Assembly (NCBI RefSeq): GCF_056746865.1
Contig: NZ_CM163382.1
Strand: one strand, 5' to 3'
Length of the DNA: 64,000 nt
In this document: piece after piece, positions 1-64,000 of the stretch
Layout: every line of letters begins with the position of its first letter
How positions within the stretch are numbered: position 1 is the first letter of the stretch
Translations under genes and position numbers: made by a program
The notes under the pieces: generated by a model
Databases searched by the model: none
Seen by the model: only the letters and a program-made list of their open reading frames with translations
Told to the model about the DNA's origin: nothing

Positions 1-233
1 TCCCGTTCAATGTCAGCTTCTGAAATGACTGCGTTGAGGTTATAGCGGTTGATAGCAATGGCAGTTCGCTCGTCCAACGGCGTGTTATCTGGTTTCCCTT
101 TCAGATTGCCGGTGATCAATAAATTCAGCGGCAATTCGATATCAGCAGCCACCCCATCAACTTTTGGTGTATACCGAACGCTGATTCTTTCTTTCGGCGC
201 GACACTGCCGCCATTGTTGTTCATTTTGCTCAT
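1..233 (-). CDS. tssB: T6SS sheath small subunit TssB, N-terminal part; gene runs off the window start
   Basis: Manual minus-strand translation from ATG at 233..231 gives MSKMNNNGGSVAPKERISVRYTPKVDGVAADIELPLNLLITGNLKGKPDNTPLDERTAIAINRYNLNAVISEADIER with no stop, the TssB/VipA-type N-terminus (GSVAPKERI...ELPL). Absent from the ORF track because it is cut by the window edge. Confidence 0.75.
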   Translation of the reverse strand, partial: MSKMNNNGGSVAPKERISVRYTPKVDGVAADIELPLNLLITGNLKGKPDNTPLDERTAIAINRYNLNAVISEADIER

Positions 234-359
234 AAAAATGTTCCCGTTCAGGCCATGAGCACAGCATTTTCGTACTGCATAAAAATACCGAAGATACCGT
301 TTCAGTGGCAGTTAGATAATGTAACCTTCCTTCTGTTGTGATCGGTATTCTACTCATGA

Positions 360-935
360 AATAAAATATTAAAAGAACTATTTATATTTTAGAAAGAGAT
401 GTATTCTTCCTTGCTAATATATTATAGTGAAATAAATTTTGGTATTTATAGACTTGATGAATATGATTTTACGGTCAATAAAATGCCATAATATATTGAT
501 TTATATGTATTTATTAAATTTATTAATAAGTTTTATGTATGGTTTTATCAATTGATTAATTGCTGGCAATACATCATAAGGAATTCCTTTAAGGAATGTC
601 TTAATTGCGTGCTGGAACGATGGCTGAGTAAGTGTCGTAATAATTTGTTTTTGACGCGGCTGTGGATTTTTATGGGGGGAAGGATACGTTATGGATAATT
701 CTGCTGTTGAAGTTGATATATTTTTAGCTTATGTGACCGTGTTCTGAAATTGACTAAAAATATATTTAAACACCATAAAAGAGTTTTTCAGTAGGTGCTA
801 ATTACGTGTGCCTGTAACTCGAATAAAGAAAAGGGTGTGGTTCCTGATGTGAGCCGCATCACACTCTAACCCGTCGGGGATTAACGACGGGTTGTTCGTA
901 AAACAGCAGTTGATAATTTCACAAGGAGTTCATAA
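360..935. promoter_or_regulatory. AT-rich divergent intergenic region between tssB and hcp; likely carries both promoters
   Basis: About 575 bp with no credible ORF and strongly AT-rich sequence between divergently oriented T6SS genes. Confidence 0.3.
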
Positions 936-1454
936 ATGCCAACCCCATGTTACATTTCAATTACAGGTCAGACCCAGGGGAACATCACTGCCGGTGCTTT
1001 CACCGCAGATTCTGTCGGCAATATCTACGTGCAGGGACACGAAGATGAAATGCTGGTGCAGGAGTTTCTGCATAACGTTACTGTTCCAACCGATCCACAG
1101 TCTGGTCAACCTTCCGGGCAGCGCGCGCACAAACCGTTCATTTTCACCGTGGCGCTGAACAAAGCCGTTCCGCTGCTGTACAACGCGCTGGCCTCCGGTG
1201 AAATGCTGCCGAAAGTGGAGCTGCACTGGTGGCGTACTTCAGTTGAAGGCAAGCAGGAGCACTACTTCACCACACGTCTTACTGACGCGACGATTGTGGA
1301 CATGAACCTGCACATGCCGCACTGCCAGGACCCTGCACAGCGTGAGTTTACGCAATTGCTCGCAGTATCACTGGCATACCGTAAGGTTGAGTGGGAGCAC
1401 ATCAAATCCGGTACTTCTGGTGCCGATGACTGGCGTGCACCGCTGGAAGCATAA
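936..1454 (+). CDS. hcp: T6SS tube protein Hcp (TssD)
   Basis: 172-aa ORF MPTPCYISITGQTQGNITAGAF...HWWRTSVEGKQEHYFTTRLTDATIVDM, a typical Hcp1-family sequence. Confidence 0.9.
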   Translation: MPTPCYISITGQTQGNITAGAFTADSVGNIYVQGHEDEMLVQEFLHNVTVPTDPQSGQPSGQRAHKPFIFTVALNKAVPLLYNALASGEMLPKVELHWWRTSVEGKQEHYFTTRLTDATIVDMNLHMPHCQDPAQREFTQLLAVSLAYRKVEWEHIKSGTSGADDWRAPLEA

Positions 1455-1462
1455 ATCTGAGT

Positions 1463-1500
1463 CAACAACATCCTGCCTTCGTGCAGGATGTTGTTTTTGT
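1463..1500 (+). terminator. Rho-independent terminator after hcp
   Basis: Inverted repeat caacaacatcctgc / gcaggatgttgtt followed by a T-run. Confidence 0.6.
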
Positions 1501-1674
1501 ACGTGTAAAAAATGAGTGTCAGTAAGGAGTTACGCTTTCATGAGGGAGATGGCGGATGCCGGAAACCCGGGCGGTAGCGTACCTGAAAATGTAAAGATGA
1601 GTGTAACGCTGCACTGGCACCCTTTGCTGCATGGTAAGAATCATTTGGTCCGTGAATAAATCAGGGAGGTCATT

Positions 1675-3633
1675 ATGTCCTTAAAAGGTCTGCGCTTTAC
1701 GCTGGAGATTGACGGCCAGGAGCCGGACACCTTTGCAGTGGTGCATTTCAGGTTAATCCAGAACCAGTCTTATCCGTTTGTGATGAGTGTGGATGTTGCC
1801 AGCGACTCTTTTATGCAGACGGCGGAGATGCTGCTGGAGAAGAAGGCGACGCTGACCATCTGGCAGGGCGTCATCCCGCTGCGTTATGTCACCGGCGTGG
1901 TGGCGGGTTTTGGCATGCAGGAGAACAATGGCTGGCAGATGCGTTATCACCTGCGTATTGAGCCGCCGTTATGGCGGTGCGGGCTGCGGCAGAACTTCCG
2001 TATCTTCCAGCAGCAGGATATCCGGACGATATCGGCCACGTTACTGAACGAGAACGGCGTCACGGAGTGGACACCGCTGTTTTATGAGGACCATCCGGCG
2101 CGGGAGTTCTGTGTCCAGTACGGGGAAAGCGACCTGGCGTTTCTGGCGCGGTTGTGGGCGGAGGAGGGAATTTTCTTCTTTGAGCGGTTTGCGGCGGACA
2201 GTCCGGAGCAGAAGCTGACGCTGTGCGACGATGTGGCGGGGCTGTCACAGGCGGGAGAGCTTCCGTTTAACCCGGACACATCGGCAGGAGCGGAGACAGA
2301 GTGTGTCAGTATGTTCCGTTATGAGGCGTATGTCCGCCCGTCGTCGGTGCAGAGCCAGGATTACACGTTTAAGGTGCCGGACTGGCCGGGGATGTATGAG
2401 CAGCAGGGTGAGAACCTGAACGGACAGCTGGAGCAGTATGAGATATTTGATTATCCGGGAAGGTTCAAGGATGAACAGCACGGCAAGGATTTCACGCTGT
2501 ACCAGATGGAGAGCCTGCGCAGTGATGCGGAAAAGGCCACAGGGCAGAGTAATTCACCGAAGCTGTGGCCGGGAACGCGGTTTACGCTGACGGGGCATCC
2601 GCAGAAGATGCTGAACCGTGAATGGCAGGTGGTACAGAGTATTCTGTCAGGGGACCAGCCGCAGGCGCTGCACGGCAGCCAGGGGAGAGGAACCACGCTG
2701 GGAAATCAGTTAGAGGTGATACCGGCGGACCGGACGTGGCGTCCACGGCTGCAAAGCAAACCGAAGGTGGACGGGCCACAGAGCGCCATTGTCACCGGTC
2801 CTGCGGGAGAGGAAATCTTCTGCGACGAACACGGACGTGTGCGAGTGCAGTTTCACTGGGACAGGTATAACCCGGCAACGGAGGCGAGTTCATGCTGGGT
2901 GAGGGTGTCGCAGGCGTGGGCGGGGCCGGGATTTGGTAACCTGGCGATACCGCGCATCGGCCAGGAAGTGATTGTAGACTTCCTGAACGGCGACCCGGAC
3001 CAGCCGATAATCATGGGGCGGACGTACCATGAGGACAACCGTTCGCCGGGGAGTCTGCCGGGGACGAAGACGCAGATGACGATACGGTCGAAGACCTATA
3101 AAGGAAGCGGCTTTAATGAACTGCGGTTCGAGGACGCGACGGACAAGGAAGAAATTTACCTGCACGCACAGAAAAATATGCAAGTCGTTGTGCTGAACAG
3201 CAAGGATAAGCGGGTCAACTATGACCGGACGGTCAGCATCGGGCATGATGAATCCCTGGTGGTGGCAAATGACCGGAAAGTGACGGTTGAAGGTAAACAG
3301 GACCATAAAACCACCAAAGACCATGTCAGCCTGACAGAGGGCAATCAGGGGCTGGAGGTGAAAGGCGATCTGGCACAGAAAATAAGCGGCGCGCTGGGTA
3401 TCAGCGTACAGGGCGATATTGTTTTACAGAGCGACAGCAAAATCAGTCTGCGGGTGGGCGGTTCATTTGTGGTGATCCATTCCGGCGGCGTGGATATTAA
3501 GGGCGCGAAAATCAATCTTAACGGCGGAGGCAGTCCGGGAGACGTGATCCTGCCGATGCGCCCGGTGATCCTGAAAGCCGCAGCCGGAAGCGGGACAATG
3601 TTTGTGGCGCACTGCCCGAAGGAGGATAAGTGA
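1675..3633 (+). CDS. vgrG: T6SS spike protein VgrG (TssI)
   Basis: 652-aa ORF with the VgrG N-terminal region (LRFTLEIDGQEPDTFAVVHF...) and gp27/gp5-like content; directly downstream of hcp. Confidence 0.9.
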   Translation: MSLKGLRFTLEIDGQEPDTFAVVHFRLIQNQSYPFVMSVDVASDSFMQTAEMLLEKKATLTIWQGVIPLRYVTGVVAGFGMQENNGWQMRYHLRIEPPLWRCGLRQNFRIFQQQDIRTISATLLNENGVTEWTPLFYEDHPAREFCVQYGESDLAFLARLWAEEGIFFFERFAADSPEQKLTLCDDVAGLSQAGELPFNPDTSAGAETECVSMFRYEAYVRPSSVQSQDYTFKVPDWPGMYEQQGENLNGQLEQYEIFDYPGRFKDEQHGKDFTLYQMESLRSDAEKATGQSNSPKLWPGTRFTLTGHPQKMLNREWQVVQSILSGDQPQALHGSQGRGTTLGNQLEVIPADRTWRPRLQSKPKVDGPQSAIVTGPAGEEIFCDEHGRVRVQFHWDRYNPATEASSCWVRVSQAWAGPGFGNLAIPRIGQEVIVDFLNGDPDQPIIMGRTYHEDNRSPGSLPGTKTQMTIRSKTYKGSGFNELRFEDATDKEEIYLHAQKNMQVVVLNSKDKRVNYDRTVSIGHDESLVVANDRKVTVEGKQDHKTTKDHVSLTEGNQGLEVKGDLAQKISGALGISVQGDIVLQSDSKISLRVGGSFVVIHSGGVDIKGAKINLNGGGSPGDVILPMRPVILKAAAGSGTMFVAHCPKEDK

Positions 3634-4472
3634 TGGAAACGGCACCCGTGCAGTACGCCATTGTGGATGGCGCTGTGGAGGAAGGATTGCTGGATTTTCT
3701 GAACGAGGTGAATCCCCCGCACTGTTGTCTGTATGCAGAACCCATACAACTGGATCTGGTCGCGCTAGCCCCCTATCTCGTGGAAGTCGTTCCGGAGGTT
3801 GAAGCATGGCTGAGTGTTAAGGCGTCGCCATGGGGAATATATCTGACTTCTGAGTCATCCATGCGTGAGCTACAGCAACACTTCAGACGTTATCTGTGGG
3901 TTAGGATCCCCGAACAGGAGAAACCTGTTCTCATGCGATTTTATGATCCCCGGAATATATGGGTATTAGTGGAAGTTCTGACCCCCCGCCAGCGTCTTTC
4001 TTTTATCAGTCCCGTCAGACAGCTAAGTACCCGTTATGGTGAAGAATGTCGTGAGGATAATTTTTCTTCCGTCCGTCCCGCAGAAACTATGAATATAAGG
4101 GCAGAACGGCCATCACAACTGACGCTGAGTTACAGACAATATAGCCAACTGGAACGAAAGGCACGGGATAATTATCTTGATATATTATCTGCATTTATCG
4201 AAGAAAATGTAGATAAAAACGGATGGGATGATTCATCAAAAGCTGAATCATCCCGAATTCTGGCAGAAGATTATTTCTCTTTTTGCCAGTCATTAAATAT
4301 AGCAGATGATCGTTCCGTCAGAACAATGACGCTTATATTACTGAAAAAAAATATAATCGATCTCAGATATATTCCGGATGACTGGTATGAACAACTCAGC
4401 AATCAGTCATACCCGGGACATATTCGGGTACATGAACTTGCACAACAGGAACTGGGATTTATCCCACAATAA
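3630..4472 (+). CDS. DUF4123-family T6SS effector adaptor (Tap/Tec-like)
   Basis: 280-aa ORF overlapping the vgrG stop (ATGA); N-terminal YAIVDGA motif typical of DUF4123 adaptors. Confidence 0.7.
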   Translation: MMETAPVQYAIVDGAVEEGLLDFLNEVNPPHCCLYAEPIQLDLVALAPYLVEVVPEVEAWLSVKASPWGIYLTSESSMRELQQHFRRYLWVRIPEQEKPVLMRFYDPRNIWVLVEVLTPRQRLSFISPVRQLSTRYGEECREDNFSSVRPAETMNIRAERPSQLTLSYRQYSQLERKARDNYLDILSAFIEENVDKNGWDDSSKAESSRILAEDYFSFCQSLNIADDRSVRTMTLILLKKNIIDLRYIPDDWYEQLSNQSYPGHIRVHELAQQELGFIPQ

Positions 4473-4493
4473 AAAGACAAACGGATAGATTAT

Positions 4494-6065
4494 ATGACAT
4501 CTCCATCTTCGACAGCCGGAAAGCCCTGTGTGGAATGCGGCATTCCTGATCCATGTATTTTTGATGTTATTAGTGATTTTCCAGAGGCCGGCGAGAAACA
4601 TTTCTGGTCAAAAGAAGGAGTGGCGCGTTTTAAGCTACTGGATGATGGTTCCGGATGTGATGGTATAATTACCATTACCTACCAGTGCGATAAAAGTGGA
4701 ACACATGAGGCATGGTTAGAGGAAGAATCAGAAAATAATCATAAGATACTGCAACCTTTCGGAATACCTAATAAGGTCACTTTGGATGATAACTTGTCTG
4801 AAGGTGAAATAATTGCTATGGGTACATTTCGAGTACCATGGGATTATTTGGGGGCAATATCCTCTCCACTTAAGAATCATTATGAACCTGCCCATTATTC
4901 AGTCAGAATTGACAGTTGTTACGAATGTGGCAATTATGTTGAAATTGATGTTTATCCTACAGTGGAAATTAGGTTTACTACAGGGTTCAGCTATGAGATT
5001 TCGTCATCAAAACAGACGAGAACAGTAAAAGAGCGGCGTGACGAAAGAATAAAAGCCAGGGACGCAATGGAGAACACCAAGCCCAGGGATAAAAATAAAC
5101 TCCGTAGCGGCTGGACAAATACCACTGCTGAGTTTGAGTGGATAAACAAGACTTCCCTGACTGTCGATTTTGGCGTAAAAATAGCTAATGTTGAACACAC
5201 AAGTGAATATGAAAAAGAGATAAAAAAACTTCGACAAACAAAGCAACTGGAACAGATAGGAAGAATTGACTCTCTGGTCAAGAATGTCAATAAATATTTT
5301 GCGCCAGATCCTGACAATAATAATGGTACGCGCAAATATGCATTGTTCAGTGCAAAAATAGAACCCGTTAAACTGGGTATATCGTATGCCTATCAATATA
5401 CCGATATCCAGGATGGCCCCTGTCATTTTTATGGTTTGTTTGGTGCCCCATTTTTTGAAGCGTCGTTCAGATTCGATATTATTTCATTTATATGTGCATA
5501 TTGTAAAGTCGAGTCATTGGTCAACAGATGTCGTGAATATCTCCGTAAAAACGGAGCCAGTGTTGAATGCTATATCGAGATTTCAGCGGAGATTAATCTT
5601 GATCTTGGCGCAGTATACGCTGAAAAGGATAAAAAATGGGAGTTTAATGTAAAGGAAAGTAACATCAAGCTCGGTTTAAAAGGTGTGGTGAGTGCGACGT
5701 TTGAGGCGAATGTTTTTGTTGTACAACTGACCGCCGAAGCGACTGCCTCTATAGAAGCGAAAGCTGGATTTGGATTTGATTCACATGATGACGGACTGGA
5801 CCTAGCATTATTTCATGACGGCATTAAAGGGAAGTTTGAATTTAAGATTGATGTGTCTCATGGTGAAGTTGATGAAAAAGGAAAGGGGAAGGAAAAGAGC
5901 GAAAAACCTGAGAAGAAAGATACCGTTGAGTGGCAGTTATGTGATCCTATGGAGGTAAAGGATTCACCATTACGGGTTAATTTATACGGTAAAGAACGCA
6001 CTGTGGAGAAAAAAGTAACACCGCCGAAGCCAGTGACAACGTGGACGATAGGTATGGATTATTAA
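4494..6065 (+). CDS. Candidate T6SS cargo effector, activity unknown
   Basis: 523-aa AT-rich ORF immediately after the DUF4123 adaptor. I recognise no catalytic motif; Lys/Glu-rich C-terminus. Confidence 0.45.
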   Translation: MTSPSSTAGKPCVECGIPDPCIFDVISDFPEAGEKHFWSKEGVARFKLLDDGSGCDGIITITYQCDKSGTHEAWLEEESENNHKILQPFGIPNKVTLDDNLSEGEIIAMGTFRVPWDYLGAISSPLKNHYEPAHYSVRIDSCYECGNYVEIDVYPTVEIRFTTGFSYEISSSKQTRTVKERRDERIKARDAMENTKPRDKNKLRSGWTNTTAEFEWINKTSLTVDFGVKIANVEHTSEYEKEIKKLRQTKQLEQIGRIDSLVKNVNKYFAPDPDNNNGTRKYALFSAKIEPVKLGISYAYQYTDIQDGPCHFYGLFGAPFFEASFRFDIISFICAYCKVESLVNRCREYLRKNGASVECYIEISAEINLDLGAVYAEKDKKWEFNVKESNIKLGLKGVVSATFEANVFVVQLTAEATASIEAKAGFGFDSHDDGLDLALFHDGIKGKFEFKIDVSHGEVDEKGKGKEKSEKPEKKDTVEWQLCDPMEVKDSPLRVNLYGKERTVEKKVTPPKPVTTWTIGMDY

Positions 6066-6131
6066 GTGATATTACAGAAATTAAAAGTGAACAGTATAAT
6101 GAGTATTTTCCCCTTTTGAGAGAGAATAATT

Positions 6132-7142
6132 ATGAAGGCAAAACATTTAATATCGGTTATTTTACTGTCAGGAGTTGTTATGGGAACTGGATTTTGCTCT
6201 AACGATAACCAGCAAAAAATTCGCAGTAAGTTTAATATTGAAGAGTCATATTGTGCCATTAAGACTAATGGCGTCCTCGGGTTCAGTAACCGAAGAAGTG
6301 CCTGGCGGGCAAATGGTGATTCAACCGGGGCCATATCCAGCACCAATGCCATGATGCTGATGGCGAATGGAGAAAATGAAATCAGTCTGGAGATTGGGGC
6401 ATTAGGATGGTTTTCTGACAAGCCTGCCAGTATGGAAGAACGGGGGCGTTTTTTTCCAAAAGCAGGATGCAGCCTGGATTTGGTTCGTTTTATTAAACAG
6501 GAGGAAACGCTGCTTTCTTCAATAAAAGTGACCATCAACCAGCAGGGCATACCTGAAGCCCGGCCAGACAGCGTGCATCCCGTTATCCGGAAAGAGATTT
6601 TGGCTGAGCAGGCGGAGCCAGGATTTATTGATCCAGATTATTTTGATGAAACCTATTTCCCGAAAGGGATGAAGGTGTATCAGTTCACTCAAAAAGTTAC
6701 CGTGACAGGGCTTCCTGAATGGGCCTGGACGCGGGCAACCCCCTATACCGGAAGCGACGAGCAGTTACGGAAGTTAAAAGCCGCCTATACCGAAATGGCA
6801 AGCATCATCAGTAGCCGGGACAGGGCACGTCTGAAAGCTTATAACAAAGAGGCGCTGAAGGCATGGTCAGCCACAACCGGTGACTCTGAGGATGACATAT
6901 TACTCTCACTCTTCTCAAAAGATAATGTGGAGGGAGGGAAAGCCAGAATGCAGCCCATCAGGTGGGACGATTATGCCGTCCGGGTTATGAATGGTGGACG
7001 TATGGTGCAGCTATATAATAAATCGAAACCAATATATTCCCCACTGACTTACCGTTTTACAGATGAAAGTGGTGAAGAGCGTATGGGGTATTACGCTCCG
7101 GTATTTTCGCTGATTGATGGTCAGTTTATCCCTGTTACTTGA
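6132..7142 (+). CDS. Candidate cognate immunity protein, secreted or lipoprotein
   Basis: 336-aa ORF with N-terminal signal peptide MKAKHLISVILLSGVVMGTGFC (lipobox-like Cys); position directly after the candidate effector. Confidence 0.4.
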   Translation: MKAKHLISVILLSGVVMGTGFCSNDNQQKIRSKFNIEESYCAIKTNGVLGFSNRRSAWRANGDSTGAISSTNAMMLMANGENEISLEIGALGWFSDKPASMEERGRFFPKAGCSLDLVRFIKQEETLLSSIKVTINQQGIPEARPDSVHPVIRKEILAEQAEPGFIDPDYFDETYFPKGMKVYQFTQKVTVTGLPEWAWTRATPYTGSDEQLRKLKAAYTEMASIISSRDRARLKAYNKEALKAWSATTGDSEDDILLSLFSKDNVEGGKARMQPIRWDDYAVRVMNGGRMVQLYNKSKPIYSPLTYRFTDESGEERMGYYAPVFSLIDGQFIPVT

Positions 7143-7172
7143 TTAACCTGTTGGGCTACAAATCAGGATGTC

Positions 7173-7216
7173 CGGTAAGGTGATTATTACTGAGTTAAGC
7201 ACCTTACCGTTTTTTA
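7173..7216 (+). terminator. Rho-independent terminator closing the hcp–vgrG–effector unit
   Basis: Stem cggtaaggtg / caccttaccg followed by TTTTTT. Confidence 0.5.
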
Positions 7217-8379
7217 AATTTTTTGTCGCTGATATTCCAGACAGGAAAACAATATGCCTTTAGCTGCCAGATTAAACGACAAAGGTACCGGCACAGGGAA
7301 AGATCACGTAACGCTGCTTTTTTGTACTAAATAATTCGCATTTTATGTTTAAAATTTGAGATATTCCTCATTACCTGAGGCTGTTTTTTATTACTTATAC
7401 ATGATCAAATACTCCTTACATAATTAAGGGGAACAAAATGGAACTTAAAAATTGATGGAACATATTTCTGTTATTCCCGATTACAGACAAGCCTGGAAAG
7501 TGGAACATAAATTGTCGGATATTCTACTGTTGACTATTTGTGCCGTTATTTCGGGTGCAGAAGGTTGGGAAGATATAGAGGATTTTGGGGAAACACATCT
7601 CGATTTTTTAAAACAATACGGTGATTTTGAAAATGGTATTCCTGTTCACGATACCATCGCCAGAGTTGTATCCTGTATCAGTCCTGCAAAATTTCACGAG
7701 TGCTTTATTAACTGGATGCGAGATTGCCATACTTCAGATGATAAAGACGTCATCGCAATTGATGGAAAAACGCTCCGGCACTCTTATGACAAGAGTCGCC
7801 GCAGGGGAGCGATTCATGTCATTAGTGCGTTCTCAACAATGCACAGCCTGGTCATCGGACAGATCAAGACGGATGAGAAAACCAATGAGATTACAGCTAT
7901 CCCAGAACTTCTTAACATGCTGGATATTAAAGGAAAAATCATCACAACTGATGCGATGGGTTGCCAGAAAGATATTGCAGAGAAGATACAAAAACAGGGC
8001 GGTGATTATTTATTCGCTGTAAAAGGAAATCAGGGGCGGCTTAATAAAGCCTTTGAGGAAAAATTCCCACTGAAAGAATTAAATAATCCAGAGCATGACA
8101 GTTACGCAATGAGTGAAAAGAGTCACGGCAGAGAAGAAATCCGTCTTCATATTGTTTGCGATGTCCCTGATGAACTTATTGATTTCACGTTTGAATGGAA
8201 AGGACTGAAGAAATTATGCGTGGCAGTCTCCTTTCGGTCCATAATAGCAGAACAAAAGAAAGAGCCAGAAATGACGGTCAGATATTATATCAGTTCTGCT
8301 GATTTAACCGCAGAGAAGTTCGCCACAGCAATCCGAAACCACTGGCACGTGGAGAATAAGCTGCACTGGCGTCTGGACG

Positions 8380-10270
8380 GTGTGCCGCAGGAACACAAGA
8401 TAGCTGCATAAGGATACGCAGTTAGCTTTTGTATAAGCTCATAAAGAGATGGTGGAAGGCCCACCGGGATCGGCTGTCGGAAGCAGATTCCAAACCACTT
8501 CATGCTGCTGTGGTAAAGAGCCATGGTAGTGAGCGATGAAGTAAAGCGTGAGTGAAAACTCAGCAGGTAAGATACTCATGAGACGAGTGAACCCGAACCC
8601 ATGTTGACGCGTCGTAAACCAGAGACTGACATCAAAACCGAAGGGGCGTCCAGCCTTCGGGATAAGTCTGCGAGTGAATTCCGAATGCTGCGCAGACGGT
8701 GTCCGGCGTAAAGTGGGCGTGACGGAGTATCAGGCTCTTCCTGGGAACTGCGGGAACCTGTCGTTGTGATGATAAGGGAGAAATGCAAGTCACTGAATTG
8801 GCGAGCATGAAAGTACCGATGCACAGCACAGGGACGGAGCCGTTCGTAGTAGTGATGAAGCTTCTGTAATGGAGGTGGAGCGAAGGGGCGGCATCAGACA
8901 GTCTTTGGACAGTGTTCAACTGAACATGTTCAGGAGGAGACAATGACAAAGACAAAAGCGTTTAACATTGATAAGTCACTGGTGGTCAGCGCGTACAGGC
9001 GAGTGAAGACCAGTGCAGGCGCGGCGGGAATTGATAAGCAATCGCTGGCGGACTTTGATAAACGGTTAGTTGATAATCTGTACAAAATCTGGAACCGACT
9101 TTCTTCAGGAAGTTATTTCCCACCGGCAGTGAAAGCGGTGGCAATTCCGAAGAAATTGGGTGGAGAGAGAATTCTGGGTATCCCGACAGTCAGCGATCGT
9201 ATCGCGCAGACGGTGGTAAAACTGGCCTTTGAGCCACAGGTTGAGCCACATTTTCTGGCAGACTCTTACGGCTACAGACCGAATAAATCGGCACTGGATG
9301 CTATAGGGGTAACGCGTAAGCGTTGCTGGTATTACGACTGGGTACTGGAATTTGACATCAAAGGGCTGTTCGATAACATCCCGCACGAACTGATAATGAA
9401 AGCCGTGGACAAACACAATCCGGCCCGGTGGGTAAAATTGTATATACAGCGGTGGCTGACAGCGCCGATGGTGATGTCAGACGGAGAAGTCAGAGCACGA
9501 ACAATGGGAACGCCGCAGGGAGGTGTCATAAGTCCGTTGCTGGCAAACCTGTTCATGCATTATGTGTTTGATAAATGGCTGGCAAAATATTATCCGAAAG
9601 TGCCGTGGTATCGATATGCTGATGATGGCATTTTGCATTGTCACAGCGAAGCAGAAGCGACTGAAATGCGAGAAGTATTACGCAAAAGATTTAGCGAATG
9701 CGGACTGGAAATGCATCCGGAGAAAACGCGAGTTATCTACTGCAAAGATGGAAGCCGGAAGGGTGATTATGAACATACCATGTTCGACTTTCTGGGGTAC
9801 ACATTCAGGCGACGCGTAGTAAAGAACGTTAAGCGAAACAGTCTGTTTGTAAGTTTTACCCCCGCAGCGAGCAAATCAGCGCTAAAGGCAATGCGTCGGG
9901 AAATCAAAGCGACAGGGATAAGGAAAAGAGTGGATTTAAGCATTGAGCAGATAGCGAAATGGATAAATCCAAAACTGAATGGCTGGATAAATTATTACGG
10001 GCGATATACCTGTTCGGAATTATACAGCGTGTTCAGATATATCAATAAAGCACTGGTGAGGTGGGGGCGTAAGAAATATAAAATGCTCAGCCGATACAAG
10101 ACAAGAGCCTCAAAATTTCTGGAAGAAATGGCGAAGCGAAGTCCACAGTTGTTTGCCCACTGGCGTCTGAAGATGAGAGGCGGACTTGTTTGATGGGAGC
10201 GGTATGAGCCGAGAGGTTCACGTACCGTTCTGCGAGAGGCTGCGGGGGAGGTTCCTGCGGCCTACTCACC
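8380..10270 (+). mobile_element. Group II intron (bacterial, with RT/maturase ORF)
   Basis: Boundaries from aligning interrupted copy 1 to uninterrupted copy 2: shared …cgtctggacg | intron starts GTGTGCCG … ends …cctactcacc | tggtaatgaatg resumes. Domain V-like GAGCCG…CGTACCGTTC lies just after the RT stop. Confidence 0.7.
8943..10193 (+). CDS. Group II intron-encoded reverse transcriptase/maturase
   Basis: 416-aa ORF with RT motifs (…RYADDG… YADD box) and a maturase X-domain motif (NGWINYYG). Confidence 0.85.
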
Positions 10271-10493
10271 TGGTAATGAATGAAGACGACTGCAAAATAA
10301 GAAGAGGAAATGCAGCAGAATTATTTTCAGGGATACGGCACATCGCTATTAATATTTTGACGAATGATAAGGTATTCAAGGCAGGGTTAAGACGTAAGAT
10401 GCGAAAAGCAGCCATGGACAGAAACTATCTGGCGTCAGTCCTTGCGGGGTGCGGGCTTTCGTAATCTTTCCCTGGATGTGAAAAGCAGCTGCG

Positions 10494-11779
10494 GACAGGG
10501 AAAGATCATCAGAAGTACACTTTTTGTACTAAACAATTCGCATTTTATGTTTAAAAATTGAGATATTCCTCATTACCTGAAGCTGTTTTTTATTGCTTAT
10601 ACATGATCAAATACTCCTTACATAATTAAGGAGAACAAAATGGAACTTAAAAAATTGATGGAGCATATTTCTATTATCCCCGATTACAGACAAGCCTGGA
10701 AAGTGGAACATAAATTATCGGATATTCTACTGTTGACTATTTGTGCCGTTATTTCTGGTGCAGAAGGTTGGGAAGATATAGAGGATTTTGGGGAAACACA
10801 TCTCGATTTTTTGAAGCAATATGGTGATTTTGATAATGGTATTCCTGTTCACGATACCATTGCCAGAGTTGTATCCTGTATCAGTCCTGCAAAATTTCAC
10901 GAGTGCTTTATTAACTGGATGCGTGACTGCCATTCTTCAGATGATAAAGACGTCATTGCAATTGATGGAAAAACGCTCCGACACTCTTATGACAAGAGTC
11001 GCCGCAGGGGAGCGATTCATGTCATTAGTGCGTTCTCAACAATGCACAGCCTGGTCATCGGACAGATCAGGACGGATGAGAAATCTAATGAGATTACAGC
11101 TATCCCTGAACTTATTAACATGCTGGATATTAAAGGAAAAATCATCACAACTGATGCGATGGGTTGCCAGAAAGATATTGCAGAGAAGATACAAAAACAG
11201 GGAGGTGATTATTTATTCGCTGTAAAAGGAAACCAGGGGCGGCTAAATAAAGCCTTCGAGGAAAAATTTCTGCTGAAAGAATTAAATAATCCAGAGCATG
11301 ACAGTTACGCAATTAGTGAAAAGAGTCACGGCAGAGAAGAAATCCGTCTTCACATTGTTTGCGATGTCCCTGATGAACTTATTGATTTCACGTTTGAATG
11401 GAAAGGTCTGAAGAAATTATGCGTGGCAGTCTCCTTTCGGTCAATAATAGCAGAACAAAAGAAAGAGCCCGAAATGACGGTCAGATATTATATCAGTTCT
11501 GCTGATTTAACCGCAGAGAAGTTCGCCACAGCAATCCGAAACCACTGGCACGTGGAGAATAAGCTGCACTGGCGTCTGGACGTGGTAATGAATGAAGACG
11601 ACTGCAAAATAAGAAGAGGAAACGCAGCAGAATTATTTTCAGGGATACGGCACATTGCTATTAATATTTTGACGAATGATAAGGTATTCAAGGCAGGGTT
11701 AAGACGTAAGATGCGAAAAGCAGCCATGGACAGAAACTACCTGGCGTCAGTCCTTGCGGGGAGCGGGCTTTCGTAATCT
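10494..11779 (+). mobile_element. H-repeat (ISAs1-family) element copy 2, intact
   Basis: Left IR acagggaaagatca and right IR tcttgccctg; direct orientation, about 20 bp after copy 1. Confidence 0.75.
10640..11776 (+). CDS. H-repeat-associated ISAs1-family transposase
   Basis: 378-aa [35 protein letters not shown]… uninterrupted. Confidence 0.85.
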
Positions 11780-11895
11780 TGCCCTGGTACAGTAAACAAA
11801 CGAAAGTTGTTATTTCAATGGTCAGGGCAAGAGCATGAAGTGTTTACTACACACTATGCTCTTGTCCTGGAGTCAGGTCTTGTTTGGAGGGATAA

Positions 11896-12399
11896 ATGGT
11901 AGATATTGTCGAGGCCGATAAAACGGATATTTATTTCATTCAGGAGAGTGTTTATGGCAAAATCGGGTTGCCAGCTTTTGGTAATACAATAGGACCATCC
12001 GCACAGCAAGTTGTTAAAAAGGTATTCGCTGTCGTTAAAGAACGAGATAAGACACATGCAAAACAGAGATTATTGTTGGAATATAATGGTAACAAACTCT
12101 GGATGAATGCTATTGATGGCAGTGAAGCTATCCTACCAACAGAATTTTCTAAGCGATACGAACTTTCATTATTTAATACTACTAATTTTGGAGAAGATCC
12201 TTTTCCTGATGTTAATTTATATAATAATATGAAATCAAGTTTTTTTGTAAGGTTTGGTGGAACATCCCATCCCGAGGCTTGGGCTATTTATAATGCAAGT
12301 ACGAAAGAGGTTAAATATATAGAAACTGCAAGAGAAATTGATAAAATATTCAGTGATTTTAACTTGAGTGGTACATTGCCAATTCACATTGGTCGATGA
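11896..12399 (+). CDS. Hypothetical protein, AT-rich cargo
   Basis: 167-aa ORF in a low-GC segment between H-repeat elements; no recognisable motif. Confidence 0.35.
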   Translation: MVDIVEADKTDIYFIQESVYGKIGLPAFGNTIGPSAQQVVKKVFAVVKERDKTHAKQRLLLEYNGNKLWMNAIDGSEAILPTEFSKRYELSLFNTTNFGEDPFPDVNLYNNMKSSFFVRFGGTSHPEAWAIYNASTKEVKYIETAREIDKIFSDFNLSGTLPIHIGR

Positions 12400-12465
12400 T
12401 TTTTTAAATTGTGTGATTAAATAATTGAACATTAATGATGATTTATAGCATTATTATTCTATAAC

Positions 12466-12978
12466 ATGAATAAACGGATTGAATGTGTTATGTTAAAAAT
12501 AAGTTTATACGTAATAATATTGTTATTTTCCTTTCAGATTAGTGCAGCCATTACTAGCAAGGAAAGTGAGGTTGTTTCACCATTATTAATGGATGTTAAT
12601 TCTTCACTAACAATGGAAAATATTTCTGAATTATCCACATCATCGGAACCATCGCAACAGGGGGTATTTCCTGTAATATGTACTCGACTTCATCCTGGCT
12701 CCGTAATGAAACGCCAGTTATTAACCGGCTGGGGGCCTGTTTTTATAATTGGTGATGATCCTTTTTCTCTGCGCTGGATGAGTGAACATCTGGAGATCCT
12801 TAAATCGCTAAATGCCCTTGGTTTGGTTGTTAATGTTGAATCAGTAGAACGAATGGAGGTATTACAGCAGCGGGCTGATGGGTTATTGTTATTGCCAGTT
12901 ATCTGCGATAATTTCGTGCAAACTCTGCAATTAAATGCTTATCCGGTATTAATCACAGAGATGGAAATATCACAATGA
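12466..12978 (+). CDS. Hypothetical secreted/membrane protein
   Basis: 170-aa ORF with a hydrophobic N-terminal segment (ISLYVIILLFSFQISAAITS); low GC. Confidence 0.35.
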   Translation: MNKRIECVMLKISLYVIILLFSFQISAAITSKESEVVSPLLMDVNSSLTMENISELSTSSEPSQQGVFPVICTRLHPGSVMKRQLLTGWGPVFIIGDDPFSLRWMSEHLEILKSLNALGLVVNVESVERMEVLQQRADGLLLLPVICDNFVQTLQLNAYPVLITEMEISQ

Positions 12979-12994
12979 TTAATAACATAATTAC

Positions 12995-13215
12995 TGCAAA
13001 TAATATCGTAATTTTGAAAATGGTAATTCTGTTCACGGCACCATAATTAGAGTTATGTCTTGTATCCGTTCAGTATAATTTCACGAATGCTTTATTAACT
13101 GGATGCGAGATTGCCATTCATCAAATGATAAAGACGTCATCGCAATTGATGGAAAAGCGCTTCCACACTCCTATGATAAAAGTGGTCGCAGGGGAGCGGG
13201 CTTTCGTAGTCTTAG
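12995..13215 (+). pseudogene. Internally deleted H-repeat transposase remnant (position equivalent to K-12 yafF)
   Basis: Matches the ENGIPVH…[10 protein letters not shown]…SRRRGA segment, then jumps to the element 3' end (…ggagcgggctttcgtagtct…); junction at a short ggggagcg microhomology. Confidence 0.6.
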
Positions 13216-13249
13216 CCCGACTCTCCCCGGCCCTAAACACAACACCCAC

Positions 13250-14020
13250 TCACCACAACCTAAACTCATCCGCATCCCGCCATGCCGGAAACTTTTCTCT
13301 ATATTCCCGCAATGCCGCCATCGACAGCTCCGCATCAATGCGCGTTGCCTGATGCGCGTCGGCGGTGGCGATAATCTCGCCCTGTGGATTAATCACCCGG
13401 CTGTCACCGCGATAATGGCAGCCGTTGCCATCGCTGCCGACGCGATTGCATCCCGCCACATACGCTTGATTCTCAATCGCGCGGGCCGTCAGCAATGCCT
13501 GCCAGTGCAGAGAGCGCGGAGCCGGCCAGTTGGCGACGTACAGGGCGAGGTCGTAATCGTTGAGATTGCGCGACCACACAGGAAAACGTAAGTCGTAGCA
13601 CACCAGCGGCAAAATACGCCAGCCGCGCCATTCCACAATCACTCGCGCATTGCCCGCTTTATAATGCAGATGCTCATCTGCCATGCGGAACAGATGACGC
13701 TTATCATAAAAATGTACCGTGCCGCCTGGCTCAACCAGCAAAAAGCGGTTAACCGAACCAGACTCCGTTTGTAATGCAACACTGCCTGCAATCAGCGCAT
13801 TGCACTGCTGCGCTTTGGCTGTCATCCAGTTCACTACGTCATCTTGTGCTAGCGACGAAGCTGCCGCTTCCATGGCAAAGCCGCTGGTAAACATCTCCGG
13901 TAGAACGATCACATCGCGTCCGGTAATATCTTCCAGTTGACGATCAAAATGACGCAGGTTGGCAGGACCATCCATCCACACCAGTGGTTGCTGCAAAAGC
14001 GTAATCTTCAAACCAGGCAC
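13250..14020 (-). CDS. yafV: Carbon–nitrogen hydrolase family protein (omega-amidase) YafV
   Basis: ORF 13250..14029; probable GTG start giving [22 protein letters not shown]…, 256 aa, as in K-12 YafV. Confidence 0.85.
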
Positions 14021-14173
14021 GGTGTACAACTCCTTTATGCGAAGGGTTTTATAACTTTAACACCTTATCAGGCAGTTGCCTTAGCGCAGAATAAATTGAT
14101 AACAAATGCTGATATTGGAAATATCTGATTTGCAAATTATCGTGTTATCGCCAGGCTTTAGGAGGTTAATAAC

Positions 14174-14647
14174 ATGGGCAGGATAAGCTCGGGAGGAATG
14201 ATGTTTAAGGCAATAACGACAGTCGCCGCTCTGGTCATCGCCACCAGTGCAATGGCGCAGGATGATTTAACCATTAGCAGCCTTGCAAAGGGCGAAACCA
14301 CCAAAGCTGCGTTTAATCAGATGGTGCAAGGGCATAAGCTGCCTGCATGGGTGATGAAAGGCGGTACTTATACTCCCGCACAAACCGTAACGTTGGGAGA
14401 TGAGACGTATCAGGTGATGAGCGCGTGCAAACCGCATGACTGTGGCTCGCAACGTATCGCTGTGATGTGGTCCGAGAAATCTAATCAGATGACGGGGCTG
14501 TTCTCGACTATTGATGAGAAAACGTCGCAAGAGAAACTCACCTGGTTGAATGTGAACGATGCGCTTTCGATTGATGGTAAAACGGTGCTGTTCGCGGCGT
14601 TGACCGGCAGCCTGGAAAACCATCCGGATGGTTTTAATTTTAAATAA
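14174..14647 (+). CDS. ivy: Inhibitor of vertebrate lysozyme Ivy
   Basis: 157-aa ORF with signal peptide and the CKPHDCG motif. Confidence 0.9.
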   Translation: MGRISSGGMMFKAITTVAALVIATSAMAQDDLTISSLAKGETTKAAFNQMVQGHKLPAWVMKGGTYTPAQTVTLGDETYQVMSACKPHDCGSQRIAVMWSEKSNQMTGLFSTIDEKTSQEKLTWLNVNDALSIDGKTVLFAALTGSLENHPDGFNFK

Positions 14648-14660
14648 TTAGCGGATAAAG

Positions 14661-14686
14661 AAACGGAGCCTTTCGGCTCCGTTATT
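14661..14686. terminator. Bidirectional terminator between ivy and fadE
   Basis: Hairpin aacggagcc tttc ggctccgtt between convergent genes. Confidence 0.5.
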
Positions 14687-14689
14687 CAA

Positions 14690-17134
14690 TTACGCGGCTT
14701 CAACTTTTCGCACTTTCTCCGGCAACTTTACCGGCTTCGTCGCAAGCTCTTCCGGATCAAAGTCATCGACATTAATACTGCGCAGACGGCTTTCTTCAGC
14801 TTTCACAAGAATAGCGGCTTCATCTTTATCAATCAGCCCCTTCGCCAGCGCGTTATGCGCCAGTTCATCCAGACGGGTAAACGGCAGGTTTTTACCCAGC
14901 TCTTTACAGATCCGCTGATGAATTGGGTCGGCGGCAATCACATCCACCAGCGCCTCTTCCAGTAAACCAACCGGGTTATGCTCGCTCGGGGTCAGGTACT
15001 GACCGCGACCAATACGTGAACGGGTGGCGTTCGGCACTTGTAAAATCTTCGCCACCTTATGATCCAGCTTGTCAGACGGTGCCAGATAATGACGTCCGGT
15101 CGGGAAGATCACCACATTCAGCAGCCCGGCAACCACGCGGTTCGGGAAGTTTTGCAGTAAATCGTCCATCGCCTGCTCTGCCTGATACAGCGCATCCTGT
15201 ACGCCCCAGTGCACCAGCGGCAGGTCGGCTTCATTACGGCCTTCGTCGTCATAACGCTTCAGAACGGCAGAGGCGAGGTAAAGCTGGCTTAAAATATCCC
15301 CCAGACGTGCCGAGATACGCTCGCGACGTTTCAAGCTGCCGCCCAGCACAGCCATCGAGACATCAGAAAGCAGGGCGAGGTTGGCGCTCAGGCGGTTCAG
15401 GTGCTGATAGTAGCGTTTAGTGGCATCGCCGGTTGGCGTGCTGCTGGTTAAACCGCGCGTCAGGCCCAGCCAGAAGCTGCGAACTTTGTTGCTACCGACG
15501 TGACCGATATGTTTGAACAGCAGTTTATCGAACGCGTTTACGTCATTGTTCTTCGCCGCTTCCATCTCTTCCAGCACGTACGGATGGCAACGAATCGCCC
15601 CCTGACCGAAGATCATCATGCTACGGGTCAGAATGTTGGCCCCTTCAACGGTGATGGCAATCGGTGCGCCCTGGTAAGCACGGGCCAGGAAGTTGCTCTG
15701 CCCGAGCATAATGCCTTTGCCACCAGTGATATCCATCGCATCAATAATCGACTGCTGCCCACGGTGGGTACAGTGATACTTAACGATAGCCGACAGCACG
15801 GCAGGTTTTTCACCGAGCATAATGCCGTAGGTAATCAGCGATGCCGCAGCATCCATTACATAAGCGTTTCCGGCAATACGCGCCAGCGGCTCTTCAATCC
15901 CTTCCATCTTACCAATAGAGATTTTGAACTGACGGCGGATGTGCGCATACGCACCCGTTGCCAGCGCTACCGATTTCACGCCGCCGGTTGAGTTGGAAGG
16001 CAGGGTGATACCGCGGCCTACCGAGAGGCACTCCACCAGCATCCGCCAGCCTTGTCCGGCCATTTTCGGCCCGCCGATAATGTAATCGATCGGTACGAAG
16101 ACATCTTTACCGCGCGTCGGTCCGTTCTGGAACGGCACGTTCAGCGGGAAGTGGCGACGACCAATTTCCACGCCCGGCGTGGTGGTCGGGATCAGCGCAC
16201 AGGTAATACCTAAATCTTCTGCGCCACCCAGCAGTTTTTCCGGGTCGGATAGTTTAAACGCCAGACCAAGCACGGTCGCAATCGGTGCGAGCGTAATGTA
16301 ACGTTTGTTCCAGGTCAGACGCATCCCCAGCACCTGCTGGCCCTGCCATTCCCCCATGCAGACAATTCCGGTATCCGGAATCGCGCCCGCATCGGAACCC
16401 GCTTCCGGGCTGGTCAGTGCAAAGCAAGGGATTTCCTGACCACGCGCCAGACGCGGCAGATAGTGATCTTTCTGCTCGTCAGTGCCGTAATGTTGCAGTA
16501 GCTCACCCGGGCCTAATGAGTTTGGCACACCGACGGTAATCGCCAGGATCCCGCTCACGCCGGAGAGTTTTTGCAGCACGCGAGACTGGGCATAAGCCGA
16601 GAACTCCAGCCCGCCGTACTCTTTTTTGATGATCATCGCGAAGAAACGATGCTCTTTAAGGTACGCCCACAACTCCGGCGGCAGATCCGCCAGCTCATGA
16701 GTAATCTGGAAATCATTCGCCATCCGGCAGGCTTCTTCTACCGGGCCGTCGAGAAACGCTTGCTCTTCTGCGGTCAGGCGCGGCTGCGGATAGTTATGCA
16801 GCTTTTTCCAGTCCGGCTTGCCCTGGAACAAGTCGCCCTCCCACCAGGTGGTGCCCGCATCAATCGCTTCTTTCTCAGTGCGCGACATCGGCGGCATTAC
16901 CTTACGGAAACCGCGAAATACCGGCGCGGAAATCATCGACTTACGCATAGGCGCAAAGTTAAATGGCACGAGGATAATGGCCAGAGGCACCAGTACCCAC
17001 GCCGACCACAGACCAGCAACGCCGAGGGCGGCTGTCCAGGCGAGCAAAATCAGACTGCTGATAAATAAGCTCACGCGGTGATAGAACAACGCGCCGAGCA
17101 GGACAACCGTAGCGAGAATACTCAAAATCATCAT
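14690..17134 (-). CDS. fadE: Acyl-CoA dehydrogenase FadE
   Basis: ORF 14690..17212; internal start [17 protein letters not shown]… gives the 814-aa FadE. Confidence 0.9.
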
Positions 17135-17373
17135 AACGAAAAGCCCCTTACTTGTAGGAGGTCTGACCACTTGTGATGATATGGTTGTAGTGGATGTAAA
17201 AACATTTAGCAATGTGTTTACAATATAATTACAACAAAGCTCACATTGTTGCTGTTTTTATCCGCACTTCAGGTCAAAAAGTCCTGGTCATAGCACCTGC
17301 CCGTACTTCTCGCTTTTGGCGGTATCCGGTACACTGCATTTTGTCTATTACATTTATGCTGAAGGATATCCTC

Positions 17374-17952
17374 ATGTACCAGGATCTTATTCGTAACGAA
17401 CTGAACGAAGCGGCGGAAACGCTGGCTAACTTTTTAAAAGATGACGCCAATATTCACGCCATTCAGCGCGCGGCGGTCCTGTTAGCAGACAGCTTTAAAG
17501 CTGGTGGCAAAGTGCTTTCCTGCGGCAACGGCGGCTCCCATTGCGACGCTATGCACTTTGCCGAAGAGTTGACCGGTCGCTACCGTGAAAACCGTCCGGG
17601 CTACCCGGCGATTGCCATTTCCGACGTTAGTCATATTTCCTGCGTCGGTAACGATTTTGGTTTCAATGATATTTTCTCCCGTTACGTTGAAGCGGTAGGT
17701 CGCGAAGGCGATGTACTGCTGGGGATCTCCACCTCAGGTAACTCTGCAAACGTGATCAAAGCGATCGCGGCGGCGCGTGAGAAGGGGATGAAAGTGATCA
17801 CCCTGACCGGTAAAGACGGCGGTAAAATGGCTGGCACAGCGGATATCGAAATTCGCGTACCGCACTTTGGTTATGCCGACCGCATTCAGGAGATCCACAT
17901 TAAAGTGATCCATATCCTGATCCAGTTAATTGAAAAAGAGATGGTTAAGTAA
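17374..17952 (+). CDS. gmhA: Phosphoheptose isomerase GmhA (LpcA)
   Basis: Start at [17 protein letters not shown]… within ORF 17212..17952, preceded by AAGGA; 192 aa. Confidence 0.9.
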
Positions 17953-17957
17953 GTCTG

Positions 17958-18094
<137 letters not shown>

Positions 18095-18157
18095 CTGAAA
18101 ATACTTAAATCAATCTTCGCCGGGGGCCATGCGCTCCCGCTGTTGTGGAGGTTACCC

Positions 18158-18925
18158 ATGTGCGAATTGCTCGGGATGAGCGCCAACGTCCCTACCGATA
18201 TCTGCTTTAGTTTCACCGGGCTTGTACAGCGTGGTGGTGGAACCGGGCCACATAAAGATGGCTGGGGCATCACCTTTTACGAAGGTAAAGGCTGTCGCAC
18301 ATTTAAAGATCCACAACCCAGCTTTAATTCCCCCATCGCCAAACTTGTCCAGGACTACCCGATAAAATCCTGTTCGGTTGTGGCTCATATTCGGCAGGCC
18401 AATCGGGGCGAGGTGGCGCTGGAAAATACTCACCCGTTTACCCGCGAGTTATGGGGACGCAACTGGACTTATGCCCATAACGGGCAACTGACGGGCTACA
18501 AATCACTGGAAACCGGCAACTTCCGCCCGGTCGGTGAAACCGATAGCGAAAAAGCCTTTTGCTGGCTCCTGCATAAATTAACGCAGCGTTACCCGCGCAC
18601 ACCGGGCAACATGGCGGCAGTGTTTAAATATATCGCCTCACTGGCGGATGAACTGCGGCAGAAGGGCGTTTTCAACATGCTGCTTTCAGACGGGCGCTAT
18701 GTAATGGCGTATTGCTCGACTAATTTACACTGGATCACCCGCCGCGCGCCGTTTGGCGTGGCAACGTTGCTGGATCAGGATGTGGAAATCGACTTCAGCT
18801 CGCAGACCACACCTAATGATGTGGTCACGGTGATTGCGACACAGCCGCTGACGGGCAATGAAACCTGGCAAAAGATTATGCCAGGCGAATGGCGCTTATT
18901 TTGCCTCGGGGAGCGTGTAGTTTGA
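18158..18925 (+). CDS. yafJ: Class II glutamine amidotransferase-like protein YafJ
   Basis: Start [19 protein letters not shown]… (N-terminal Cys nucleophile); 255 aa. Confidence 0.85.
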
Positions 18926-19636
18926 TGCCAGCTGTGGTTGCACAACTTCGTGGCTTAACGGCTTGCTGACCACGTAACGGCCATTGACCACAGAAACGGT
19001 CGGTGGCTTACGGGTTTGCTCAAAGTAGTCGTAGCCCGGTTTCAGTTGCTCCCAGAAGTCCTTAAAGTTGGAATACTTATGGCGCTTCATATTAGCGTCG
19101 GTCATACGGAACGGGTAAATACTCACTTGCACGCTCGGCTGACCAAACACCAGCGCACCAGTAACGAACTGGAAGATCTCATCAATACCCTGATTGGTCA
19201 TCGCGTAGCAGCCGATGGAAACACAATCGCCGTGGATCATCAGGTATTTCCCTTCATAACCATGCGCACGGTCATAGGCATTGGGGAATCCAATATTAAT
19301 CGCTTTGTAGTAACGGCTGTCTGGTTTTAACTGATTACGCTGGACGCTATAAAACCCTTCCGGGCTTTTGAAATCGCCCTGACGCTGTTTTGGTCCTAAG
19401 CCGCCGGAATATTTACAGATTTTATAGCTGTCGAGCAGTTGATATTGCTCGCCCATTTTGACGTAGAGATCGAGCGTACGTTCTTCCTTGAAGATCTGGA
19501 TGTAGACAGGGGATCCCATCAACTGCTGCTTATACTCTTTGCTCACTGGCGTGGTCGAGCTACTGCTGCCCAGCAAACCGGCAAACGAAACGCACGGGAT
19601 CAACAACATCGCAAGAATTAATGCGATTTTACGCAT
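18896..19636 (-). CDS. yafK: L,D-transpeptidase-fold periplasmic protein YafK
   Basis: 246-aa ORF with signal peptide [19 protein letters not shown] and YkuD-like content. Confidence 0.85.
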
Positions 19637-19927
19637 ACTGCTTATTCCTTGATAAAACGGTTACACACGCCAGGACGGCAAAATGGATCCCAAATCGGAA
19701 TAGTCTGGATTTGGAAGGCTCACATTATCACCAAAAGAGTTTTACGCAAGCCTGTCGGCGCAGGGTTTACAAATTTAGCACAGGGGCAGTTTTCATTAGT
19801 CCGAAAAGCGCATGTATCATTTATTTCCTAAGATTATGAAACCTCAATAGTAATATGCAAATAAGCAATTAATAATCCCGTTTACTCCTCCGGTCTTTTA
19901 AAATTCTCCCCTTCATTCAGCCGGTTT

Positions 19928-20686
19928 ATGTCCTTCATGTCTTCGTTCTTTCACGGCAGATTTCTGCATCCAGGCGTGTTTTCGTTATGCGTTTTGCTCC
20001 CTTTACTCGCCAGCGCCACCACATCACATATCTCTTTCAGCTACGCCGCCCGCCAGCGGATGCAAAACCGTGCGCGTTTATTAAAACAGTACCAAACCCA
20101 TCTGAAAAAACAGGCCAGCTATATTGTGGAAGGCAATGCCGAAAGCAGAAAGGCGCTGCGCCAGCACAACCGCGAACAGATAAAACAGCATCCAGAATGG
20201 TTTCCTGCGCCGCTCAAGGCGAGTGACAGACGCTGGCAGGCGCTGGCGGAGAACAACCATTTCTTAAGCAGCGACCATCTGCACAACATCACCGAAGTGG
20301 CGATTCACCGCCTGGAGCAGCAGCTTGGTAAGCCTTACGTCTGGGGCGGCACGCGGCCCGATCAAGGCTTCGACTGTAGCGGGTTGGTTTTTTATGCCTA
20401 CAACAAGATCCTCGAGGCGAAGCTCCCGCGCACGGCCAATGAGATGTATCACTACCATCGGGCAACGATTGTGGCGAATAACGACCTGCGCCGGGGAGAT
20501 TTGCTGTTTTTCCATATTCACAGCCGTGAGATTGCCGATCATATGGGCGTGTATCTGGGAGACGGTCAGTTTATCGAGTCGCCGCGCACCGGGGAAACCA
20601 TTCGGGTAAGTCGGTTAGCTGAACCTTTCTGGCAGGATCATTTTTTAGGCGCGCGCAGGATTTTGACGGAAGAGACGATTTTGTAG
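19928..20686 (+). CDS. yafL: NlpC/P60-family peptidoglycan endopeptidase YafL
   Basis: 252-aa ORF with signal peptide and NlpC/P60 signature (…GFDCSGLVFYAY…H…). Confidence 0.8.
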   Translation: MSFMSSFFHGRFLHPGVFSLCVLLPLLASATTSHISFSYAARQRMQNRARLLKQYQTHLKKQASYIVEGNAESRKALRQHNREQIKQHPEWFPAPLKASDRRWQALAENNHFLSSDHLHNITEVAIHRLEQQLGKPYVWGGTRPDQGFDCSGLVFYAYNKILEAKLPRTANEMYHYHRATIVANNDLRRGDLLFFHIHSREIADHMGVYLGDGQFIESPRTGETIRVSRLAEPFWQDHFLGARRILTEETIL

Positions 20687-20768
20687 GACGGATAAGGCGT
20701 TCACGCCGCATCCGGCAATAGTGCACCGATGCCTGATGCGACGCTGCCGCGTCTTATCATGCCTACGA
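20683..20768. repeat. REP element, overlaps the yafL stop codon
   Basis: gtaggacggataaggcgttcacgccgcatccggca… unit. Confidence 0.65.
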
Positions 20769-20862
20769 GTCTGCGAATTTTTTGCGAGCTGCTTTCCCGA
20801 TATAACACAACTTCATTGTCGACTTTTCCTTTTCTTCTTATCGTTGAGAAAAAGGAGTCGCC

Positions 20863-21360
20863 ATGTCTGAATATCGTCGTTATTACATCAAGGGGGGAAC
20901 ATGGTTTTTCACGGTAAATTTACGGAATCGTCGAAGCCAACTTTTGACCACCCAGTACCAGACACTCCGTAACGCCATTATTAAAGTTAAGCAGGCCAGA
21001 CCTTTTGAAATTAACGCCTGGGTAGTTTTGCCAGAGCATATGCACTGTATCTGGACATTACCCGAAAGTGATGATGATTTTTCCTCTCGCTGGCGGGAGA
21101 TTAAAAAGCAGTTCACCCATGCTTGCGGATTGAAAAATATCTGGCAACCGCGTTTTTGGGAGCATGCCATTCGCAATACAAAAGATTATCGCCATCATGT
21201 TGATTATATTTATATAAATCCAGTGAAACATGGCTGGGTAAAGCAGGTGAGTGATTGGCCATTCTCAACGTTCCATCGCGATGTAGCGCGAGGGTTATAT
21301 CCCATTGATTGGGCGGGAGACATAACGGATTTTAGTGCCGGGGAGCGTATTATTTTATAA
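20863..21360 (+). CDS. rayT: REP-associated tyrosine transposase RayT (YafM)
   Basis: 165-aa ORF MSEYRRYYIKGGTWFFTVNLRNRR…; IS200/IS605-like HuH fold; flanked by REP elements. Confidence 0.85.
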   Translation: MSEYRRYYIKGGTWFFTVNLRNRRSQLLTTQYQTLRNAIIKVKQARPFEINAWVVLPEHMHCIWTLPESDDDFSSRWREIKKQFTHACGLKNIWQPRFWEHAIRNTKDYRHHVDYIYINPVKHGWVKQVSDWPFSTFHRDVARGLYPIDWAGDITDFSAGERIIL

Positions 21361-21363
21361 TTG

Positions 21364-21510
21364 TGCGCGGATGCCTGATGCGACGCAGGCGCGTCTTATC
21401 ATGCCTACAAACTTGTGCCGGATCGGTGGGCCGGATAAGGCGTTCACACCGCATCCGGCAATTGTGCACCGGTGCCTGATGCGACGCTGGCGCGTCTTAT
21501 CATGCCTACA
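21364..21510. repeat. REP/BIME array, left part (interrupted by IS)
   Basis: REP units ending …cgtcttatcatgcctaca immediately before the IS left inverted repeat. Confidence 0.7.
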
Positions 21511-23050
<1,540 letters not shown>

Positions 23051-23059
23051 CAAAGGCCA

Positions 23060-25153
23060 TCAACTCAACGCCCCCATAATCTTCAACTCCAGCTCATCCG
23101 GCACTTCGTTATACGACAGCACATGCAGACCCGGCGCAAACAACCTTGCATAACGCGCCAGCAAAGGACGCAGCTGCGGCGGCACCAGCAGCACAGGGGC
23201 TTTCCCCGCTGCTTTCATCTGCTCCTTCACCTGCGGCATCGTACTCTGGAACTGGTTGAGCATATTCGGGTCAACCGGCACGCTGTCGAGCATCACTTTG
23301 CCGGCCTGTTGCGCCTGATTCACCACATTGGTCAGCAGATTTTCCAGCTCATTATTCAGCGTATACACCGTCAGCTCCTGTTTGCGAACGAACGGATGGG
23401 TAATGCTGCGCCGCAGCGCCAGGCGCACATCGGCCGCCAGCAGAATATGATCTTTGGTCAATGTGCTACTGGCGACCAGCACAGTGGCGATGGTGACGAT
23501 ATCGCGCAGGGAAACGCCTTCGGTCAGTAATGCACGGTACACTTTCAGCAACTGGCTGTAATTGAGCGCTGCGCTCAAATCTTCCGCCAGTCGCGGTGCC
23601 ATCGACGACAAACGATTATGCAACTGCGTAATATCGTCATAGTTAAATAAATCAGGAATATAGCTGCGCACAATCTTATTCACATGGGTGGCAATCACGC
23701 TGGCGCTGTCGATCACCTGATACCCCATATTCAGCGCCTTCGCTTTCTGCGCGGGCTGGATCCAGGTCACCGGCATCCCGTACGCCGGGTCGTTCCCCAG
23801 CACGCCGTCAATCTCGCCGTAGGTTTCGCTGGAGGGCAGGGCCATCAGTTTATCCGCCGGAATATCCGCTTCATCAGCCTTAATGCCATTGATGAAAATG
23901 GCGTACTGGCTGGGCTTGAGGCGGAAGTTTTCCCGAATACGGATCTCCGGCAGCAGCACGCCGTTGCCGTCGGAAATCACCTGCCGCACGCCGCGAATCC
24001 GCTGGGTGAGCGGGTTACCTTGGGCTTTATCGACTAGCGCCACCAGCTTGTAGCCGAGGCTTAAGCTGATGGGCTCGATCAGCGGAATGGTTTCCCAACT
24101 GACCTGTTGCTCGCTGGTTTCGGTGATGGTTCGGGTCAGCGTTTCGAGGCTTTTCTCCTCCGCCTCCGCCGCCTGCGGGCGTTTGCTCATCCGCCAGCCG
24201 GTAAAGCCAAGCAGGGCGCTGAACAGCAAAAATGGCAGATGCGGCATCCCCGGCACCACCGCCAGCACAAACATGATCCCGGTGGCGGTGTAGAGCACCG
24301 ACGGGCTTGCCAGCAGCTGGTGGCGCACGTCATGGGCGATATCGCCGTTGTCGCTGACGCGGGTGACGATAATTGCCGCTGCGGTGGAGAGCAGCAGGGA
24401 CGGGATCTGCGCCACCAGCCCGTCGCCGATGGTCATCAGCACATACTGCTGGAAGGCGGCGTCGGCGCTCAGGTTGTATTTGAAGATGCCGATACAGACG
24501 CCGCCGATCAGGTTGATCGCCAGAATCATCATCCCGGCGATGGCGTCCCCGCGCACAAACTTCGATGCCCCGTCCATCGCGCCGTAGAAATCGGCCTCGC
24601 TGGCAACATCTTTACGCCGGGTTTGCGCCTGCGCCTGGTTGATCAACCCAGCGTTAAGATCGGCGTCAATCGCCATCTGTTTACCGGGCATCGCGTCTAA
24701 GGTAAAGCGGGCAGAAACCTCGGAAATACGCTCGGCCCCTTTGGTGACGACGATAAAGTTGATGATCATCAGGATGATAAACACCACAAAGCCGACGACA
24801 AAGTTGCCGCCAATCACCACCTGACCAAATGACTCAATTACCTTACCCGCCGCGCCCGCGCCGAGATGCCCGTGCAGCAACACCACGCGCGTAGAAGCAA
24901 CGTTGAGCGTCAGGCGCATTAAGGTGGTGATCAGCAAAATGGTCGGGAACAGGCTGAATTCCAGCGGCCTTTTCGCTGACACCGCCACCAGCAGTACCAT
25001 CACCGCCAGCACAATGTTGAAGGTGAACAGAATATCCAGCAGCGCAGGCGGCAGCGGCAAAATAACCATCGCCAGAATACACAGGATCACCAGCGGCACG
25101 CCGAGATTGCCGCCGCGCAGTAGCGCGAGGAACGATTTAGTTGTTTTCGCCAT
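23060..25153 (-). CDS. lfhA: Flag-2 flagellar export apparatus protein FlhA homolog
   Basis: 697-aa ORF with FlhA N-terminal TM region and C-terminal cytoplasmic domain. Confidence 0.9.
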   Translation of the reverse strand: MAKTTKSFLALLRGGNLGVPLVILCILAMVILPLPPALLDILFTFNIVLAVMVLLVAVSAKRPLEFSLFPTILLITTLMRLTLNVASTRVVLLHGHLGAGAAGKVIESFGQVVIGGNFVVGFVVFIILMIINFIVVTKGAERISEVSARFTLDAMPGKQMAIDADLNAGLINQAQAQTRRKDVASEADFYGAMDGASKFVRGDAIAGMMILAINLIGGVCIGIFKYNLSADAAFQQYVLMTIGDGLVAQIPSLLLSTAAAIIVTRVSDNGDIAHDVRHQLLASPSVLYTATGIMFVLAVVPGMPHLPFLLFSALLGFTGWRMSKRPQAAEAEEKSLETLTRTITETSEQQVSWETIPLIEPISLSLGYKLVALVDKAQGNPLTQRIRGVRQVISDGNGVLLPEIRIRENFRLKPSQYAIFINGIKADEADIPADKLMALPSSETYGEIDGVLGNDPAYGMPVTWIQPAQKAKALNMGYQVIDSASVIATHVNKIVRSYIPDLFNYDDITQLHNRLSSMAPRLAEDLSAALNYSQLLKVYRALLTEGVSLRDIVTIATVLVASSTLTKDHILLAADVRLALRRSITHPFVRKQELTVYTLNNELENLLTNVVNQAQQAGKVMLDSVPVDPNMLNQFQSTMPQVKEQMKAAGKAPVLLVPPQLRPLLARYARLFAPGLHVLSYNEVPDELELKIMGALS

Positions 25154-26276
25154 CCAGTTTAAGCACCTCTTTGGGAATGGAAATATGTCTGTTCAGGGCC
25201 GGGCGCGGCTGTGCACCATCGCGCCAGTGTTTCATTTGCAGGACGTAGGTCAGAACGTGGGCGATAGCCCGGTAAAGCTGAAAAGGAATTTGCTGATTCA
25301 CCTGAGTGGTGTAGTAAACCGAGCGCGCCAGCCGCGGGAACTCGACCACTTCCACCTGACTTTCAGCAGCGACCTGGCGAATATAGAGGGCGATTTCATC
25401 GGTGCCTTTCGCCACCACAAACGGCGCGGCGGCACGCGACTGGTCATACTGCAACGCCACGGCGTAGTGGGTCGGGTTGGTGATCACCACGTTGGCCTTT
25501 GGCACCACTTTGCGAATTTGCCCCATCGCCAGTTGCCGTTGCAGCCGCCGCACGCGCGCCTTCACTTCCGGCTTGCCTTCCTGATTTTTGTACTCTTCTT
25601 TCAGTTCTTGTTTGGTCATCTTCAGCCCTTTGGTGAACAGGGCTTTCGCCAGCGGCACGTCGAGAAGCGCAAAGAAAATAAACAGGATGACAAAGTTGCG
25701 CATCACGCTGGCGTAGAGCGACAAACCGTCATTCATCGCCAGTTTGAACGGCAGCGCCTGCAGGCCGAGAAAGGCGGCAAAGTTATTGCGCAGGCTTACC
25801 CACAGCATCACCAGCACCACGGCAGACTTCACCGTCATCTTTCCCGTTTCCGCCAGATGTTCACTGGAAAACAGCCGCCTAATCCCTTTTAACGGACTGA
25901 TTTTGCTGAAATCCGGGAGGATTTTTTTCGGCAGAAACAGCCAGCCGCCGGGCACCAGTGAGGAGAGCAGCGCGGCGGCGGGCATTGGCAGCAAGGTAAG
26001 AATAAACTTGCCGAGAATTAACAGGTGATGGCGCAGAAACTGGCCGATAGCGTCCGGGTTATTAATCTCCTGCGCGTACTGATGCACGCTGATAAAACTC
26101 TCGCGCACAAAATCGGCATACCACGGGAAGCTGCTGGAGATCACCACAAACGCCGCAAACAGGCTCGCCGCCAGCCCCATATCCTTCGAGCGCGGCAGTT
26201 GCCCCTCTTCACGCGCTTTACGCAGCTTTTGCGCCGAGGGTTTCTCTGTTTTTTCTTCGCTGCTGCTATCCGCCAT
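25137..26276 (-). CDS. lfhB: Flag-2 export apparatus protein FlhB homolog
   Basis: 379-aa ORF with FlhB features, including the NPTH autocleavage site. Confidence 0.9.
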   Translation of the reverse strand: MADSSSEEKTEKPSAQKLRKAREEGQLPRSKDMGLAASLFAAFVVISSSFPWYADFVRESFISVHQYAQEINNPDAIGQFLRHHLLILGKFILTLLPMPAAALLSSLVPGGWLFLPKKILPDFSKISPLKGIRRLFSSEHLAETGKMTVKSAVVLVMLWVSLRNNFAAFLGLQALPFKLAMNDGLSLYASVMRNFVILFIFFALLDVPLAKALFTKGLKMTKQELKEEYKNQEGKPEVKARVRRLQRQLAMGQIRKVVPKANVVITNPTHYAVALQYDQSRAAAPFVVAKGTDEIALYIRQVAAESQVEVVEFPRLARSVYYTTQVNQQIPFQLYRAIAHVLTYVLQMKHWRDGAQPRPALNRHISIPKEVLKLDGENN

Positions 26277-27048
26277 AGTGACCTTTCAGCGCGTCGAGTT
26301 GTTGCAGGACAAAATTCGCCAGATGCAGATAGTGATCCGGCAGGTTGTAAAGCAGGGTGGCAAAGCAGACCAGCCCCACCAGCATGTTGATGGGAAAGCC
26401 GAGCGAAAAGAGGTTCAGCGGCGGCGCAATGCGGTTAAGCAGGCCAAAGCAGCCCTGCACAATCAGCATGATAAAAGTGGTCGGCAGCGCCAGCAGCGAT
26501 GCGGACGCCAGCACCCAGCTAAAGGCCAGCGCGATGGTGCGCAGGGTTTGCGGATGCAGCGCGTTGCCGATCGGCCAGTAGGTGAAGCCCTTATACAAAA
26601 CGCTCACCAGCAGCAGATGCCCGTCCATGGCAAAAAATAGCAGGATCGCATAGACGTTAATTAACTCCGCCAGCACGGTGGTCGATGCGCCGCTGCTCGG
26701 GTCGTTCATCACCGCCATGCTCATCCCCATATTGAACGAGAGAATTTGCCCGGCGAGTTGTAGCGCGAGAAACAGAAACTGAAACATCAGCCCGAACAAC
26801 ATGCCCCATAAAATTTGCTCCACCGTCAGGATCAGGCTGTTGAGCGATAGCAAATCATGGGGAATGGGATGGGGGATCAACGGCGTGATGATGATCGCCA
26901 GCGCCAGCGACAAAATAATCCTCACACGAACGGTCAGGGCGCTGTTATCCAGCACCGGCACATAGCGCAGAAACGCCATAATGCGCACGAAGGGGAACCA
27001 CAGCCCCAGCGCCAGATCCATCAGTTGCGTAACGTCGCTTGTGCGCAT
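26266..27048 (-). CDS. lfiR: Flag-2 export apparatus protein FliR homolog
   Basis: Polytopic membrane ORF; start taken at MRTSDVTQLMDLALGLWFPF just after the fliQ stop. Confidence 0.8.
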   Translation of the reverse strand: MRTSDVTQLMDLALGLWFPFVRIMAFLRYVPVLDNSALTVRVRIILSLALAIIITPLIPHPIPHDLLSLNSLILTVEQILWGMLFGLMFQFLFLALQLAGQILSFNMGMSMAVMNDPSSGASTTVLAELINVYAILLFFAMDGHLLLVSVLYKGFTYWPIGNALHPQTLRTIALAFSWVLASASLLALPTTFIMLIVQGCFGLLNRIAPPLNLFSLGFPINMLVGLVCFATLLYNLPDHYLHLANFVLQQLDALKGHYGG

Positions 27049-27049
27049 C

Positions 27050-27322
27050 TTAATGCACCAGCAGGGCGGCCTGGGTAAACAGGTGAATGCAGAGATCATG
27101 CAACTGGATAATCATCCATTTGCCGCACACGCCCAGCACCACCAGCGTGACAATCAGCCTTGGCAAAAAGCTCAGGGTCTGTTCATTAATCTGCGTCACC
27201 GCCTGGAACACGCTCACCAGCAGGCCGACCAGCAGGCTTGGCACCACCAGTACCGAAACCAGCAAAATCACTACTTTAATGCCGCTGGCGACAATGTCGG
27301 CGGCTACGTCTACGGTCAACAT
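27050..27322 (-). CDS. lfiQ: Flag-2 export apparatus protein FliQ homolog
   Basis: 90-aa two-TM ORF MLTVDVAADIVASGIKVV…. Confidence 0.85.
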   Translation of the reverse strand: MLTVDVAADIVASGIKVVILLVSVLVVPSLLVGLLVSVFQAVTQINEQTLSFLPRLIVTLVVLGVCGKWMIIQLHDLCIHLFTQAALLVH

Positions 27323-27324
27323 AA

Positions 27325-28077
27325 TCAGCCCAGCCCCAGCCCGCGAATGCTGGTGGTGAGCGTACCGATGGTCAGCGACCAGCCGTCGATCAGCACAAAC
27401 AGCATCAGCTTAAAGGGCAGCGAAACGATCAGCGGCGACAGCATCATCATCCCCATCGCCATCAATACGCTGGCGACAATCAGGTCGATAACCAGAAACG
27501 GGATGTAAATCATAAAGCCAATCTGGAAAGCGGTTTTCAGCTCGCTCAACACATAGGCGGGCACCACAATCGAGAGATCCTGATCGGCAGCATTGCCCTT
27601 TGCGCCGCCGATGGTCATGATTTGCGCCATCGCTTTTTTGTCGGTCTGCGCCAGCATAAAGCGTTTCAGCGGCGTCGCGGCGGTGCTTAACGCATCGGTC
27701 AGGGTTATCTGATCGTTTTCAAACGGCACCACCGCGTGGTCGTAAATATTGAGCCAGACAGGGCGCATCACCAGCATGGTGAGGGAGAGCGCAATACCAA
27801 TCAGAATGCGGTTTGGCGGCGTTTGTTGCAGCCCCAGCGCCTGGCGCAGCAGCGACAGCACGATAATAAAGCGCGTAAAGCAGGTCATCATCAGCACCAT
27901 CGTCGGCAGCAAACCGACGAGGGTCATCAGAATCAGCACCTGGATTTTGACGCTGTACTCCTGAGTGTTGCCGTGGGTGACCACGTTAAGCAGCGCAATA
28001 TCGCCCCCCTGGGCCAACGCCACCGGCGCAAGCGCCAGCAGCCCAAGGCCCAGCGTCAGTTGAGTGCGGCGTTTCAT
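27325..28077 (-). CDS. lfiP: Flag-2 export apparatus protein FliP homolog
   Basis: 250-aa ORF with signal peptide and FliP-like TM core. Confidence 0.9.
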   Translation of the reverse strand: MKRRTQLTLGLGLLALAPVALAQGGDIALLNVVTHGNTQEYSVKIQVLILMTLVGLLPTMVLMMTCFTRFIIVLSLLRQALGLQQTPPNRILIGIALSLTMLVMRPVWLNIYDHAVVPFENDQITLTDALSTAATPLKRFMLAQTDKKAMAQIMTIGGAKGNAADQDLSIVVPAYVLSELKTAFQIGFMIYIPFLVIDLIVASVLMAMGMMMLSPLIVSLPFKLMLFVLIDGWSLTIGTLTTSIRGLGLG

Positions 28078-28445
28078 GGTGCCAGGTCGTTGATATCGCG
28101 GGTGTTAAACTCCAGCACGCGCAGGCCGTACTTCTCGTTGACCACCACCACTTCTGCTTTGCCCAGCAGGATATTGTTCACTTTAATATCCAGCGGCTCC
28201 CCGGCGAGTTTATCCAGCTCAATCACCGTGTCGTCGTCGATGTTTAGCAGGTCGGCTAACATAATTTCCACCGACGACACTTCCAGCGTTAAGGTCACCG
28301 GAATGCGTTTCAACAGCGTCATCGAGTCGGAAAAGCGGTCTTCCAGGCGGGTGACCAGCGTTTCAGCGTCGGCGGATTTCGCGACAGGCGCAACTTCATC
28401 GGTGAGGCCAAAATCCCCGGCTAAAATATCTTCTTGCTTACTCAT
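28074..28445 (-). CDS. lfiN: Flag-2 C-ring protein FliN homolog
   Basis: Start MSKQEDILAGDF… overlapping the fliM stop; C-terminal SpoA-type domain. Confidence 0.8.
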   Translation of the reverse strand: MSKQEDILAGDFGLTDEVAPVAKSADAETLVTRLEDRFSDSMTLLKRIPVTLTLEVSSVEIMLADLLNIDDDTVIELDKLAGEPLDIKVNNILLGKAEVVVVNEKYGLRVLEFNTRDINDLAP

Positions 28446-29289
28446 GGCTATTCTCATTTTTGCCCGCCAGCTCCGACAAAAACAGTTTGTCTTTGTCTTC
28501 CACAATCAGGGCGCTAAATAATTCAGATTGCCCAATCGCCACCGGGAACGTTTCTCCCAGCGAGATGGGTAAAATATCCCCGGCTTTTATCTGCGTGAGA
28601 TCCGCGACATTCAGCGACAGCTCGGCGATTTTGACGTTCAGGGTCAGCGGCAGGGAGCGGATGATTTCTTTAATCAGGGCCGGTTTATTAACGGATTTCG
28701 CCACCTGCTGCGGTTTACTGTGCTCGCTGTGGCGGATCAGATTCAAAATAAAATCGGTGTGGGCGTCGTCGAGCAAAATACGAAAACTGCTCTCTTCATC
28801 GTCCGCAAGGGTAAAGGTTAATTGATACGCCCAGTGGGTAATCACCGTGCTGCTGTCCAGTTTTAATTTCAGCGCAATACCGGAGGTTTGCAGATTAAAT
28901 ATCAGCGTGCAGATATCCAGCGCCAGACGGTTTTTTAAACGCGTTTCGGTTTTGGTCGGCAACCCGTTATGGGCTTTCGCCTCTTCAAGAGACGACTCCA
29001 GACCATAAAAATTGCCCAGCAGCATTAACAATAAGGAGCGATCAATATCAAACGCCAGATGCCCGACCTGGGAAACCATCAGTTCGGCGTTTTTATTAAT
29101 AATATCCATTTCGCAGCCAATCTTTTTTAAGGTGATATTGCTGCGATGCTTTTTGAGAAAGTAGCTGCCAAGATGCGAATCAATCACGTCAAAATTCCCC
29201 GTAAACAGGGTCGGCAGGCGATGGTAGGGGCGTCCGAGCCGATTACCTTCTAATTTAAAGATGCCTGGCGTTTTACTGTACTTCAGCAT
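28438..29289 (-). CDS. lfiM: Flag-2 C-ring protein FliM homolog
   Basis: 283-aa ORF; position and FliM-like content. Confidence 0.8.
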   Translation of the reverse strand: MLKYSKTPGIFKLEGNRLGRPYHRLPTLFTGNFDVIDSHLGSYFLKKHRSNITLKKIGCEMDIINKNAELMVSQVGHLAFDIDRSLLLMLLGNFYGLESSLEEAKAHNGLPTKTETRLKNRLALDICTLIFNLQTSGIALKLKLDSSTVITHWAYQLTFTLADDEESSFRILLDDAHTDFILNLIRHSEHSKPQQVAKSVNKPALIKEIIRSLPLTLNVKIAELSLNVADLTQIKAGDILPISLGETFPVAIGQSELFSALIVEDKDKLFLSELAGKNENSHE

Positions 29290-29440
29290 GGCTTACTTTC
29301 TCTGCTGTAATGGTATGGGTGTTTCTGTGCACGCAAATCCGGCTGTGACACAAGGTGAGGTATTAAATAGAGGGGGAGTGAAAGGGGCAAATTATTAATA
29401 GGGTGAAGATATAATTAAATTATTAATGGGTGATATATCA

Positions 29441-29552
<112 letters not shown>

Positions 29553-29676
29553 GCATGTAACTGGTTGTTTAATAACAATTAATATTTTTATTATCGTTTA
29601 ATTCGAACTTGTTAATCCCGCCGGTGATACGCTTCAGAACATCCTGATTAATGTCGCTACTTATATCGTTCACCCT

Positions 29677-30657
29677 ATGTCTGAACTTATTGCAACTGCC
29701 GCTTCCAGCATTAACGCTTTTACTCTGGCAAAGCGTGTCGCCGCATTTAACGTGCCGGTGCTCATTCAGGGCGAAACCGGTGCGGGCAAAGAGTGCGTGG
29801 CGAAATATATTCACTCCGTAGCCTTTGGTGAAAACGCGCCCTATATCGGCGTGAACTGCGCGGCGATCCCGGAAAATATGCTGGAAGCGACCTTATTTGG
29901 CTACGACAAAGGCGCATTTACCGGCGCAATTGCCAGCGTACCAGGCAAAATGGAACTGGCGAATAACGGCACCTTATTGCTCGATGAAATTGGCGATATG
30001 CCGCTGGCGCTACAGGCCAAAATATTACGCGTATTGCAGGAACAGCAGGTTGAGCGATTAGGCAGTAACCGACAAATTAAACTCAATTTTCGCCTGATTG
30101 CCTGCACCAATAAAAACCTTGAGCAGGAAGTCGCCGCCGGGCGTTTTCGTGAAGATCTCTATTATCGTCTGGCGGTTATTCCTATTACCATGCCGCCGCT
30201 GCGTGAACGCCTGAACGATATTATCCCGCTGGCAGAGTCATTTATTAAAAAATACTCCACAGTGCTGGTGAAAAATATCACCCTTTCAGAATCTACTCGC
30301 CGGGCGCTGCTCAATTACCGCTGGCCCGGCAACGTGCGCCAGCTGGAGAACGCCATTCAGCGTGGAATGATTTTAAATCGCGACGGCGTGATTTTCCCGG
30401 ATGCCTTAGGCCTGCCGGAAATAGACGTTGCCGATCACAGTGAACTGCAATGGCCTGTTCAGCCCTCCGTATCTGTTGCGGAAACCAGCGATTTAGGCCA
30501 GGCCGGACGTAGCGCCCAGTATCAATATATCGCCGACCTGATGCGTAAATATCAGGGCAACCGCAGCAAAATTGCCGACCTGTTAGGCATTACCCCGCGC
30601 GCACTGCGCTATCGACTGGCCTCCATGCGCAAGCAAGGTATCGAAGTTTTCTCCTGA
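29677..30657 (+). CDS. lafK: Sigma-54-dependent transcriptional activator LafK (AAA+ plus HTH, no receiver domain)
   Basis: 326-aa ORF beginning in the sigma-54 interaction domain (Walker A GETGAGKE, GAFTGA) with a C-terminal Fis-type HTH. Confidence 0.85.
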   Translation: MSELIATAASSINAFTLAKRVAAFNVPVLIQGETGAGKECVAKYIHSVAFGENAPYIGVNCAAIPENMLEATLFGYDKGAFTGAIASVPGKMELANNGTLLLDEIGDMPLALQAKILRVLQEQQVERLGSNRQIKLNFRLIACTNKNLEQEVAAGRFREDLYYRLAVIPITMPPLRERLNDIIPLAESFIKKYSTVLVKNITLSESTRRALLNYRWPGNVRQLENAIQRGMILNRDGVIFPDALGLPEIDVADHSELQWPVQPSVSVAETSDLGQAGRSAQYQYIADLMRKYQGNRSKIADLLGITPRALRYRLASMRKQGIEVFS

Positions 30658-30671
30658 CCCGGAAGTTAAAA

Positions 30672-31013
30672 ATGAGCATTACCACAATCAACAGCACCAT
30701 GCAGGCGCAAATCATGCAGGACGTGCAGCGGATGCAGGCCAACGCCCAGGCACCGGTGCTGCCCGCCATGACCTTCAGTTCCACCGACCCGGACGTTTCG
30801 TTTAACCGCATTATGTCCGGCGCGCTCGGTCACGTTGACCAGTTCCAGCAGGTGGCGGAGCAGCAGCAAACAGCTATCGACACGGGCAAAAGTGATGATT
30901 TAGCAGGTGCGATGATCGCCAGCCAGCAGGCGTCGCTCTCTTTCTCCGCGCTGGTGCAGGTGCGCAACAAAATCGCCACCGGATTTAACGATCTGATGAG
31001 TATGTCGATCTAA
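30672..31013 (+). CDS. lfiE: Flagellar hook–basal body protein FliE homolog
   Basis: 113-aa ORF; FliE-like size and position before fliF. Confidence 0.8.
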   Translation: MSITTINSTMQAQIMQDVQRMQANAQAPVLPAMTFSSTDPDVSFNRIMSGALGHVDQFQQVAEQQQTAIDTGKSDDLAGAMIASQQASLSFSALVQVRNKIATGFNDLMSMSI

Positions 31014-31017
31014 CCCT

Positions 31018-32664
31018 ATGAATGCACAAATAAAGAAGTTAACCCAGGCGTTTCCGGCGTTTCGACTGCGTCTTGCAGATAACAAACGCTGGGCATTGAT
31101 GGCGGGAGTGGGGCTTGCCGTTGCGGCGACGGCGATTATCGTTAGTGTGCTGTGGACCGGTAATCGCGGCTACGTCTCGCTCTACGGACGCCAGGAAAAT
31201 CTGCCCGTGTCGCAGATTGTCACCGTGCTGGACGGTGAAAAGCTCAGCTACCGCATTGACCCGCAGAGCGGGCAAATTCTGGTGCCGGAAGACGCGTTGT
31301 CGAAAACGCGCATGACCCTTGCCGCCAAAGGTGTGCAGGCGATATTGCCCAGCGGCTACGAGCTGATGGACAAAGACGAAGTGCTCGGCAGCAGCCAGTT
31401 CGTGCAGAACGTGCGCTACAAACGCAGCCTCGAAGGGGAGCTGGCGCAGAGCATTATGTCGCTGGACGCGGTGGAGAGCGCACGGGTGCATCTGGCGCTC
31501 AACGAAGAAAGCTCGTTTGTGGTCAGCGATGAGCCACAAAACAGCGCCTCGGTAGTGGTGCGCCTGCACTATGGCGCGAAGCTGAATATGGACCAGGTCA
31601 ACGCCATTATGCATCTGGTGTCCGGCAGTATTCCGGGGCTACAGGCCAGCAAAGTCAGCGTCGTCGATCAGGCGGGAAATCTGCTGACCGACGGCATTGG
31701 CGCAGGCGAGGCGGTTTCTGCCGCAACCCGTAAACGCGATCAGATCCTCAAAGATATTCAGGACAAAACCCGCGCCAGCGTGGCGAACGTGCTGGATTCG
31801 CTGGTTGGTACGGGGAATTACCGCGTCAGCGTGATGCCGGATCTCGACCTCAGTACCATCGACGAAACCCAGGAACACTACGGCGACGCGCCGAAAATCA
31901 ACCGCGAAGAGAGCGTGCTGGACAGCGACACCAATCAGGTGGCGATGGGCGTGCCCGGTTCACTCAGCAACCGTCCGCCAGTTGCGGCGAATCAGATGAC
32001 CAACGGTACGGAAGAAAACCGCTCACCGGAAGCGTTATCCAAACACAGCGAAAGCAAGCGCGATTACTCTTACGACCGCAGCGTCCAGCATATTCAGCAT
32101 CCTGGTTTTGCGGTGAAACGCCTCAACGTGGCGGTGGTGCTCAATCAAAACGCCCCGGCGCTGAAAAACTGGAAGCCGGAGCAGACTGCGCAACTGACCG
32201 CGTTGCTGAACAATGCCGCCGGGATCGACGTCCAGCGCGGTGACAATCTCACCTTATCGCTGCTTAACTTTGTCCCGCAGGCGGTGCCGGTCGAACCAAT
32301 TATTCCGCTGTGGAAAGATGACAGCGTGCTGGCCTGGGTACGCCTGATTGGCTGCGGCCTGCTGGCGCTGTTGTTGCTGTTCTTTGTGGTGCGCCCGGTA
32401 ATGAAACGCCTGACGGCGGTGCGTGCGCCGGTTATCACACCAGAACCGGAAGCTGTCAGCGAACCGTGGATTGCCATGCCGGAAGAGGAGCGCAAAAACG
32501 TCGACCTGCCGTCGCTGCCCGGCGATGACAGCCTGCCGTCCCAGAGTTCCGGCCTCGAAGTAAAACTCGAGTTCCTGCAAAAACTGGCCATGAGCGACAC
32601 CGATCGCGTAGCCGAAGTTCTCAGACAATGGATCACCAGCAATGAGCGAATTGACAACAAATAA
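31018..32664 (+). CDS. lfiF: Flagellar MS-ring protein FliF homolog
   Basis: 548-aa ORF with N-terminal TM and FliF-like content. Confidence 0.9.
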   Translation: MNAQIKKLTQAFPAFRLRLADNKRWALMAGVGLAVAATAIIVSVLWTGNRGYVSLYGRQENLPVSQIVTVLDGEKLSYRIDPQSGQILVPEDALSKTRMTLAAKGVQAILPSGYELMDKDEVLGSSQFVQNVRYKRSLEGELAQSIMSLDAVESARVHLALNEESSFVVSDEPQNSASVVVRLHYGAKLNMDQVNAIMHLVSGSIPGLQASKVSVVDQAGNLLTDGIGAGEAVSAATRKRDQILKDIQDKTRASVANVLDSLVGTGNYRVSVMPDLDLSTIDETQEHYGDAPKINREESVLDSDTNQVAMGVPGSLSNRPPVAANQMTNGTEENRSPEALSKHSESKRDYSYDRSVQHIQHPGFAVKRLNVAVVLNQNAPALKNWKPEQTAQLTALLNNAAGIDVQRGDNLTLSLLNFVPQAVPVEPIIPLWKDDSVLAWVRLIGCGLLALLLLFFVVRPVMKRLTAVRAPVITPEPEAVSEPWIAMPEEERKNVDLPSLPGDDSLPSQSSGLEVKLEFLQKLAMSDTDRVAEVLRQWITSNERIDNK

Positions 32665-33652
32665 GAGCAACAGCTACCTGGAACAGGCGGCGATCCTGCT
32701 ACTGTGCCTTGGCGAAGAAGCGGCGGCGACGGTGATGCAAAAACTCAGCCGCGAAGAAGTGGTGCGCCTGAGCGAAAACATGGCGCGGCTTTCCGGTGTC
32801 AAAACCAGCATGGCGCGTAAAGTAATCAACAACTTCTTTGATGAATTCCGCGAACAGAGCGGCATCAACGGCGCATCGCGATCCATGTTGCAGGGGATCC
32901 TCAACAAAGCCCTCGGCACCGAGATCGCCAGCAGCGTGATCAACGGCATCTACGGCGATGAGATCCGCTCGCGGATGGCGCGACTGCAATGGGTGGAACC
33001 ACGCCAGCTGGCGATGCTGATCTCCGAAGAGCATCTGCAATTGCAGGCGGTATTCCTCGCGTTTCTGACGCCGGAAATCTCGGCGGCGGTGCTATCGTAT
33101 CTCAACGAATCGGTGCAAAACGAAATTCTCTACCGGGTGGCGAAACTCAACGACGTTAACCGCGACGTGGTGGATGAGCTGGATCGCCTGATCGAACGCG
33201 GCCTGTCGGTGCTCTCTGAACATGGCTCGAAGGTGAAAGGCATCAAACAGGCGGCGGATATCGTCAACCGCTTCCAGGGTAACCAGCAGGTGATCCTCGA
33301 CCAGATGCGCGAGCGCGACGAGGACGTGCTGGAGCAGCTCCAGGATGAGATGTACGACTTCTTTATCCTCAGCCGCCAGAACGAAGAGGTGCGTCGACGT
33401 CTGCTCGACGAAGTGCCGATGGAAGACTGGGCGGTGGCGCTGAAAGGCACCGAAGCCCTGTTGCGCCGCTCGATTTACGCGGTAATGCCAAAACGGCAGG
33501 CGCAGCAACTGGAAGCCATCACCGCGCGCCTGGGGCCGGTGCCGGTCAGCCGTATCGAACAGATCCGCCGCGAAATCATGGGCATTGCCCGTGAACTGGA
33601 AGAGGCGGGCGAAATTCAGCTACAGCTCTTTGCGGAACAGACGGCGGAGTAA
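32642..33652 (+). CDS. lfiG: Flagellar motor switch protein FliG homolog
   Basis: 336-aa ORF with FliG-like content. Confidence 0.9.
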   Translation: MSELTTNKSNSYLEQAAILLLCLGEEAAATVMQKLSREEVVRLSENMARLSGVKTSMARKVINNFFDEFREQSGINGASRSMLQGILNKALGTEIASSVINGIYGDEIRSRMARLQWVEPRQLAMLISEEHLQLQAVFLAFLTPEISAAVLSYLNESVQNEILYRVAKLNDVNRDVVDELDRLIERGLSVLSEHGSKVKGIKQAADIVNRFQGNQQVILDQMRERDEDVLEQLQDEMYDFFILSRQNEEVRRRLLDEVPMEDWAVALKGTEALLRRSIYAVMPKRQAQQLEAITARLGPVPVSRIEQIRREIMGIARELEEAGEIQLQLFAEQTAE

Positions 33653-33654
33653 CC

Positions 33655-34365
33655 ATGACCATTGAAACACTGCGCGGGCGCTATCGCCTGCATCGTTTCC
33701 CGCCGCGCCAGCGTGCGGTGACCGGAGAACCGCTCACCGCCAGCATCAGCGCCGCCGATTACCAGCGCCAGTTGATGGACGGTTTTCAGGAAGGGCTGCA
33801 AAAAGGCTTTGCTCAGGGAATGACCGAAGGCCAAGAGCAGGGCTTTAGCGAAGGTCATCAGCAAGGTTTTGCCGAGGGGCGACGCCAGGGTTACACCGAA
33901 GGCAGCCTCGCCGGGCAGCAGGAAGGGCGCAAACAGTTTGTTGAGGCGGCGCAGCCGCTGGAAGCTATAAGCGGAAAAGTGAACGACTTTCTCGCCCATA
34001 TCGAACGTAAACAGCGGGAAGATTTGCTGCAACTGGTGGAAAAAGTCACCCGCCAGGTGATCCGCTGCGAACTGGCGCTGCAACCGACGCAGTTGCTGGC
34101 GCTGGTGGAAGAGGCACTGGCGGCCTTCCCGGCGATGCCGGAGACCCTGCAAGTGATGCTGAGTACGGAAGAGTTTAACCGCCTGCGCGACGCGGTGCCG
34201 GAAAAGGTCAGCGAATGGGGGCTGACGCCTTCGCCGGATCTGCCGCCGGGCGAATGCCGGGTCATTACCGATAAATCTGAACTGGATATCGGCTGCGAGC
34301 ACCGCCTTGAACAGTGCATGACCGCGCTGAAAGAAACACTCACGCCGGAGTCGCAGGGTGAGTGA
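33655..34365 (+). CDS. lfiH: Flagellar export ATPase regulator FliH homolog
   Basis: 236-aa ORF with FliH-like repeats (…QGF.EGH.QGF.EG…). Confidence 0.8.
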   Translation: MTIETLRGRYRLHRFPPRQRAVTGEPLTASISAADYQRQLMDGFQEGLQKGFAQGMTEGQEQGFSEGHQQGFAEGRRQGYTEGSLAGQQEGRKQFVEAAQPLEAISGKVNDFLAHIERKQREDLLQLVEKVTRQVIRCELALQPTQLLALVEEALAAFPAMPETLQVMLSTEEFNRLRDAVPEKVSEWGLTPSPDLPPGECRVITDKSELDIGCEHRLEQCMTALKETLTPESQGE

Positions 34366-35695
34366 TTTTTCCGCTTTCGATAACGCCCTGCGCTCGCTGG
34401 AGTCGATCCCGCTGGCCCGCGTCGCCGGGCGGCTGGTGCGTCTGAACGGCATTCTGCTGGAGAGCGTCGGCTGCCCGCTAATGACCGGGCAACTGTGCCG
34501 CATCGAAAGCGCCAATCACACGCTGATCGACGCGCAGGCAGTGGGCTTTAATCGCGACATCACCTACTTAATGCCGTTTAAACAGCCGGTCGGCCTGATG
34601 GCAGGCGCACGCGTCTTCCCGGAAGAAAAAGCCCACGACATCCTGATTGGCGAAAGCTGGTTAGGCCGCGTGGTTAACGGTCTCGGCGAACCGCTGGATG
34701 GCAAAGGCCGCCTGAACGGTAACGACCTTCTGCCGCCGCTGCCACCCTCAGTCAATCCCTTAACCCGCCGTTCAGTGGACGAACCGCTAGACGTGGGCGT
34801 GAAAGCGATTAACGGCCTGCTGACCATCGGCAAAGGCCAGCGTGTCGGGCTGATGGCGGGCAGCGGCGTCGGGAAAAGCGTGCTGCTGGGGATGATCACC
34901 CGCCAGACCAAAGCCGACATTGTGGTGGTCGGGTTGATTGGCGAACGCGGGCGCGAAGTAAAAGAGTTTATCGACCACTCGCTGGGCGCGGACGGGCTGG
35001 CAAAGTCTATCGTCGTCGTCGCACCCGCCGATGAATCGCCGCTAATGCGACTGAAAGCCACCGAACTGTGCCACTCCATCGCCGCCTGGTTTCGCGACCG
35101 CGGGCATCACGTCTTACTGCTGGTGGATTCCCTGACCCGCTACGCGATGGCTCAGCGGGAAATTGCTCTCTCGCTCGGCGAACCACCCGCCACCAAAGGC
35201 TATCCGCCATCGGCATTCGGCATGATCCCCAAACTGGTCGAGAGCGCAGGCAACAGCGAAAGCGCGGGATCGATGACCGCTATCTACACCGTGCTGGCGG
35301 AAGGCGACGACCAGCAAGATCCGATTGTCGACTGCGCCCGTGCGGTGCTGGACGGGCATATCGTATTAACCCGCAAGCTGGCGGAAGCGGGGCATTATCC
35401 GGCCATTGATATCGGCCAGTCGATCAGCCGCTGCATGAACCAGGTGACCAGCCTGGATCATCAGCAATCTGCCCGCGCGTTAAAGCAAAACTACGCCGCC
35501 TATATGGAGATCAAACCGCTGATCCCACTCGGCGGCTACGTGGCAGGTGCCGACGCCAGCGTCGACAAAGCGGTGAAAATGTTCCCGGCTATCGAGCGAT
35601 TTTTGCGCCAGGATATGCGCGAACCCGCCGCCCTGGAACTGGTGCAAAGCCGCCTGCAAATCCTCTTTCCTGGTGTCAAAAAGGCAGAACAGTAA
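34358..35695 (+). CDS. lfiI: Flagellum-specific ATPase FliI homolog
   Basis: 445-aa ORF with Walker A GSGVGKS. Confidence 0.9.
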   Translation: MSDFSAFDNALRSLESIPLARVAGRLVRLNGILLESVGCPLMTGQLCRIESANHTLIDAQAVGFNRDITYLMPFKQPVGLMAGARVFPEEKAHDILIGESWLGRVVNGLGEPLDGKGRLNGNDLLPPLPPSVNPLTRRSVDEPLDVGVKAINGLLTIGKGQRVGLMAGSGVGKSVLLGMITRQTKADIVVVGLIGERGREVKEFIDHSLGADGLAKSIVVVAPADESPLMRLKATELCHSIAAWFRDRGHHVLLLVDSLTRYAMAQREIALSLGEPPATKGYPPSAFGMIPKLVESAGNSESAGSMTAIYTVLAEGDDQQDPIVDCARAVLDGHIVLTRKLAEAGHYPAIDIGQSISRCMNQVTSLDHQQSARALKQNYAAYMEIKPLIPLGGYVAGADASVDKAVKMFPAIERFLRQDMREPAALELVQSRLQILFPGVKKAEQ

Positions 35696-35697
35696 CT

Positions 35698-36132
35698 ATG
35701 CGACAAATCATCGACACCCTGGCGCAGTTGCAGCGCCTGCGGGATAAATCGGTCAAAGACAAAACCGTCGAGCTGGCAAAGCAAAAACAGATTTGTGCGG
35801 GCTATGACAACAATATCAAAGCATTAGGCTACCTGGTGGAGAAAACGTCTGCAGGCGCGGCGGCCTCGGTGGAATCGCTGAAAAACGTTAGCGGCTACAA
35901 AGGCACCCTGCGCAAGGTGATCGCCTGGCAGGAGCAGGAAAAAACGCTGGCCGACATCAAAGCCACGCGAATGCAGAAAAACCTGACGGCGGCGGCGTGC
36001 GAAGAGAAAGTGGTGGCCCTGACGCTGGACGACAAACGCCGCGAGCAGCAGGAAAGCGCCACCGCGAAAGCGCAGAAAGCGGTGGATGACATCGCCGTTC
36101 AGTGCTGGCTGCGGCATAAGTTAGCGGAGTAA
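35698..36132 (+). CDS. lfiJ: Flagellar export protein FliJ homolog
   Basis: 144-aa coiled-coil ORF directly after fliI. Confidence 0.75.
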   Translation: MRQIIDTLAQLQRLRDKSVKDKTVELAKQKQICAGYDNNIKALGYLVEKTSAGAAASVESLKNVSGYKGTLRKVIAWQEQEKTLADIKATRMQKNLTAAACEEKVVALTLDDKRREQQESATAKAQKAVDDIAVQCWLRHKLAE

Positions 36133-36134
36133 CC

Positions 36135-36539
36135 ATGAAAACGGTCATCACCTTCGGCACCTTTGATGTGTTTCACGTCGGTCATCTGCGCCTTTTACAA
36201 CGCGCCCGCAAGCTGGGCGAGCGGCTGCTGGTCGGCGTATCGTCCGACGCCCTGAACATCGCCAAAAAGGGCAGGGCACCGGTTTACCATCAGGATGACC
36301 GCATGGCGATTATCGCCGGTCTGGCGTGCGTGGATGGCGTTTTTCTGGAGGAATCGCTGGAGCAGAAAGCGGAGTATTTGCGGGGGTACGGTGCGGATAT
36401 TTTGGTGATGGGCGATGACTGGGCGGGGAAGTTTGACGATTTCTCGTGTGTCTGTGAGGTGGTCTATTTTCCCCGTACGCCATCGGTATCGACGACGGGG
36501 ATCATTGAGGTGATTAGGGGTAAATCAGCCACCTACTGA
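36135..36539 (+). CDS. Glycerol-3-phosphate cytidylyltransferase-like protein (TagD family)
   Basis: 134-aa ORF MKTVITFGTFDVFHVGHLRLLQRARKLG…VMGDDWAGKFD…EVVYFPRTPSVSTTGI; TagD hallmarks (HxGH, MGDDW.GKFD, RT.G.STT). Starts 3 bp after fliJ. Confidence 0.8.
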   Translation: MKTVITFGTFDVFHVGHLRLLQRARKLGERLLVGVSSDALNIAKKGRAPVYHQDDRMAIIAGLACVDGVFLEESLEQKAEYLRGYGADILVMGDDWAGKFDDFSCVCEVVYFPRTPSVSTTGIIEVIRGKSATY

Positions 36540-36594
36540 TTTAATTCCCGCGGTGAGAGAAGATGATGCCGTCTGCCGTTTGGCTATGTTAAAT

Positions 36595-36698
36595 ATGTTT
36601 AAAAAATCGCGTTTTTTCGACATATCCCCAAAACATGTCGATGGCATAAACGTATTCCAACGACATGTTTAAAAATCGCATTTTATCGACATATCCCT
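36595..36698. repeat. Two copies of a ~35-bp direct repeat between convergent genes
   Basis: atgtttaaaaaatcgcgttttttcgacatatcccc (36595..36629) and atgtttaaaaatcgcattttatcgacatatccc (36665..36698). Confidence 0.6.
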
Positions 36699-39154
36699 GA
36701 CGATTCCTTGCCCGCCAGCGCCTCCACAATCACCATCGCCGCCCGTTCTCCCGCCTTGCCATCCATAAACGCATCGCAATAGTGATGACGAATCTCCTTA
36801 AGCCGCGCCAGCAACGCACCCCAGTCAAACGCCTCTGACAACAAATAACGCAGTTCCGCAACATCATGAGCCACCGGCAATATTTCGCGGATTTGCTGGT
36901 CGGCGCTTTCGGGCGTGGAGTAACTTTTCTCACCGTCGAGCAACGCTGCCATTTCCGGAAAGTCGAGCAGGATTACCCGCTTATCAACGTGGATAGCATC
37001 GAAAATAAAGCCGCTGTTATCGGTCAGCACGTAATCGGCCTTTGCCAGTAGCGCCAGCGTGTGGTGGACGGAGTCGGTGCGCTGTTTTAAGTGCCTGCGC
37101 GCCAGGGCCAGCGATGCAGCTTCTTCCGGGCGCGAGCAGGTGCCGTGGTGCAGTTTGCAAATCAGATTCACATTGCCACTTAAGCGCCCCAATTTTTCTG
37201 CCCAGTGGGGCAGGGAGCTTAATGCGCCAAACGTGGGGGCGTAGAGCACCGTAGGTTTACGGGAATCGGGTTGAATATTTTCTGGCAGAATGCGGTCAAA
37301 CGTGCCGTTATGCCAGGCGTCGAAGCGCGGGTTGCCGACTGCTTTTGCATTGCCGAAATGCGCCAGCGCCCGCTGGCTGTAGTGGCTGTAACACAAAATG
37401 CGTTGATAAAAACGGTTCCAGTCGGCGTGGTTCCACGTCTCTTTGGCTAAGCCATACATGGCGCGAACGTTCACCGCTGCCAGGCCATTGAGCGCGGGCG
37501 TGTGGTAGGGGCTGACCAGGCATTTCACCCGCTGACCGTGTGCCTGCATTTCAGATAAGCGCATTCCTTTGAGCTGCGGATCGTCGATGCTTTTTAGCGT
37601 CTCCAGCATTTCATCCAGAAACGGTTTAAACACGCGGTCGTTGATCACCAGCGTGCAGCCTTGCCCCTGCGCCTGTAGGGCGGTGATGATTGGGCGGTAG
37701 AGCGCGTAATGGAAAGAAGTTTCCATAAAAAAGCCGATGGTGTCGGCGATGGGTAACGCGGATGGCTTTGTGATAGCAGGTAACTTATTGAAATAGTGAG
37801 CAATATTATCAGTCATTTTTTTCTCGATATCGCTAAAGCCTGGTCGCTGATAACTAAGGCTCGGGTAACAGGCCAGCCATTTGTCGGCGCGTAGCAGCGG
37901 CTGCCAGCCGTCTTCCAGCGAATGCTCATCGTTGCTCATCTGCTGCGCCAGTTGCGGGTAGTAGCGGCGGTTCACCAGATAAGCGCATACCTTGCGGCAG
38001 TCCCGCGCGTGCACCAGCCCCGGCAAACTTTTTAGCATCGTTCCCTGCGAAATTTCGCCGCCGAGGATCATCACCTGCCAGGGAATTTTCGCCAGGCTCG
38101 CCAGCAGCGTGTTCAGCACCTGAATATGTTTCTCCTGCTTGAGAATAACCGCGTCATCTTCCAGCAGCAGATAGTTTTGCCAGCCGTGCTGTTGCGCCAG
38201 GCGCAGCGCCTGCAAGTGCGACTGACGTCGTCCCCGTTGGCCGTTTTGATCTTCACTGGCGGCAAGGCGGGTGATCTTCTCAGGTGGAATATGCAGCAAT
38301 GCCAGTTCTTCACGGATCTGTTGTAAGCGATCCGGGCGTTTATCCAGATTCACAACAACTACCTGATCGATCGTCTGATGGTTGATCCCTTGGTGATGAG
38401 TGGCGTTATGTAGACTCAGATAAGCATTGCGCAGCAGCGGATCGCTGACGATATCTGTAAGCGCCGCGTTTACAGGCGTGCTGGCCCCGAGAATAAAGTC
38501 TTTATCAAAGGTGTTGTGGCTGTGCGAGATACACAGAATCGTGCGCTCGCCGGGCAGTTGTAGCGGGTTAACGCTGAAATTGTCGGTGAAACTTTTCTCT
38601 TCGCCTAAATTGCAATCATCGTCGTAACGGTGCTTTTTCAGGTAGTTACGGTGATAGCAAAAGGTGCCGTTGAGGATGTTATGTGGGCCAAAGCTGCGGC
38701 TTTGAAAGATGCGATTGATGTGGCTGTACCAGATGGGGATCTGGTCGGAGCCGGAGATGAGCGCCCGGTGTTTTTGCATCTTGGCGATGGTCCAGGAGAT
38801 TTTATCTGCCGGGTAGTAGTCGTCATCGTCCATGCAGAGGATGTATTCGCCGCGCGCCAGTTCGTTGAGCATATTGCGTTTTTTGCCCAGCGGCAGTTTT
38901 TCCGGGTGATGAATATAGCGGATGTTAAAGGCTTCCGGCGTGCCATTGGTCAGGCGGTCGATGATGTGTTGATGGCTTTGCGGGGAATCGTCGAGGATGA
39001 TGAGTTCGCGGCGGTCTGCCGGGTAGTCCTGATAGCGGTACATATAAAGCAGGTACGGCAGGAATGCGCTGCGGTTCCAGGTTGGCGTGACGACGCTGAT
39101 GAACGGTTTTTCGCGCTGGGTGGCGAGTGTTTTGATAATGGTTGGTGTTGGCAT
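36683..39154 (-). CDS. Multidomain transferase: GT2 + GT25-like + TagF-like CDP-glycerol glycerophosphotransferase
   Basis: ORF 36683..39226; start taken at MPTPTIIKTL (39154) because the upstream extension translates a GC-rich repeat. N-term GT2 (VVTPTWNR…ILDDSP…MDDDDYY), middle GT25-like (VVVNLDKRPDRL), C-term TagF-like (VLYAPTFG…KLHHG…LTDNSGFIFDA). Confidence 0.75.
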   Translation of the reverse strand: MPTPTIIKTLATQREKPFISVVTPTWNRSAFLPYLLYMYRYQDYPADRRELIILDDSPQSHQHIIDRLTNGTPEAFNIRYIHHPEKLPLGKKRNMLNELARGEYILCMDDDDYYPADKISWTIAKMQKHRALISGSDQIPIWYSHINRIFQSRSFGPHNILNGTFCYHRNYLKKHRYDDDCNLGEEKSFTDNFSVNPLQLPGERTILCISHSHNTFDKDFILGASTPVNAALTDIVSDPLLRNAYLSLHNATHHQGINHQTIDQVVVVNLDKRPDRLQQIREELALLHIPPEKITRLAASEDQNGQRGRRQSHLQALRLAQQHGWQNYLLLEDDAVILKQEKHIQVLNTLLASLAKIPWQVMILGGEISQGTMLKSLPGLVHARDCRKVCAYLVNRRYYPQLAQQMSNDEHSLEDGWQPLLRADKWLACYPSLSYQRPGFSDIEKKMTDNIAHYFNKLPAITKPSALPIADTIGFFMETSFHYALYRPIITALQAQGQGCTLVINDRVFKPFLDEMLETLKSIDDPQLKGMRLSEMQAHGQRVKCLVSPYHTPALNGLAAVNVRAMYGLAKETWNHADWNRFYQRILCYSHYSQRALAHFGNAKAVGNPRFDAWHNGTFDRILPENIQPDSRKPTVLYAPTFGALSSLPHWAEKLGRLSGNVNLICKLHHGTCSRPEEAASLALARRHLKQRTDSVHHTLALLAKADYVLTDNSGFIFDAIHVDKRVILLDFPEMAALLDGEKSYSTPESADQQIREILPVAHDVAELRYLLSEAFDWGALLARLKEIRHHYCDAFMDGKAGERAAMVIVEALAGKESSGICR

Positions 39155-39197
39155 GGTGTTTGGGTGAGTTAATGGGTGAATGTGATGAATGTGCGTG

Positions 39198-39315
39198 CTG
39201 ATGCCCTCACCCCGACCCTCTCCCACAGGGAGAGGGAGAAAACCAGCGCTGATTTTAACACCGTGCTCGATCGGTTCCCTCGCCCCTTTGGGGAGAGGGG
39301 TAGGGGGAGGGGAAA
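39198..39315. repeat. GC-rich palindromic intergenic repeat (boxC-like; name uncertain)
   Basis: ctgatgccctcaccccgaccctctcccacagggagaggg … cccctttggggagaggggtagggggagggg; related copy at 46549..46668. Confidence 0.6.
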
Positions 39316-39332
39316 AGCGCGCACAGAGCGAC

Positions 39333-40262
39333 TCACGTCAGCAGCGAAAACGCTGAAAGCAGCGGCTCTGCCGCACATAACGACTGAATTTGCTGGCGAA
39401 TCGACGCAGCATTTTCACTCTCTCGCCAGCGTTCAAACACCGCAAAAAGGGCGAAAATATCCTCCTGTCGCAGCGGTGAACCATCCAGCGTCCATAAACT
39501 GATTAACGTGCGGATAAGATAAAAATCGCACACCAGCGGGCAATAATCTGCTCCGTCTGCCTGCCCAATCACCTCATGGTAAACGCGGTAAATCAGCCAG
39601 TTACGCATCATCCAGGGCGCGGTAGCAAAATGCTGTTGCCAGGTGGTTTGCCACTGTGCCTGAAGCTGATGTTGTAACAGGGCTTCGCTGTTGGCGTCAT
39701 GTAGCGCCAGCAAAGGCATCTGCAACGGCAGCGAAGTTTTGCGCGGGCTTTCCGGCAAAATCGACCAGTCAAACGCACAACTGCCGAGCAGCGTCATCAA
39801 CTGGCGCGCCAGTTGTGGCACGGGCGGCAACTGGGCGAACTGTGCCTGTAGCGTGCCTTTTTTCGCATGATCGGCCAGCGCCTGCGGCAGCGTCGTCAAA
39901 CGGGCAAGAATATCTCCGTCTCTGCCCGGCATTTTACTGGCGCGGGAGAGTAAAATCCCGATGGCATACAGGGAAAGCTCTGGGGTTAAATCGGGGAGCG
40001 TGAGGGTACTCAAAATCACCTGGTTTACTATCGCATCGCGCGCGGAAAGCTCTGCGGCATTTTCTTCCACAGGACGGTAGGTGAGCTGTAAATCAAAGGC
40101 CCTGGCATCGTTGAGTACCGCTTCGCAGCTGGCTGGCTCTGTCAGCATCAGGCTCTGGCGAATCTCGTTTTTCCACACCTTGCGGATGTACAAAGGCGAA
40201 TCGGGATATTGCGTCATAAAATTGCGCACGTATTCCGGTTCGTAACATTCAATAAAACTCAT
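39333..40262 (-). CDS. Hypothetical protein in the lfgA–lfgM–lfgN transcription unit
   Basis: ORF 39333..40301; probable start MSFIECYEPEYV at 40262 preceded by GGAAG. No recognisable motif. Confidence 0.45.
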   Translation of the reverse strand: MSFIECYEPEYVRNFMTQYPDSPLYIRKVWKNEIRQSLMLTEPASCEAVLNDARAFDLQLTYRPVEENAAELSARDAIVNQVILSTLTLPDLTPELSLYAIGILLSRASKMPGRDGDILARLTTLPQALADHAKKGTLQAQFAQLPPVPQLARQLMTLLGSCAFDWSILPESPRKTSLPLQMPLLALHDANSEALLQHQLQAQWQTTWQQHFATAPWMMRNWLIYRVYHEVIGQADGADYCPLVCDFYLIRTLISLWTLDGSPLRQEDIFALFAVFERWRESENAASIRQQIQSLCAAEPLLSAFSLLT

Positions 40263-40388
40263 AGGTGGCTTCCAGTCTTTATTACTTTGCGGAATATGCA
40301 ATAAGCGTGCCGGGAATTTTTATAATCAAAAACAAAGGATTGTGAATCAGGCGGAAAATCCGTTTCCGCTATGGGGAAGGTGTTCGCG

Positions 40389-40817
40389 TTATTCCTGATA
40401 CAGAAAATCTGCTTCGTTGCCTAAAAACGACTGGATAAATTCATACTGGCGAATCAACAGATCACCGTTTTTGTCGTTGTAGGTTTTGCAGCGTTCCGCT
40501 TTTTGCTCAAGGCGTTGCCACAACTGTTGTGCTGCCGCTTTTTGTACCGCCGGAAGCCAGGCAAACACCTGCGCCAGACCGTCACGATTTACGCTAACAC
40601 CGAGCATTTTCAGCAGGCTATGCCGCTGATGGCTATGTCCATGCAACTGCTCATAGTGATGGGTTATCTCATCGTTTACCGCCAGCAACTCTTCGCTGGC
40701 GCGGCGAATCATGCAGATCCGCTGACGTTGGAGAAGTTCGCGCAGGGAATCATACAGCGCGTCGTCGTCACGAATTCCCTGCAACAACGCCTTCACCTGT
40801 TGTAACCGGATACTCAC
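40389..40817 (-). CDS. lfgN: Flagellar chaperone FlgN homolog
   Basis: 142-aa helical ORF directly after flgM; FlgN-like. Confidence 0.65.
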   Translation of the reverse strand: MSIRLQQVKALLQGIRDDDALYDSLRELLQRQRICMIRRASEELLAVNDEITHHYEQLHGHSHQRHSLLKMLGVSVNRDGLAQVFAWLPAVQKAAAQQLWQRLEQKAERCKTYNDKNGDLLIRQYEFIQSFLGNEADFLYQE

Positions 40818-40829
40818 TTCATCGGCCTC

Positions 40830-41108
40830 TTAGTTCTGGAAAAAACTCAGCATATCGCTGGCTAACTGTTCGGTGTCCACTTGCAGGCTGCCGGAGGCCA
40901 GCATCGCCTGCATTTGCGCCACTTTATCGCTGTCGATATCGCTCTCTTGCTGGTCGTTCAGTGTTTGCTGGGCAGACTGCAATCCCGCCTGGGTAATGTC
41001 GTCGGCGCTTAGCGTCGTGGCGGTGGTCGCCGTGCTTTTGCGCGACTGGCTGGAGCCTGCCGTTGTGGCTGTCGGGCGATTGCCTGGCATAGTCGGGGTG
41101 ATTTTCAT
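40830..41108 (-). CDS. lfgM: Anti-sigma-28 factor FlgM homolog
   Basis: 92-aa ORF, Ser/Thr-rich N-term and FlgM-like C-terminal helix region. Confidence 0.75.
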   Translation of the reverse strand: MKITPTMPGNRPTATTAGSSQSRKSTATTATTLSADDITQAGLQSAQQTLNDQQESDIDSDKVAQMQAMLASGSLQVDTEQLASDMLSFFQN

Positions 41109-41188
41109 CGCAACCTCGTCTCGGTATTTAGGTGGGTTACTCCAGTAAAGCGGTTAACAGGCGGCAAAACTTTAATCGCCTGCGCAAA

Positions 41189-41926
41189 TTACTCCGCGCT
41201 TACCGTCGTCACCACGCCGCTTTCCGCCACCATCGCGCTGATGACCCGCTGGCTGCTGGCGTTACGCACTTTCACCATCTCGCCTTTGCGACCATTTTTC
41301 AGCGCCACGCCGGGCATCGAGGCGGTGATCCCCGCGCTCTGGTAAACAATCATCACCGGCTGATCGCGTTCGACCAGCACTGGCGAAACCAGCTCTTCTT
41401 TGGTGATGGGCCTGCCCGGTTGCAGCGCGTGTTTACTGCTGAAACCAATCGCGTCATCGGGATCCATCAACACATTGCGGCGCTGGGCGCTGACGTTGTA
41501 GGGCTTCAACTCCACATCATTTGCCGTGAGCGGCGTGTCGCGGGCAACCAGTGACTTCGCCATTACCACCGGCACCAGAACATCCGGGCGCACCGCCACG
41601 TTCATCTGCCAGCTTTGCGGGCAACTGACGGTGAAGTTCATCCGGTTGAGGGTGATTTCCGCAGGCGAAGTGAGCGTGACGCCGGGTGTAGTCGCACAGG
41701 GGGCGGCGGTCGCAATCTGCGAGGGAATATAGACCTTAAAGGTGTAGCGATAGTCATGCCAGCGCCGCTGTTGCGCCAGCGATTCAATTTCCTGGCTCGC
41801 GGCATTTAGCACCTGGGCGTTGACTTGTTCCCGCGCGCTGTGTTGCACGGGGTGGACGGCGGCGTAGCCCGGTAAGGCCAGCACCAGGAGGAAGAACAAC
41901 TTCCGCCTGCAAAATTGAAAACTCAT
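41189..41926 (-). CDS. lfgA: Flagellar P-ring assembly chaperone FlgA homolog
   Basis: 245-aa ORF with signal peptide and FlgA-like C-terminal region. Confidence 0.8.
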   Translation of the reverse strand: MSFQFCRRKLFFLLVLALPGYAAVHPVQHSAREQVNAQVLNAASQEIESLAQQRRWHDYRYTFKVYIPSQIATAAPCATTPGVTLTSPAEITLNRMNFTVSCPQSWQMNVAVRPDVLVPVVMAKSLVARDTPLTANDVELKPYNVSAQRRNVLMDPDDAIGFSSKHALQPGRPITKEELVSPVLVERDQPVMIVYQSAGITASMPGVALKNGRKGEMVKVRNASSQRVISAMVAESGVVTTVSAE

Positions 41927-41955
41927 AAACCCTTTCTCATCAGTGACTTAAAAAA

Positions 41956-41971
41956 TGGCACGGCGATTGCT
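41956..41971 (+). promoter_or_regulatory. Sigma-54 (-24/-12) promoter upstream of lfgB
   Basis: TGGCAC GGCGA TTGCT, exact TGGCAC-N5-TTGC match, about 37 bp upstream of the lfgB ATG. Confidence 0.7.
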
Positions 41972-42007
41972 TAGCGTATGCGGATTGAAGCAGGAGTGAC
42001 GCAGGAA

Positions 42008-42343
42008 ATGGGGATCAGTTTTCAACAGGCATTGGGAGTGCATCCGCAGGCAGTGAAGTTACGTCTTGAGAGGACCGAGCTACTGACTGCGAATCTGGCG
42101 AACGTCGATACGCCAAATTTCAAGGCTAAAGATATTGATTTTGCCAGGGAGATGCAACGGGCAAATAACGCGGCGGTGGATGTCCAGTACCGCGTACCGA
42201 TGCAGCCGTCAGAAGATGGCAACACCGTGGAACTGAACAGCGAACAGGCACGGTTTTCACAAAATAGTATGGATTATCAAAGCAGTCTGACCTTTCTGAA
42301 TCTGCAAATCAGCGGCATCAGAGAGGGCATTGAAGGGAAATAA
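42008..42343 (+). CDS. lfgB: Flagellar rod protein FlgB homolog
   Basis: ORF 41978..42343; start placed at MGISFQQ… (42008) because the sigma-54 promoter predicts transcription starting near 41983. Confidence 0.75.
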   Translation: MGISFQQALGVHPQAVKLRLERTELLTANLANVDTPNFKAKDIDFAREMQRANNAAVDVQYRVPMQPSEDGNTVELNSEQARFSQNSMDYQSSLTFLNLQISGIREGIEGK

Positions 42344-42345
42344 GC

Positions 42346-42777
42346 ATGTCATTTACTGATATCTATCAGATTTCCGGCTCGGCGATGACGGCGCAAACCA
42401 TTCGTCTGAATACCGTTGCCAGTAACCTGGCGAATGCCAATGCACCTGCCGGCAGCGAGGCGCAGGCGTATAAAGCGCGCAGCCCGGTGTTTGCGGCGGT
42501 GTATCACCACAGCTTGCTGGCGGGAACGCATCGTCATGCCATTGATGGTGCCAGCGTGCAGGTGCAGGACGTGCTGCAAACCGGCGGGGCGGTGAAACGC
42601 TATGAACCGCATTCGCCGCTGGCGGATGCTAACGGGGATGTCTGGTATCCCGACGTCAACGTGGTGGAACAGATGGCGGACATGATGTCGGCCTCGCGCG
42701 ATTTTGAAACCAACGTCGATGTGCTCAACAACGTGAAAAGTATGCAGCAAAGCCTGCTGAAACTGGGAGAAGCCTGA
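42346..42777 (+). CDS. lfgC: Flagellar rod protein FlgC homolog
   Basis: 143-aa ORF with conserved rod N-terminal motif (…TIRLNTVASNLANANA…). Confidence 0.9.
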   Translation: MSFTDIYQISGSAMTAQTIRLNTVASNLANANAPAGSEAQAYKARSPVFAAVYHHSLLAGTHRHAIDGASVQVQDVLQTGGAVKRYEPHSPLADANGDVWYPDVNVVEQMADMMSASRDFETNVDVLNNVKSMQQSLLKLGEA

Positions 42778-43490
42778 TGAATACCCTGGCGCTGAATGCG
42801 CAATCGCCGCAGCCGACCGCCACGGCGGAAAGCAACAACGTGGCAGCCAGCGACACGACAAGCAGCAGCGATAGCTCGCCCGTCGATACCTTCCTGACGC
42901 TGTTTGTCGCTGAGATCCAAAACCAGGACCCGACCGACCCGACTGACGCCACCGAATATATCGACCAGCTTTCTTCGATGGCGCAGGTGGCGATGATGGA
43001 AGAGATGAGCGTGCAGGCCAACACCAACGCGGTGCTGATGAGCAACATTCAGGTGATGGCGCTCGGCAACCTGGTGGGTGACGACATTATGGTGCAGACC
43101 ACCGCCTTGCAGGTGAGCGACCAGACCATTAATGGTCGCGCCACGCTTGACGACGCCTGTACCACCGCCGATCTCCACTTTACCGATGCCGCAGGCGATG
43201 ACTACACCGTCTCGCTGATCCCGCAGGGCAGTTCGTCCGTCGGGCCAGGCCAGGTCGATTTCTCGATTAATCCGGCGGATTACGGTATCCCGCCCGGTGA
43301 TTACGACGTCTCGGTGGTGACCAACACCGGGGAAGAAGAGGTGCCGATTGAAGTTTCCGGCGAAGTGGAAGATGTACGCATCCCGCTCGACGGCGGCTCT
43401 CCGGTGCTCAATGTTGCAGGCGTGGGCGAAGTGCCGTTCACCATGATTAGCCAGTTTGGCGTACCCGATGCCGACAGTGATGTGGCGTGA
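42777..43490 (+). CDS. lfgD: Flagellar hook cap protein FlgD homolog
   Basis: 237-aa ORF; FlgD-like N-terminal region and position. Confidence 0.8.
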   Translation: MNTLALNAQSPQPTATAESNNVAASDTTSSSDSSPVDTFLTLFVAEIQNQDPTDPTDATEYIDQLSSMAQVAMMEEMSVQANTNAVLMSNIQVMALGNLVGDDIMVQTTALQVSDQTINGRATLDDACTTADLHFTDAAGDDYTVSLIPQGSSSVGPGQVDFSINPADYGIPPGDYDVSVVTNTGEEEVPIEVSGEVEDVRIPLDGGSPVLNVAGVGEVPFTMISQFGVPDADSDVA

Positions 43491-43499
43491 TGTCCGGTG

Positions 43500-43597
43500 C
43501 CAAATTGCCTGATGCGCTTCGCTTATCAGGCCTACATGAAACTGCATGGTTTTGTAGGCCGGATAAGGCGTTCACGCCGCATCCGGCAAAACAACGG
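43500..43597. repeat. REP elements between lfgD and lfgE
   Basis: gcctgatgcg…cttatcaggcctaca … gtaggccggataaggcgttcacgccgcatccggca. Confidence 0.65.
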
Positions 43598-43633
43598 GCA
43601 CGCTGTCAAAATTTGAATTAACAGGACGAAACA

Positions 43634-44836
43634 ATGAGTTATGAAATTGCCGCAACGGGGCTGAATGCCGTTAACGAACAGCTCGACGGGATCAGTAACA
43701 ACATCGCCAACGCCGGAACGGTAGGCTATAAGTCGATGACCACCCAGTTTTCAGCCATGTATGCCGGAAGTCAGGCGATGGGCGTCAGCGTGGCAGGCAC
43801 CGCGCAAAGCATTTCGCGCGGCGGTTCGCTGGTCTCCACCGGTAACGCGCTGGATCTGGCGATTAACAACGATGGCTTTTTTGTGACCTGCGACAGCGCG
43901 GGCAACATTTCTTATACCCGCGCCGGATCGTTTGAAACCGACAAAAACGGCTATATTGTCAACGCCTCAGGCGCTTATTTGCAGGGTTATCCGGTCGATG
44001 ACACTGGCACCCTGCAAACCGGTACGGTCACCGATATCCAGATCAAAACCGGCAATATCCCGGCGCAGGCCAGCAGCAGCCTGACCTTTACCGCTAACTT
44101 CGATGCCAGCGACGACGCTATCGACCGCACCACCGTACCATTCGACCCGACCAACAGCAGCTCGTACACCGACAGCTACACCACCACGGTGTATGACTCA
44201 TTGGGTAACGAACATTCGGTATGCCAGTACTTCACCAAAACCAGCGACAACACCTGGGAAGTGCAGTACACCTTCGACGGCCAGCAGCAGACCGGCGTTC
44301 CGGCGACGACATTAACCTTCGACCCGAATACCGGGAAGCTGACCTCGCTAACTACGCCGCAAACCATTGAGTTTCAGACCGACGCCGCCGCGCCCATCGA
44401 CTTAACCGTCGATTACTCCACCTGTACGCAATACGGCTCTGACTTCTCGGTCACCACCAACTCTGCCAACGGCTACGCTTCCGCGACTCAGAACGGTGTG
44501 CAGGTTGATGACGATGGCAAAGTTTACGCCACCTACAGCAACGGCGAGCGCATGTTGCAGGGCCAGGTGGTGCTGGCGACTTTCCCGAATGAAAACGGCC
44601 TGGAGGCAGTGAGCGGCACCGCGTGGGTACAAACCGGGGAATCCGGCACCCCGCTGATTGGCGTTCCAGGCTCCGGTACCTGCGGTACGCTCACGTCCGG
44701 CGTGCTCGAAAGCTCTAACGTCGATATAACCAGCGAGTTAGTCAACCTGATGACCGCCCAGCGTAACTATCAGGCCAACACCAAAGTTATCGCCACCAGC
44801 ACGCAGCTCGATGACGCGCTGTTCCAGGCGATGTAA
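43634..44836 (+). CDS. lfgE: Flagellar hook protein FlgE homolog
   Basis: 400-aa ORF with flagellar axial-protein N-terminus (…NNIANAGTVGYK…) and C-terminus (…ANTKVIATS…). Confidence 0.9.
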   Translation: MSYEIAATGLNAVNEQLDGISNNIANAGTVGYKSMTTQFSAMYAGSQAMGVSVAGTAQSISRGGSLVSTGNALDLAINNDGFFVTCDSAGNISYTRAGSFETDKNGYIVNASGAYLQGYPVDDTGTLQTGTVTDIQIKTGNIPAQASSSLTFTANFDASDDAIDRTTVPFDPTNSSSYTDSYTTTVYDSLGNEHSVCQYFTKTSDNTWEVQYTFDGQQQTGVPATTLTFDPNTGKLTSLTTPQTIEFQTDAAAPIDLTVDYSTCTQYGSDFSVTTNSANGYASATQNGVQVDDDGKVYATYSNGERMLQGQVVLATFPNENGLEAVSGTAWVQTGESGTPLIGVPGSGTCGTLTSGVLESSNVDITSELVNLMTAQRNYQANTKVIATSTQLDDALFQAM

Positions 44837-45573
44837 TGGACCGTTTGATTTATACCGCCCTGAGCGGTGCTTCTCAGACCCTGTACGAGCAGCAGATCAG
44901 CGCCAACAACCTGGCGAACGTCAACACCAACGGTTTTCGCGCCGATATGGCAATGGCAACCAACGACAAGGTGAAAGGCGGCGGCTTCGACACGCGCTAT
45001 ATGGCGCAGGAAGGGGCCAGCGGCGTGAACGACAGCACAGGTGTTGCGGAGAAAACCGAACGCCCGCTGGACGTGGCGATTCAGGGCGCGGGTTACATTG
45101 CGGTGCAGGATAAAAACGGCAACGAAGTCTATACCCGCAACGGCAACATTCAGCAGGATGACCAGGGGCAACTGACCATCGACGGCAATCTGGTGCTGGG
45201 GGATAACGGCCCGATCATTCTGCCGCCGAACGCCATTGCTTCGTTTGGCAGCGACGGCACGCTGTCGGTGACGCCCGATGACGGCGACGTGACTGCAACC
45301 ATGGATATCGACCGCCTGAAGCTGGTGGATATTCCTGTCGCTAACCTGGCGAAAAATCCTGAAGGGATGCTGATAACTGCCGACGGCGTTCCGGCCCAGC
45401 GCGATGAAAATATCAAAGTCAGTGGCGGTTTTCTCGAAGGCAGCAACGTCTCGGCGGTGAGCGAGATGATGTCGTCCATCGCCATGAACCGCCAGTTTGA
45501 AGCGCAGATCAAGATGATGAAAACCGCCGAAGATATCAGCGACGCGGGCAACCGCTTATTGCGCGGCTCGTAA
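44836..45573 (+). CDS. lfgF: Flagellar proximal rod protein FlgF homolog
   Basis: 245-aa ORF with rod N-terminal motif (…ANNLANVNTNGFRA…). Confidence 0.85.
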   Translation: MDRLIYTALSGASQTLYEQQISANNLANVNTNGFRADMAMATNDKVKGGGFDTRYMAQEGASGVNDSTGVAEKTERPLDVAIQGAGYIAVQDKNGNEVYTRNGNIQQDDQGQLTIDGNLVLGDNGPIILPPNAIASFGSDGTLSVTPDDGDVTATMDIDRLKLVDIPVANLAKNPEGMLITADGVPAQRDENIKVSGGFLEGSNVSAVSEMMSSIAMNRQFEAQIKMMKTAEDISDAGNRLLRGS

Positions 45574-45579
45574 CCGCAC

Positions 45580-45718
<139 letters not shown>

Positions 45719-45751
45719 CCGCGGCCGAAAAACAACACGGAATTTACCACC

Positions 45752-46537
45752 ATGAACGCAGCACTATGGATCAGCAAAACCGGCCTCTCGGCGCAGGATG
45801 CTGAAATGAGCGCGATTGCCAACAACATCGCCAACGTTAACACCACCGGCTTCAAGCGTGACCGGGTGATGTTTCAGGATCTGTTCTACCAGACCCAGGA
45901 AGCGCCGGGCGCGATGCTCGATCAGAACAACATCATGCCGACCGGGCTGCAATTCGGTAGCGGCGTGCGCATTGTCGGCACCCAGAAAACCTTCACCGAA
46001 GGCAACGTCGAAACCACCGACAACGCCATGAATGTCGCCATTATGGGGCAGGGGTTTTTGCAGGTGCAAAAGGCCAACGGCGATATCGCCTATACCCGCG
46101 ACGGCAACTTGCAGGTGAACGCCGACGGCGTACTGACCAACTCGCAGGGCTTGCCGTTGCAGCCGGAAATCGACGTTCCGGCGGGGGCGACCAACGTCGC
46201 GTTTGGCGAGGACGGCACGGTGACGGCGATCTTACCCGGCGACAGCGATGTGACCGAGTTAGGGCAACTGACACTGGTGAACTTCGCCAACCCAGCGGGG
46301 CTTTCTGCCGAGGGCGACAACCTGTATCTGGAAACCGCCGCCAGCGGTCAGCCGACCGAAGGTGTGCCGGGCGAAGATGGGCTTGGCACCTTGCAGGACA
46401 ACGCGCTCGAAGGCTCGAACGTGGATATCGTCAACGAAATGGTGGCGATGATTACGGTGCAACGCGCGTACGAGATGAACGCCAAAATGGTGTCGGCAGC
46501 GGACGATATGTTGCAGTACATCAGCCAGACGCTGTAA
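45752..46537 (+). CDS. lfgG: Flagellar distal rod protein FlgG homolog
   Basis: Start MNAALWISKTGLSAQD… within ORF 45626..46537 (the upstream extension translates REP sequence); 261 aa. Confidence 0.9.
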   Translation: MNAALWISKTGLSAQDAEMSAIANNIANVNTTGFKRDRVMFQDLFYQTQEAPGAMLDQNNIMPTGLQFGSGVRIVGTQKTFTEGNVETTDNAMNVAIMGQGFLQVQKANGDIAYTRDGNLQVNADGVLTNSQGLPLQPEIDVPAGATNVAFGEDGTVTAILPGDSDVTELGQLTLVNFANPAGLSAEGDNLYLETAASGQPTEGVPGEDGLGTLQDNALEGSNVDIVNEMVAMITVQRAYEMNAKMVSAADDMLQYISQTL

Positions 46538-46548
46538 GGGAGTGGGGG

Positions 46549-46668
46549 CAACGTGCGGTCTGATGCCCTCACCCCGGCCCTCTCCCACAGGGAGAGGGGG
46601 AAAAGCGGTGCACGATGTAACAACGCGCACAGGTCAGTCCCCTCTCCCTTGAGGGAGAGGGTTAGGGT
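46549..46668. repeat. GC-rich palindromic intergenic repeat (same family as 39198..39315)
   Basis: ctgatgccctcaccccggccctctcccacagggagaggg … cccctctcccttgagggagagggttagggtgaggggg. Confidence 0.6.
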
Positions 46669-46743
46669 GAGGGGGAACAAACAGCTCCGCACCCACTAAA
46701 CAACCGGCCACCCCCGTGGCCTGCAACACTAAACAGGCAGAAC

Positions 46744-47409
46744 GTGAAAAATTATCTCTGGCTGGTGGCGCTGCTTCCACTCCTTAGCGGGTGTGAATCA
46801 CAGGCCATTCTGGTCAAAAAAGACGACGCATACTTTGCGCCACCCAAAACCGAAGCGCCGCCTCCGGCAGACGGGCGTGCCGGGGGCGTGTTTGAAACTG
46901 GCTACAACTGGTCGCTAACCGCCGACCGGCGGGCTTACCGCGTGGGCGATATCCTGACGGTGATCCTCGAAGAATCTACCCAGTCGAGCAAACAGGCGAA
47001 AACCAACTTCGGCAAAAACAACACCGTCGATATCGGCGCGCCGACCATTTTTGGTCACACCAAAGATAAGCTTTCCGGCTCTATCGACGCCAACCGCGAC
47101 TTTGACGGCAGCGCCACTTCCCAGCAGCAGAACAGCCTGCGCGGGGAGATCACCGTTTCCGTCCATGCGGTGCAGCCCAACGGCATTCTGGAAATTCGCG
47201 GCGAAAAATGGCTCACCCTCAACCAGGGTGATGAGTACATCCGCTTAAGCGGCCTGGTGCGCGCCGACGATATCCAGAACGACAACTCGGTTTCCTCCCA
47301 GCGGATCGCCGACGCCCGCATTTCCTATGCCGGACGCGGCGCGTTAAGCGACGCCAACGCCGCAGGCTGGCTGACGCGGTTGTTTAACCATCCTCTGTTC
47401 CCGATTTAA
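46744..47409 (+). CDS. lfgH: Flagellar L-ring lipoprotein FlgH homolog
   Basis: 221-aa ORF with lipoprotein signal (LLPLLSGC) and FlgH-like content. Confidence 0.9.
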
Positions 47410-48524
47410 TGCCGGAGAGTGCAATGCAAAACTGGATAAAGGCCGCAGCGATCGCTGTAAGCCTGGCGCTGCCCGGCGTGGCGCTGGCGCAATCGCTGGA
47501 GTCGCTGGTCAACGTACAGGGCGTGCGTGAAAACCAACTGGTCGGCTACAGCCTGGTGGTCGGCCTCGACGGCACGGGTGATAAAAACCAGGTCAAATTC
47601 ACCAACCAGACCATCACCAATATGCTGCGCCAGTTTGGCGTGCAGCTGCCGAATAAAATCGACCCGAAGGTGAAAAACGTCGCGGCGGTGGCGGTGAGCG
47701 CCACGCTGCCGCCGATGTACTCGCGCGGGCAGACCATTGACGTCACCGTTTCGTCGATTGGCGATGCCAAAAGTATTCGCGGCGGCACTTTATTGCTTAC
47801 GCAGCTGCACGGCGCAGATGGCGAAGTGTATGCCCTGGCGCAGGGAAGTGTGGTGGTGGGCGGGATGAATGCCACCGGGGCCAGCGGTTCCAGCGTGACG
47901 GTTAACACACCGACCGCCGGGTTAATTCCCAACGGCGCGACGGTGGAGCGTGAGATCCCCAGCGATTTTCAGATGGGCGACACCATCACCCTCAACCTGA
48001 AACGCCCGTCGTTTAAAGATGCCAACAATATTGCGGCGGCGATCAACGCTTCGTTTGGCGGCATCGCCACCGCGCAGAGTTCCACCAACGTTACCGTGCG
48101 CGCGCCCACCAGCCCCGGCGCGCGGGTGGCGTTTATGTCGCAACTGGATGATGTACAGGTGCAGGCAGAGAAAATCCGCGCCCGCGTGGTGTTTAACTCG
48201 CGCACTGGCACGGTGGTAATGGGCGATGGCGTTGCGCTGCACGCGGCGGCGGTGTCGCACGGCAGTTTGACCGTCTCGATTAACGAAACCAGCAACGTCA
48301 GCCAGCCGAATGCCTTTGCGGGCGGGCGCACGGCGGTAACGCCGCAGAGCAATATCGCGGTGAATCACGCCCGTCCGGGGGTGGTGAGTTTGCCGGAGTC
48401 GAGCAGCCTGAAAACGTTGGTTAATGCGTTGAACAGTTTAGGCGCGACGCCGGATGACATTATGTCGATTTTGCAGGCGCTGCATGAAGCGGGCGCGCTG
48501 GATGCCGACCTGGAGGTGATCTGA
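47409..48524 (+). CDS. lfgI: Flagellar P-ring protein FlgI homolog
   Basis: 371-aa ORF with signal peptide and FlgI-like content. Confidence 0.9.
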
Positions 48525-48823
48525 TGAAAGTTAACGGCAGCGGCGGGATTGATGGCAGCGACGCATTAATGGGGCCGAAGGTTCAGGCCAATGATATCAA
48601 GCAGGCTGCGGAACAGTTTGAGGCGATTTTTTTACGCAACATGTTGAAAGAGATGCGTAAAACCAACGAGTTGTTCGATTCGAAAGATAACCCGTTTAAC
48701 AGCGATTCGGTGCGCATGATGCAGGGGTTTTATGACGATGAGTTGTGTAACACCCTGGCGCAGCAGCACGGGATTGGGATTGCGGCGATGATTGTGAAGC
48801 AGTTGTCGCCGAAGCATAAATGA
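48524..48823 (+). CDS. lfgJ: FlgJ-like rod-binding protein (no peptidoglycan hydrolase domain)
   Basis: 99-aa ORF at the FlgJ position with a rod-binding-type sequence (…AAEQFEAIFLRNMLKEMRKT…) and no muramidase region. Confidence 0.75.
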   Translation: MKVNGSGGIDGSDALMGPKVQANDIKQAAEQFEAIFLRNMLKEMRKTNELFDSKDNPFNSDSVRMMQGFYDDELCNTLAQQHGIGIAAMIVKQLSPKHK

Positions 48824-48835
48824 GGCTCCGACGTT

Positions 48836-48933
48836 CGGTGCCTGATGCGACGCTGGCGCGTCTTATCAGGCCTACGAGTCGCCCGTATGTAGGCCGGATA
48901 AGGCGTTCACGCCGCATCCGGCACCCGGTTTAC
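48836..48933. repeat. REP elements between lfgJ and lfgK
   Basis: cctgatgcgacgctggcgcgtcttatcaggcctac … gtaggccggataaggcgttcacgccgcatccggca. Confidence 0.7.
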
Positions 48934-48998
48934 GGAACTTAAGAATCCCCAACCTAACGCCGCTTTTAACCGGCACGATTTACCGGTAAGGATCCAAC

Positions 48999-50375
48999 AT
49001 GGACATGATTAACATCGGCTACAGCGGCGCATCAACCGCGCAGGTGGAGCTGAACGTCACGGCGCAAAACACCGCCAACACCATGACCACGGGCTACACC
49101 CGTCAGGTGGCGGAGATCAGCACCATCGGTGCCAGCGGCGGTTCGCCGAACAGCGCCGGTAACGGCGTGCAGGTCGATAGCATTCGCCGCGTCTCCAACC
49201 AGTATCAGGTGAATCAGGTGTGGTATGCCGCCAGCGATTACGGCTATTACAGCACCCAGCAAGGGTATCTCACGCAACTGGAAGCGGTACTGAGCGACGA
49301 TAACAGCAGCCTGAGCGGCGGCTTCGATAACTTTTTCGCCGCCCTTAACGAAGCGACCACCAGCCCCGATGATTCCGCCCTGCGCGAGCAGGTGATCAGC
49401 GAAGCCGGGGCGCTGTCGCTGCGTATCGACAACACGCTGGATTACATCGACTCGCAAAGCACGGAAATCATCAGCCAGCAGCAGGCGATGGTGTCGCAAA
49501 TTAATACGCTCACCAGCGGTATCGCCAGCTATAACCAGCAAATCGCTCAGGCCGAAGCCAACGGCGATAACGCCTCCGCGCTGTACGACGCCCGCGACCA
49601 GATGGTGGAAGAACTCAGCGGGATGATGGATGTGCAGGTCAATATCGACGACCAGGGCAACTACAACGTTACCCTGAAAAACGGTCAACCGCTGGTGAGC
49701 GGGCAGCAAAGCTCGACCATCGCGCTGGAAACCAACGCCGACGGCACGCCGACCATGTCGCTGACCTTCGCCGGAACCACCTCGACGATGACCACCGACA
49801 CTGGAGGTTCATTAGGCGCACTGTTTGATTATCAAAACGACGTGCTGACGCCGCTGACCGACACCATCAACAGCATGGCGTCGCAGTTTGCCGATGCGGT
49901 CAACAATCAACTGGCGCAGGGCTACGATCTCAACGGCAACCCCGGCGAGCCGCTGTTTATTTATGACGCCAGCAACGCCGATGGCCCGCTGACCGTCAAC
50001 CCGGATATCACCGCCGATGAGCTGGCGTTTTCCAGTTCACCGGACGAAAGCGGTAACAGCGACAACTTACAGGCGCTGATCAATATCTCCACCGAACCGC
50101 TGGAGATAGCCAACCTCGGCAGCGTGACGGTCGGGCAGGCGTGCTCGTCAATCATCAGCAATATCGGCATTTACAGCCAGCAAAACCAGACGGAAGTCGA
50201 TGCCGCGTCCAATGTCTATTCCGCAGCGCAAAACCAGCAGAGCAGCGTCAGCGGCGTCAGCATGGACGAAGAGGCGGTTAACCTGATCACCTATCAACAA
50301 ATTTATGAAGCCAATCTGAAAGTCATTTCCGCCGGGGCCGAGATTTTCGATTCGGTGCTGGAAATGTGCAGCTAA
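48999..50375 (+). CDS. lfgK: Hook-associated protein 1 FlgK homolog
   Basis: 458-aa ORF with axial-protein termini and position after flgJ. Confidence 0.85.
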   Translation: MDMINIGYSGASTAQVELNVTAQNTANTMTTGYTRQVAEISTIGASGGSPNSAGNGVQVDSIRRVSNQYQVNQVWYAASDYGYYSTQQGYLTQLEAVLSDDNSSLSGGFDNFFAALNEATTSPDDSALREQVISEAGALSLRIDNTLDYIDSQSTEIISQQQAMVSQINTLTSGIASYNQQIAQAEANGDNASALYDARDQMVEELSGMMDVQVNIDDQGNYNVTLKNGQPLVSGQQSSTIALETNADGTPTMSLTFAGTTSTMTTDTGGSLGALFDYQNDVLTPLTDTINSMASQFADAVNNQLAQGYDLNGNPGEPLFIYDASNADGPLTVNPDITADELAFSSSPDESGNSDNLQALINISTEPLEIANLGSVTVGQACSSIISNIGIYSQQNQTEVDAASNVYSAAQNQQSSVSGVSMDEEAVNLITYQQIYEANLKVISAGAEIFDSVLEMCS

Positions 50376-50389
50376 GCGGGAGCGCGAAA

Positions 50390-51319
50390 ATGCGAGTAAC
50401 CACCCAACAAACCTACGTCTCGATGACGCAAAGTTTTAATAATCTCTCCGGCGATCTGGCGCATGTGGTCGAGCAGATGGCAACCGGCAAGGAAATTTTG
50501 CAGCCGTCGGATGACCCGATCGCCGCCACGCGCATCACCCAGTTGAACCGCCAACAGTCGGCGATTGAGCAGTATCAGAGCAATATCGACTCCGCGTCGG
50601 CGGGGTTAAGTCAGCAGGAATCAATCCTTGATGGCGTCAACAACAGCCTGCTGGCGGTGCGCGACGACCTGCTGGAAGCGGCGAATGGCACCAATACCGC
50701 CGATTCGCTCGCAAGTCTCGGGCAGGATATTGAGTCGCTCACCGAATCAATGGTCGTGGCGCTGAACTATCAGGACGAAGACGGGCATTACGTGTTTGGC
50801 GGTACCATCAACGATCAGCCGCCGATTGTGGCGGTGGACGATGACGGCGATGGCGTGACCGACAGCTACAGCTATCAGGGCAACAGCGACCACCGCCAGA
50901 CCACGGTGTCGAACGGCGTGGAAGTGGATACCAACGTGGCGGCGAGCGATTTCTTCGGCAGCAATTTAGATGTGCTCAACACACTGAATACCCTGTCGCA
51001 GGAGTTGCAAGACCCAAACGTTGACCCGGCCGATCCGCAGGTGCAGAGCGATATTCAGAACGCCGTTGATGTGGTGGACACCGCCTCGGATAACCTCAAC
51101 GCCTCGATTGCGTCGCTCGGCGAGACGCAGAACACCATGTCGATGTTGAGCGATGCGCAGACCGATATCTCTACCTCTAATGATGAGCTGATTGGTTCAT
51201 TACAGGATCTCGATTACGGCCCGGCGTCGATCACCTTTACCGGACTGGAAGTAGCAATGGAAGCTACCCTCAAGACTTACTCGAAAGTGAGTGAGTTGAA
51301 TTTGTTCAGCGTTCTCTAA
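50390..51319 (+). CDS. lfgL: Hook-associated protein 3 FlgL homolog
   Basis: Start MRVTTQQTYVSM… within ORF 50366..51319; flagellin-like N-terminus. Confidence 0.8.
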   Translation: MRVTTQQTYVSMTQSFNNLSGDLAHVVEQMATGKEILQPSDDPIAATRITQLNRQQSAIEQYQSNIDSASAGLSQQESILDGVNNSLLAVRDDLLEAANGTNTADSLASLGQDIESLTESMVVALNYQDEDGHYVFGGTINDQPPIVAVDDDGDGVTDSYSYQGNSDHRQTTVSNGVEVDTNVAASDFFGSNLDVLNTLNTLSQELQDPNVDPADPQVQSDIQNAVDVVDTASDNLNASIASLGETQNTMSMLSDAQTDISTSNDELIGSLQDLDYGPASITFTGLEVAMEATLKTYSKVSELNLFSVL

Positions 51320-51335
51320 CTCTTTCAGGAACAGT

Positions 51336-52313
51336 ATGCAGGTCGGACTTACATCTTCGTCACTCGCCACCGGCGGCGCGCATAGCGCTGCGGTATCGTC
51401 GTCAACCGTTGCGCCCACTCAGGCGGTGCGGCAAAAACTCCCGGCGACGGCGAGTGAATATCCGGCCTCGCCGCTGATTACCACTCGCCCGCAGCGTTAC
51501 AGCGTGCAGCTTAACGACCAGCTCACCACGTTGCAGCAGGCGGATCACTATCTCGGGCAACTGGAGCAGCAGTTGCTCGATTATCGTCACAGCCAGCGCA
51601 AAGGCGGGCAGGCGCAGAGTTCGGCGCTGATGCAGATGCTGGACAAACGCACCGCGCTTTCCGGCGGTGCGGTGGACCGCCAGTTGCAGCCAGTGTTGCA
51701 GGGGGAAGCGCGGGTGACTTTTCACTCGCCGGATCTGGCGAATCTGGTACACAATCCCACGCCGGGAACGCGCATGTTCAGCGTCTCTGACGGGCGGCAG
51801 ACTCAGCTTTCGGCGGTGATGCTGTCTGAGGATGACAGCGCTGGGCAGTACCAGACGCGGCTGACCAACGCCCTGCGCCGCGTGGGCGTGCAGATGCATC
51901 AAAACGCCGATGGTATAAGTTTCTCCACCACTGAAAAACAGTGGCCCAACATTGAAAGCACCCTAAGCGTGCGCACCGATGGTGATAAATCAGCGTTTAT
52001 GCCACTAAAAACCTTTGCCGAACCGTCGCAGGCGGACCGCTTAGTGCAAAGCCTGCAACAGGGCGGAGCGGGGATTTCTCAGACGTTAGAAAGCATTAAT
52101 CAGCAGCGTGTGCAGATGGCGGTACAGCAGGAAAAGGCGCGGCAGTTGATCGACGGCATGTCGCGCTTCCCGCAAACGGAAAGCGCCGTGCAGGCGTCGG
52201 AAAATCTCGGCGGCGTGCTGGATAGCGCCAATCATAACTATCAGGTTTTATTGCAGGCGGTGAACGGTCAGGCGCGAATTTCCAGCCAGACGGTGAGGAG
52301 TTTATTGGGTTAG
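51336..52313 (+). CDS. lafW: Lateral-flagellar protein LafW-like (function uncertain)
   Basis: 325-aa ORF after flgL; assignment by position in the Flag-2 gene order. Confidence 0.5.
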   Translation: MQVGLTSSSLATGGAHSAAVSSSTVAPTQAVRQKLPATASEYPASPLITTRPQRYSVQLNDQLTTLQQADHYLGQLEQQLLDYRHSQRKGGQAQSSALMQMLDKRTALSGGAVDRQLQPVLQGEARVTFHSPDLANLVHNPTPGTRMFSVSDGRQTQLSAVMLSEDDSAGQYQTRLTNALRRVGVQMHQNADGISFSTTEKQWPNIESTLSVRTDGDKSAFMPLKTFAEPSQADRLVQSLQQGGAGISQTLESINQQRVQMAVQQEKARQLIDGMSRFPQTESAVQASENLGGVLDSANHNYQVLLQAVNGQARISSQTVRSLLG

Positions 52314-52334
52314 GGTTATTGTCATTGTTGCTTT

Positions 52335-52376
52335 TATAGCTATTAAGCTATAGTTTATCTATAGCATAAAAGCTAT
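52335..52376. promoter_or_regulatory. Tandem palindromic operator-like sites upstream of the toxin gene
   Basis: TATAGCtattaaGCTATA and TATAGCataaaaGCTAT, two inverted-repeat pairs ending about 10 bp before the toxin ATG. Confidence 0.55.
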
Positions 52377-52385
52377 GAGGGACCG

Positions 52386-52730
52386 ATGATGTGGGACGTC
52401 GAGACAACGGAGACTTTCGACAACTGGTTTGATGCCCAGACTGTTGCGCTGAAAGAAGATTTACTTGCTGCAATGCTGATTCTTGCTGAGTATGGCCCAC
52501 AGTTGGGCAGACCCTTTGCGGATACGGTTAATGATTCACAGTTTTCAAATATGAAAGAATTACGCGTCCAACATCAGGGAAACCCGGTACGTGCTTTTTT
52601 TGCTTTCGATCCTGCGCGCCGTGGCATTGTATTATGTGCGGGTGATAAAACGGGGTTAAATGAGAAAAAGTTTTATCGCGATATGATCAAGCTCGCTGAT
52701 TCTGAATACCGTAAGCATCTGAAAAAGTAA
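52386..52730 (+). CDS. Type II toxin, RelE/ParE superfamily (HigB-like)
   Basis: 114-aa ORF MMWDVETTETFDNWFDAQ…GNPVRAFFAFDPARRGIVLCAGDKTG…, the toxin class usually encoded upstream of an HTH antitoxin. Confidence 0.7.
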   Translation: MMWDVETTETFDNWFDAQTVALKEDLLAAMLILAEYGPQLGRPFADTVNDSQFSNMKELRVQHQGNPVRAFFAFDPARRGIVLCAGDKTGLNEKKFYRDMIKLADSEYRKHLKK

Positions 52731-52739
52731 GGAACGATA

Positions 52740-53039
52740 ATGGCTACTCTAAAAGAACTGATGGCAAAGCAAAGCCCTGAAAGCCAGGTGCGTATTGCGG
52801 CAAAAGTTGAGGAAATGCGCCAGACCATCGCCTTGCATCAGCTGAGAGAAGAACTCAATATTTCGCAAACGGAAATGGCGGCAGCGATGGGCATTAAGCA
52901 ACCGACTCTTGCAAAAATGGAGCAGGCAGATAACGATCCTCGGTTGTCTACGCTAAAACGCTATGTTGCGGCTTTAGGTGGGGAATTGAGTATCGACGTT
53001 AAACTGCCGAATGGTAAGAGAATTGCATTTCAGATTTAA
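52740..53039 (+). CDS. HTH (XRE-family) antitoxin, HigA-like
   Basis: 99-aa ORF 10 bp after the toxin; HTH segment LNISQTEMAAAMGIKQPTLAKME. Confidence 0.7.
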   Translation: MATLKELMAKQSPESQVRIAAKVEEMRQTIALHQLREELNISQTEMAAAMGIKQPTLAKMEQADNDPRLSTLKRYVAALGGELSIDVKLPNGKRIAFQI

Positions 53040-53057
53040 TTTTGGGGTGCATTTTAT

Positions 53058-53092
53058 GAACCGGATTAGATAAAACGGTATCTAATCCGGTA
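53058..53092. terminator. Bidirectional hairpin between the antitoxin gene and the lafZ-like gene
   Basis: accggattagata aaacgg tatctaatccggt, perfect 13-bp stem. Confidence 0.5.
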
Positions 53093-53096
53093 AACA

Positions 53097-53990
53097 TCAG
53101 CATTTCTGCACAGTATTTAACAACTTCTCTAAATTCTGATACATCGCGCTATTAATATCGCTATTCTGCCAGCTATCCACATTAAAAGTTAATTGCCAGC
53201 TACCGTTGCACTGGTTGCGCAGAACAATATCACTCTCCAGTCGGTTACGAACATATTTATAATAGGTTGTCATTGTCATATTATGCGCTGACAATAAATT
53301 ATCGAGTTTGTCTTTTCCTGGTGCGAGGGTTTGTGACAGTAACGGTACGGAATTATTTTCCTTTCCAGAACTAAGATGAAATATTTTTATTCTTGGACTG
53401 TTAATTGACTCTTTTACCAGTTGCGGGGCGTCAGGTGTACTTTTCAAGTGTGAATACCCCACGGTTGAGCCAACCAATATAACAGCTGCGGCCAACGCTA
53501 ACCCCATCAGTCCTTTATGTTTTTTTCTAACAGGCACATACGGTGTTGTCGAAGATATCTCTTCTGGGGCTGTATCCTGTATCTGGTCGGTAATAATCAG
53601 CGCTTCTGCAGGCGATGACTCCGGCAAAGACACATACTCTTTATTGCATAAGTAACCTTTCTTCGGAATTGTTTTAATAATGTTCTGTTGTTTGCCATCA
53701 TCGTCGATAGCAACGCGCAACGCATGGATCGCCGTCGGCAGGCTGTTTCCGCCGACAATACGGTTCTTCCATACTTCGGCACATAAATAAGATCGCGATA
53801 AAACCACATCGGCATTTTTTGCTAATGTTTCCAGCAAAATAAAATGGTATTCGCCGAGACGACGTGTTTCACCCGTTTCGCAATGTATTAAGGCATTAAG
53901 CGACGGGTCCATCCGCCAGTTGTTGATAATAATACTCATAGTTGAGTTTACCTTAGCAAGGGATAAATGTTTCCTGATAGTGCTTTGCAT
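53097..53990 (-). CDS. lafZ: ToxR/CadC-like membrane-anchored transcriptional regulator (LafZ-like)
   Basis: 297-aa ORF: N-terminal winged-helix OmpR/PhoB-type DNA-binding region, a single TM segment (GLMGLALAAAVILVGSTVGY) and a C-terminal periplasmic part. AT-rich. Confidence 0.6.
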   Translation of the reverse strand: MQSTIRKHLSLAKVNSTMSIIINNWRMDPSLNALIHCETGETRRLGEYHFILLETLAKNADVVLSRSYLCAEVWKNRIVGGNSLPTAIHALRVAIDDDGKQQNIIKTIPKKGYLCNKEYVSLPESSPAEALIITDQIQDTAPEEISSTTPYVPVRKKHKGLMGLALAAAVILVGSTVGYSHLKSTPDAPQLVKESINSPRIKIFHLSSGKENNSVPLLSQTLAPGKDKLDNLLSAHNMTMTTYYKYVRNRLESDIVLRNQCNGSWQLTFNVDSWQNSDINSAMYQNLEKLLNTVQKC

Positions 53991-54424
53991 AAAGCACAGT
54001 CTTATACGTCCCTGAGAAGATGATTTTTCTGCGTGATAATTAATATTTTATGGTGATAAGATTATTCTTAATCACTATATAGCGTGGAAATGTAACGAAA
54101 TGACAGGACAGGTACAATAGCCAAATGTGTACTATTTGCAACGCAATGTAAATTTTGGCATCAGTACATTGAGAACAAAACGCGATAATTGATGACAATC
54201 TTAACTATATCAAGCGTTTGATAAAGACATATTTTGATACCTGGCCATGTGGCAGATATTGCTAATAATCTTTTTATCTGAATTTAAACTCTGCTTTTTT
54301 TAGCTAAAAGTGGCATCGGATAATACGTGGCGAAAAAATTTTAACGGCGATTTTAAGTTTGCTCCTGAGGTGTCGTTTTTACAGGGTATCGAAACGAAAA
54401 CGATTAATCCCAAGGAGCAGTATC

Positions 54425-55339
54425 ATGTTATCTATTAACACCAATAACGCCTCAATGGCCGCCGTTAATGCAATCAGCAAAAGCAGCTCTTCTCTGTCTA
54501 CATCTATGGAACGCCTGGCGACAGGTAACCGGATTAACTCTTCTGCCGATGACGCCGCAGGCAAACAAATTGCTAACCGTCTGACAGCACAGTCCAGCGG
54601 TATGGGTGTTGCGCTGAGCAACATCAATGATGCCACCGCGATGCTGCAAACCGCTGACAGCATGTTCGACGAAATGTCTGACGTGCTGGGTCGTATGAAA
54701 GACCTGTCAACTCAGGCAGCGAACGGCACCTACAGCGACGACGACCTGCAGGCGATGCAGGACGAATACGACGAACTGGGCCAGCAGATGTCTGACATGC
54801 TGCAAAACACCACTTACGGCGGCACCAACCTGTTCGGTGTTTCCGGTACCAGCAACACCGGTACTGACGGTCTGTTCCAGAGCGCGGTAACTTTCCAGGT
54901 GGGCGCGGAATCTTCCGACACCATGACCGTGAATATTTCAAGCCAGCTGAATACCCTGGTGACGGATCTTTCTGCAATCAGCAACTCCTTTAGTGCGGAT
55001 CAGGCTGACACCACTGGCACCGCAGGCGTTTCTGGCGGTACTGAGCTGACTGCGTCTGGCTCGGCTAACCAGATGATCACCAGCATCTCTACCGCGATGG
55101 ATGACGTGTCTCAGATCCAGTCCAAGCTGGGTGCCTCTATCAACCGTCTGAACGACACTGCCAACAACCTGACCAGTATGCAAGACAACACCGAAGTCGC
55201 TATCGGTAACATCATGGATACCGACTACGCGACGGAAGCGTCCAATATGACCAAACAGCAAGTGCTGATGCAGACTGGCATCACCATGCTGAAACAGTCC
55301 AACAGCATGTCCAGCATGGTTTCCAGCCTGCTGCAGTAA
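54425..55339 (+). CDS. lafA: Lateral flagellin
   Basis: Start MLSINTNNASMAAVNAISKS… within ORF 54359..55339; flagellin N- and C-terminal domains (…LMQTGITMLKQSNSMSSMVSSLLQ). Confidence 0.9.
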   Translation: MLSINTNNASMAAVNAISKSSSSLSTSMERLATGNRINSSADDAAGKQIANRLTAQSSGMGVALSNINDATAMLQTADSMFDEMSDVLGRMKDLSTQAANGTYSDDDLQAMQDEYDELGQQMSDMLQNTTYGGTNLFGVSGTSNTGTDGLFQSAVTFQVGAESSDTMTVNISSQLNTLVTDLSAISNSFSADQADTTGTAGVSGGTELTASGSANQMITSISTAMDDVSQIQSKLGASINRLNDTANNLTSMQDNTEVAIGNIMDTDYATEASNMTKQQVLMQTGITMLKQSNSMSSMVSSLLQ

Positions 55340-55382
55340 TGGCGGACTTGCCGATGCGGCGTAAACGCCTTATCCGGCCACG

Positions 55383-55432
55383 AACAACACCGCCTGCGGG
55401 CGGTGTTGTGCTTTCAGCGGCAGGCTTTTTTC
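55383..55432 (+). terminator. Putative terminator after lafA
   Basis: Hairpin aacaacaccgcc tgc gggcggtgttgt, then a second GC stem with a T-run. Confidence 0.45.
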
Positions 55433-55496
55433 CGCCAGAACGGAAACGTCATTTCCGCCTGTTTTTCAATCTATTGATTATTCACATAAAAAATAT

Positions 55497-55512
55497 TGGC
55501 ACGCCTTTTGCC
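55497..55512 (+). promoter_or_regulatory. Sigma-54 (-24/-12) promoter upstream of lafB (fliD)
   Basis: TGGCAC GCCTT TTGCC, exact TGGCAC-N5-TTGC match, about 32 bp upstream of the lafB ATG. Confidence 0.7.
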
Positions 55513-55543
55513 ATTAACCTGACATCGTTACCCGGAGTCATCA

Positions 55544-56860
55544 ATGATTAACCCAAGAACCATTGCGCAAGAAATTGCTTATGCGGATGTCGCCACCCAG
55601 GCGGCAAATTTGCAGGAGAAGCAGACCGAGCTGGACGCTGAAAGCAGCGGCCTGGACTCGCTCAGCTCGGCGTTAAGCGATTTCCAGAGCGCCGTTGACG
55701 CGCTGAACAGCGATACCGACGGCCCGGTGACTTTTGCCGCCACCAGCAATAATGACTCGGCGACCGTTTCCGCTAACTCGCAGGCACAGGCGGGAAGCTA
55801 CTCGTTTTTCGTTGAGCAACTGGCGCAGGGGCAGCAAACCACGTTCAGTATGGGCGACGACGCCTTTTCCGCTACCGGTACTTTTGAACTGACGATGGGC
55901 GACAGCACCATGGATATCGATCTGTCGGCGGCAGATCAGAACGGTGACGGCGACGGTTTTATCGACGCCAGCGAACTGGTGAACGCGATTAACGACTCCG
56001 ATGATAATCCAGGCGTTTCAGCGGCGTTGGTGAAAACCGACGGCACCACCACCATTATGCTCACCTCCGATAGCACCGGGGCGCAGAGCGCGTTTTCGGT
56101 GAGCGTAACGGGGCATGATGCCAGCAACGATAGCACCAGCGCGCCCGTTGCCACGGTTGTTTCCTCAGCCCAGGACGCGATTATTCATCTCGGTAGCGCC
56201 ACGGGCCCGGCGATCACCAACAGCAGCAATACGTTTGATGATGTGATCCCCGGCGTCACCATGACTTTTACCGAAGTCAGCGATTCTGACAGCGACCTCA
56301 CCACTTTTAACATCAGCGAAGATTCCAGCTCCAGCCAGGAGAAAGTACAGACTTTTGTCGATGCCTATAACACCTTGATTGATACGGTTGATTCGCTAAC
56401 CACTCACGGTGATGACAGTACCAGCGCCGGGGTATTTGCAGGCGACGCCGGACTCAGTTCACTGGCGAACCAGCTCGATGACATCGCCCATGCCAGCTAC
56501 AACGGCGTGTCGATTGTTGACTATGGCATCACCCTCGATTCTCACGGCCACTTACAGATTGACTCCGACCAGTTCAACGACGAAATGGCGAAAAATCCTG
56601 ACGGTCTGACCTCTATTTTCGTTGGCGACAACAGCATGGTAGCGCAGATGGACGACCTGATTAACACCTACACGGACTCCAGCAACGGCATCATCACCCT
56701 GCGCCAGCAGAACATTGACGATCAGATGAGCAAAATTCAGGACGAAGGCGATCAGCTTACTGATACCTATAACGCCAACTACGACCGTTATCTGGAGGAG
56801 TACACCAACACGCTGGTCGAGGTGTACACCATGAAAGCCAGCATGGCGGCATTCGCGTAA
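55544..56860 (+). CDS. lafB: Flagellar filament cap protein FliD homolog
   Basis: 438-aa ORF with FliD-like termini. Confidence 0.85.
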   Translation: MINPRTIAQEIAYADVATQAANLQEKQTELDAESSGLDSLSSALSDFQSAVDALNSDTDGPVTFAATSNNDSATVSANSQAQAGSYSFFVEQLAQGQQTTFSMGDDAFSATGTFELTMGDSTMDIDLSAADQNGDGDGFIDASELVNAINDSDDNPGVSAALVKTDGTTTIMLTSDSTGAQSAFSVSVTGHDASNDSTSAPVATVVSSAQDAIIHLGSATGPAITNSSNTFDDVIPGVTMTFTEVSDSDSDLTTFNISEDSSSSQEKVQTFVDAYNTLIDTVDSLTTHGDDSTSAGVFAGDAGLSSLANQLDDIAHASYNGVSIVDYGITLDSHGHLQIDSDQFNDEMAKNPDGLTSIFVGDNSMVAQMDDLINTYTDSSNGIITLRQQNIDDQMSKIQDEGDQLTDTYNANYDRYLEEYTNTLVEVYTMKASMAAFA

Positions 56861-56882
56861 CTCAGAAGGAATATCCCTAAAG

Positions 56883-57275
56883 ATGTACCAAGTACAGGAC
56901 GGCTATTCGCAATATAAAGAGGTCGATCTCGCGGCGCGTACTGCGGCGGCCTCTCCGCTTGAACTGGTGCTGGTGCTGTTCGCCGGGCTTCTCGACGAGC
57001 TGGAACGCGCCAAAAGCCATATTGAAGGGCGGCGTTTCGAGAAGAAAGCCCAGAGCATCAATAAATGCATCGACATTCTCAATGCGCTCACCAGTTCGCT
57101 GGAGTTTGAAACCGGCGGCGAGCTGGTGGTCAACCTTTCGCGACTCTATGACCACTGTGTGTATCGCTTGTATGAGGCCAGCGGCGAACTGTCGGCAGAG
57201 AAAATCGATGAAGTGATGCTGATCTTAAGCAACCTGCGCGAAGGCTGGGAAGGGCTTTCGGGCAAGCTGGGTTAA
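56883..57275 (+). CDS. lafC: Flagellin chaperone FliS homolog
   Basis: 130-aa ORF MYQVQDGYSQYKEVDLAARTAAASPLELVLVLF…, FliS-like. Confidence 0.85.
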   Translation: MYQVQDGYSQYKEVDLAARTAAASPLELVLVLFAGLLDELERAKSHIEGRRFEKKAQSINKCIDILNALTSSLEFETGGELVVNLSRLYDHCVYRLYEASGELSAEKIDEVMLILSNLREGWEGLSGKLG

Positions 57276-57279
57276 GACG

Positions 57280-57591
57280 ATGGAAAAACAACGCAGGCAA
57301 CTTTTCGCACTGGTTGAGGCGATGAACGAAGCCCTCGACAAGCAACGCTGGCGACGGCTTCCGGCACTGCATCAGCAGTTGATGCGCCAGTTTCACGATT
57401 ACGTGGCGGCGGAAACCGACGCGGCGCAGTTGTGTGCGGTGAAGGCGCAGCTGTACGGCGCGTTTAATGCCCTGATTAAACGGCGCGAGCAGCGTGCAGA
57501 AGTGTTGAAGGCGCGTATGGAACAGCATCAGCGGCATCAGGAAGGCGTACTGGCCTACTCAATTGTTAATTTACTTTCGGAGAAGTCATGA
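57280..57591 (+). CDS. lafD: FliT-like small helical protein
   Basis: 103-aa helical ORF after fliS. Confidence 0.5.
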   Translation: MEKQRRQLFALVEAMNEALDKQRWRRLPALHQQLMRQFHDYVAAETDAAQLCAVKAQLYGAFNALIKRREQRAEVLKARMEQHQRHQEGVLAYSIVNLLSEKS

Positions 57592-58646
57592 ATCCGGCAT
57601 TGCTTGCCACGCTCGGAACGCTTGCGGAAACGGCGTCGCTGAAAACGGACATCTTACCGCCGGTGAGCGGTGAAAACGCGCCCGCGTTTACCCTGCCGAA
57701 AATGGCGGGCGCGGCGGTGGCAGAGCGCGTTCATAGCGCTAAAACCAGTCAGCAACAGGCGACGCGCCCGCAGGAGAACGATCCGGTGGCGATGCAGGCG
57801 CTAATGGCGCTGTTACTTCCGCAACCTGCCGCGCCGCATCAGGAGACGCCGCAGCCGCGAAACGCCGCAACATCGCCAGTTATTCAGCAATTGACGAAAG
57901 CGGTGGTGCAAAACGCGCCGCAACGCTCGACACAACAGCAGGAACTCACGCCGTTGCCGCCACAGTTGCAGGAACTGATCGGTCAGTTGCCGCAGGCGAA
58001 ACCCGAACAGCAGGCCAGACTGGCGACTTACGCCAGTGAAGATTTACATGCCATTGCGCCGACGCAGCCGCGCGTCTCAACACAGCCAGCTCGCCCGAAA
58101 ACTGAACTAACCCGTGTGACCGCGCGCCCGCAGGTCGAGCGTAAAACGGAAAAAGTGACGGACAGCGAACCGGTTATTGCGCGTGCGGTGTTGCAGGTTA
58201 AGACGCCGGAACTGGTCAGCGATCATCAGGAGATTGTCGCCAAACCAGCCACGCTTTCGATGGACGAACTGGGTGAAAAACTGACGACGCTTTTGAAAGA
58301 TCAGATCCACTTTCAGCTCAACAAACAACAGCAGATCTCCACCATCCGTCTCGATCCACCGTCGCTTGGCAAGCTTGAGATCGCCGTACAACTCGACAAC
58401 GGCAAACTGATGGTGCACATCGGCGCGAATCAAAGCGAAGTTTGCCGCGCGTTACAGCAGTTTAGCGACGATCTCCGCCAGCATCTGACGGCGCAAAATT
58501 TTATGGAGGTGAACGTACAGGTTTCCTCCGAAGGGCAGTCGCAGCAACAACAGTCGGGCCATCAGCAGGAAGAGGTGAGTGCCGCCTTACAGCTTGATGA
58601 TGCGCCTCAATTTCAACAGAACGAATCCGTTTTGATCAAAGTGTAA
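57588..58646 (+). CDS. lafE: Hook-length control protein FliK homolog
   Basis: 352-aa ORF with Pro/Gln-rich middle and FliK-type C-terminal domain (…ISTIRLDPPSLGKLEIAVQLDNGKLMVHIGANQ…). Confidence 0.8.
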   Translation: MNPALLATLGTLAETASLKTDILPPVSGENAPAFTLPKMAGAAVAERVHSAKTSQQQATRPQENDPVAMQALMALLLPQPAAPHQETPQPRNAATSPVIQQLTKAVVQNAPQRSTQQQELTPLPPQLQELIGQLPQAKPEQQARLATYASEDLHAIAPTQPRVSTQPARPKTELTRVTARPQVERKTEKVTDSEPVIARAVLQVKTPELVSDHQEIVAKPATLSMDELGEKLTTLLKDQIHFQLNKQQQISTIRLDPPSLGKLEIAVQLDNGKLMVHIGANQSEVCRALQQFSDDLRQHLTAQNFMEVNVQVSSEGQSQQQQSGHQQEEVSAALQLDDAPQFQQNESVLIKV

Positions 58647-58653
58647 AGGCAAT

Positions 58654-59121
58654 ATGAAGAAAATCGTGGTGGCGGGCGTGGTCAGCGCCGTTCTGGCGTT
58701 GGTGGTGGGGGCCGGAGCTGGATGGGGTGTCTGGCATCATTATGCCGGAAAAGGAAAACCGACGGCCGTTGCACGGGCGGAAACGGTGGAAACCCTGGAT
58801 GAAAGCAAAAGCGTGTTTGTGACGTTGCCGGAAACCATTGTCACGCTGCATGACAACAACGGTGCGGACCATTATTTGTCGGCGGAATTAGTGATGGTGG
58901 TCGCCAGTGATAAAGAAGCGGAAAAAATAAAACATCAGGAGCCGCTGTATCAAAGTATTGCAGTTGAATGCCTGACGGAAATGAAATTTGAAGATTTGCG
59001 CGGCATGAAAATATCCGCCATCCGCAAACTGATTTCTGATGCGTTAAAGAAAGATCTTCAGCGTCGCAAAATGAGCGCACCGTATAAGGATTTGCTGGTG
59101 AAAAAAGTGGTCTTCCAGTAA
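58654..59121 (+). CDS. lafF: Flagellar basal-body protein FliL homolog
   Basis: 155-aa ORF with N-terminal TM and FliL-like body. Confidence 0.8.
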   Translation: MKKIVVAGVVSAVLALVVGAGAGWGVWHHYAGKGKPTAVARAETVETLDESKSVFVTLPETIVTLHDNNGADHYLSAELVMVVASDKEAEKIKHQEPLYQSIAVECLTEMKFEDLRGMKISAIRKLISDALKKDLQRRKMSAPYKDLLVKKVVFQ

Positions 59122-59140
59122 TCACCAGGCGGATATAAAC

Positions 59141-59857
59141 ATGCTACAGGACGTATTCGAGTCAGAAGAATTTGCTGCCGCGCCGGTATTAACCCCGCAG
59201 CAGGAGAGCCACTACTTGCAGGCCTATCTACCGTTGGTGCGTAAAGTGGTGCGGCAACTTGCTCCGCAGTGTAATTGCATTATTGACCGTCAGGATATGG
59301 AACAAACGGCGTTAATGGGGCTGCTTAATGCCATTCGTCGCTATGGGCTGCCGGACGAAGGTTTTGCGGGCTATGCCGTGCACCGGATTCGCGGCGCGAT
59401 CCTGGATGAGCTGCGCGCTCTCGACTGGCGACCGCGCCAGCTGCGACAGAAATATCATCAGATGAAAGATCTGATTCGTGAGACGCGCAAAAAACTGGGG
59501 CACGAACCGGAGTGGTCAGAACTGGCCGTGGAAGGGATTTCGCATGAAGATTATCTCGAATATCAGCAACTGGAAGGGGCGGAAACGCTCGCCAGCCTTG
59601 ACGAACTGCTGAACGGTGAAGGGCCAGGCATTCCACTTGCTGGCAGGGAACTGGAAGATCAGTTTGTTACCCAGCAAATGCTGCAATACGCGCTTTCACA
59701 ATTAAGCGAAAAAGAGCAACTGATCCTCTCCATGTATTACCAGCATGAGATGAATCTCAAAGAGATTGCGCTGGTATTAGGGCTAACCGAAGCCCGAATT
59801 TGTCAACTGAATAAACAGATCGCGCAGAAAATTCGTGATTTTGTCTATCCGAATTAA
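59141..59857 (+). CDS. lafS: Flagellar sigma-28 factor (FliA homolog)
   Basis: 238-aa ORF with sigma-70 family regions 2 and 4 (…RIRGAILDELRALDWRPR… ; …LKEIALVLGLTEARICQLNKQ…). Confidence 0.85.
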   Translation: MLQDVFESEEFAAAPVLTPQQESHYLQAYLPLVRKVVRQLAPQCNCIIDRQDMEQTALMGLLNAIRRYGLPDEGFAGYAVHRIRGAILDELRALDWRPRQLRQKYHQMKDLIRETRKKLGHEPEWSELAVEGISHEDYLEYQQLEGAETLASLDELLNGEGPGIPLAGRELEDQFVTQQMLQYALSQLSEKEQLILSMYYQHEMNLKEIALVLGLTEARICQLNKQIAQKIRDFVYPN

Positions 59858-59869
59858 AGTGAAGAAATC

Positions 59870-60733
59870 ATGCAAAAAATATTAGGTTTACTGGTGGTGC
59901 TCGGCTGCGTATTTGGCGGTTATTTTGAAGCGGGCGGGCAATTAGTGGCTATCTGGCAACCGGCGGAAATGATCATTATTTTGGGGGCGGGTTTCGGGGC
60001 AATGATTATTGGTAATCCGAAACATGTGCTGAAAGAGATTGCTCATCAAATTAAAGGCGTGATCAGTAAAAAACAGCTCGGGCCGGAGTTTCAGCGCCAG
60101 CTATTAATGTGTCTGTATGAGTTGCTCGAAATGGTGCAAAACGGTGGTCTGCGCATGTTGGATCAGCATATTGAGCAGCCGGAAGAGAGCACCATTTTCC
60201 AGAAATACCCGCTGGTGTTAACCCAGAAGCGGCTGGTGACCTTTATTGCCGATAACTTTCGCCTGATGGCGATGGGCAAAATCGACGCCCACGAACTGGA
60301 AGGGATTCTCGATCAGGAGCTGGACACCGCCGAAGAGTCGCTGCTAACGCCGTCACGCTCGCTGCAACGTACCGCCGAGGCGATGCCAGGGTTTGGCATT
60401 TGCGCGGCGGTGCTGGGCATCATCATCACCATGCAGTCGATTGATGGGTCTATCGCCCTGATTGGCCTGAAAGTGGCGGCAGCGCTGGTGGGGACGTTTT
60501 TAGGCGTCTTTATCTGCTACTGCCTGATGGACCCGCTCGCCAACGCCATGGAACAACAGGCGCGGGCGGAACATTCTTTGCTGGAATGCGTGCGCACCGT
60601 GCTGGTGGCGCAGGCAGGCGGCAAACCGACGCTGCTGGCAGTGGACGCCGGGCGTAAGCTGCTGCATCTGGCGTCCAAACCGACCTTCGCCAACCTCGAC
60701 GCGTGGGTGAATGCGATGCTGGAGCAAGAATAA
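59870..60733 (+). CDS. lafT: Flagellar motor stator protein MotA homolog
   Basis: 287-aa four-TM ORF with MotA-like content. Confidence 0.85.
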   Translation: MQKILGLLVVLGCVFGGYFEAGGQLVAIWQPAEMIIILGAGFGAMIIGNPKHVLKEIAHQIKGVISKKQLGPEFQRQLLMCLYELLEMVQNGGLRMLDQHIEQPEESTIFQKYPLVLTQKRLVTFIADNFRLMAMGKIDAHELEGILDQELDTAEESLLTPSRSLQRTAEAMPGFGICAAVLGIIITMQSIDGSIALIGLKVAAALVGTFLGVFICYCLMDPLANAMEQQARAEHSLLECVRTVLVAQAGGKPTLLAVDAGRKLLHLASKPTFANLDAWVNAMLEQE

Positions 60734-60735
60734 GC

Positions 60736-61659
60736 ATGAGAAAGACGGGCAACCGCCGCGAGCGTGGGGCAAAAACCACCATCGTCCGGCGGCAGATCAA
60801 AAAAAATCATGCCGGGCATCACGGCGGGGCGTGGAAGGTGGCGTTCGCCGACTTTACTTTGGCAATGATGGCGCTATTTATGACGCTGTGGATTGTCAAC
60901 AGCGTCAGTAAATCCGAGCGTGAAAGCATTATCGCCGCGCTGCACGGGCAGTCGATTTTTAACGGTGGCGGGCTGTCGCCGTTAAATAAAATCAGACCGT
61001 CTCATCCGCCAAAACCTGCCACCGTGGCGGTGCCGGAAGAGACGGAGAAAAAAGCGCATGACGTCAACGAGAAAACGGCGCTGCTGAAGAAGAAATCCGC
61101 TACTGAGCTTGGCGAGCTGGCAACCAGTATCAACACCATTGCCCGTGATGCGCATATGGAAGCGAATCTGGAGATGGAGATTGTTCCCCAGGGACTGCGC
61201 GTGCTGATTAAAGATGACCAGAACCGCAATATGTTTGAACGCGGCAGCGCGCAGATTATGCCGTTCTTTAAAACTTTGCTGGTGGAGTTAGCACCGGTTT
61301 TTGATTCGCTCGACAATAAGATCATCATCACCGGGCATACCGATGCGATGGCCTACAAAAACAATATCTACAACAACTGGAACCTTTCGGGCGATCGCGC
61401 GCTTTCAGCTCGTCGGGTGCTGGAAGAGGCCGGAATGCCGGAAGATAAAGTGATGCAGGTAAGTGCAATGGCGGACCAGATGCTGCTGGATGCCAAAAAT
61501 CCGCAAAGCGCGGGCAACCGGCGCATTGAGATTATGGTGCTGACCAAAAGTGCGTCCGATACGCTGTATCAATACTTTGGTCAGCATGGGGATAAAGTGG
61601 TGCAACCGCTGGTGCAAAAGCTGGATAAGCAGCAGGTGCTTTCGCAGCGAACGCGTTAA
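60736..61659 (+). CDS. lafU: Flagellar motor stator protein MotB homolog (OmpA-like C-terminus)
   Basis: Start MRKTGNRRER… within ORF 60703..61659; TM/plug region (…FADFTLAMMALFMTLWIV…) and peptidoglycan-binding motif (…ITGHTDA…NW.LS..RA…). Confidence 0.85.
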   Translation: MRKTGNRRERGAKTTIVRRQIKKNHAGHHGGAWKVAFADFTLAMMALFMTLWIVNSVSKSERESIIAALHGQSIFNGGGLSPLNKIRPSHPPKPATVAVPEETEKKAHDVNEKTALLKKKSATELGELATSINTIARDAHMEANLEMEIVPQGLRVLIKDDQNRNMFERGSAQIMPFFKTLLVELAPVFDSLDNKIIITGHTDAMAYKNNIYNNWNLSGDRALSARRVLEEAGMPEDKVMQVSAMADQMLLDAKNPQSAGNRRIEIMVLTKSASDTLYQYFGQHGDKVVQPLVQKLDKQQVLSQRTR

Positions 61660-61697
61660 ATGCTGAATCTTTATGCATTTCTCAAACTCTGAAATCA

Positions 61698-61713
61698 CTG
61701 TATACTTTACCAG
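61698..61713 (+). promoter_or_regulatory. LexA (SOS) box upstream of dinB
   Basis: CTGtatactttacCAG, CTG-N10-CAG with AT-rich centre, about 17 bp upstream of the dinB ATG. Confidence 0.7.
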
Positions 61714-61729
61714 TGTTGAGAGGTGAGCA

Positions 61730-62785
61730 ATGCGTAAAATCATTCATGTGGATATGGACTGCTTTTTCGCAGCGGTGGAGATGCGCGACAATCCTGCCCT
61801 GCGCGATATCCCTATTGCTATTGGCGGCAGCCGCGAACGTCGGGGGGTGATCAGCACCGCCAATTATCCCGCGCGTAAATTTGGCGTACGTAGCGCTATG
61901 CCGACAGGGATGGCGCTCAAATTTTGCCCACATCTCACGCTGCTTCCAGGGCGCTTTGACGCCTACAAAGAAGCCTCAAATCATATCCGCGAAATTTTCT
62001 CGCGCTATACCTCGCGCATTGAACCGTTATCACTGGATGAAGCCTATCTCGACGTCACCGATAGTGTGCATTGCCACGGTTCTGCGACCCTCATCGCCCA
62101 GGAAATCCGCCAGACAATCTTCAACGAGCTGCAACTGACGGCGTCTGCGGGCGTTGCGCCGGTAAAGTTTCTCGCTAAAATCGCTTCCGACATGAATAAA
62201 CCCAACGGTCAGTTTGTGATTACTCCGGCAGAAGTTCCGGCATTTCTGCAAACCTTACCGCTGGCAAAAATTCCTGGCGTCGGCAAAGTCTCGGCGGCAA
62301 AACTGGAAGCGATGGGGCTGCGGACCTGCGGTGATGTGCAAAAGTGTGATCTGGTGACTCTGCTCAAACGTTTTGGCAAATTTGGCCGCATTTTGTGGGA
62401 GCGTAGTCAGGGGATTGACGAGCGCGACGTTAACAGCGAACGGTTGCGAAAATCCGTCGGCGTGGAACGCACGATGGCGGAAGATATTCATCACTGGTCT
62501 GAATGTGAAGCGATTATCGAGCGGCTGTACCCGGAACTTGAACGCCGTCTGGCAAAGGTAAAACCTGATTTACTGATTGCCCGTCAGGGAGTGAAATTAA
62601 AGTTCGACGATTTCCAGCAAACCACTCAGGAGCACGTCTGGCCACGGCTGAATAAAGCTGATCTAATCGCCACCGCGCGTAAAACCTGGGATGAACGCCG
62701 CGGCGGGCGCGGTGTGCGACTGGTGGGGCTGCATGTGACGTTGCTTGACCCTCAAATGGAAAGACAACTGGTGCTGGGATTATGA
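61730..62785 (+). CDS. dinB: DNA polymerase IV
   Basis: 351-aa [36 protein letters not shown]…, Y-family polymerase. Confidence 0.95.
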
Positions 62786-62836
62786 TGTATACTATTATGT
62801 CTATTCTGGTGTGCATTATTATGAGGGGATCACTGT

Positions 62837-63130
62837 ATGCATCGAATTCTTGCGGAAAAATCGGTCAATATCACTGAGTTACGTAAAAACCCAGCTAAAT
62901 ACTTTATTGATCAACCAGTTGCGGTTCTTTCTAATAATCGCCCCGCAGGATATCTCTTAAGTGCCAGCGCATTCGAAGCGTTAATGGACATGCTTGCTGA
63001 ACAAGAGGAGAAAAAGCCTATAAAGGCGCGCTTCCGTCCAAGTGCTGCAAGATTAGAGGAAATTACACGCCGAGCTGAAAAATATCTTAATGATATGACG
63101 GATGATGATTTCAATGACTTTAAGGAATAA
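62837..63130 (+). CDS. yafN: YafN antitoxin (Phd/YefM-like)
   Basis: 97-aa ORF downstream of dinB; size and position as K-12 YafN. Confidence 0.85.
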   Translation: MHRILAEKSVNITELRKNPAKYFIDQPVAVLSNNRPAGYLLSASAFEALMDMLAEQEEKKPIKARFRPSAARLEEITRRAEKYLNDMTDDDFNDFKE

Positions 63131-63132
63131 GG

Positions 63133-63531
63133 ATGCGGGTATTCAAAACAAAACTCATTCGCCTGCAACTTACAGCAGAGGAACTTGAAGCGTTAACGGC
63201 GGATTTTATTTCCTATAAGCGTGACGGTGTTTTGCCAGATATATTTGGTCGCGATGCACTCTACGACGACTCGTTTACCTGGCCATTAATCAAATTTGAG
63301 CGAGTTGCTCATATTCATCTGGCAAATTAGAATAATCCATTTCCGCCACAGTTGCGCCAATTCAGCAGAACGAATGACGAAGCGCATTTGGTATATTGTC
63401 AGGGTGCGTTTGATGAGCAAGCATGGTTGCTCATTGCCATTCTGAAACCTGAACCTCATAAACTGGCTCGAGATAACAACCAAATGCATAAAATTGGGAA
63501 AATGGCAGAAGCGTTTCGCATGCGTTTTTGA
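63133..63531 (+). pseudogene. yafO: yafO toxin gene interrupted by an in-frame amber codon
   Basis: 65 codons, then TAG at 63328..63330, then 66 further sense codons in the same frame to TGA at 63529..63531; total 132 codons, the size of K-12 YafO. Confidence 0.75.
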
Positions 63532-63540
63532 ATTTATATT

Positions 63541-63993
63541 ATGAATAACATACATATAAGAAACTATCAGCCTGGCGATTTTCAGCAACTATGCGCTATT
63601 TTCCTTCGAGCGGTTACGATGACTGCCAGTCAGCACTATTCTCCACAGCAAATTGCCGCCTGGGCGCAGATTGACGAATCTCGCTGGAAAGATAAACTCG
63701 CGAAATCACAAGTGCGGGTTGCAGTCATTAATGCACAACCGGTTGGTTTTATTTCCCGCATTGAACATTATATCGATATGTTATTTGTTGACCCTGAATA
63801 CACCCGCCGTGGGGTTGCCAGCGCTTTGTTAAAACCTTTGATTAAGTCTGAATCCGAACTTACGGTGGACGCCAGCATAACCGCAAAGCCCTTTTTTGAA
63901 CGTTATGGTTTTCAGACAGTTAAGCAGCAGTGCGTTGAATGCCGGGGAGCGTGGTTTACTAATTTTTATATGCGATATAAACCGCAACATTAA
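63541..63993 (+). CDS. yafP: GNAT-family N-acetyltransferase YafP
   Basis: 150-aa ORF with GNAT-like core (…RRGVASALL…). Confidence 0.85.
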   Translation: MNNIHIRNYQPGDFQQLCAIFLRAVTMTASQHYSPQQIAAWAQIDESRWKDKLAKSQVRVAVINAQPVGFISRIEHYIDMLFVDPEYTRRGVASALLKPLIKSESELTVDASITAKPFFERYGFQTVKQQCVECRGAWFTNFYMRYKPQH

Positions 63994-64000
63994 ATCCAGC

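Follow-up and report, generated by a model that had tools for sequence, protein, structure and literature searches.

A candidate T6SS effector family paired with a DUF2859 protein at the yafV-proximal end of the Escherichia coli T6SS-1 island

Some small T6SS cargo effectors are encoded in pairs with an immunity protein of the membrane or the periplasm (PMC6889166, PMC12669606, PMC9796082). Such a pair may consist of a bicistron without recognizable domains; Pse2/Psi2, with which the Pantoea agglomerans T6SS1 cluster ends, is of this kind and was established experimentally as an effector-immunity pair (PMC9796082). The orphan toxin-immunity modules associated with Rhs and H-repeats (ISAs1, ISEc1) provide a second point of comparison. 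These modules are AT-rich and lie beside H-repeats in the T6SS effector region, as do the two genes described here.

One of these two genes belongs to the DUF2859 family, whose usual setting is conjugation and for which we know of no immunity role. The canonical context of DUF2859, as on pEB102 (MPF_G), comprises pilL, DUF2275, TIGR03759, a lytic transglycosylase, DUF2859, a restriction endonuclease, traD and TIGR03747. No functional study was found in a literature search for DUF2859/TIGR03765 and the protein accessions. The genes, ORF1 and ORF2, were analysed in a 64,000-nucleotide stretch of E. coli chromosome (the window) that is 100% identical to many complete genomes.

Position and boundaries of the ORF1-ORF2 cassette

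PGAP annotation of the identical locus placed the two genes at the yafV-proximal (distal) end of the aspV-yafV T6SS-1 island. The gene order begins with tssC, tssB, hcp, vgrG (partial), the DUF4123 adaptor gene and two genes for hypothetical proteins, and continues with an ISAs1 pseudogene that contains a group II intron (ltrA), then an intact ISEc1, ORF1, ORF2, an ISAs1 fragment, yafV, ivy and fadE (Table 1). PGAP names ORF1 'hypothetical protein' and ORF2 'integrating conjugative element protein', and starts the latter at the ATG at 12490, which yields 162 aa. Both reading frames were found as the original prediction, made from the sequence alone, had drawn them, and their low GC content was confirmed (0.347 for ORF1 and 0.374 for ORF2 vs 0.523 for the window and 0.551 for yafV). 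At this base composition the chance of an open frame of 167–170 codons is ~1.5e-6 for each gene. A promoter and terminator scan of 11600–13300 gave counts no higher than the shuffled expectation. A profile search also returned a weak Tla1 match in the effector region upstream of the H-repeats.

Table 1. Features of the window around the ORF1-ORF2 cassette, with the evidence on which each assignment is based.
Feature	Position	Strand	Evidence
T6SS-1 effector region upstream of the H-repeats	936–7142	+	PGAP on identical locus
hcp	936–1454	+	PGAP
vgrG	1675–3633	+	PGAP
DUF4123 adaptor	3630–4472	+	PGAP; DUF4123 E=1.7e-25
523-aa protein, no known domain	4494–6065	+	PGAP
336-aa protein, no known domain	6132–7142	+	PGAP
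H-repeat copy 1, split by group II intron	7319–10474	+	blastn pieces 7319–8379 and 10268–10474
Group II intron in H-repeat copy 1	~8380–10267		Rfam RF01999 at 8451–8568, RF00029 at 10195–10270
ltrA in group II intron	8943–10193		PGAP
ISEc1 (ISAs1 family, H-repeat) copy 2, complete; upstream boundary of cassette	10493–11786	+	1294-bp match to complete element in L024
Transposase of ISEc1 copy 2	10640–11776	+	PGAP: ISAs1-like element ISEc1 family transposase
ORF1-ORF2 cassette, one block of divergence between E. coli alleles	11855–12978	+	blastn vs alternative allele (L024/L002)
ORF1, 167 aa, cytoplasmic, candidate T6SS cargo effector	11896–12399	+	ORF list; member of unnamed ~190-aa family
ORF2, 170 aa, candidate periplasmic immunity/partner protein	12466–12978	+	ORF list; DUF2859/TIGR03765
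Decayed third H-repeat fragment; downstream boundary of cassette	12998–13213	+	repeat search; PGAP: ISAs1 pseudogene with internal stop
yafV, core gene, right edge of island	13250–14029	-	PGAP; 97% identical between alleles, dS 0.076

Of 5426 complete E. coli genomes, 553 carried both genes intact. Another 12 complete genomes (e.g. L002 and L024) had a second allele of the cassette, and the pair was also found in E. whittamii. Comparison of the two alleles by blastn gave 76% DNA identity over exactly 11855–12978 and 95–97% in the flanking IS and yafV DNA. The divergence started 41 bp 5' of ORF1 and stopped at the ORF2 stop codon. Between the same two alleles, dN/dS was 0.30 for ORF1 (dS 0.58), 0.33 for ORF2 (dS 0.40) and 0.13 for yafV (dS 0.076). 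ORF1 and ORF2 are real coding genes under purifying selection and, judging by the alignment, they diverge together as one cassette.

The alternative allele had no H-repeat upstream, and a full-length ISAs1 lay downstream of it at a different junction. Upstream of this cassette were genes for three proteins, one WD40-like, one of 411 aa that weakly resembles TIGR02270, and a cytoplasmic thioredoxin of 137 aa containing WCNNC. TIGR02270 has been reported to be fused to a class of T6SS adaptors (PMC7714669), which fits the region being T6SS accessory DNA. In Tig207, PAAR-like/beta-propeller pairs together with TIGR02270-like and thioredoxin proteins were encoded upstream of the cassette. The order in E. 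whittamii was a 414-aa gene, a thioredoxin gene, ISAs1 and ORF1-ORF2; in APEC O1, an upstream module of DUF2169 and PAAR-like genes was followed by ISAs1, ORF1, ORF2, an H-repeat fragment and yafV. The cassette was every time the last unit before yafV in Escherichia, behind differing effector modules, and each locus examined with an intact ORF1 had ORF2 directly downstream.

In ~190 genomes, ORF1 and everything upstream of it had been replaced by an IS630 remnant and a T1SS/adhesin island, leaving only 12444–12990. ORF2 carried a 1-bp deletion and a nonsense codon in the ORF1-less genome examined (L025). The breakage of ORF2 where ORF1 is deleted is consistent with functional coupling of the two genes; the decay after ORF1 loss may be a single lineage event. 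The same ORF1-less arrangement was also seen on a chromosomal segment borne by plasmid pCP127 of strain EC93.

In this strain the two genes are enclosed by H-repeat sequence, as originally described, with the complete copy 2 upstream and the third copy downstream. The third copy consists of element positions ~322–522 joined to the last ~25 bp, with the first ~320 bp absent and an internal deletion of ~745 bp; 12998–13198 aligned with 10814–11014, and 13191–13213 with the 3' end of the element at 11758–11780. Its identity to the other copies was 81–84%, compared to 95–96% between copies 1 and 2, and it reads as an old, diverged remnant. The right junction of this remnant with yafV is common to K-12, in which the remnant is the pseudogene yafF and both ORF1 and ORF2 are missing. 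The proposal that the ORFs replaced the 5' part of the third element had to be dropped, given the age of the fragment, its own internal deletion and the yafV junction common to K-12. A composite transposon carrying the pair as H-repeat cargo was rejected because the downstream copy is only a 216-bp decayed fragment, the alternative allele lacks an upstream IS and has another junction downstream, and the right junction is present in K-12, which has no cassette; ORF1 and ORF2 are thus not H-repeat passengers. From these comparisons, the cassette is the constant terminal unit of the island. The H-repeats, probably later insertions, mark recombination boundaries at which the effector modules upstream of them are swapped.

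The ORF1 and ORF2 proteins and their families

ORF1 (18.9 kDa) has a GGAGG Shine-Dalgarno sequence 8 nt 5' and no hydrophobic segment (maximum KD19 0.51), which agrees with its earlier description as a cytoplasmic-type protein. It had no match in Pfam, NCBIfam, PADLOC, PHROG or PDB sequences, and a word-indexed search returned Escherichia copies only. An exhaustive phmmer search of 1.84 billion representatives gave 31 relatives (hits of 36–217 aa), including a set of 163–217 aa with 24–40% identity. Named relatives came from Serratia, Morganella, Pantoea, Rahnella and Erwinia and were all annotated as hypothetical; the family is small and mostly from Enterobacterales. E17, G99, D101, P102, L108 and Y109 were invariant in the family (alignment A1). 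Two motifs are conserved, the N-terminal one being G-I-Y-x-I-x-E...G-L-P-x-L-G-N-T-I-G-P-S and the C-terminal one G-x-D-P-x-P-x-x-x-L-Y...G-G...P-T-A. The divergence within alignments A1 and A4 was too great for a pattern search, and a metagenome scan with family alignment A5 gave no confirmed relatives. ORF1 defines an unnamed family that may reasonably be regarded as a candidate T6SS effector family.

An internal segment of ~35 aa conserved in the family was absent from both Escherichia ORF1 alleles. Since both alleles keep the same deletion, it is apparently an old trait of the Escherichia subfamily and not recent decay. Escherichia ORF1 is acidic (pI 5.9) and two other family members were computed to be basic (pI 9.2–9.3); loss of the segment together with this basic-to-acidic shift could reflect loss of the original activity. 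The AlphaFold2 model of ORF1 was beta-rich (pLDDT 81.7, pTM 0.76), with no structural neighbour found in the PDB, and neither profile nor structure searches detected a toxin motif or a known toxin fold. Several candidate identities were tried and rejected. The lytic transglycosylase that precedes DUF2859 in ICEs matched ORF1 with an hhalign probability of 0.8%, an Hcp-like protein was not supported on comparison, and Serratia Ssp3/Tfe1 (20.6 kDa) has sip3 upstream and antifungal activity. PADLOC gave no hit for ORF1, ORF2, the family members or their partners.

The label 'unknown function' given to both ORFs holds for ORF1, with no Pfam or NCBIfam match, and not for ORF2, which belongs to the named family DUF2859/TIGR03765. 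ORF2 scored 120.6 bits against TIGR03765 (PFL_4695-family ICE protein; cutoff 59.75) and 99.5 bits against DUF2859 (PF11072; cutoff 25; E=2e-28). Its hydrophobic N-terminus, noted earlier, is a single segment (KD19 2.17) that reads as a Sec signal peptide (..FSFQISA|A). In the AlphaFold2 model, built with a 25-sequence alignment, the signal peptide was followed by a low-confidence linker and a confident thioredoxin-like domain at residues ~65–170 (pLDDT ~90). This domain has the thioredoxin fold and lacks CXXC; where that motif would open helix 1, the sequence reads GDDPFSLRW, in which GDD, S and W are invariant family-wide. Because the invariant GDDxxSxxW holds the CXXC site, the domain is likely a redox-inactive thioredoxin fold. 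ORF2 retains every family-invariant residue (P69, V70, P77, G78, R83, the GDD motif, W104 and YPVLIT), and neither traD, pilL, a lytic transglycosylase nor TIGR037xx was present nearby in the Escherichia loci examined. By these matches, ORF2 adds a member to a known family, one that lies outside the family's usual context.

Neighbours of the ORF1 family and readings of the pair

All 13 non-Escherichia members examined were adjacent to a gene for a polytopic membrane protein of 104–161 aa, mostly with four predicted helices. This partner was mostly encoded downstream with overlapping stop and start codons, sometimes convergently and once upstream, and a DUF805 membrane protein often came next. 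The adjacent small partner expected of an effector-immunity pair was present at these 13 loci and at the Escherichia loci with an intact ORF1. Module GC content fell 10–17 points short of that of the host locus at 8 of the 10 loci compared.

Linkage to the T6SS was found in Escherichia and four other lineages. One relative (P0028) begins 16 bp after an orphan hcp. Another (P0038) lies directly after tssB-tssC, inside the T6SS core cluster, and is followed by its four-helix partner, three proteins with signal peptides, an ORF of 126 aa that weakly resembles CHAP, more candidate pairs, tagJ and tssE. A third (P0046) forms an overlapping operon with a DUF4123 adaptor and has a PAAR gene near, and in Pantoea a Tlde1-hcp islet is found 3 kb away from one copy. 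Roughly 7 of 12 family lineages occupied ordinary chromosomal sites with no T6SS gene within 6–10 kb. Solitary islets among housekeeping genes were found at can-hpt in Morganella, downstream of katG in Serratia and beside sseK1 in Salmonella. The scan of genome contigs gave 6 loci, and the T6SS association is drawn from ~12 lineages and is not a census. None of the relatives was fused to Rhs, VgrG, PAAR, CdiA or Hcp by phmmer: all 31 stand alone at ≤217 aa. Homologs downstream of Rhs or VgrG C-terminal tips, which the original prediction had suggested looking for, did not turn up, since none was fused to or directly downstream of such a tip.

We tentatively favour, at somewhat less than an even chance, a T6SS cargo effector (ORF1) with an envelope immunity partner that was swapped for DUF2859 in Escherichia. 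This model is the best supported because the proteins have the expected size, an obligate adjacent partner, an AT-rich mobile character and repeated T6SS linkage; the size range generally described for Hcp-carried cargo covers the family proteins of 165–217 aa. ORF1-ORF2 would be a single horizontally acquired two-gene cassette at the island end. ORF1 would be a small cargo effector (19 kDa) that represents an undescribed family; it would be loaded in the secretion tube and delivered by the T6SS, with the envelope of the recipient cell as its target. ORF2 would be its cognate protective partner, exported to the periplasm by the signal peptide, with a redox-inactive thioredoxin fold co-opted from MPF_G conjugation modules. 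That the genes are real and under selection is observed, as are the family memberships, folds, genomic contexts and cassette boundaries; secretion, toxicity, the envelope target and neutralisation are inferred. Of the toxin/immunity-like pairing originally proposed, the idea of the pair gains from the constant envelope partner, the repeated T6SS neighbours and the co-divergence; Rhs or VgrG tips and carriage by H-repeats have no part in it, and ORF2 is not anonymous.

The DUF2859 partner and the lost effector segment together suggest that the effector was remodelled and its immunity protein replaced. The four-helix inner-membrane protein found elsewhere would have given way to DUF2859 in Escherichia, and this swap would coincide with the internal loss of ~35 aa from the effector. 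As a rule, effectors of one family retain immunity proteins that are also homologous to each other, and the Escherichia partner differs wholly in fold and topology. It is unusual for an unrelated fold to replace an immunity protein, and this is one of the weak points of the model, along with the lack of a toxin signature in ORF1 and the many family loci that are not beside T6SS genes. A fuller version seems doubtful to us. It posits a new family of Hcp-carried, envelope-acting effectors with a novel fold, an E/D-centred core (E17, GxDPxP...LY) and four-helix immunity proteins, of which the Escherichia form was remodelled and had its immunity protein replaced by a redox-dead DUF2859 of conjugative origin.

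It is rather improbable that the pair is a decayed remnant, with ORF1 a disarmed or orphaned derivative, ORF2 an unrelated ICE/MPF_G leftover, and the two chance neighbours at the island edge. ORF1 has indeed lost ~35 aa internally and has no 4-TM partner, and the pair is surrounded by pseudogenes, IS copies and a group II intron. Other strains carry arrays of orphan immunity-like genes immediately upstream, many strains including K-12 are without the pair, and ~190 genomes have a broken ORF2 alone. However, dN/dS stayed at ~0.3 over a dS of 0.4–0.58 with all family-invariant residues kept in both genes, which diverge as one block with sharp boundaries. The deletion is the same in both alleles, as would fit an old subfamily trait, and there is no other ICE gene nearby.

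Both genes could be functional without being cognate, which we likewise consider unlikely. ORF2 would then be an orphan periplasmic immunity or protective protein directed at a different effector that acts on the envelope, and ORF1 an orphan effector, adaptor or immunity protein with its partner elsewhere. Against this, ORF1 and ORF2 are always adjacent in Escherichia (both alleles and E. whittamii) and co-diverge, and ORF2 is broken where ORF1 is missing. In the family at large, however, a 4-TM protein takes the place of DUF2859 as the usual partner. Tig207 has a series of beta-propeller, TIGR02270-like and thioredoxin genes just upstream, and T6SS island ends gather orphan immunity genes, as in a Pantoea example (PMC9796082).

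Least probable is a T6SS-independent two-gene system, either for abortive infection or defence (cytosolic sensor and membrane effector) or as a membrane-stress module, with the T6SS neighbourhoods a coincidental clustering in variable regions: most loci are solitary islets of 2–3 genes (the ORF1 relative, the 4-TM protein and DUF805) amid housekeeping genes, and the modules are AT-rich and mobile in character, but there were no PADLOC or PHROG hits and no flanking defence genes at the loci examined, and four independent lineages besides Escherichia adjoin hcp, tssBC, DUF4123/PAAR or Tlde1-hcp, one of them inside the core cluster.

Implications and comparison with known systems

If ORF1 and ORF2 are an effector and its immunity protein, an uncharacterised effector family would join the T6SS arsenal, with members in Serratia, Morganella, Pantoea and Erwinia, remnants in Salmonella, and the cassette in ~10% of E. 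coli including APEC/ExPEC. ORF2 would give the first clue to the function of DUF2859, which is widespread in conjugation modules, and the pair would be one of few documented examples in which an immunity partner was replaced and an accessory protein of a T4SS was exapted into T6SS warfare. The lytic transglycosylase that neighbours DUF2859 in ICEs hints that DUF2859 might be a protective or inhibitory periplasmic protein there. An organisation of the T6SS-1 island with a constant terminal cassette and upstream modules swapped at H-repeat boundaries would also aid annotation. The scope is modest, as many T6SS effector families are already known and current models are unchallenged.

Like the DUF2859/TIGR03765 members of ICEs and plasmids, ORF2 has an N-terminal signal peptide. 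Its identity to the aligned ICE/plasmid members was 26–37%, and up to 44% in the C-terminal domain (tblastn). The LNVIADLGG motif conserved in those members is missing from ORF2, which pairs with ORF1 in a T6SS island, whereas canonical DUF2859 sits inside MPF_G transfer modules. In the model, the ORF2 domain appears to fold like the periplasmic thioredoxin-fold class TlpA/ResA/DsbE/CcmG.

Unlike the Rhs/H-repeat modules, ORF1-ORF2 has no Rhs core or tip, its relatives are never C-terminal domains of larger toxins, and its alternative allele has no upstream H-repeat. ORF1 had no detected sequence or fold similarity to any described effector, and it lacks the transmembrane helix of Pse2. The organisation resembles that of the Ssp6/Sip6 (pore-forming) and Ssp4 families of Serratia and Pse2/Psi2 of Pantoea, which are likewise domain-less bicistrons at a T6SS cluster end or beside hcp. 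The small T6SS cargo pairs combine a small effector that is cytoplasmic in the producer with an envelope partner, and the ORF1 family has this same layout.

Genes preceding the cassette

Where no IS element intervenes, as in the alternative E. coli allele, the cassette was directly preceded by genes for a WD40/beta-propeller protein, a 411-aa protein and a thioredoxin. The 411-aa protein showed weak similarity to TIGR02270, a domain whose fusion to a class of T6SS adaptors has been reported (PMC7714669). The 137-aa thioredoxin is cytoplasmic and carries a WCNNC motif, and since its gene lies immediately upstream of the cassette, thioredoxin-fold proteins are encoded on both sides of ORF1. ORF1 thus stands between a cytoplasmic, redox-competent member of this fold and an exported one that is redox-dead, as predicted for both. 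Further upstream in the window, PGAP annotates vgrG as C-terminally incomplete. The 523-aa and 336-aa proteins encoded after the DUF4123 adaptor had no match in Pfam or NCBIfam; they probably represent the effector that depends on DUF4123 and its immunity partner.

Coordinates of features in the window and in the comparison loci (L numbers)
Feature	Record	Position	Remark
vgrG, DUF4123 adaptor, 523-aa protein, 336-aa protein	window	1675-7142	in this gene order
Group II intron	window	8380-10270	within H-repeat/ISAs1 copy 1
RF01999 match (Rfam)	window	8451-8568	within intron
ltrA, reverse transcriptase/maturase	window	8943-10193	inside intron
RF00029 match (Rfam)	window	10195-10270	end of intron
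WD40/beta-propeller, 411-aa, 137-aa thioredoxin genes	L002; L024	6931-9576; 8927-11617	alternative E. coli allele
Counterpart of region preceding cassette	L012	2464-4139	E. whittamii
Replaced T6SS-1 end with ORF2 pseudogene	L025	8136-9754	
Replaced T6SS-1 end with ORF2 pseudogene	L014		plasmid pCP127, E. coli EC93
Truncated ORF1-family gene, convergent 4-TM partner	L016	6959-7630	Salmonella Senftenberg
T6SS core cluster with ORF1-family gene	L018	1-12579	JGI metagenome contig
Third gene of ORF1-family module	L004; L017; L021; L019	11021-11380; 6455-6796; 7001-7330; 6986-7288	
Pseudogene yafF	L031 (K-12)	5191-5379	compared with window 13191-13225

ORF1-family modules outside Escherichia

In the metagenomic T6SS core cluster, tssB-tssC is followed by no recognisable hcp; the slot is occupied by an effector/immunity-like island, with tagJ and tssE next. 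Besides the ORF1-family gene and that of its four-helix membrane (4-TM) partner, this island contains genes for three proteins with signal peptides, a 126-aa ORF weakly similar to CHAP and a gene for a 275-aa protein whose hydrophobic C-terminus is rich in glycine. Such modules frequently have a third gene, with a product of ~100-119 aa. Of the four loci tabulated, three encode a DUF805 membrane protein at this place; the L019 product had no Pfam match. The Salmonella Senftenberg gene, truncated to 119 aa, and its partner have sseK1, which encodes a T3SS effector, on one side and rpoC on the other. This record bears a plasmid label, yet the additional presence of the thi operon and rpoBC makes it look like chromosomal DNA.

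Replacement of ORF1 and H-repeat erosion

In ~190 complete genomes, the T6SS-1 end together with ORF1 has given way to a T1SS/large repeat protein island that terminates in an IS630 remnant, and a frameshift has made ORF2 a pseudogene. The chromosomal yafV-ivy-fadE segment of this arrangement is also present on the EC93 plasmid, which is IncFIB.

Within the window, the group II intron divides the transposase gene of H-repeat copy 1. The K-12 pseudogene yafF corresponds to the 3' end of ISEc1/H-repeat and shares its yafV junction with the window's third H-repeat fragment. Because of this common junction, the insertion beside yafV appears to be old and to have eroded differently between lineages.

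What the first reader, a model, noticed from the sequence alone, without database searches (positions are those of the whole stretch)
19637..19927. dinJ–yafQ toxin–antitoxin module absent between yafK and yafL
In K-12 the order is yafK – yafQ – dinJ – yafL. Here yafK (ending at 19636) and yafL (starting at 19928) are separated by only 291 bp of non-coding sequence, so the dinJ–yafQ pair is missing. Together with the yafO amber codon, this strain has lost or disabled two of the TA toxins in this neighbourhood while gaining a different TA pair inside Flag-2.
Basis: established knowledge. Interest (0 to 1): 0.3.

Follow-up and report, generated by a model that had tools for sequence, protein, structure and literature searches.

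The report
Native yafK–yafL gap, never held dinJ–yafQ
The dinJ–yafQ toxin–antitoxin pair really is absent between yafK and yafL, but this is the original Escherichia arrangement, shared by 38% of complete E. coli genomes, so K-12 gained the pair rather than this strain losing it; the pattern is ordinary and already published.

Summary
yafK/dpaA (18896–19636, −) and yafL (19928–20686, +) are 291 bp apart. No DinJ, YafQ or K-12 cassette DNA is detectable anywhere in the 64-kb window.

The interpretation "lost" is not supported. The difference from K-12 is a replacement, not an indel. Window 19777–20008 (232 bp: yafL upstream region plus the first 24–27 yafL codons) stands where K-12 has 838 unrelated bp (yafQ, dinJ, operator, and another yafL upstream region and leader).

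- **Frequency:** 2084 of 5426 complete E. coli genomes carry the 232-bp allele and 3340 carry the cassette. Together that is every genome that has the locus.
- **Outgroups:** the 232-bp segment is orthologous to the same interval in E. albertii and Escherichia sp. E1V33. Citrobacter and Phytobacter also have yafK next to yafL with no toxin–antitoxin pair.
- **Origin of the cassette:** it is low in GC, and its nearest relatives outside E. coli sit on prophages and plasmids.
- **Literature:** published work already scores yafQ–dinJ as an acquisition by the E/B1/A lineage and phylogroup F.

The window therefore holds the native, unoccupied site. The side claims check out: yafO has an amber codon at codon 66, and a rare HigB-like/HTH pair lies inside Flag-2. 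Already known; low interest.

The parts
18896..19636 (-). yafK / dpaA (246 aa, YkuD-fold peptidoglycan–Lpp amidase), left flank
   Evidence: ORF list. Pfam YkuD, E 2.9e-08. Annotated dpaA, WP_001225679.1, in the near-identical strain 118UI.
19637..19776 (.). 140 bp of intergenic DNA next to yafK, shared by both alleles
   Evidence: 140/140 identical to K-12. 93–100% identical in E. albertii, E1V33 and other pair-free E. coli.
19777..20008 (+). 232-bp allele-specific segment of the pair-free allele: native yafL upstream region (19777–19927) plus the native yafL leader codons (19928 or 19937 to 20008). It replaces 838 bp in K-12.
   Evidence: Breakpoints. No similarity to the K-12 segment: local alignment score 19 versus shuffles 18.4±2.2. 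Orthologous to E. albertii, E1V33 and B2-like E. coli at 80–83%. Present in 2084 of 5426 genomes.
19928..20686 (+). yafL (C40 / NlpC-P60 peptidase), right flank. The start is 19928 (252 aa) or 19937 (249 aa, PGAP). The first 24–27 codons belong to the allele-specific segment.
   Evidence: ORF. Pfam NLPC_P60, E 3.2e-33. Annotation. The leader MSFMSSFFHGRFLHPGVFSLCVLLPLL|ASATTSH matches the E. albertii, E1V33 and Citrobacter leaders, not the K-12 leader MSLPSIPSFVLSGLLLICLPFSSF|ASATTSH.
63133..63531 (+). yafO with an in-frame TAG at codon 66 (63328–63330), downstream of an intact yafN (62837–63130).
   Evidence: Translation and codon. PGAP 'internal stop' pseudogene.
52389..53039 (+). Toxin–antitoxin-like pair inside Flag-2: Gp49/HigB-like RelE-superfamily toxin (52389–52730) plus an HTH_3 protein (52740–53039).
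   Evidence: Annotation. Pfam Gp49 1.1e-20 and HTH_3 9.9e-13. Found in 71 of 5426 genomes, all ≥99% identical.

Best explanation
Window 19637–19927 is the native, never-occupied yafK–yafL intergenic region of Escherichia: a 291-bp spacer between two divergently oriented cell-wall enzyme genes, running on into the native yafL leader peptide. dinJ–yafQ is absent because this lineage keeps the ancestral allele. The K-12-type allele is the derived one. In it, an 838-bp segment replaced the native 232 bp. That segment comprises a compact toxin–antitoxin module (yafQ, dinJ, and an operator with a LexA-type box) followed by a very divergent yafL upstream region and leader. The replacement is found in phylogroups E, B1, A and F and in one unclassified Escherichia. 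Shown here: the breakpoints, the absence of remnants, the allele frequencies, orthology of the 232 bp with outgroups, and the mobile-element context of the cassette's relatives. Inferred: that the cassette spread by homologous recombination through the conserved flanks from an unidentified enterobacterial donor. Also inferred: that in this allele yafK and yafL are driven by their own divergent promoters within the 291 bp, whereas in K-12 yafK lies downstream of dinJ–yafQ and is thought to be co-transcribed with it.
For: Replacement, not deletion: identity to K-12 breaks at 19776|19777 and resumes at 20008|20009, so 232 bp here stand against 838 bp in K-12 with no detectable similarity between them. 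Two alleles, never both: 2084 genomes have the 232-bp allele and 3340 have the cassette, out of 5424 that have the locus. A sensitive blastn search with the dinJ–yafQ coding sequence finds it in 3342 genomes, so pair-free genomes hold no second copy at about 65% identity or better. Outgroups: of 80 Enterobacteriaceae yafK loci, 14 have yafL adjacent and only one (Escherichia sp. MOD1-EC7003) has dinJ–yafQ. E. albertii, Escherichia sp. E1V33, nine Citrobacter and Phytobacter have none. The window's 232 bp and its leader peptide align with E. albertii, E1V33 and a pair-free E. coli genome (L003), and recognisably with Citrobacter. Age: the pair-free allele spans 81–100% identity among its carriers, against 95–100% for the cassette in all but three records. 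Foreign signature: dinJ–yafQ is 42.8% GC against 52.3% for the window. The nearest YafQ relatives outside E. coli (≤82% aa) lie in a Salmonella lambdoid prophage and on 3.8-kb RepL plasmids, and there are about 68% nucleotide matches on roughly 42-kb Klebsiella, Citrobacter and Enterobacter plasmids. Literature: yafQ–dinJ is scored as acquired by the EB1A lineage and phylogroup F (PMC6896753). YafQ is prevalent in A, B1 and F (PMC10790755). E. coli toxin–antitoxin systems are described as horizontally transferred into intergenic regions, with K-12 yafK likely co-transcribed with dinJ–yafQ (PMC5120126).
Against: One unclassified Escherichia (MOD1-EC7003) carries the cassette at the same site with a DinJ 100% identical to K-12. 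Its cassette identity (96.9%) is no higher than its left flank (96.4%), so an older origin within Escherichia cannot be excluded. E. fergusonii, E. marmotae, E. ruysiae and E. whittamii were not recovered, and no tree-based ancestral reconstruction was run. The K-12 yafL upstream region keeps motifs shared with Citrobacter and Phytobacter that the native Escherichia allele lacks. That fits a foreign donor, but it would also fit an old trans-species polymorphism. No donor was found. The promoter statements rest only on consensus scans and on literature about K-12.
Confidence: 0.85

Rival explanations
1. One reading: a K-12-like ancestor of this strain deleted dinJ–yafQ, leaving a 291-bp scar.
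For: The pair is absent and the K-12 order is as recalled. The 140 bp next to yafK are 100% identical to K-12.
Against: The interval and the first 81 nt of yafL contain 232 bp that K-12 does not have, so no deletion of K-12 sequence can produce them. There are no remnants. The same 232 bp are present in E. albertii and E1V33. 38% of complete genomes share the allele.
Confidence: 0.03
2. Secondary reversion: the cassette entered early in E. coli, and this lineage later regained the pair-free allele by homologous recombination with a pair-free donor. That would be a true loss, by allele replacement rather than deletion.
For: The locus does recombine between lineages. E. coli O145 RM9873-C1 carries a pair-free allele 99% identical to that of Escherichia sp. 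E1V33. Phylogroup F has the cassette although its relatives lack it. MOD1-EC7003 has the cassette. The window's left flank is identical to K-12 over 140 bp, while yafJ and yafK differ by about 2.2%.
Against: It needs more events than simple retention. The window's pair-free allele is itself distinctive, only 80–83% identical to the other pair-free alleles examined, so no donor is evident. Published reconstruction treats absence as the primitive state.
Confidence: 0.1
3. The gap is an assembly or sampling artefact, with dinJ–yafQ collapsed out or located elsewhere in the genome.
For: None found.
Against: The same junction is present in 2084 complete genomes, including strain 118UI, which is identical across this region. 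A sensitive blastn search finds dinJ–yafQ in only 3342 of 5426 genomes, the complement of the pair-free set.
Confidence: 0.01

Closest known systems
E. coli K-12 yafK–yafQ–dinJ–yafL locus (b0224–b0227)
   Same: Same flanking genes and orientation. The 140 bp next to yafK are identical, and yafL is collinear from K-12 codon 25 (window codon 28) onward.
   Different: K-12 has 838 bp where the window has 232 bp: yafQ, dinJ, a LexA-type box (CTGTATATTTATTCAG) and an unrelated yafL upstream region and leader. The K-12 dinJ/yafL spacer also carries a reported SrsR binding peak that has no counterpart here (PMC9181523).
Pair-free yafK–yafL allele of other E. coli (IHE3034, SE15, ATCC 25922, ST131 isolates), E. 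albertii and Escherichia sp. E1V33
   Same: Same architecture: yafK and yafL divergent, about 300 bp apart, no toxin–antitoxin pair, same type of YafL leader.
   Different: Those alleles have a 302–303-bp gap. The window's lineage lacks 11 bp near 19814–19815 and is only 80–83% identical to them across the 232-bp segment.
[quoted passage not shown] 2015; both as cited in PMC5120126)
   Same: The K-12 cassette fits that description: promoter/operator plus two ORFs, ending 15 bp past the yafQ stop codon, sitting between core genes, with the downstream gene yafK dependent on it. The window shows the corresponding empty site.
   Different: Here the occupied allele also swapped the neighbouring yafL upstream region and signal-peptide codons. 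I did not find this detail in the papers searched.
Plasmid- and prophage-borne DinJ/RelB–YafQ pairs
   Same: Same two-gene family (PF04221 plus PF15738), 74–82% aa identity to E. coli YafQ. About 68% nucleotide identity across cassette positions 35–616.
   Different: None of them is present in the window. They lack the yafL-proximal 222 bp of the K-12 segment.

Membership tests
DinJ–YafQ type II toxin–antitoxin module | RelB/DinJ-family antitoxin ORF (PF04221) | tested here: not met
   tblastn of K-12 DinJ against the whole window gives best E 6.3, outside the interval. The gap ORFs have no Pfam hit.
DinJ–YafQ type II toxin–antitoxin module | YafQ toxin ORF (PF15738) | tested here: not met
   tblastn of K-12 YafQ gives best E 1.3, with no hit in 19637–19927.
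DinJ–YafQ type II toxin–antitoxin module | Nucleotide remnants of the cassette or its LexA-type operator | tested here: not met
   blastn-short finds only 12-nt chance words elsewhere in the window. There is no CTG-N10-CAG in the gap, whereas K-12 has CTGTATATTTATTCAG upstream of dinJ.
Ancestral unoccupied integration site | The interval is orthologous to the same interval in outgroup species that lack the insert | tested here: met
   It aligns end to end with E. albertii, Escherichia sp. E1V33 and a pair-free E. coli genome (L003) (80–83% in the 232 bp, 94–98% in the 140 bp), and more weakly with Citrobacter.
Ancestral unoccupied integration site | It contains sequence that the occupied allele lacks, which excludes simple deletion | tested here: met
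   The 232 bp at 19777–20008 have no similarity to the K-12 838 bp: score 19 versus shuffles 18.4±2.2, and 198 of 500 shuffles score as high.
Ancestral unoccupied integration site | The insert has signs of foreign or mobile origin | tested here: met
   GC is 42.8% against 52.3%. Relatives lie in a prophage and on small and roughly 42-kb plasmids. The cassette allele is less diverse than the empty allele.
Ancestral unoccupied integration site | Phylogenetic polarity established on a species tree | tested here: inconclusive
   13 of 14 outgroup or representative loci with yafL lack the pair, but one Escherichia sp. has it. No tree-based reconstruction was run here. The literature scores it as a gain.
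YafK/DpaA (YkuD fold) and YafL (NlpC/P60) flanking genes | Catalytic domains present and ORFs intact | tested here: met
   Pfam YkuD 2.9e-08 and NLPC_P60 3.2e-33. Both are full-length ORFs. The RefSeq annotation of identical sequence agrees.

The most novel reading that the evidence does not exclude
The toxin–antitoxin presence/absence polymorphism is in complete linkage with a swap of the yafL upstream region and signal-peptide codons. The K-12-type yafL 5′ end is a xenolog as distant from the native Escherichia allele as Citrobacter or Phytobacter are. The swap also displaces whatever native yafK promoter lay in 19777–19927. If so, phenotypes attributed to dinJ–yafQ presence, or to ΔdinJ-yafQ in K-12, could partly reflect altered expression or export of two peptidoglycan enzymes (DpaA and YafL).
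Probability: 0.35. Interest if true: 0.3.

Novelty: already known. Interest (0 to 1): 0.12.

Why it matters
It matters little beyond correct bookkeeping. Absence of dinJ–yafQ is the ancestral state for a large part of E. coli (B2 strains and the pair-free lineages such as this one). It should not be counted as toxin loss when toxin–antitoxin repertoires are compared across strains. The one useful nuance is that the two alleles also differ in the yafL upstream region and leader, and in what lies upstream of yafK. So K-12 ΔdinJ-yafQ mutants are not equivalent to naturally pair-free strains, which supports published warnings about polar effects of toxin–antitoxin deletions (PMC5120126).

Tried and rejected
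- **Remnant search:** tblastn with DinJ and YafQ, and blastn with word size 7 using the 838-bp K-12 segment, against the whole window. Only chance hits.
- **Residual homology between the two allele-specific segments:** Smith–Waterman with shuffles showed none.
- **Hidden element in the gap:** no Rfam family (one miRNA-model hit at E 0.35, inside yafK). No meaningful direct or inverted repeats and no transposition scar. Promoter and terminator consensus hits were barely above shuffle expectation. Gap ORFs have no Pfam match.
- **Donor search for the K-12 cassette:** the phage collection had no DNA match. Plasmids gave only K-12 F′ or mislabelled chromosomal pieces, plus about 68% matches limited to the toxin–antitoxin genes. 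YafQ homologs at 77% and 90% identity (109- and 108-aa forms) turned out to be the same E. coli locus with an extended or error-ridden ORF. Salmonella homologs are on a prophage and on RepL plasmids, with no yafL nearby. No donor was identified.
- **Phylogroup of the window strain:** not determined. Papers mentioning its near-identical relative 118UI give only a hint of similarity to an ST69 isolate.

Full report
**1. What is in the sequence**

The window carries yafJ (18158–18925, +), yafK/dpaA (18896–19636, −), a 291-bp gap (19637–19927), yafL (19928 or 19937 to 20686, +) and rayT (20863–21360, +). The whole window differs at only 19 of 64,000 positions from the chromosome of uropathogenic E. 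coli 118UI. Those differences lie mostly in insertion-sequence copies, and none falls between 18000 and 21000, so the RefSeq annotation can be transferred. Pfam confirms a YkuD domain in YafK and an NlpC/P60 domain in YafL. The two ORFs that fall in the gap (72 and 60 aa) match nothing. K-12 does have the order yafK–yafQ–dinJ–yafL.

**2. No remnants**

- tblastn of K-12 DinJ and YafQ against the whole window gives only noise (best E 1.3–6.3).
- blastn with 7-nt words, using the K-12-specific segment, gives only 12-nt chance words, none in the interval.
- The gap has no LexA-type CTG-N10-CAG box. K-12 has CTGTATATTTATTCAG 17 nt upstream of dinJ.
- The gap has no Rfam family, no significant repeats and no convincing terminators.

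**3. It is a replacement, not an indel**

Aligned with K-12, identity is perfect from inside yafK up to window 19776 (K-12 locus L001 position 1877, 15 bp beyond the yafQ stop codon). It resumes at window 20009 (L001 2716, K-12 yafL codon 25). Between those points the window has 232 bp and K-12 has 838 bp.

The two segments are not detectably similar. The local alignment score is 19, against 18.4±2.2 for shuffles. So the alleles differ in more than dinJ–yafQ: the yafL upstream region and the first 24–27 yafL codons also differ.

- Window leader: MSFMSSFFHGRFLHPGVFSLCVLLPLL|ASATTSH
- K-12 leader: MSLPSIPSFVLSGLLLICLPFSSF|ASATTSH

A deletion in a K-12-like ancestor cannot generate the window's sequence.

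**4. Population frequency**

| Search of 5,426 complete E. coli genomes | Genomes matched | Identity range |
|---|---|---|
| Any part of the locus | 5424 | – |
| 232-bp allele (window type) | 2084 | 81–100% |
| K-12 838-bp segment | 3340 | 95–100% in all but three records |
| dinJ–yafQ coding sequence, sensitive blastn | 3342 | – |

The two allele counts add up to all 5424 genomes that have the locus. The sensitive search adds almost nothing, so pair-free genomes have no second copy at about 65% nucleotide identity or better.

Carriers of the cassette include K-12, HS, BL21-type, SE11, O157:H7, O55:H7, O26, O111 and CE10. Pair-free carriers include IHE3034, SE15, ATCC 25922 and ST131 isolates. 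[quoted passage not shown] YafQ is highly prevalent in A, B1 and F (PMC10790755).

**5. Polarity**

One genome-collection scan with YafK returned 80 Enterobacteriaceae loci. tblastn with YafJ, YafK, YafL, DinJ and YafQ gave these results:

- 14 loci have yafL next to yafK.
- Only one of them, the unclassified Escherichia sp. MOD1-EC7003, has dinJ–yafQ.
- E. albertii, Escherichia sp. E1V33, a pair-free E. coli genome (L003), nine Citrobacter and Phytobacter massiliensis have yafK and yafL adjacent with no pair.
- The other 66 loci have neither yafL nor the pair within 4 kb.

The window's 232 bp align along their full length with E. albertii, E1V33 and the pair-free E. coli genome L003 (80–83% identity). 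The leader peptide is of the same type (…RLL.LGVFSL.LLLPLLAS) and is recognisably related to the Citrobacter leader (MSFVSAPRRFLPGLLSLCVV…). The pair-free allele is therefore the native Escherichia state, and it is also the more diverse allele.

The cassette looks foreign:

- dinJ–yafQ is 42.8% GC against 52.3% for the window.
- YafQ relatives outside E. coli reach at most 82% aa identity.
- Salmonella relatives lie between the Q antiterminator and the lysis genes of a lambdoid prophage, and on 3.8-kb RepL plasmids.
- Roughly 42-kb Klebsiella, Citrobacter and Enterobacter plasmids match only the toxin–antitoxin genes and operator, at about 68% nucleotide identity (cassette positions 35–616).

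**6. What the K-12 allele is (inference)**

The yafL-proximal part of the K-12 segment is not random DNA. A 48-bp stretch 62–109 bp upstream of K-12 yafL matches the equivalent position upstream of C. amalonaticus yafL (81% identity). The K-12 upstream region shares motifs with Citrobacter and Phytobacter that the native Escherichia allele lacks (TTAATT…TAATAAT…ATTAAG, TACACTGC, GACCAG). Its leader keeps the register of the conserved Gly13 and Cys18, reading GLL(L)IC as in Phytobacter.

Overall it is about 50% identical to every other yafL 5′ region, which is saturation. The simplest reading is that a foreign yafK–[dinJ–yafQ]–yafL haplotype entered E. coli by homologous recombination through the conserved flanks. 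No donor was found. An old trans-species polymorphism is not excluded, because MOD1-EC7003 carries the cassette at 96.9% identity, no higher than its left flank at 96.4%.

**7. How the interval most likely works here (inference)**

It is an ordinary divergent intergenic region that supplies separate promoters and 5′ UTRs for yafK (−) and yafL (+). In K-12 the literature regards yafK as lacking its own promoter and as likely co-transcribed with dinJ–yafQ, 155 bp downstream of it (PMC5120126, Table 1). The dinJ/yafL spacer there binds SrsR in gSELEX (PMC9181523). Neither feature can apply here. The consensus scan gives only weak candidates, so the promoter positions remain untested.

**8. Side claims**

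- yafO (63133–63531) has TAG at codon 66 (63328–63330; K-12 has Glu there, from my own knowledge of the K-12 sequence). It follows an intact yafN, and PGAP flags it as a pseudogene.
- Inside Flag-2 there is a Gp49/HigB-like toxin plus an HTH_3 protein (52389–53039). The pair is found in only 71 of 5426 genomes, all ≥99% identical, so "gained" is reasonable for that pair.
- The tally "two toxins lost or disabled" should therefore read "one disabled (yafO), and one never present (yafQ)".

**9. Verdict**

The polymorphism and its direction are already published, and the yafL-leader swap is a minor added detail. Novelty: already known. Interest: 0.12.

Noticed in passing
window 19814–19815: Compared with the other pair-free alleles examined (E. 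albertii, E1V33, L003, IHE3034/SE15/ATCC 25922-type E. coli), the window's lineage lacks 11 bp (…GCGCATG[TATAGCGGATT]TAT…). Its gap is therefore 291 bp rather than 302–303 bp. Its 232-bp segment is only 80–83% identical to the others, which are 86–88% identical among themselves (apart from the near-identical E1V33/O145 pair).
   Followed up: partly
window 20009–21360 (yafL mature part, yafL–rayT spacer, rayT): K-12 and the window are unusually divergent to the right of the breakpoint: yafL 93.8%, the spacer 89.7% and rayT 93.0% identical, against about 97.8% in yafJ and yafK. This suggests an old or imported haplotype block extending toward Flag-2.
   Followed up: no
L093 3119–3746 (E. coli O145 RM9873-C1): This strain has a pair-free yafK–yafL allele 99% identical to that of Escherichia sp. 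E1V33, and it carries a hicAB pair in place of rayT between yafL and the lfhA remnant. Together with dinJ–yafQ, yafNO and the Flag-2 HigB-like pair, this neighbourhood looks like a recurrent landing zone for toxin–antitoxin cassettes.
   Followed up: partly
window 63133–63531 (yafO); yafN 62837–63130: yafO carries an amber codon (TAG, codon 66) while yafN is intact, leaving an orphan antitoxin downstream of dinB. Its frequency among E. coli was not measured.
   Followed up: partly
window 52389–53039: A Gp49/HigB-like toxin plus an HTH_3 (HigA-like) gene pair lies inside the Flag-2 cluster, between the gene after flgL and the regulator upstream of lafA. It is present in only 71 of 5426 complete genomes, all ≥99% identical.
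   Followed up: partly
window 21519–22732: An ISEc31 (IS3-family, programmed frameshift) element lies between rayT and the intact Flag-2 flhA (lfhA) gene.
   Followed up: no
window 7455–13198: Downstream of type VI secretion genes (hcp, a truncated vgrG, DUF4123) there is a cluster of ISAs1-family fragments. One is interrupted by a group II intron reverse transcriptase (ltrA, 8943–10193), and there is an intact ISEc1. Most of the 19 mismatches to strain 118UI fall here.
   Followed up: no
L092 1847–2290 (E. coli BS-01): This is a rearranged variant of the window-type pair-free allele: several small deletions in the upstream region and a different stretch in the yafL leader (251-aa YafL). It sits in a small 4.49-Mb genome with a K-12-like Flag-2 deletion.
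   Followed up: no
L085 3001–3330 and hits H71, H188, H196: Among cassette carriers, some have a 109-aa YafQ (extended C-terminus) and some have IS1 inserted in or next to yafQ (strains 167 and CFS3246). So the toxin is also being disabled within the occupied allele.
   Followed up: no

Follow-up and report, generated by a model that had tools for sequence, protein, structure and literature searches.

The lateral (Laf) flagella of Vibrio parahaemolyticus and Aeromonas hydrophila have been demonstrated to show surface- or viscosity-induced expression and to support swarming. Each is encoded by a single self-contained set that supplies the sigma-54 activator LafK, a dedicated sigma-28 factor (LafS) with its anti-sigma factor, a short lateral flagellin, and a stator of the MotA/MotB type; chemotaxis genes are not part of it. 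In E. coli, the lateral-type system is Flag-2, whose locus was reportedly described by Ren, Beatson, Parkhill and Pallen in 2005. [quoted passage not shown] Unlike the Vibrio and Aeromonas systems, E. coli Flag-2 includes the Flag-2-specific proteins LafW and LafZ. The primary flagellar system that accompanies it is peritrichous, whereas that of the Laf organisms is polar (PMC6993521).

Extent and gene content of the locus

We analysed a 64,000-nucleotide stretch of DNA (the window), in which a preliminary description had recognized a complete second flagellar system of about 38.6 kb. The E. coli Flag-2 locus occupies positions 23060 to 61659, from the final base of the lfhA stop codon on the minus strand to the lafU stop (Table 1). 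According to the PGAP annotation of an identical record and of the enteroaggregative strain 042, both share the chromosomal position between rayT and dinB. Dozens of complete RefSeq genomes match the segment from 22500 to 63900 at 100% identity.

The locus comprises 44 ORFs, all of them open, with no internal stops or frameshifts. The left part reads lfhA-lfhB-lfiRQPNM (minus strand), lafK-lfiEFGHIJ (plus strand), tagD, GT2 and lafV, and lfgN-lfgM-lfgA (minus strand). The right part continues with lfgBCDEFGHIJKL-lafW (plus strand), the toxin and HTH genes, lafZ (minus strand), lafA, and lafBCDEF-lafS-lafT-lafU. The ORF map, the PGAP names, and BLAST against 042 give the three-cluster order lfhAB-lfiRQPNM-lafK-lfiEFGHIJ, lfgNMABCDEFGHIJKL, and lafWZABCDEFSTU. 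As in the Laf systems, a sigma-28 factor, an anti-sigma factor, and a MotA/MotB stator are all encoded within the locus, and its annotation contains no chemotaxis genes.

The structural genes had been described as free of frameshifts, and this is borne out by the open ORFs, by profile matches that mostly run end to end, and by the NCBI (PGAP) annotation of identical RefSeq records, which flags no pseudogene inside the locus. No inactivating mutation was found in lfhA, lfiI, or lafA. Missense or regulatory defects are of a kind that sequence alone could hide. Three details of the preliminary description are amended here. The placement between rayT and dinB stands, but an insertion sequence, ISEc31, separates rayT from lfhA. 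The lfg cluster is present, but it starts with lfgN and lfgM and not with lfgA. The core genes are flagellar, but VR1 and VR2 together contribute about 5.6 kb of cargo outside that core.

Table 1. Positions of genes, candidate promoters, and repeats in and around the Flag-2 locus (window coordinates).
Feature	Position	Strand	Evidence or remark
rayT (yafM), REP-associated tyrosine transposase; left flank	20863..21360	+	PGAP; 99.4% identical to 042 rayT
Tandem REP/BIME array, rayT-lfhA gap, ~100 bp units, split by ISEc31	21361..23059	.	REP consensus matches; Rfam naRNA4-type REP-pair
ISEc31 (IS3 family), 1258 bp	21511-22768	.	TGTAGTGG terminal inverted repeats; 3-bp target duplication ACA
lfiM-lfiN-lfiP-lfiQ-lfiR-lfhB-lfhA, C-ring and type III export gate	23060..29289	-	Open ORFs, 99.7-100% identical to 042
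BIME, convergent Y-type and Z-type REP, divergent lfiM-lafK spacer	29456..29544	.	
lafK (sigma-54 activator), then lfiE-F-G-H-I-J: MS ring, rotor switch protein FliG, export ATPase complex	29677..36132	+	
Variable region 1 (VR1)	36135..40262	mixed	NCBIfam, Pfam
TagD-like glycerol-3-phosphate cytidylyltransferase (VR1)	36135-36539	+	
GT2 glycosyltransferase, 823 aa (VR1)	36683-39154	-	Weak TagB/F-like C-terminal region
Inverted pair of GC-rich dispersed repeat (second pair), GT-lafV gap	39155-39332	.	
LafV, FliB-like flagellin lysine-N-methylase (VR1)	39333-40262	-	
Sigma-54 promoter-like site, 35 bp upstream of lafV	40297..40312	-	CGGCACGCTTATTGCA; one mismatch
lfgN-lfgM-lfgA, between lafV and lfgB	40389..41926	-	Annotation, 042 comparison, NCBIfam
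Exact sigma-54 consensus, 37 bp upstream of lfgB	41956..41971	+	TGGCAC-N5-TTGC
lfgB-C-D-E-F-G-H-I-J-K-L and lafW: rod, hook cap, hook, L/P rings, hook-filament junction proteins	42008..52313	+	
127-bp BIME insertion, lfgD-lfgE gap	43489..43615	.	Not in 042
Three REPs (Y, Z, Y), lfgF-lfgG gap	45583..45720	.	
Inverted pair of GC-rich dispersed repeat, lfgG-lfgH gap	46538..46743	.	CCCTCTCCC...GGGAGAGGG
BIME, lfgJ-lfgK gap	48840..48925	.	
Variable region 2 (VR2) cargo	52389..53039	+	
Gp49/HigB-like RelE-superfamily toxin (VR2)	52389-52730	+	Pfam PF05973 (Gp49), E = 1e-20; PHROG toxin family
HTH antitoxin (VR2)	52740-53039	+	PHROG HTH family
lafZ, ToxR/CadC-like membrane-anchored regulator	53097..53939	-	Pfam Trans_reg_C, residues 25-97; weak CadC match
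lafA, lateral flagellin, 304 aa	54425..55339	+	NCBIfam NF033376
Partial REP and hairpin-plus-T-run terminator 3' of lafA (lafA-lafB gap)	55352-55415	.	
Exact sigma-54 consensus, 32 bp upstream of lafB	55497..55512	+	TGGCACGCCTTTTGC
lafB (FliD cap), lafC (FliS), lafD, lafE (FliK), lafF (FliL), lafS (sigma-28), lafT (MotA), lafU (MotB)	55544..61659	+	
dinB; right flank	61730..62785	+	

Protein families and motifs

Full-length NCBIfam matches were obtained for FlhA, FlhB, FliR, FliQ, FliP, and FliN, and LfiM matched the FliM model weakly. Near end-to-end matches were found for FliE/F/G/H/I/J, FlgC/D/E/F/G/H/I/K, FlgB (best model), FliS, LafS, MotA, and LafU, and coverage of the corresponding models was less complete for FlgL and FliD. 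LafA scored 667 bits against NF033376 (lat_flg_LafA_1, 'lateral flagellin LafA'; cutoff 440) over residues 1-304 of 304, and PDB flagellins match it across its full length. The curated cutoffs were likewise exceeded by LafU (NF005273, 575 bits against 383), LafS (NF009091, 447 against 339), LafT (TIGR03818, 375 against 304), FliI (773 against 715), FlgE (538 against 467), FlgH (432 against 323), and FliH (317 against 192), and LfgM matches TIGR03824.

Sequence motifs include the NPTH autocleavage site of FlhB, the Walker A motif AGSGVGKS of LfiI, the conserved transmembrane Asp of LafU, and conserved Pro-containing motifs in LafT. LafK has an AAA+ sigma-54 interaction domain with the GAFTGA loop and Walker B, and its receiver domain is absent. 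LafZ consists of an N-terminal winged-helix domain, one hydrophobic segment, and a C-terminal domain. The Flag-2-specific LafW had no match in Pfam, NCBIfam, PDB, or PHROG. The lateral set of V. parahaemolyticus has a MotY-like stator accessory protein; no protein of the locus gave a MotY-type NCBIfam match, although that library may hold no MotY model and LafW and LafD match nothing in it.

The VR1 gene set is as described in PMC6993521. In VR2, the toxin gene precedes the HTH antitoxin gene with a 9 bp gap, which fits a type II HigB/HigA-like layout. This putative toxin-antitoxin pair was found in just 71 of the 5426 complete genomes.

Comparison with other Flag-2 loci

In strain 042 (NC_017626.1, 284682-323159), the locus occupies the identical site, its 44 genes correspond to those of the window in unchanged order, the VR1 and VR2 cargo is shared, and many of its proteins share their RefSeq WP accession with those of the window. 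By tblastn, every gene gave a full-length match to 042 with 92-100% amino acid identity except lfgC, which aligns only from residue 16 because lfgC of 042 is frameshifted. The 042 gene is inactivated by a 2-bp insertion at codon 15-16; lfgC in the window (42346-42777) lacks this insertion and is intact. Gene order, site, and protein identity show these genes to be Flag-2 orthologs, and the alignment with 042 is collinear. Relative to 042, the window adds ISEc31 in the rayT-lfhA REP array and the BIME between lfgD and lfgE, its lfgD gains 3 codons, and its lafE has 1 codon fewer. Recombination has affected two blocks, lfiF-lfgF and lafC-lafU, where pS is 0.09-0.21.

The Flag-2 loci of EC958 (ST131), O6:H16, and ST1193 share the site and core genes, with ~94-95% nucleotide identity to the window and an intact lfgC in all three, but lack the VR2 toxin-antitoxin. 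The VR1 content of ST1193 differs from that of the window and its lfiF is a pseudogene, as is lafV in O6:H16. In EC958, several genes of 042 are missing (PMC4637896).

From these comparisons, we are very confident that the window carries a chromosomal E. coli Flag-2 locus, complete and uninterrupted, which is predicted to encode an additional, self-contained flagellum of lateral type (Vibrio/Aeromonas Laf) with a putative LafK/LafS cascade. E. coli Flag-2 is already well described, and the complete copy is a correct but ordinary find.

Deletion in K-12 and prevalence of the locus

K-12 MG1655 had been described as reduced to fhiA and mbhA fragments, and alignment recovered those two end fragments only. 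MG1655 retains window positions 22822-24763 and 60888 onwards, which hold the 3' parts of lfhA (b0229, formerly fhiA) and lafU (b0230, formerly mbhA), both pseudogenes. Identity is 94% and 96.5%, respectively, in the aligned blocks containing 22822-24763 and 60888-61659. The intervening 36,124 bp (24764-60887) are deleted, and the junction shows an exact microhomology of just 3 bp (GAT). The identical scar was present in 4087 of 5426 complete genomes (75%), whereas the lfiF-lfiJ block, used as a proxy for the Flag-2 locus, was present in 1274 (23.5%). We infer from these alignments that most E. coli, including K-12, lost Flag-2 via a single 36.1-kb lfhA-lafU deletion, which the strain of the window did not undergo.

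Intergenic repeats

The REP elements and GC-rich palindromic repeats reported earlier for the intergenic gaps are both present. Eight REP matches at 0-1 mismatch to the 36-nt Stern consensus were found, all intergenic; extra Y-type copies were located via the CTTATC..GCCTAC core, and the Rfam REP-pair model also matched. REP elements in general are 35-40-nt imperfect palindromes that lie outside genes, often as inverted pairs. The GC-rich dispersed repeat, which we take to be boxC-like, occurs in 4993 of the 5426 genomes, at a median of 11 places per genome. The two-ORF transposase of ISEc31 is annotated by PGAP as 'IS3-like element ISEc31 family transposase, programmed frameshift'; the element is missing from 042 and K-12, and 042 shows the empty site.

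Promoters and proposed regulation

Only two exact sigma-54 matches occur in the window, both 32-37 bp 5' of lfgB or lafB, against ~0.12 expected in 128 kb (both strands). The lfgB and lafB sites have also been reported for strain PCN033 (PMC4578781). No sigma-54 site was found 5' of either the lafK operon or the lfiM operon. A search with the enteric consensus found no convincing sigma-28 promoter 5' of lafA. The spacer between the divergent lafZ and lafA genes measures 485 bp and is AT-rich (35% GC).

In the proposed cascade, LafK would fire the sigma-54 promoters of lfgB, lafB, and lafV. Since LafK has AAA+ and DNA-binding parts only, its activity may be set by its amount and not by phosphorylation. 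The lafB operon would supply LafS, which LfgM would restrain until the hook-basal body is complete, and freed LafS would then drive lafA. The ToxR-like LafZ, encoded divergently from lafA, is a likely environmental input. For the structure itself, LfhAB, LfiPQR, and LfiHIJ are the predicted export gate and ATPase, and LfiF, G, M, and N the predicted MS ring and C ring. LfgB-L would form the rod, rings, hook, and junction, LafA the short filament protein with its cap LafB and chaperone LafC, and LafT and LafU the stator. The VR1 enzymes (TagD, GT2 with its weak TagB-like region, and FliB-like LafV) may add methyl groups and a glycan containing glycerol phosphate to the flagellin.

Origin, selection, and probable use of the system

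It is very unlikely that Flag-2 is a recently acquired genomic island and not a retained ancestral segment. A GC content of 55-60%, above the E. coli average, would suit an island, as would the IS and REP arrays at the locus edge and the mosaic identity to 042, in which a mixture of blocks with no synonymous divergence and blocks with 9-21% indicates recombination. However, one insertion site and one gene order are found across all sampled lineages, no integrase or tRNA is annotated at the borders, and between lineages the flanking yafL, rayT, and dinB show synonymous divergence (pS 0.16-0.34) on a par with that of the Flag-2 genes (~0.17). Moreover, genomes lacking Flag-2 still hold remnants of both its ends, fused at a single common junction. 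The earlier claim that the ancestral locus is retained is consistent with this equal divergence of Flag-2 and its flanks and with one junction in 75% of complete genomes.

De Maayer et al. speculated that, in strains where Flag-1 is also present, Flag-2 may serve mainly non-locomotory ends such as protein secretion, adhesion, or surface sensing. The species does have a full primary flagellar system, and the Flag-2 cargo of other taxa includes putative secreted effectors (PMC6993521); the lack of chemotaxis genes points the same way. We nevertheless regard this role as improbable here, where LafT/LafU, FliG, FliL, the filament, the cap, and hook-length control are all conserved under strong purifying selection, as would not be required for secretion alone, and where the cargo consists of flagellin-modification enzymes and a toxin-antitoxin pair, with no effectors.

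A further reading is that the Flag-2 genes look sound but are cryptic: silent at the level of transcription in E. coli, of no benefit to the cell, and simply less far along the path of decay by which three quarters of the species have lost them. Neither expression of E. coli Flag-2 nor swarming driven by it is known to have been demonstrated, and in EC958, the one strain tested in the literature consulted, LafA was undetected and motility at both 28 and 37 C was independent of lafA (PMC4637896). The deletion scar, the sporadic pseudogenes elsewhere (042 lfgC, ST1193 lfiF, and O6:H16 lafV), and the lafZ-lafA spacer, AT-rich as silenced regions are expected to be, also fit silence. We consider this reading possible though doubtful, as all 44 ORFs are open and dN/dS, taken over ~34 kb of coding DNA, is 0.09 in the comparison with 042 and 0.06 in those with the loci of O6:H16 and ST1193. 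The flagellin LafA and the stator protein LafT show no amino acid change at pS ~0.17-0.21, and a neutral locus would look otherwise.

Open, apparently intact ORFs are not the same as expressed ones. Because purifying selection on the locus is strong, the Flag-2 system is probably used in nature.

Gene content and integrity of the locus

The feature is the known Flag-2 locus, at textbook level; public databases already contain the identical sequence. Dozens of complete E. coli RefSeq chromosomes match each of the window intervals 22500-46000 and 40000-63900 with 100% identity from end to end. One such chromosome, NZ_CP023142.1 (strain CFSAN061770), provided the NCBI annotation, which was read in the orientation of the window. 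The ends of the span assigned to the locus in the preliminary description coincide exactly with the lfhA and lafU stop codons. The flagellar set listed there was right, and ISEc31, the cargo genes, and lfgN/lfgM are added to it.

Features of the window in approximate order (rows marked NCBI follow the annotation of NZ_CP023142.1)
Feature	Position	Strand	Remark
tssB start; DUF4123 adaptor; two hypothetical proteins			type VI tail
hcp	936-1454		type VI tail
vgrG, truncated	1675-3576		type VI tail
ISAs1 element split by group II intron, then ISEc1	8451-8568, 10195-10270		Rfam matches; ltrA at ~8943-10193
Sequence in place of dinJ-yafQ	about 19776-20009		~233 bp
yafL, rayT, then ISEc31 transposase			left flank (NCBI)
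Tandem REP array			rayT/lfhA spacer; units ~100 bp
ISEc31 (IS3 family)	21511-22768	minus	1258 bp; within rayT/lfhA REP array
isrC sRNA match (Rfam)	22578-22700		150 bits; inside ISEc31
Flag-2 locus	23060-61659		
lfhA, lfhB, lfiR, Q, P, N, M		minus	NCBI
Segment missing from K-12 MG1655	24764-60887		36,124 bp
lafK (sigma-54 activator)	29677-30657	plus	NCBI
lfiE-J		plus	NCBI
Cytidylyltransferase, large glycosyltransferase, hypothetical protein			after lfiJ (NCBI)
GC-rich inverted pair	39155-39332		GT/lafV; distinct from REP
lfgN, lfgM, lfgA		minus	NCBI
lfgB to lfgL, hypothetical protein (lafW)		plus	NCBI
127-bp BIME	43489-43615		between lfgD and lfgE; absent from 042
One BIME each			lfiM/lafK, lfgD/lfgE, lfgJ/lfgK spacers
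Three REPs			lfgF/lfgG spacer
GC-rich inverted pair	46538-46743		lfgG/lfgH; distinct from REP
lfgJ	48524-48823		
Gp49/HigB-like toxin and HTH antitoxin	52389-53039		between lafW and lafZ; RelE/ParE-type toxin and HTH protein (NCBI)
lafZ (transcriptional regulator)		minus	NCBI
lafA	54425-55339		NCBI
Partial REP			3' of lafA
lafB, C, D, E, F, lafS, lafT, lafU			after lafA (NCBI)
lafT	59870-60733		
dinB, yafN, yafO (pseudogene), yafP			right flank (NCBI)
yafO	63133-63531		

On translation, 44/44 ORFs were in frame, ended in a terminal stop, and lacked internal stops, and the annotation sets no pseudogene flag on any Flag-2 gene. The three genes proposed as critical, lfhA, lfiI, and lafA, are open, and no inactivating mutation was found in them. 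The identity of the set as Flag-2 genes was likewise borne out, as the locus is collinear with that of 042 (NC_017626.1), and every protein except LfgC aligned over its whole length with 92-100% identity. The LfgC alignment started only at residue 16, since the frameshift is in 042 and not in the window; the nucleotide alignment places a 2-bp insertion, absent from the window, at codon 15-16 of 042 lfgC.

The structural and regulatory proteins gave near end-to-end matches to NCBIfam models, and several lateral-type equivalog models exceeded their curated cutoffs. The bit scores (cutoffs in parentheses) were 667 (440) for LafA, 575 (383) for LafU, 447 (339) for LafS, 773 (715) for FliI, 538 (467) for FlgE, 432 (323) for FlgH, and 317 (192) for FliH. 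Functional motifs were also present: the NPTH cleavage site of FlhB, the P-loop AGSGVGKS of FliI, the GAFTGA loop and Walker B motif of LafK, the MotB-type Asp of LafU, and the Pro-containing motifs of LafT. The sequence holds the full gene set for export, basal body, hook, filament, and stator. LafW had no match in Pfam, NCBIfam, PDB sequences, PHROGs, or among the other Flag-2 proteins; it is labelled 'hook-associated' in the literature, and these searches neither support nor refute the label. LafD had no match in NCBIfam, PHROGs, or among the other Flag-2 proteins.

At only 99 aa, LfgJ corresponds to the N-terminal, rod-binding portion of FlgJ (positions 20-91 of the 294 in the model). The muramidase domain is absent, and the locus encodes no other peptidoglycan hydrolase.

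Comparison with other lineages and descent

From yafL to yafP, the window is collinear with 042, plus two extra pieces in the window (ISEc31 and the 127-bp BIME). The lfhA-lfiE and lfgG-lafB blocks are identical to 042 at synonymous sites, whereas the lfiF-lfgF and lafC-lafU blocks differ (pS of 0.09-0.21; all pS and dN/dS estimates by Nei-Gojobori). This mosaic relation points to homologous recombination inside the locus. Other loci carry single defects: the lfgC frameshift in 042, a frameshift of lfiF (fliF) in the ST1193 genome (L008 10079-11726), possibly through an assembly error, and a stop codon inside lafV in the O6:H16 genome (L007 23479-24408).

As the preliminary description held for K-12, only fragments of the two end genes remain there: the 3' 1.7 kb of lfhA (b0229) and the 3' 0.77 kb of lafU (b0230). 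MG1655 aligned to the window at 22822-24763 and then only from 60888 onwards, and its junction shows GAT microhomology only. A 401-nt probe spanning this junction, with at least 80% coverage required, detected the K-12-type scar in 4087 of 5426 complete genomes, and the lfiF-lfiJ block was found in 1274 of the 5426 (23.5%). Together, the genomes bearing the scar and those bearing the block make up 98.8% of the set, and the counts fit a single old deletion. They also agree with the prevalence of roughly 20% in the literature (PMC4578781; PMC6993521).

A recent horizontal acquisition was rejected on the ground that divergence is the same in the flanks as in the locus: against the O6:H16, ST1193, and K-12 lineages, the pS of yafL, rayT, and dinB was 0.16-0.34, the same range as that of the Flag-2 genes. 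This equal divergence, the constant insertion site and gene order among the loci compared, and the end fragments kept by Flag-2-negative strains support vertical descent with loss as the probable history, which Ren et al. reportedly proposed.

In the neighboring regions, the toxin gene yafO is interrupted by a stop at codon 66, likewise in 042, and the adjacent yafN antitoxin gene is intact. The dinJ-yafQ toxin-antitoxin pair, which lies between dpaA and yafL in K-12, is absent from the window and from 042. Window positions 1-13000 hold the tail of a type VI secretion cluster, with the same layout in 042.

Repeats and insertion element

Both repeat kinds named earlier, REPs and GC-rich palindromes, were found in the spacers. 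The 36-nt REP consensus, with at most one mismatch, had eight matches in the window, all intergenic; Y-type partners were added by a search for the CTTATC..GCCTAC core and by reading the spacers. The Rfam naRNA4 model, built on a REP pair, matched six of the window's REP copies. The 127-bp lfgD/lfgE BIME represents a recent REP gain or loss within an operon. The GC-rich inverted pairs (CCCTCTCCC...GGGAGAGGG) belong to an element found in 4993 of the 5426 genomes, at a median of 11 places per genome, which we take to be, probably, boxC. ISEc31, which 042 and K-12 lack, is flanked by a 3-bp ACA target duplication, has TGTAGTGG termini, and interrupts no gene.

Regulation

LafK matched sigma-54 activators only from the AAA+ domain on and aligned to PspF from model position 7. 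Apart from the AAA+ sigma-54 interaction domain, it has only a C-terminal HTH; this layout is PspF-like and has no receiver domain, and the length of 326-328 aa recurs in the other sampled E. coli loci. Since the receiver domain is absent, LafK activity is probably set by its level.

In the 64-kb window, exact matches to TGGCAC-N5-TTGC numbered two, against about 0.12 expected by chance, and both lie 5' of structural operons, 37 bp upstream of lfgB and 32 bp upstream of lafB. Sites with at most one mismatch, such as the one 35 bp upstream of lafV, were not above chance (6 seen, 7.45 expected); weight is given to the exact matches and their positions alone. The lfgB and lafB sites have both been reported in strain PCN033 (PMC4578781). 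The sigma-28 scan with the enteric consensus (TAAAG-N14-16-GCCGATAA) returned scattered matches with 2-3 mismatches, mostly intragenic, and none convincing upstream of lafA or lafT; for this reason, we only infer the LafS step. As in other flagellar cascades, the lafB operon would supply LafS (sigma-28), LfgM would hold it back until the hook is complete, and LafS would then drive lafA.

LafZ combines an OmpR-type winged helix (residues 25-97) with a single hydrophobic segment and a C-terminal domain. The divergent lafZ/lafA spacer has 485 bp with 35% GC. With its ToxR/CadC-like layout and its position facing lafA, LafZ is a natural candidate for the sensory input.

Cargo genes

In variable region 1 lie genes for a TagD-like cytidylyltransferase, for a GT2 enzyme that has a weak TagB/F-like region, and for LafV, which is weakly FliB-like. 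LafV had no Pfam match and scored 43.5 bits against the NCBIfam FliB methylase model, below the cutoff of 85. In the reading of De Maayer et al., precisely these genes would serve to glycosylate and methylate flagellin (PMC6993521). Only 71 of the 5426 complete E. coli genomes carry the Gp49/HTH pair of variable region 2, each with one chromosomal copy, and identity is 99% or higher in every case; the O6:H16 and ST1193 Flag-2 loci lack it.

Selection and possible use of the system

The dN/dS was 0.09 against 042, with a mosaic pS, 0.06 against the O6:H16 locus (pS 0.17), and 0.064 against the ST1193 locus (pS 0.175). LafA and LafT showed zero amino-acid changes against the ST1193 alleles at a synonymous difference of 17-21%. 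Such invariance and a dN/dS of about 0.06 are not expected of a dead locus, and the selection analysis suggests that Flag-2 is still used somewhere in the natural life of the species. Constraint of this strength is unexpected, given that expression of the system has never been observed in E. coli.

We propose tentatively, with rather more doubt than confidence, that the intact locus may encode a working, conditionally expressed second flagellum, triggered through LafZ and LafK under conditions untried in the laboratory (low temperature, high viscosity, surfaces, mucus) and with a glycosylated and methylated LafA. Against this stand the single defects of the 042, ST1193, and O6:H16 loci and the one experimental test consulted, on the ST131 strain EC958, in which lfgC is intact, and neither LafA protein nor Flag-2 motility was seen at 28 or 37 °C (PMC4637896). 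The proposal of a working flagellum survives the negative EC958 result because purifying selection is strong, with LafA invariant at a pS of 0.17.

The discovery value is small, since the locus was reportedly described in 2005 by Ren et al., Flag-2 was surveyed across Enterobacterales in 2020, and the exact sequence is found many times in RefSeq. With every Flag-2 gene open, lfgC (frameshifted in 042) among them, and with the full set of modification and regulatory genes, strains of this lineage offer a clean genetic background and better material than 042 for asking whether, and by which signal, E. coli builds lateral flagella.

Follow-up and report, generated by a model that had tools for sequence, protein, structure and literature searches.

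The short, receiver-less LafK of the Escherichia coli Flag-2 locus: domain architecture, orthologs and candidate regulon

The LafK protein encoded in the complete E. coli Flag-2 (lateral flagellar) locus begins at its AAA+ domain and has no receiver, and comparison with its relatives indicates that this short form is the standard one in enterobacteria, not a local truncation or a peculiarity of the window (the whole 64-kb stretch of DNA that was analysed). In the explanation that best covers the evidence as a whole, to which we assign a probability of about 65%, LafK would be a sensor-less enhancer-binding protein controlled mainly by its amount.

The absence of a receiver from E. coli LafK is in itself already known and ordinary, because the short protein is the conserved normal form of enterobacteria and has been noted previously. 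According to the Flag-2 literature, the gene name lafK goes back to the original account of the system in strain 042, and the architecture of its product is evident from any domain scan; the finding alone is of little weight. However, the names used in the databases are inconsistent ('response regulator LafK' in Aeromonas versus 'sigma-54 interaction domain-containing protein' in E. coli), and the proteins so named truly differ by a whole domain, a contrast between enterobacterial and Aeromonas/Vibrio LafK that we did not find spelled out in the accessible literature. No experiments on any enterobacterial LafK were found in the searchable literature.

Domain architecture of LafK

The gene and the domains and motifs of its product are located as follows:

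29677..30657, plus strand: lafK coding sequence, 326 aa plus stop (ORF list, PGAP and Pfam)
29692..30186, plus strand: sigma-54 interaction (AAA+) domain, residues 6-170 (PF00158, Sigma54_activat, E 1.7e-64)
29770..29793, plus strand: Walker A, GETGAGKE, residues 32-39 (found by motif search in the translated ORF)
29911..29928, plus strand: GAFTGA sigma-54 contact loop, residues 79-84
30202..30408, plus strand: AAA+ lid (AAA_lid_14), residues 176-244 (PF25601, E 1.1e-19)
30520..30621, plus strand: Fis-type helix-turn-helix (HTH_8), residues 282-315 (PF02954, E 7.3e-09)

The same start was assigned by PGAP in the 100%-identical strain 118UI, where the product is WP_001292195.1, 'sigma-54 interaction domain-containing protein'. 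An earlier, sequence-only reading of this DNA had described an ORF that begins directly in the AAA+ domain and ends with an HTH, and had proposed HMM annotation as a check. Pfam bears this out, revealing a full AAA+ domain, a lid and HTH_8, and no match to Response_reg (PF00072) anywhere in the protein. The Sigma54_activat match covers positions 3-167 of the 168 in the profile, hence the domain is complete from its first positions.

The Walker A motif starts exactly at residue 32 and the GAFTGA loop at residue 79, in good agreement with the approximate positions (32 and 80) given before. G32, G35, G37, K38 and E39 are invariant in both of our alignments (A1 and A2), as are G79, A80, T82 and A84 of the contact loop, while G83 is invariant in A2 and nearly so in A1, and a few relatives have Y instead of F81. 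Walker B was identified by motif search on the translation as DE 103-104, and the residues tested as arginine fingers, R158, R164 and R221, are invariant across the 17-sequence alignments. The region around the HTH exhibits a C-terminal motif with the consensus AEFQYI...G.T.RALRY[RK]LA.MR..GI, common to the Vibrio and Aeromonas LafK proteins in alignment A2, with AQYQYI in E. coli at the position of AEFQYI. LafK thus possesses the complete sigma-54 AAA+ domain, with GAFTGA, Walker A and B and arginine fingers, that characterizes enhancer-binding proteins. On the other hand, it starts at the AAA+ boundary and lacks the receiver of the NtrC-class response regulators, and no histidine kinase is annotated anywhere in the Flag-2 locus.

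The region upstream of lafK

The neighbourhood of lafK comprises the following elements:

28438..29289, minus strand: lfiM (FliM-like switch protein), annotated as the first gene of the divergent lfiMNPQR-lfhBA operon
29290..29676, no strand: non-coding gap of 387 bp between the divergent lfiM and lafK genes
29387..29420, no strand: AT-rich block A, kept in E. coli and Citrobacter, with TATAAT at 29410-29415
29437..29555, no strand: BIME of two opposed REP elements (E. coli genome matches, hairpin arms)
29572..29640, no strand: AT-rich, lafK-proximal block B, kept in E. coli and Citrobacter
30672..31013, plus strand: lfiE (FliE), after lafK and separated from it by 14 bp

The gap had been described as 386 bp of non-coding DNA with REP elements and no room for a receiver domain in any frame. 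Its non-coding nature and the REP elements were borne out, and only the length had to be corrected, to 387 bp. The longest stop-free stretch in the six frames is 60 codons; compared with about 115 aa for a receiver, this makes the gap too short for such a domain, as claimed. In the frame of lafK, the first stop is reached 26 codons before the ATG, and the intervening codons include no start. No obvious Shine-Dalgarno sequence precedes this ATG.

All but one of the complete E. coli genomes (5425 of 5426) contain matches to the repeat at about 29437-29555, with a median of 28 matching places per genome, which confirms its identity as REP/BIME; the hairpin of the first REP is formed by the arms 29458-29471 and 29474-29487. 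Comparison of Citrobacter and Escherichia revealed that the BIME is present in Escherichia only, being absent from the aligned Citrobacter gap, and that it is flanked by the two conserved blocks. Block A, in the region of which there is a direct repeat AAATTATTAAT.GG, may be a candidate part of the lafK or the lfiM promoter/operator, and block B is a candidate promoter/operator region of lafK. A sigma-70 scan of the gap revealed no consensus promoter, and the 387 bp contain neither a sigma-54 site within 2 mismatches nor a copy of the GGAAR-N5-YTTCC palindrome described below. Two other candidates for the lafK promoter were rejected: AGGCAAGGTGTTGCA at about 29541, because of wrong spacing, and a near-sigma-54 sequence in block B of Citrobacter, because it is not kept in E. 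coli.

The short form in enterobacteria

Among the matches listed, the full-length enterobacterial orthologs are 324-365 aa long, share the same start region and are all free of a receiver; they have been identified in Escherichia, Citrobacter, Leminorella, Atlantibacter, Scandinavium, Budvicia, Pantoea, Hafnia, Regiella and Erwinia. This count is based on full-length calls within the 120 closest protein clusters, the exceptions being shorter partial calls, downstream fusions (P0009, P0011) and three long homologs with REC or ACT domains (P0051, P0066, P0077). The latter were rejected as chimeric metagenome assemblies joined at the conserved FREDLYYRL motif, whose N-termini correspond to E. 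coli NtrC, TyrR or an unrelated regulator. A search of the representative library returned orthologs intermixed with NtrC-type paralogs at 45-52% identity, hence it cannot by itself set the boundary of the family. The conserved mark of LafK orthologs is the adjacency of lafK and fliE, and in E. coli, Citrobacter and Hafnia alike lafK is immediately followed by fliE and transcribed divergently from fliM.

In at least 15 enterobacterial genera the start of LafK is either identical or preceded by 11-20 unrelated residues, and no ortholog was found in which a hidden upstream exon or an alternative start, as envisaged in the sequence-only reading, restores a receiver. The gaps upstream of lafK measure 387 bp in E. 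coli, 594 bp in Citrobacter and 641 bp in Hafnia; inspection of their six frames, in two alleles in the case of E. coli, revealed no ORF longer than 74 codons. When eleven receiver sequences were compared by tblastn with the DNA upstream of lafK in four enterobacterial loci, in search of receiver remnants, only noise was obtained (best E 0.07 in a tiny database). These data bear on the idea that the receiver is only apparently missing, either because the start is mis-called or because a REP insertion has split the gene and left its 5' part elsewhere. The Vibrio and Aeromonas orthologs are indeed about 120 aa longer and the gap does contain mobile REP DNA, but there are stops in all frames, Citrobacter and Hafnia have the same short gene without any REP, and the annotation of the Flag-2 locus shows no separate receiver gene; we regard this idea as effectively refuted.

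For lafK, dN/dS amounts to 0.035 in the comparison with Citrobacter and to 0.07 for a pair of E. coli alleles, which points to strong purifying selection. A decaying gene, inactive or irrelevant in a cryptic E. coli Flag-2 that is on its way out, is therefore a very unlikely interpretation. It would agree with the presence of Flag-2 in just 1270 of the 5426 complete E. coli genomes, with partial deletions, which are reported to be frequent in enterobacteria, with the frameshift in lfgC that reportedly inactivates the system in the reference strain 042, and with the missing clear ribosome-binding site at the ATG of lafK. However, the substitution ratios are far from neutral, all the catalytic motifs are intact and invariant, the short form and the promoter/palindrome pairs described below have been kept, the former over many genera, and the Flag-2 locus of the strain is free of pseudogenes in the PGAP annotation. 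Judged from the sequence comparisons, the short, receiver-less protein is the standard enterobacterial LafK.

Long forms of LafK in Vibrio, Aeromonas and Shewanella

Comparison with LafK orthologs, also suggested in the sequence-only reading, sets the short enterobacterial proteins apart from those of Vibrio parahaemolyticus, Aeromonas and Shewanella, which have 110-136 additional N-terminal residues and carry a degenerate receiver. V. parahaemolyticus LafK (P0487/P0495, 443-444 aa), which we take to be VPA1538, has about 122 extra, receiver-like residues of which there is no counterpart in E. coli, while the AAA+, lid and HTH domains of the two proteins are about 50% identical and the C-terminal motif is common to both. 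In the alignment, M1 of E. coli LafK falls on an internal Met of the Vibrio protein, at the border between its receiver and its AAA+ domain. As in E. coli, the Vibrio gene immediately precedes fliE in its lateral cluster and is divergent from fliM, but in the contig of the V. parahaemolyticus group motY_L, absent from the E. coli locus, is found between fliM_L and lafK. The literature describes V. parahaemolyticus LafK as the sigma-54-dependent master activator of lateral flagella. Its receiver-like domain scores 27.5 bits, below the Pfam cut-off of 30.2, the phospho-acceptor Asp (D54) is replaced by Ser, and the acidic pocket is absent.

LafK of A. hydrophila (P0334, 458 aa), named by NCBI 'lateral flagellar response regulator transcription factor LafK', exhibits 48% identity to E. 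coli LafK and the same output domains, but it has a 136-aa N-terminal receiver that E. coli lacks and that scores 31.1 bits, just over the Pfam cut-off. D54 and K104 are kept in this domain, while the acidic pair and T82 are absent. The gene is directly upstream of fliE_L as in E. coli, but it sits downstream of flhA and its flanking operon differs in direction. Shewanella LafK has N at D54, and neither the D11/D12 acidic pair nor T82 is kept by any of the Vibrio, Aeromonas and Shewanella N-termini. A profile of these N-termini matches receiver structures, including those of FleR, LuxO, CheY, DctD and NtrC1; the best solved match is 3luf, a response regulator/GGDEF protein, followed by the FleR receiver (7w9h, E 2.7e-13). 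P0153 (368 aa, in a motY-lafK-fliE context) was considered as a receiver-less LafK of the Vibrio type and rejected, since the gene call is truncated and the whole protein has 462 aa; this also contradicts a reading of Francke 2011 in which all LafK proteins are receiver-less.

The receiver-like N-terminal domain of the LafK group is thus absent from E. coli at the level of both the protein and the upstream DNA. By position and sequence the E. coli ORF is a true LafK ortholog; the alignments indicate that the receiver-like domain is a variable feature of the group, degenerate even in the long forms, and that the enterobacterial protein has lost a domain that was a pseudo-receiver beforehand. 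This suggests a stepwise decay, a scenario we advance tentatively, at somewhat less than even odds: the receiver would have passed from a near-canonical state with Asp, as in Aeromonas, through an Asp-less one, as in Vibrio and Shewanella, to complete absence in the ancestor of enterobacterial Flag-2. Control of lateral flagella would then have shifted wholly to the transcription of lafK, possibly via a ToxR-like regulator (LafZ, see below), leaving enterobacterial LafK as a natural, minimal, constitutively active enhancer-binding protein with a new operator, GGAAR-N5-YTTCCGCCTG, which may be placed in phase by one helical turn, 35 or 46 nt from the -24 element, and which would be defined here for the first time.

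Sigma-54 promoters and candidate LafK sites

This palindrome was found at the three best sigma-54 promoters of the window:

41890..41909, plus strand: palindrome GGAAGAACAACTTCCGCCTG, candidate LafK site of lfgB, 46-nt gap to the -24 element, kept in other genera
41956..41971, plus strand: sigma-54 promoter TGGCACGGCGATTGCT of lfgB, without mismatch, about 36 bp ahead of the start codon
55419-55438: weaker second copy of the palindrome at the lafB promoter
55442..55461, plus strand: palindrome GGAAACGTCATTTCCGCCTG, candidate LafK site of lafB (fliD), 35-nt gap
55497..55512, plus strand: sigma-54 promoter TGGCACGCCTTTTGCC, upstream of lafB/fliD
40348..40367, minus strand: palindrome GGAAACGGATTTTCCGCCTG, candidate LafK site of the third promoter, 35-nt gap
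40297..40312, minus strand: sigma-54 promoter CGGCACGCTTATTGCA, upstream of a gene for a 309-aa protein (39333-40262)

The lfgB promoter has been given for strain PCN033 too (PMC4578781), and the gene for the 309-aa protein is followed on the same strand by a GT2 glycosyltransferase gene. Within the 64 kb the exact sequence TTCCGCCTG occurs only three times, as does the perfect GGAAR-N5-YTTCC palindrome, and each perfect palindrome lies 35 or 46 nt upstream of a best sigma-54 match on the same strand. The -24/-12 promoters at 41956, 55497 and 40297 are accordingly all accompanied by candidate upstream sites, as in the case of targets of enhancer-binding proteins.

The Citrobacter and Hafnia loci, taken with 10-kb flanks, stop before lfgB, and conservation was tested by a pattern scan of a genome collection. 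In the genomes of 100,044 species, the palindrome plus TGGCAC yielded 28 matches; eight of these are enterobacterial, all located in Flag-2 loci in the lfgA/lfgB or lafA/lafB gaps. In a divergent Enterobacter (LfgA 41% identical) the arms of the palindrome and its spacing are kept while the intervening DNA differs. The variant with a 6-nt spacer gave only chance matches, the correct spacer being 5 nt. Position and conservation suggest that GGAAR-N5-YTTCCGCCTG is probably the binding site of LafK, and the conserved palindrome/promoter pairs represent a concrete candidate LafK regulon for enterobacterial Flag-2.

Control of LafK activity

Three further genes of the locus are relevant here:

53097..53939, minus strand: LafZ-like regulator, Trans_reg_C winged helix at residues 25-97, one predicted membrane span at about residues 142-165, ToxR/CadC-like
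39333-40262, minus strand: 309-aa protein without Pfam match
51336-52313: 325-aa protein without Pfam match

The sequence-only reading had predicted that LafK is constitutively active or controlled by another input, which is reasonable. In the mechanism that we favour, LafK would bind the palindrome through its HTH, assemble an active ring without a phosphorylation step, as PspF and HrpR/S do, and remodel the sigma-54 holoenzyme at the promoters of lfgB, lafB and the 309-aa/glycosyltransferase genes. Since LafK has no sensor domain, the amount made would be the main control point, and since lafK has neither a sigma-54 site nor a palindrome of its own, it would be read from a separate promoter in the AT-rich gap. 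Its transcription is possibly governed by the Flag-2-specific membrane regulator LafZ, a candidate upstream input, or by global regulators. Removal of the receiver makes NtrC1 and DctD constitutive and inactivates NtrC; as the outcome varies, the activity of LafK without a partner is something we infer.

Alternatively, LafK may be active by default and held in check post-translationally by a partner or a ligand acting on the AAA+ domain, in which case the other input would be a protein or a nucleotide rather than the transcription of lafK; this appears unlikely, though less so than decay of the gene. To our knowledge, all well-studied sensor-less activators have a dedicated partner. The models would be PspA with PspF, HrpV with HrpS, FleN or c-di-GMP with FleQ, and LafV with LafK, and a review reports that V. 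parahaemolyticus LafV represses surface genes when LafK is present; the conserved, Pfam-less 309-aa and 325-aa proteins are also encoded in Flag-2. However, no PspA-, HrpV-, FleN- or EAL-like gene appears in the annotation of the locus. Furthermore, two of the three c-di-GMP motifs of FleQ are presumably absent from E. coli LafK: what we take to be the counterpart of KExxxRN after Walker A reads KECVAKY, and the LFRS 'R-switch' would presumably fall upstream of residue 1. We favour control by the amount of LafK.

Comparison with other sigma-54 activators

The closest solved structure to LafK is the AAA+ domain of Vibrio cholerae FlrC (4qhs, E 1.7e-76). FlrC and Pseudomonas aeruginosa FleR are flagellar two-component activators of the canonical phosphorylated type, with FlrB and FleS respectively as cognate kinases, whereas LafK has no receiver and its locus no annotated kinase. 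FleQ and FleT of Rhodobacter sphaeroides resemble LafK in being sigma-54 activators that lack a receiver and whose genes immediately precede fliE; in the survey by Francke et al. 2011, FleT is described as having neither a signal domain nor a DNA-binding domain. In two loci (L006 and L007) we found two receiver-less activator genes in tandem before fliEFGHIJ, whose products exhibit 45-47% identity to E. coli LafK and, unlike LafK, would act as a pair; they presumably correspond to FleQ and FleT.

PspF of E. coli and the HrpR/HrpS proteins of Pseudomonas syringae, although more distant from LafK by sequence than FlrC and in charge of unrelated regulons, resemble it in having a C-terminal HTH and no receiver. 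They differ in having negative partners, PspA and HrpV, no counterpart of which was found in Flag-2. Residues 4-233 of LafK align with residues 8-239 of PspF, so that in both proteins the AAA+ domain lies near the first residues. The survey by Francke et al. groups LafK, PspF and HrpR/S as class Ic, without a signal domain, and in E. coli LafK we likewise find the AAA+ domain at the extreme N-terminus, an HTH and no signal domain.

Domain architecture and genomic context of lafK

The sequence-only reading held that the lafK ORF opens directly in the AAA+ sigma-54 interaction domain, ends with a helix-turn-helix (HTH) and lacks a receiver (REC) domain. Every element of this observation has been confirmed, including the absence of a receiver match upon HMM-based annotation of the 326-aa protein with Pfam:

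29677-30657 (+): lafK, 326 aa, same start in the PGAP annotation
LafK residues 6-170: sigma-54 interaction domain
LafK residues 176-244: AAA lid
LafK residues 282-315: Fis-type HTH

The sigma-54 interaction profile is matched over positions 3-167 of 168, which means that the AAA+ module is complete from its first positions, and the motifs GETGAGKE and GAFTGA, placed by the earlier reading at about residues 32 and 80, start at residues 32 and 79. The non-coding gap to lfiM, previously given as 386 bp, measures 387 bp and indeed has no room for REC in any frame, its longest open stretch being 60 codons; the first in-frame stop upstream of the lafK ATG is 26 codons away, with no start codon in between. 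The REP elements reported in this gap correspond to a repeat at about 29437-29555 (two opposed REPs, or BIME), which recurs dozens of times in nearly every E. coli genome, as REP/BIME DNA should. A hidden upstream exon or alternative start was looked for in the orthologs and not found, and a mis-called or split lafK is effectively excluded.

The window is part of an E. coli chromosome; its segment 29200-30700 (1.5 kb compared) is 100% identical to that of strain 118UI, and Flag-2 (lateral flagella), or at least the segment compared, is carried by 1270 of 5426 complete E. coli genomes. The locus is complete, bounded by rayT/IS3 and dinB, with no pseudogenes according to PGAP, and lafK is flanked by the divergent lfiMNPQR-lfhBA operon on one side and by lfiEFGHIJ on the other. 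Additional genes of the region include:

20863-21360 (+): rayT (REP-associated tyrosine transposase), directly outside the lfhA end of Flag-2
21519-22732 (-): IS3-family element, directly outside the lfhA end of Flag-2
52389-53039 (+): RelE/ParE-family toxin gene and HTH antitoxin gene, within Flag-2
53097-53939 (-): LafZ-like regulator, with an OmpR/ToxR-type winged helix followed by one predicted membrane span

RayT and the IS3-family element lie about 8 kb from the BIME, and the toxin/antitoxin pair is located between the gene of a 325-aa protein without a Pfam match (51336-52313) and that of the LafZ-like regulator. Outside Flag-2, positions 1-13200 of the window contain type VI secretion genes (tssB, hcp and vgrG, the last marked partial), ISAs1 remnants and a group II intron reverse transcriptase, and yafO at the right end has an internal stop.

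The short form in enterobacteria

Among the 120 closest protein clusters, full-length calls comprise 324-365 aa and have no receiver; the genera represented are Escherichia, Citrobacter, Leminorella, Enterobacter, Scandinavium, Pseudescherichia, Atlantibacter, Siccibacter, Budvicia, Paramixta, Pantoea, Hafnia, Regiella and Erwinia, and the other members are shorter partial calls and a few longer entries. Three entries with a REC or ACT domain (P0051, P0066 and P0077) were rejected as long LafK proteins: they are chimeric metagenome assemblies, in which the conserved stretch encoding FREDLYYRL connects lafK to an N-terminal half from E. coli NtrC (glnG), TyrR (tyrR) or an unrelated regulator, and they could mislead domain surveys. 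In another entry, from E. coli strain ECZU08 (P0009, 446 aa), lafK is frameshifted close to its 3' end, which fuses the frame to lfiE and takes away the HTH recognition helix.

Citrobacter and Hafnia lafK have the same gene neighbours as in E. coli, with upstream gaps of 594 and 641 bp, respectively, both AT-rich, free of REP and closed in all frames. A tblastn search with eleven receiver sequences against the regions upstream of lafK in E. coli, Citrobacter and Hafnia returned only noise. The receiver-less gene is the standard form and not a local truncation. Purifying selection on it is strong, dN/dS being 0.035 for E. coli versus Citrobacter and 0.07 for a comparison of two E. coli alleles; these values speak against lafK being a decaying remnant, which we consider quite improbable. 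The allele studied here is two residues shorter at LafK residues 51-54 (window 29830-29840; GENAPY versus GENDNAPY) than the commonest E. coli form of 328 aa (1606 members), and that of strain APEC37 has 325 aa. With a dS of 0.20, the two compared E. coli alleles have diverged strongly at synonymous sites, which suggests that they are old or imported.

A degenerate receiver in the long LafK forms

Francke et al. (2011), citing work on V. parahaemolyticus, grouped LafK with PspF and HrpR/S as activators without a signal domain. For the archetypal LafK, this is contradicted by the sequences of the Vibrio, Aeromonas and Shewanella forms. LafK has 443-444 aa in V. parahaemolyticus (gene order fliM_L / motY_L-lafK-fliE_L for a 444-aa member of its 90% cluster), 458 aa in A. 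hydrophila (flhA_L-lafK-fliE_L; named 'response regulator transcription factor' by NCBI), 445-455 aa in Photobacterium and 431-439 aa in Shewanella. E. coli LafK aligns with these long forms from the AAA+ boundary through the C-terminus at 48-50% identity, sharing the C-terminal motif AEFQYI...G.T.RALRY[RK]LA.MR..GI (AQYQYI in E. coli), and its Met1 falls opposite an internal Met of Vibrio LafK, right after the N-terminal domain.

This extra domain of 110-136 residues, absent from all enterobacterial proteins aligned, is by profile comparison a receiver homolog: among solved structures it matches the receivers of FleR (2.7e-13), LuxO, CheY, DctD and NtrC1. Its Pfam receiver score is 27.5 bits in V. 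parahaemolyticus, below the cut-off of 30.2, and 31.1, just above it, in Aeromonas. When ten long sequences were mapped against the NtrC receiver, neither the D11/D12 acidic pair nor T82 was found in any of them; D54 is replaced by Ser in V. parahaemolyticus and Photobacterium and by Asn in Shewanella, and is kept in Aeromonas, Ferrimonas and Gallaecimonas, and K104 is kept in Aeromonas and Gallaecimonas only. The domain is thus degenerate, and the enterobacterial lineage has lost what was already a pseudo-receiver. The 2011 survey classified proteins by detectable domains, and degeneracy is probably also the reason that it saw none in LafK.

Several database entries for long forms require care. 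P0153, a 368-aa call on a Vibrio marisflavi-like contig (L005 6001-7107), represents a 462-aa LafK that was annotated too short; the neighbouring flhA, flhB and fliF are broken into fragments, which suggests poor assembly or a decaying locus. The 90% identity cluster of P0446, which holds V. parahaemolyticus LafK, also includes many 340-aa MotY proteins; since the motY_L and lafK genes share 4 bp on contig L010, the two families may have been linked through fused gene calls.

Sigma-54 promoters and a candidate LafK operator

The three best sigma-54 matches within the window, the first two of which were already noted for strain PCN033 (PMC4578781), are each preceded on the same strand by a 20-bp palindrome:

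41956 (+): promoter, perfect match, about 36 bp before lfgB
55497 (+): promoter, one mismatch, before lafB/fliD
40297-40312 (-): promoter, one mismatch, before the 309-aa protein gene
39333-40262 (-): 309-aa protein gene, no Pfam match, with its own sigma-54 promoter and palindrome
41890-41909 (+), 55442-55461 (+) and 40348-40367 (-): palindrome GGAAR-N5-YTTCCGCCTG

The gene of an 823-aa GT2 glycosyltransferase follows the 309-aa gene on the same strand. Flag-2 loci conserve the 309-aa protein, with 43% identity in a divergent Enterobacter, and the two genes may form a flagellin-modification operon under LafK.

These are the only perfect copies of GGAAR-N5-YTTCC in the window, and the only exact copies of the 9-mer TTCCGCCTG, for which about 0.5 would be expected by chance on both strands. 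The distance to the -24 element is 46 nt for lfgB and 35 nt for both lafB and 40297, a difference of one helical turn. We scanned 100,044 species, one genome each, for the element followed by TGGCAC within 30-50 nt, and obtained 28 matches, with roughly a dozen chance matches estimated beforehand. Twenty have no -12 TTGC and are scattered across unrelated phyla, while all eight enterobacterial matches have the full -12 element and fall in lfgA/lfgB or lafA/lafB gaps of Flag-2 loci. The palindrome and its spacing are retained in Citrobacter, Pseudocitrobacter, E. whittamii and the divergent Enterobacter (loci L020, L027, L030, L034, L035, L037 and L039), and the third pair is conserved too in Pseudocitrobacter and E. 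whittamii. The divergent Enterobacter (LfgA 41% identical) retains the arms and the 46-nt spacing but not the sequence of the spacer or of the intervening DNA, a pattern expected for a protein-binding site. The palindrome is probably the LafK operator, for which it is the best candidate.

Control of lafK and a proposed mechanism

Neither a sigma-54 site nor a copy of the palindrome was found in the E. coli lfiM-lafK gap, nor a promoter-palindrome pair adjoining lafK in Citrobacter and Hafnia; LafK therefore appears not to activate its own expression in this way. A sigma-70 scan of the E. coli gap detected no lafK promoter. Two AT-rich blocks (29387-29420 and 29572-29640) are conserved with Citrobacter on both sides of a variable segment, which is the BIME in Escherichia. 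No Shine-Dalgarno sequence is evident before the ATG in E. coli (29660-29676) or Citrobacter (L012, just before 10001), which may indicate low or specially controlled translation; in Hafnia the start is preceded by AGAGG. The LafZ-like protein is a candidate upstream regulator within the Flag-2 locus.

Taking the observed architecture, orthology and conservation of LafK together with the promoter/palindrome pairs, we propose as the most likely mechanism that lafK would be transcribed from its own sigma-54-independent promoter, and that LafK would bind the palindromes with its HTH, form an active AAA+ ring without phosphorylation and open sigma-54 complexes at three operons (lfgB, lafB and 309-aa/glycosyltransferase). 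Late genes, lafA among them, would then be driven by lafS, the sigma-28 gene located downstream of lafB. By analogy to PspF, HrpR/S and receiver-deleted NtrC1 and DctD, we infer that LafK is constitutively active and controlled through its expression level. However, NtrC is inactivated by deletion of its receiver, so this reasoning is not safe; control by a partner protein or ligand is an alternative that we regard as unlikely.

Comparison with known systems

E. coli LafK is a bacterial enhancer-binding protein that belongs to the LafK orthologous group, and not a response regulator. The observation holds but is ordinary: the gene has long been known, this is its standard form, and earlier literature already describes 'LafK' as having no signal domain; only the explicit contrast with the Vibrio/Aeromonas pseudo-receiver and the candidate operator are new here. 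By architecture, E. coli LafK groups with PspF and HrpR/S, and the closest solved AAA+ domain is that of V. cholerae FlrC. Receiver-less activators directly upstream of fliE occur elsewhere too: two loci, one from a metagenome contig and one from a Steroidobacteraceae genome, encode tandem sigma-54 activators without a Pfam receiver match directly upstream of fliEFGHIJ (L006 5312-7011 and L007 4663-7038), an arrangement reminiscent of Rhodobacter FleQ/FleT.
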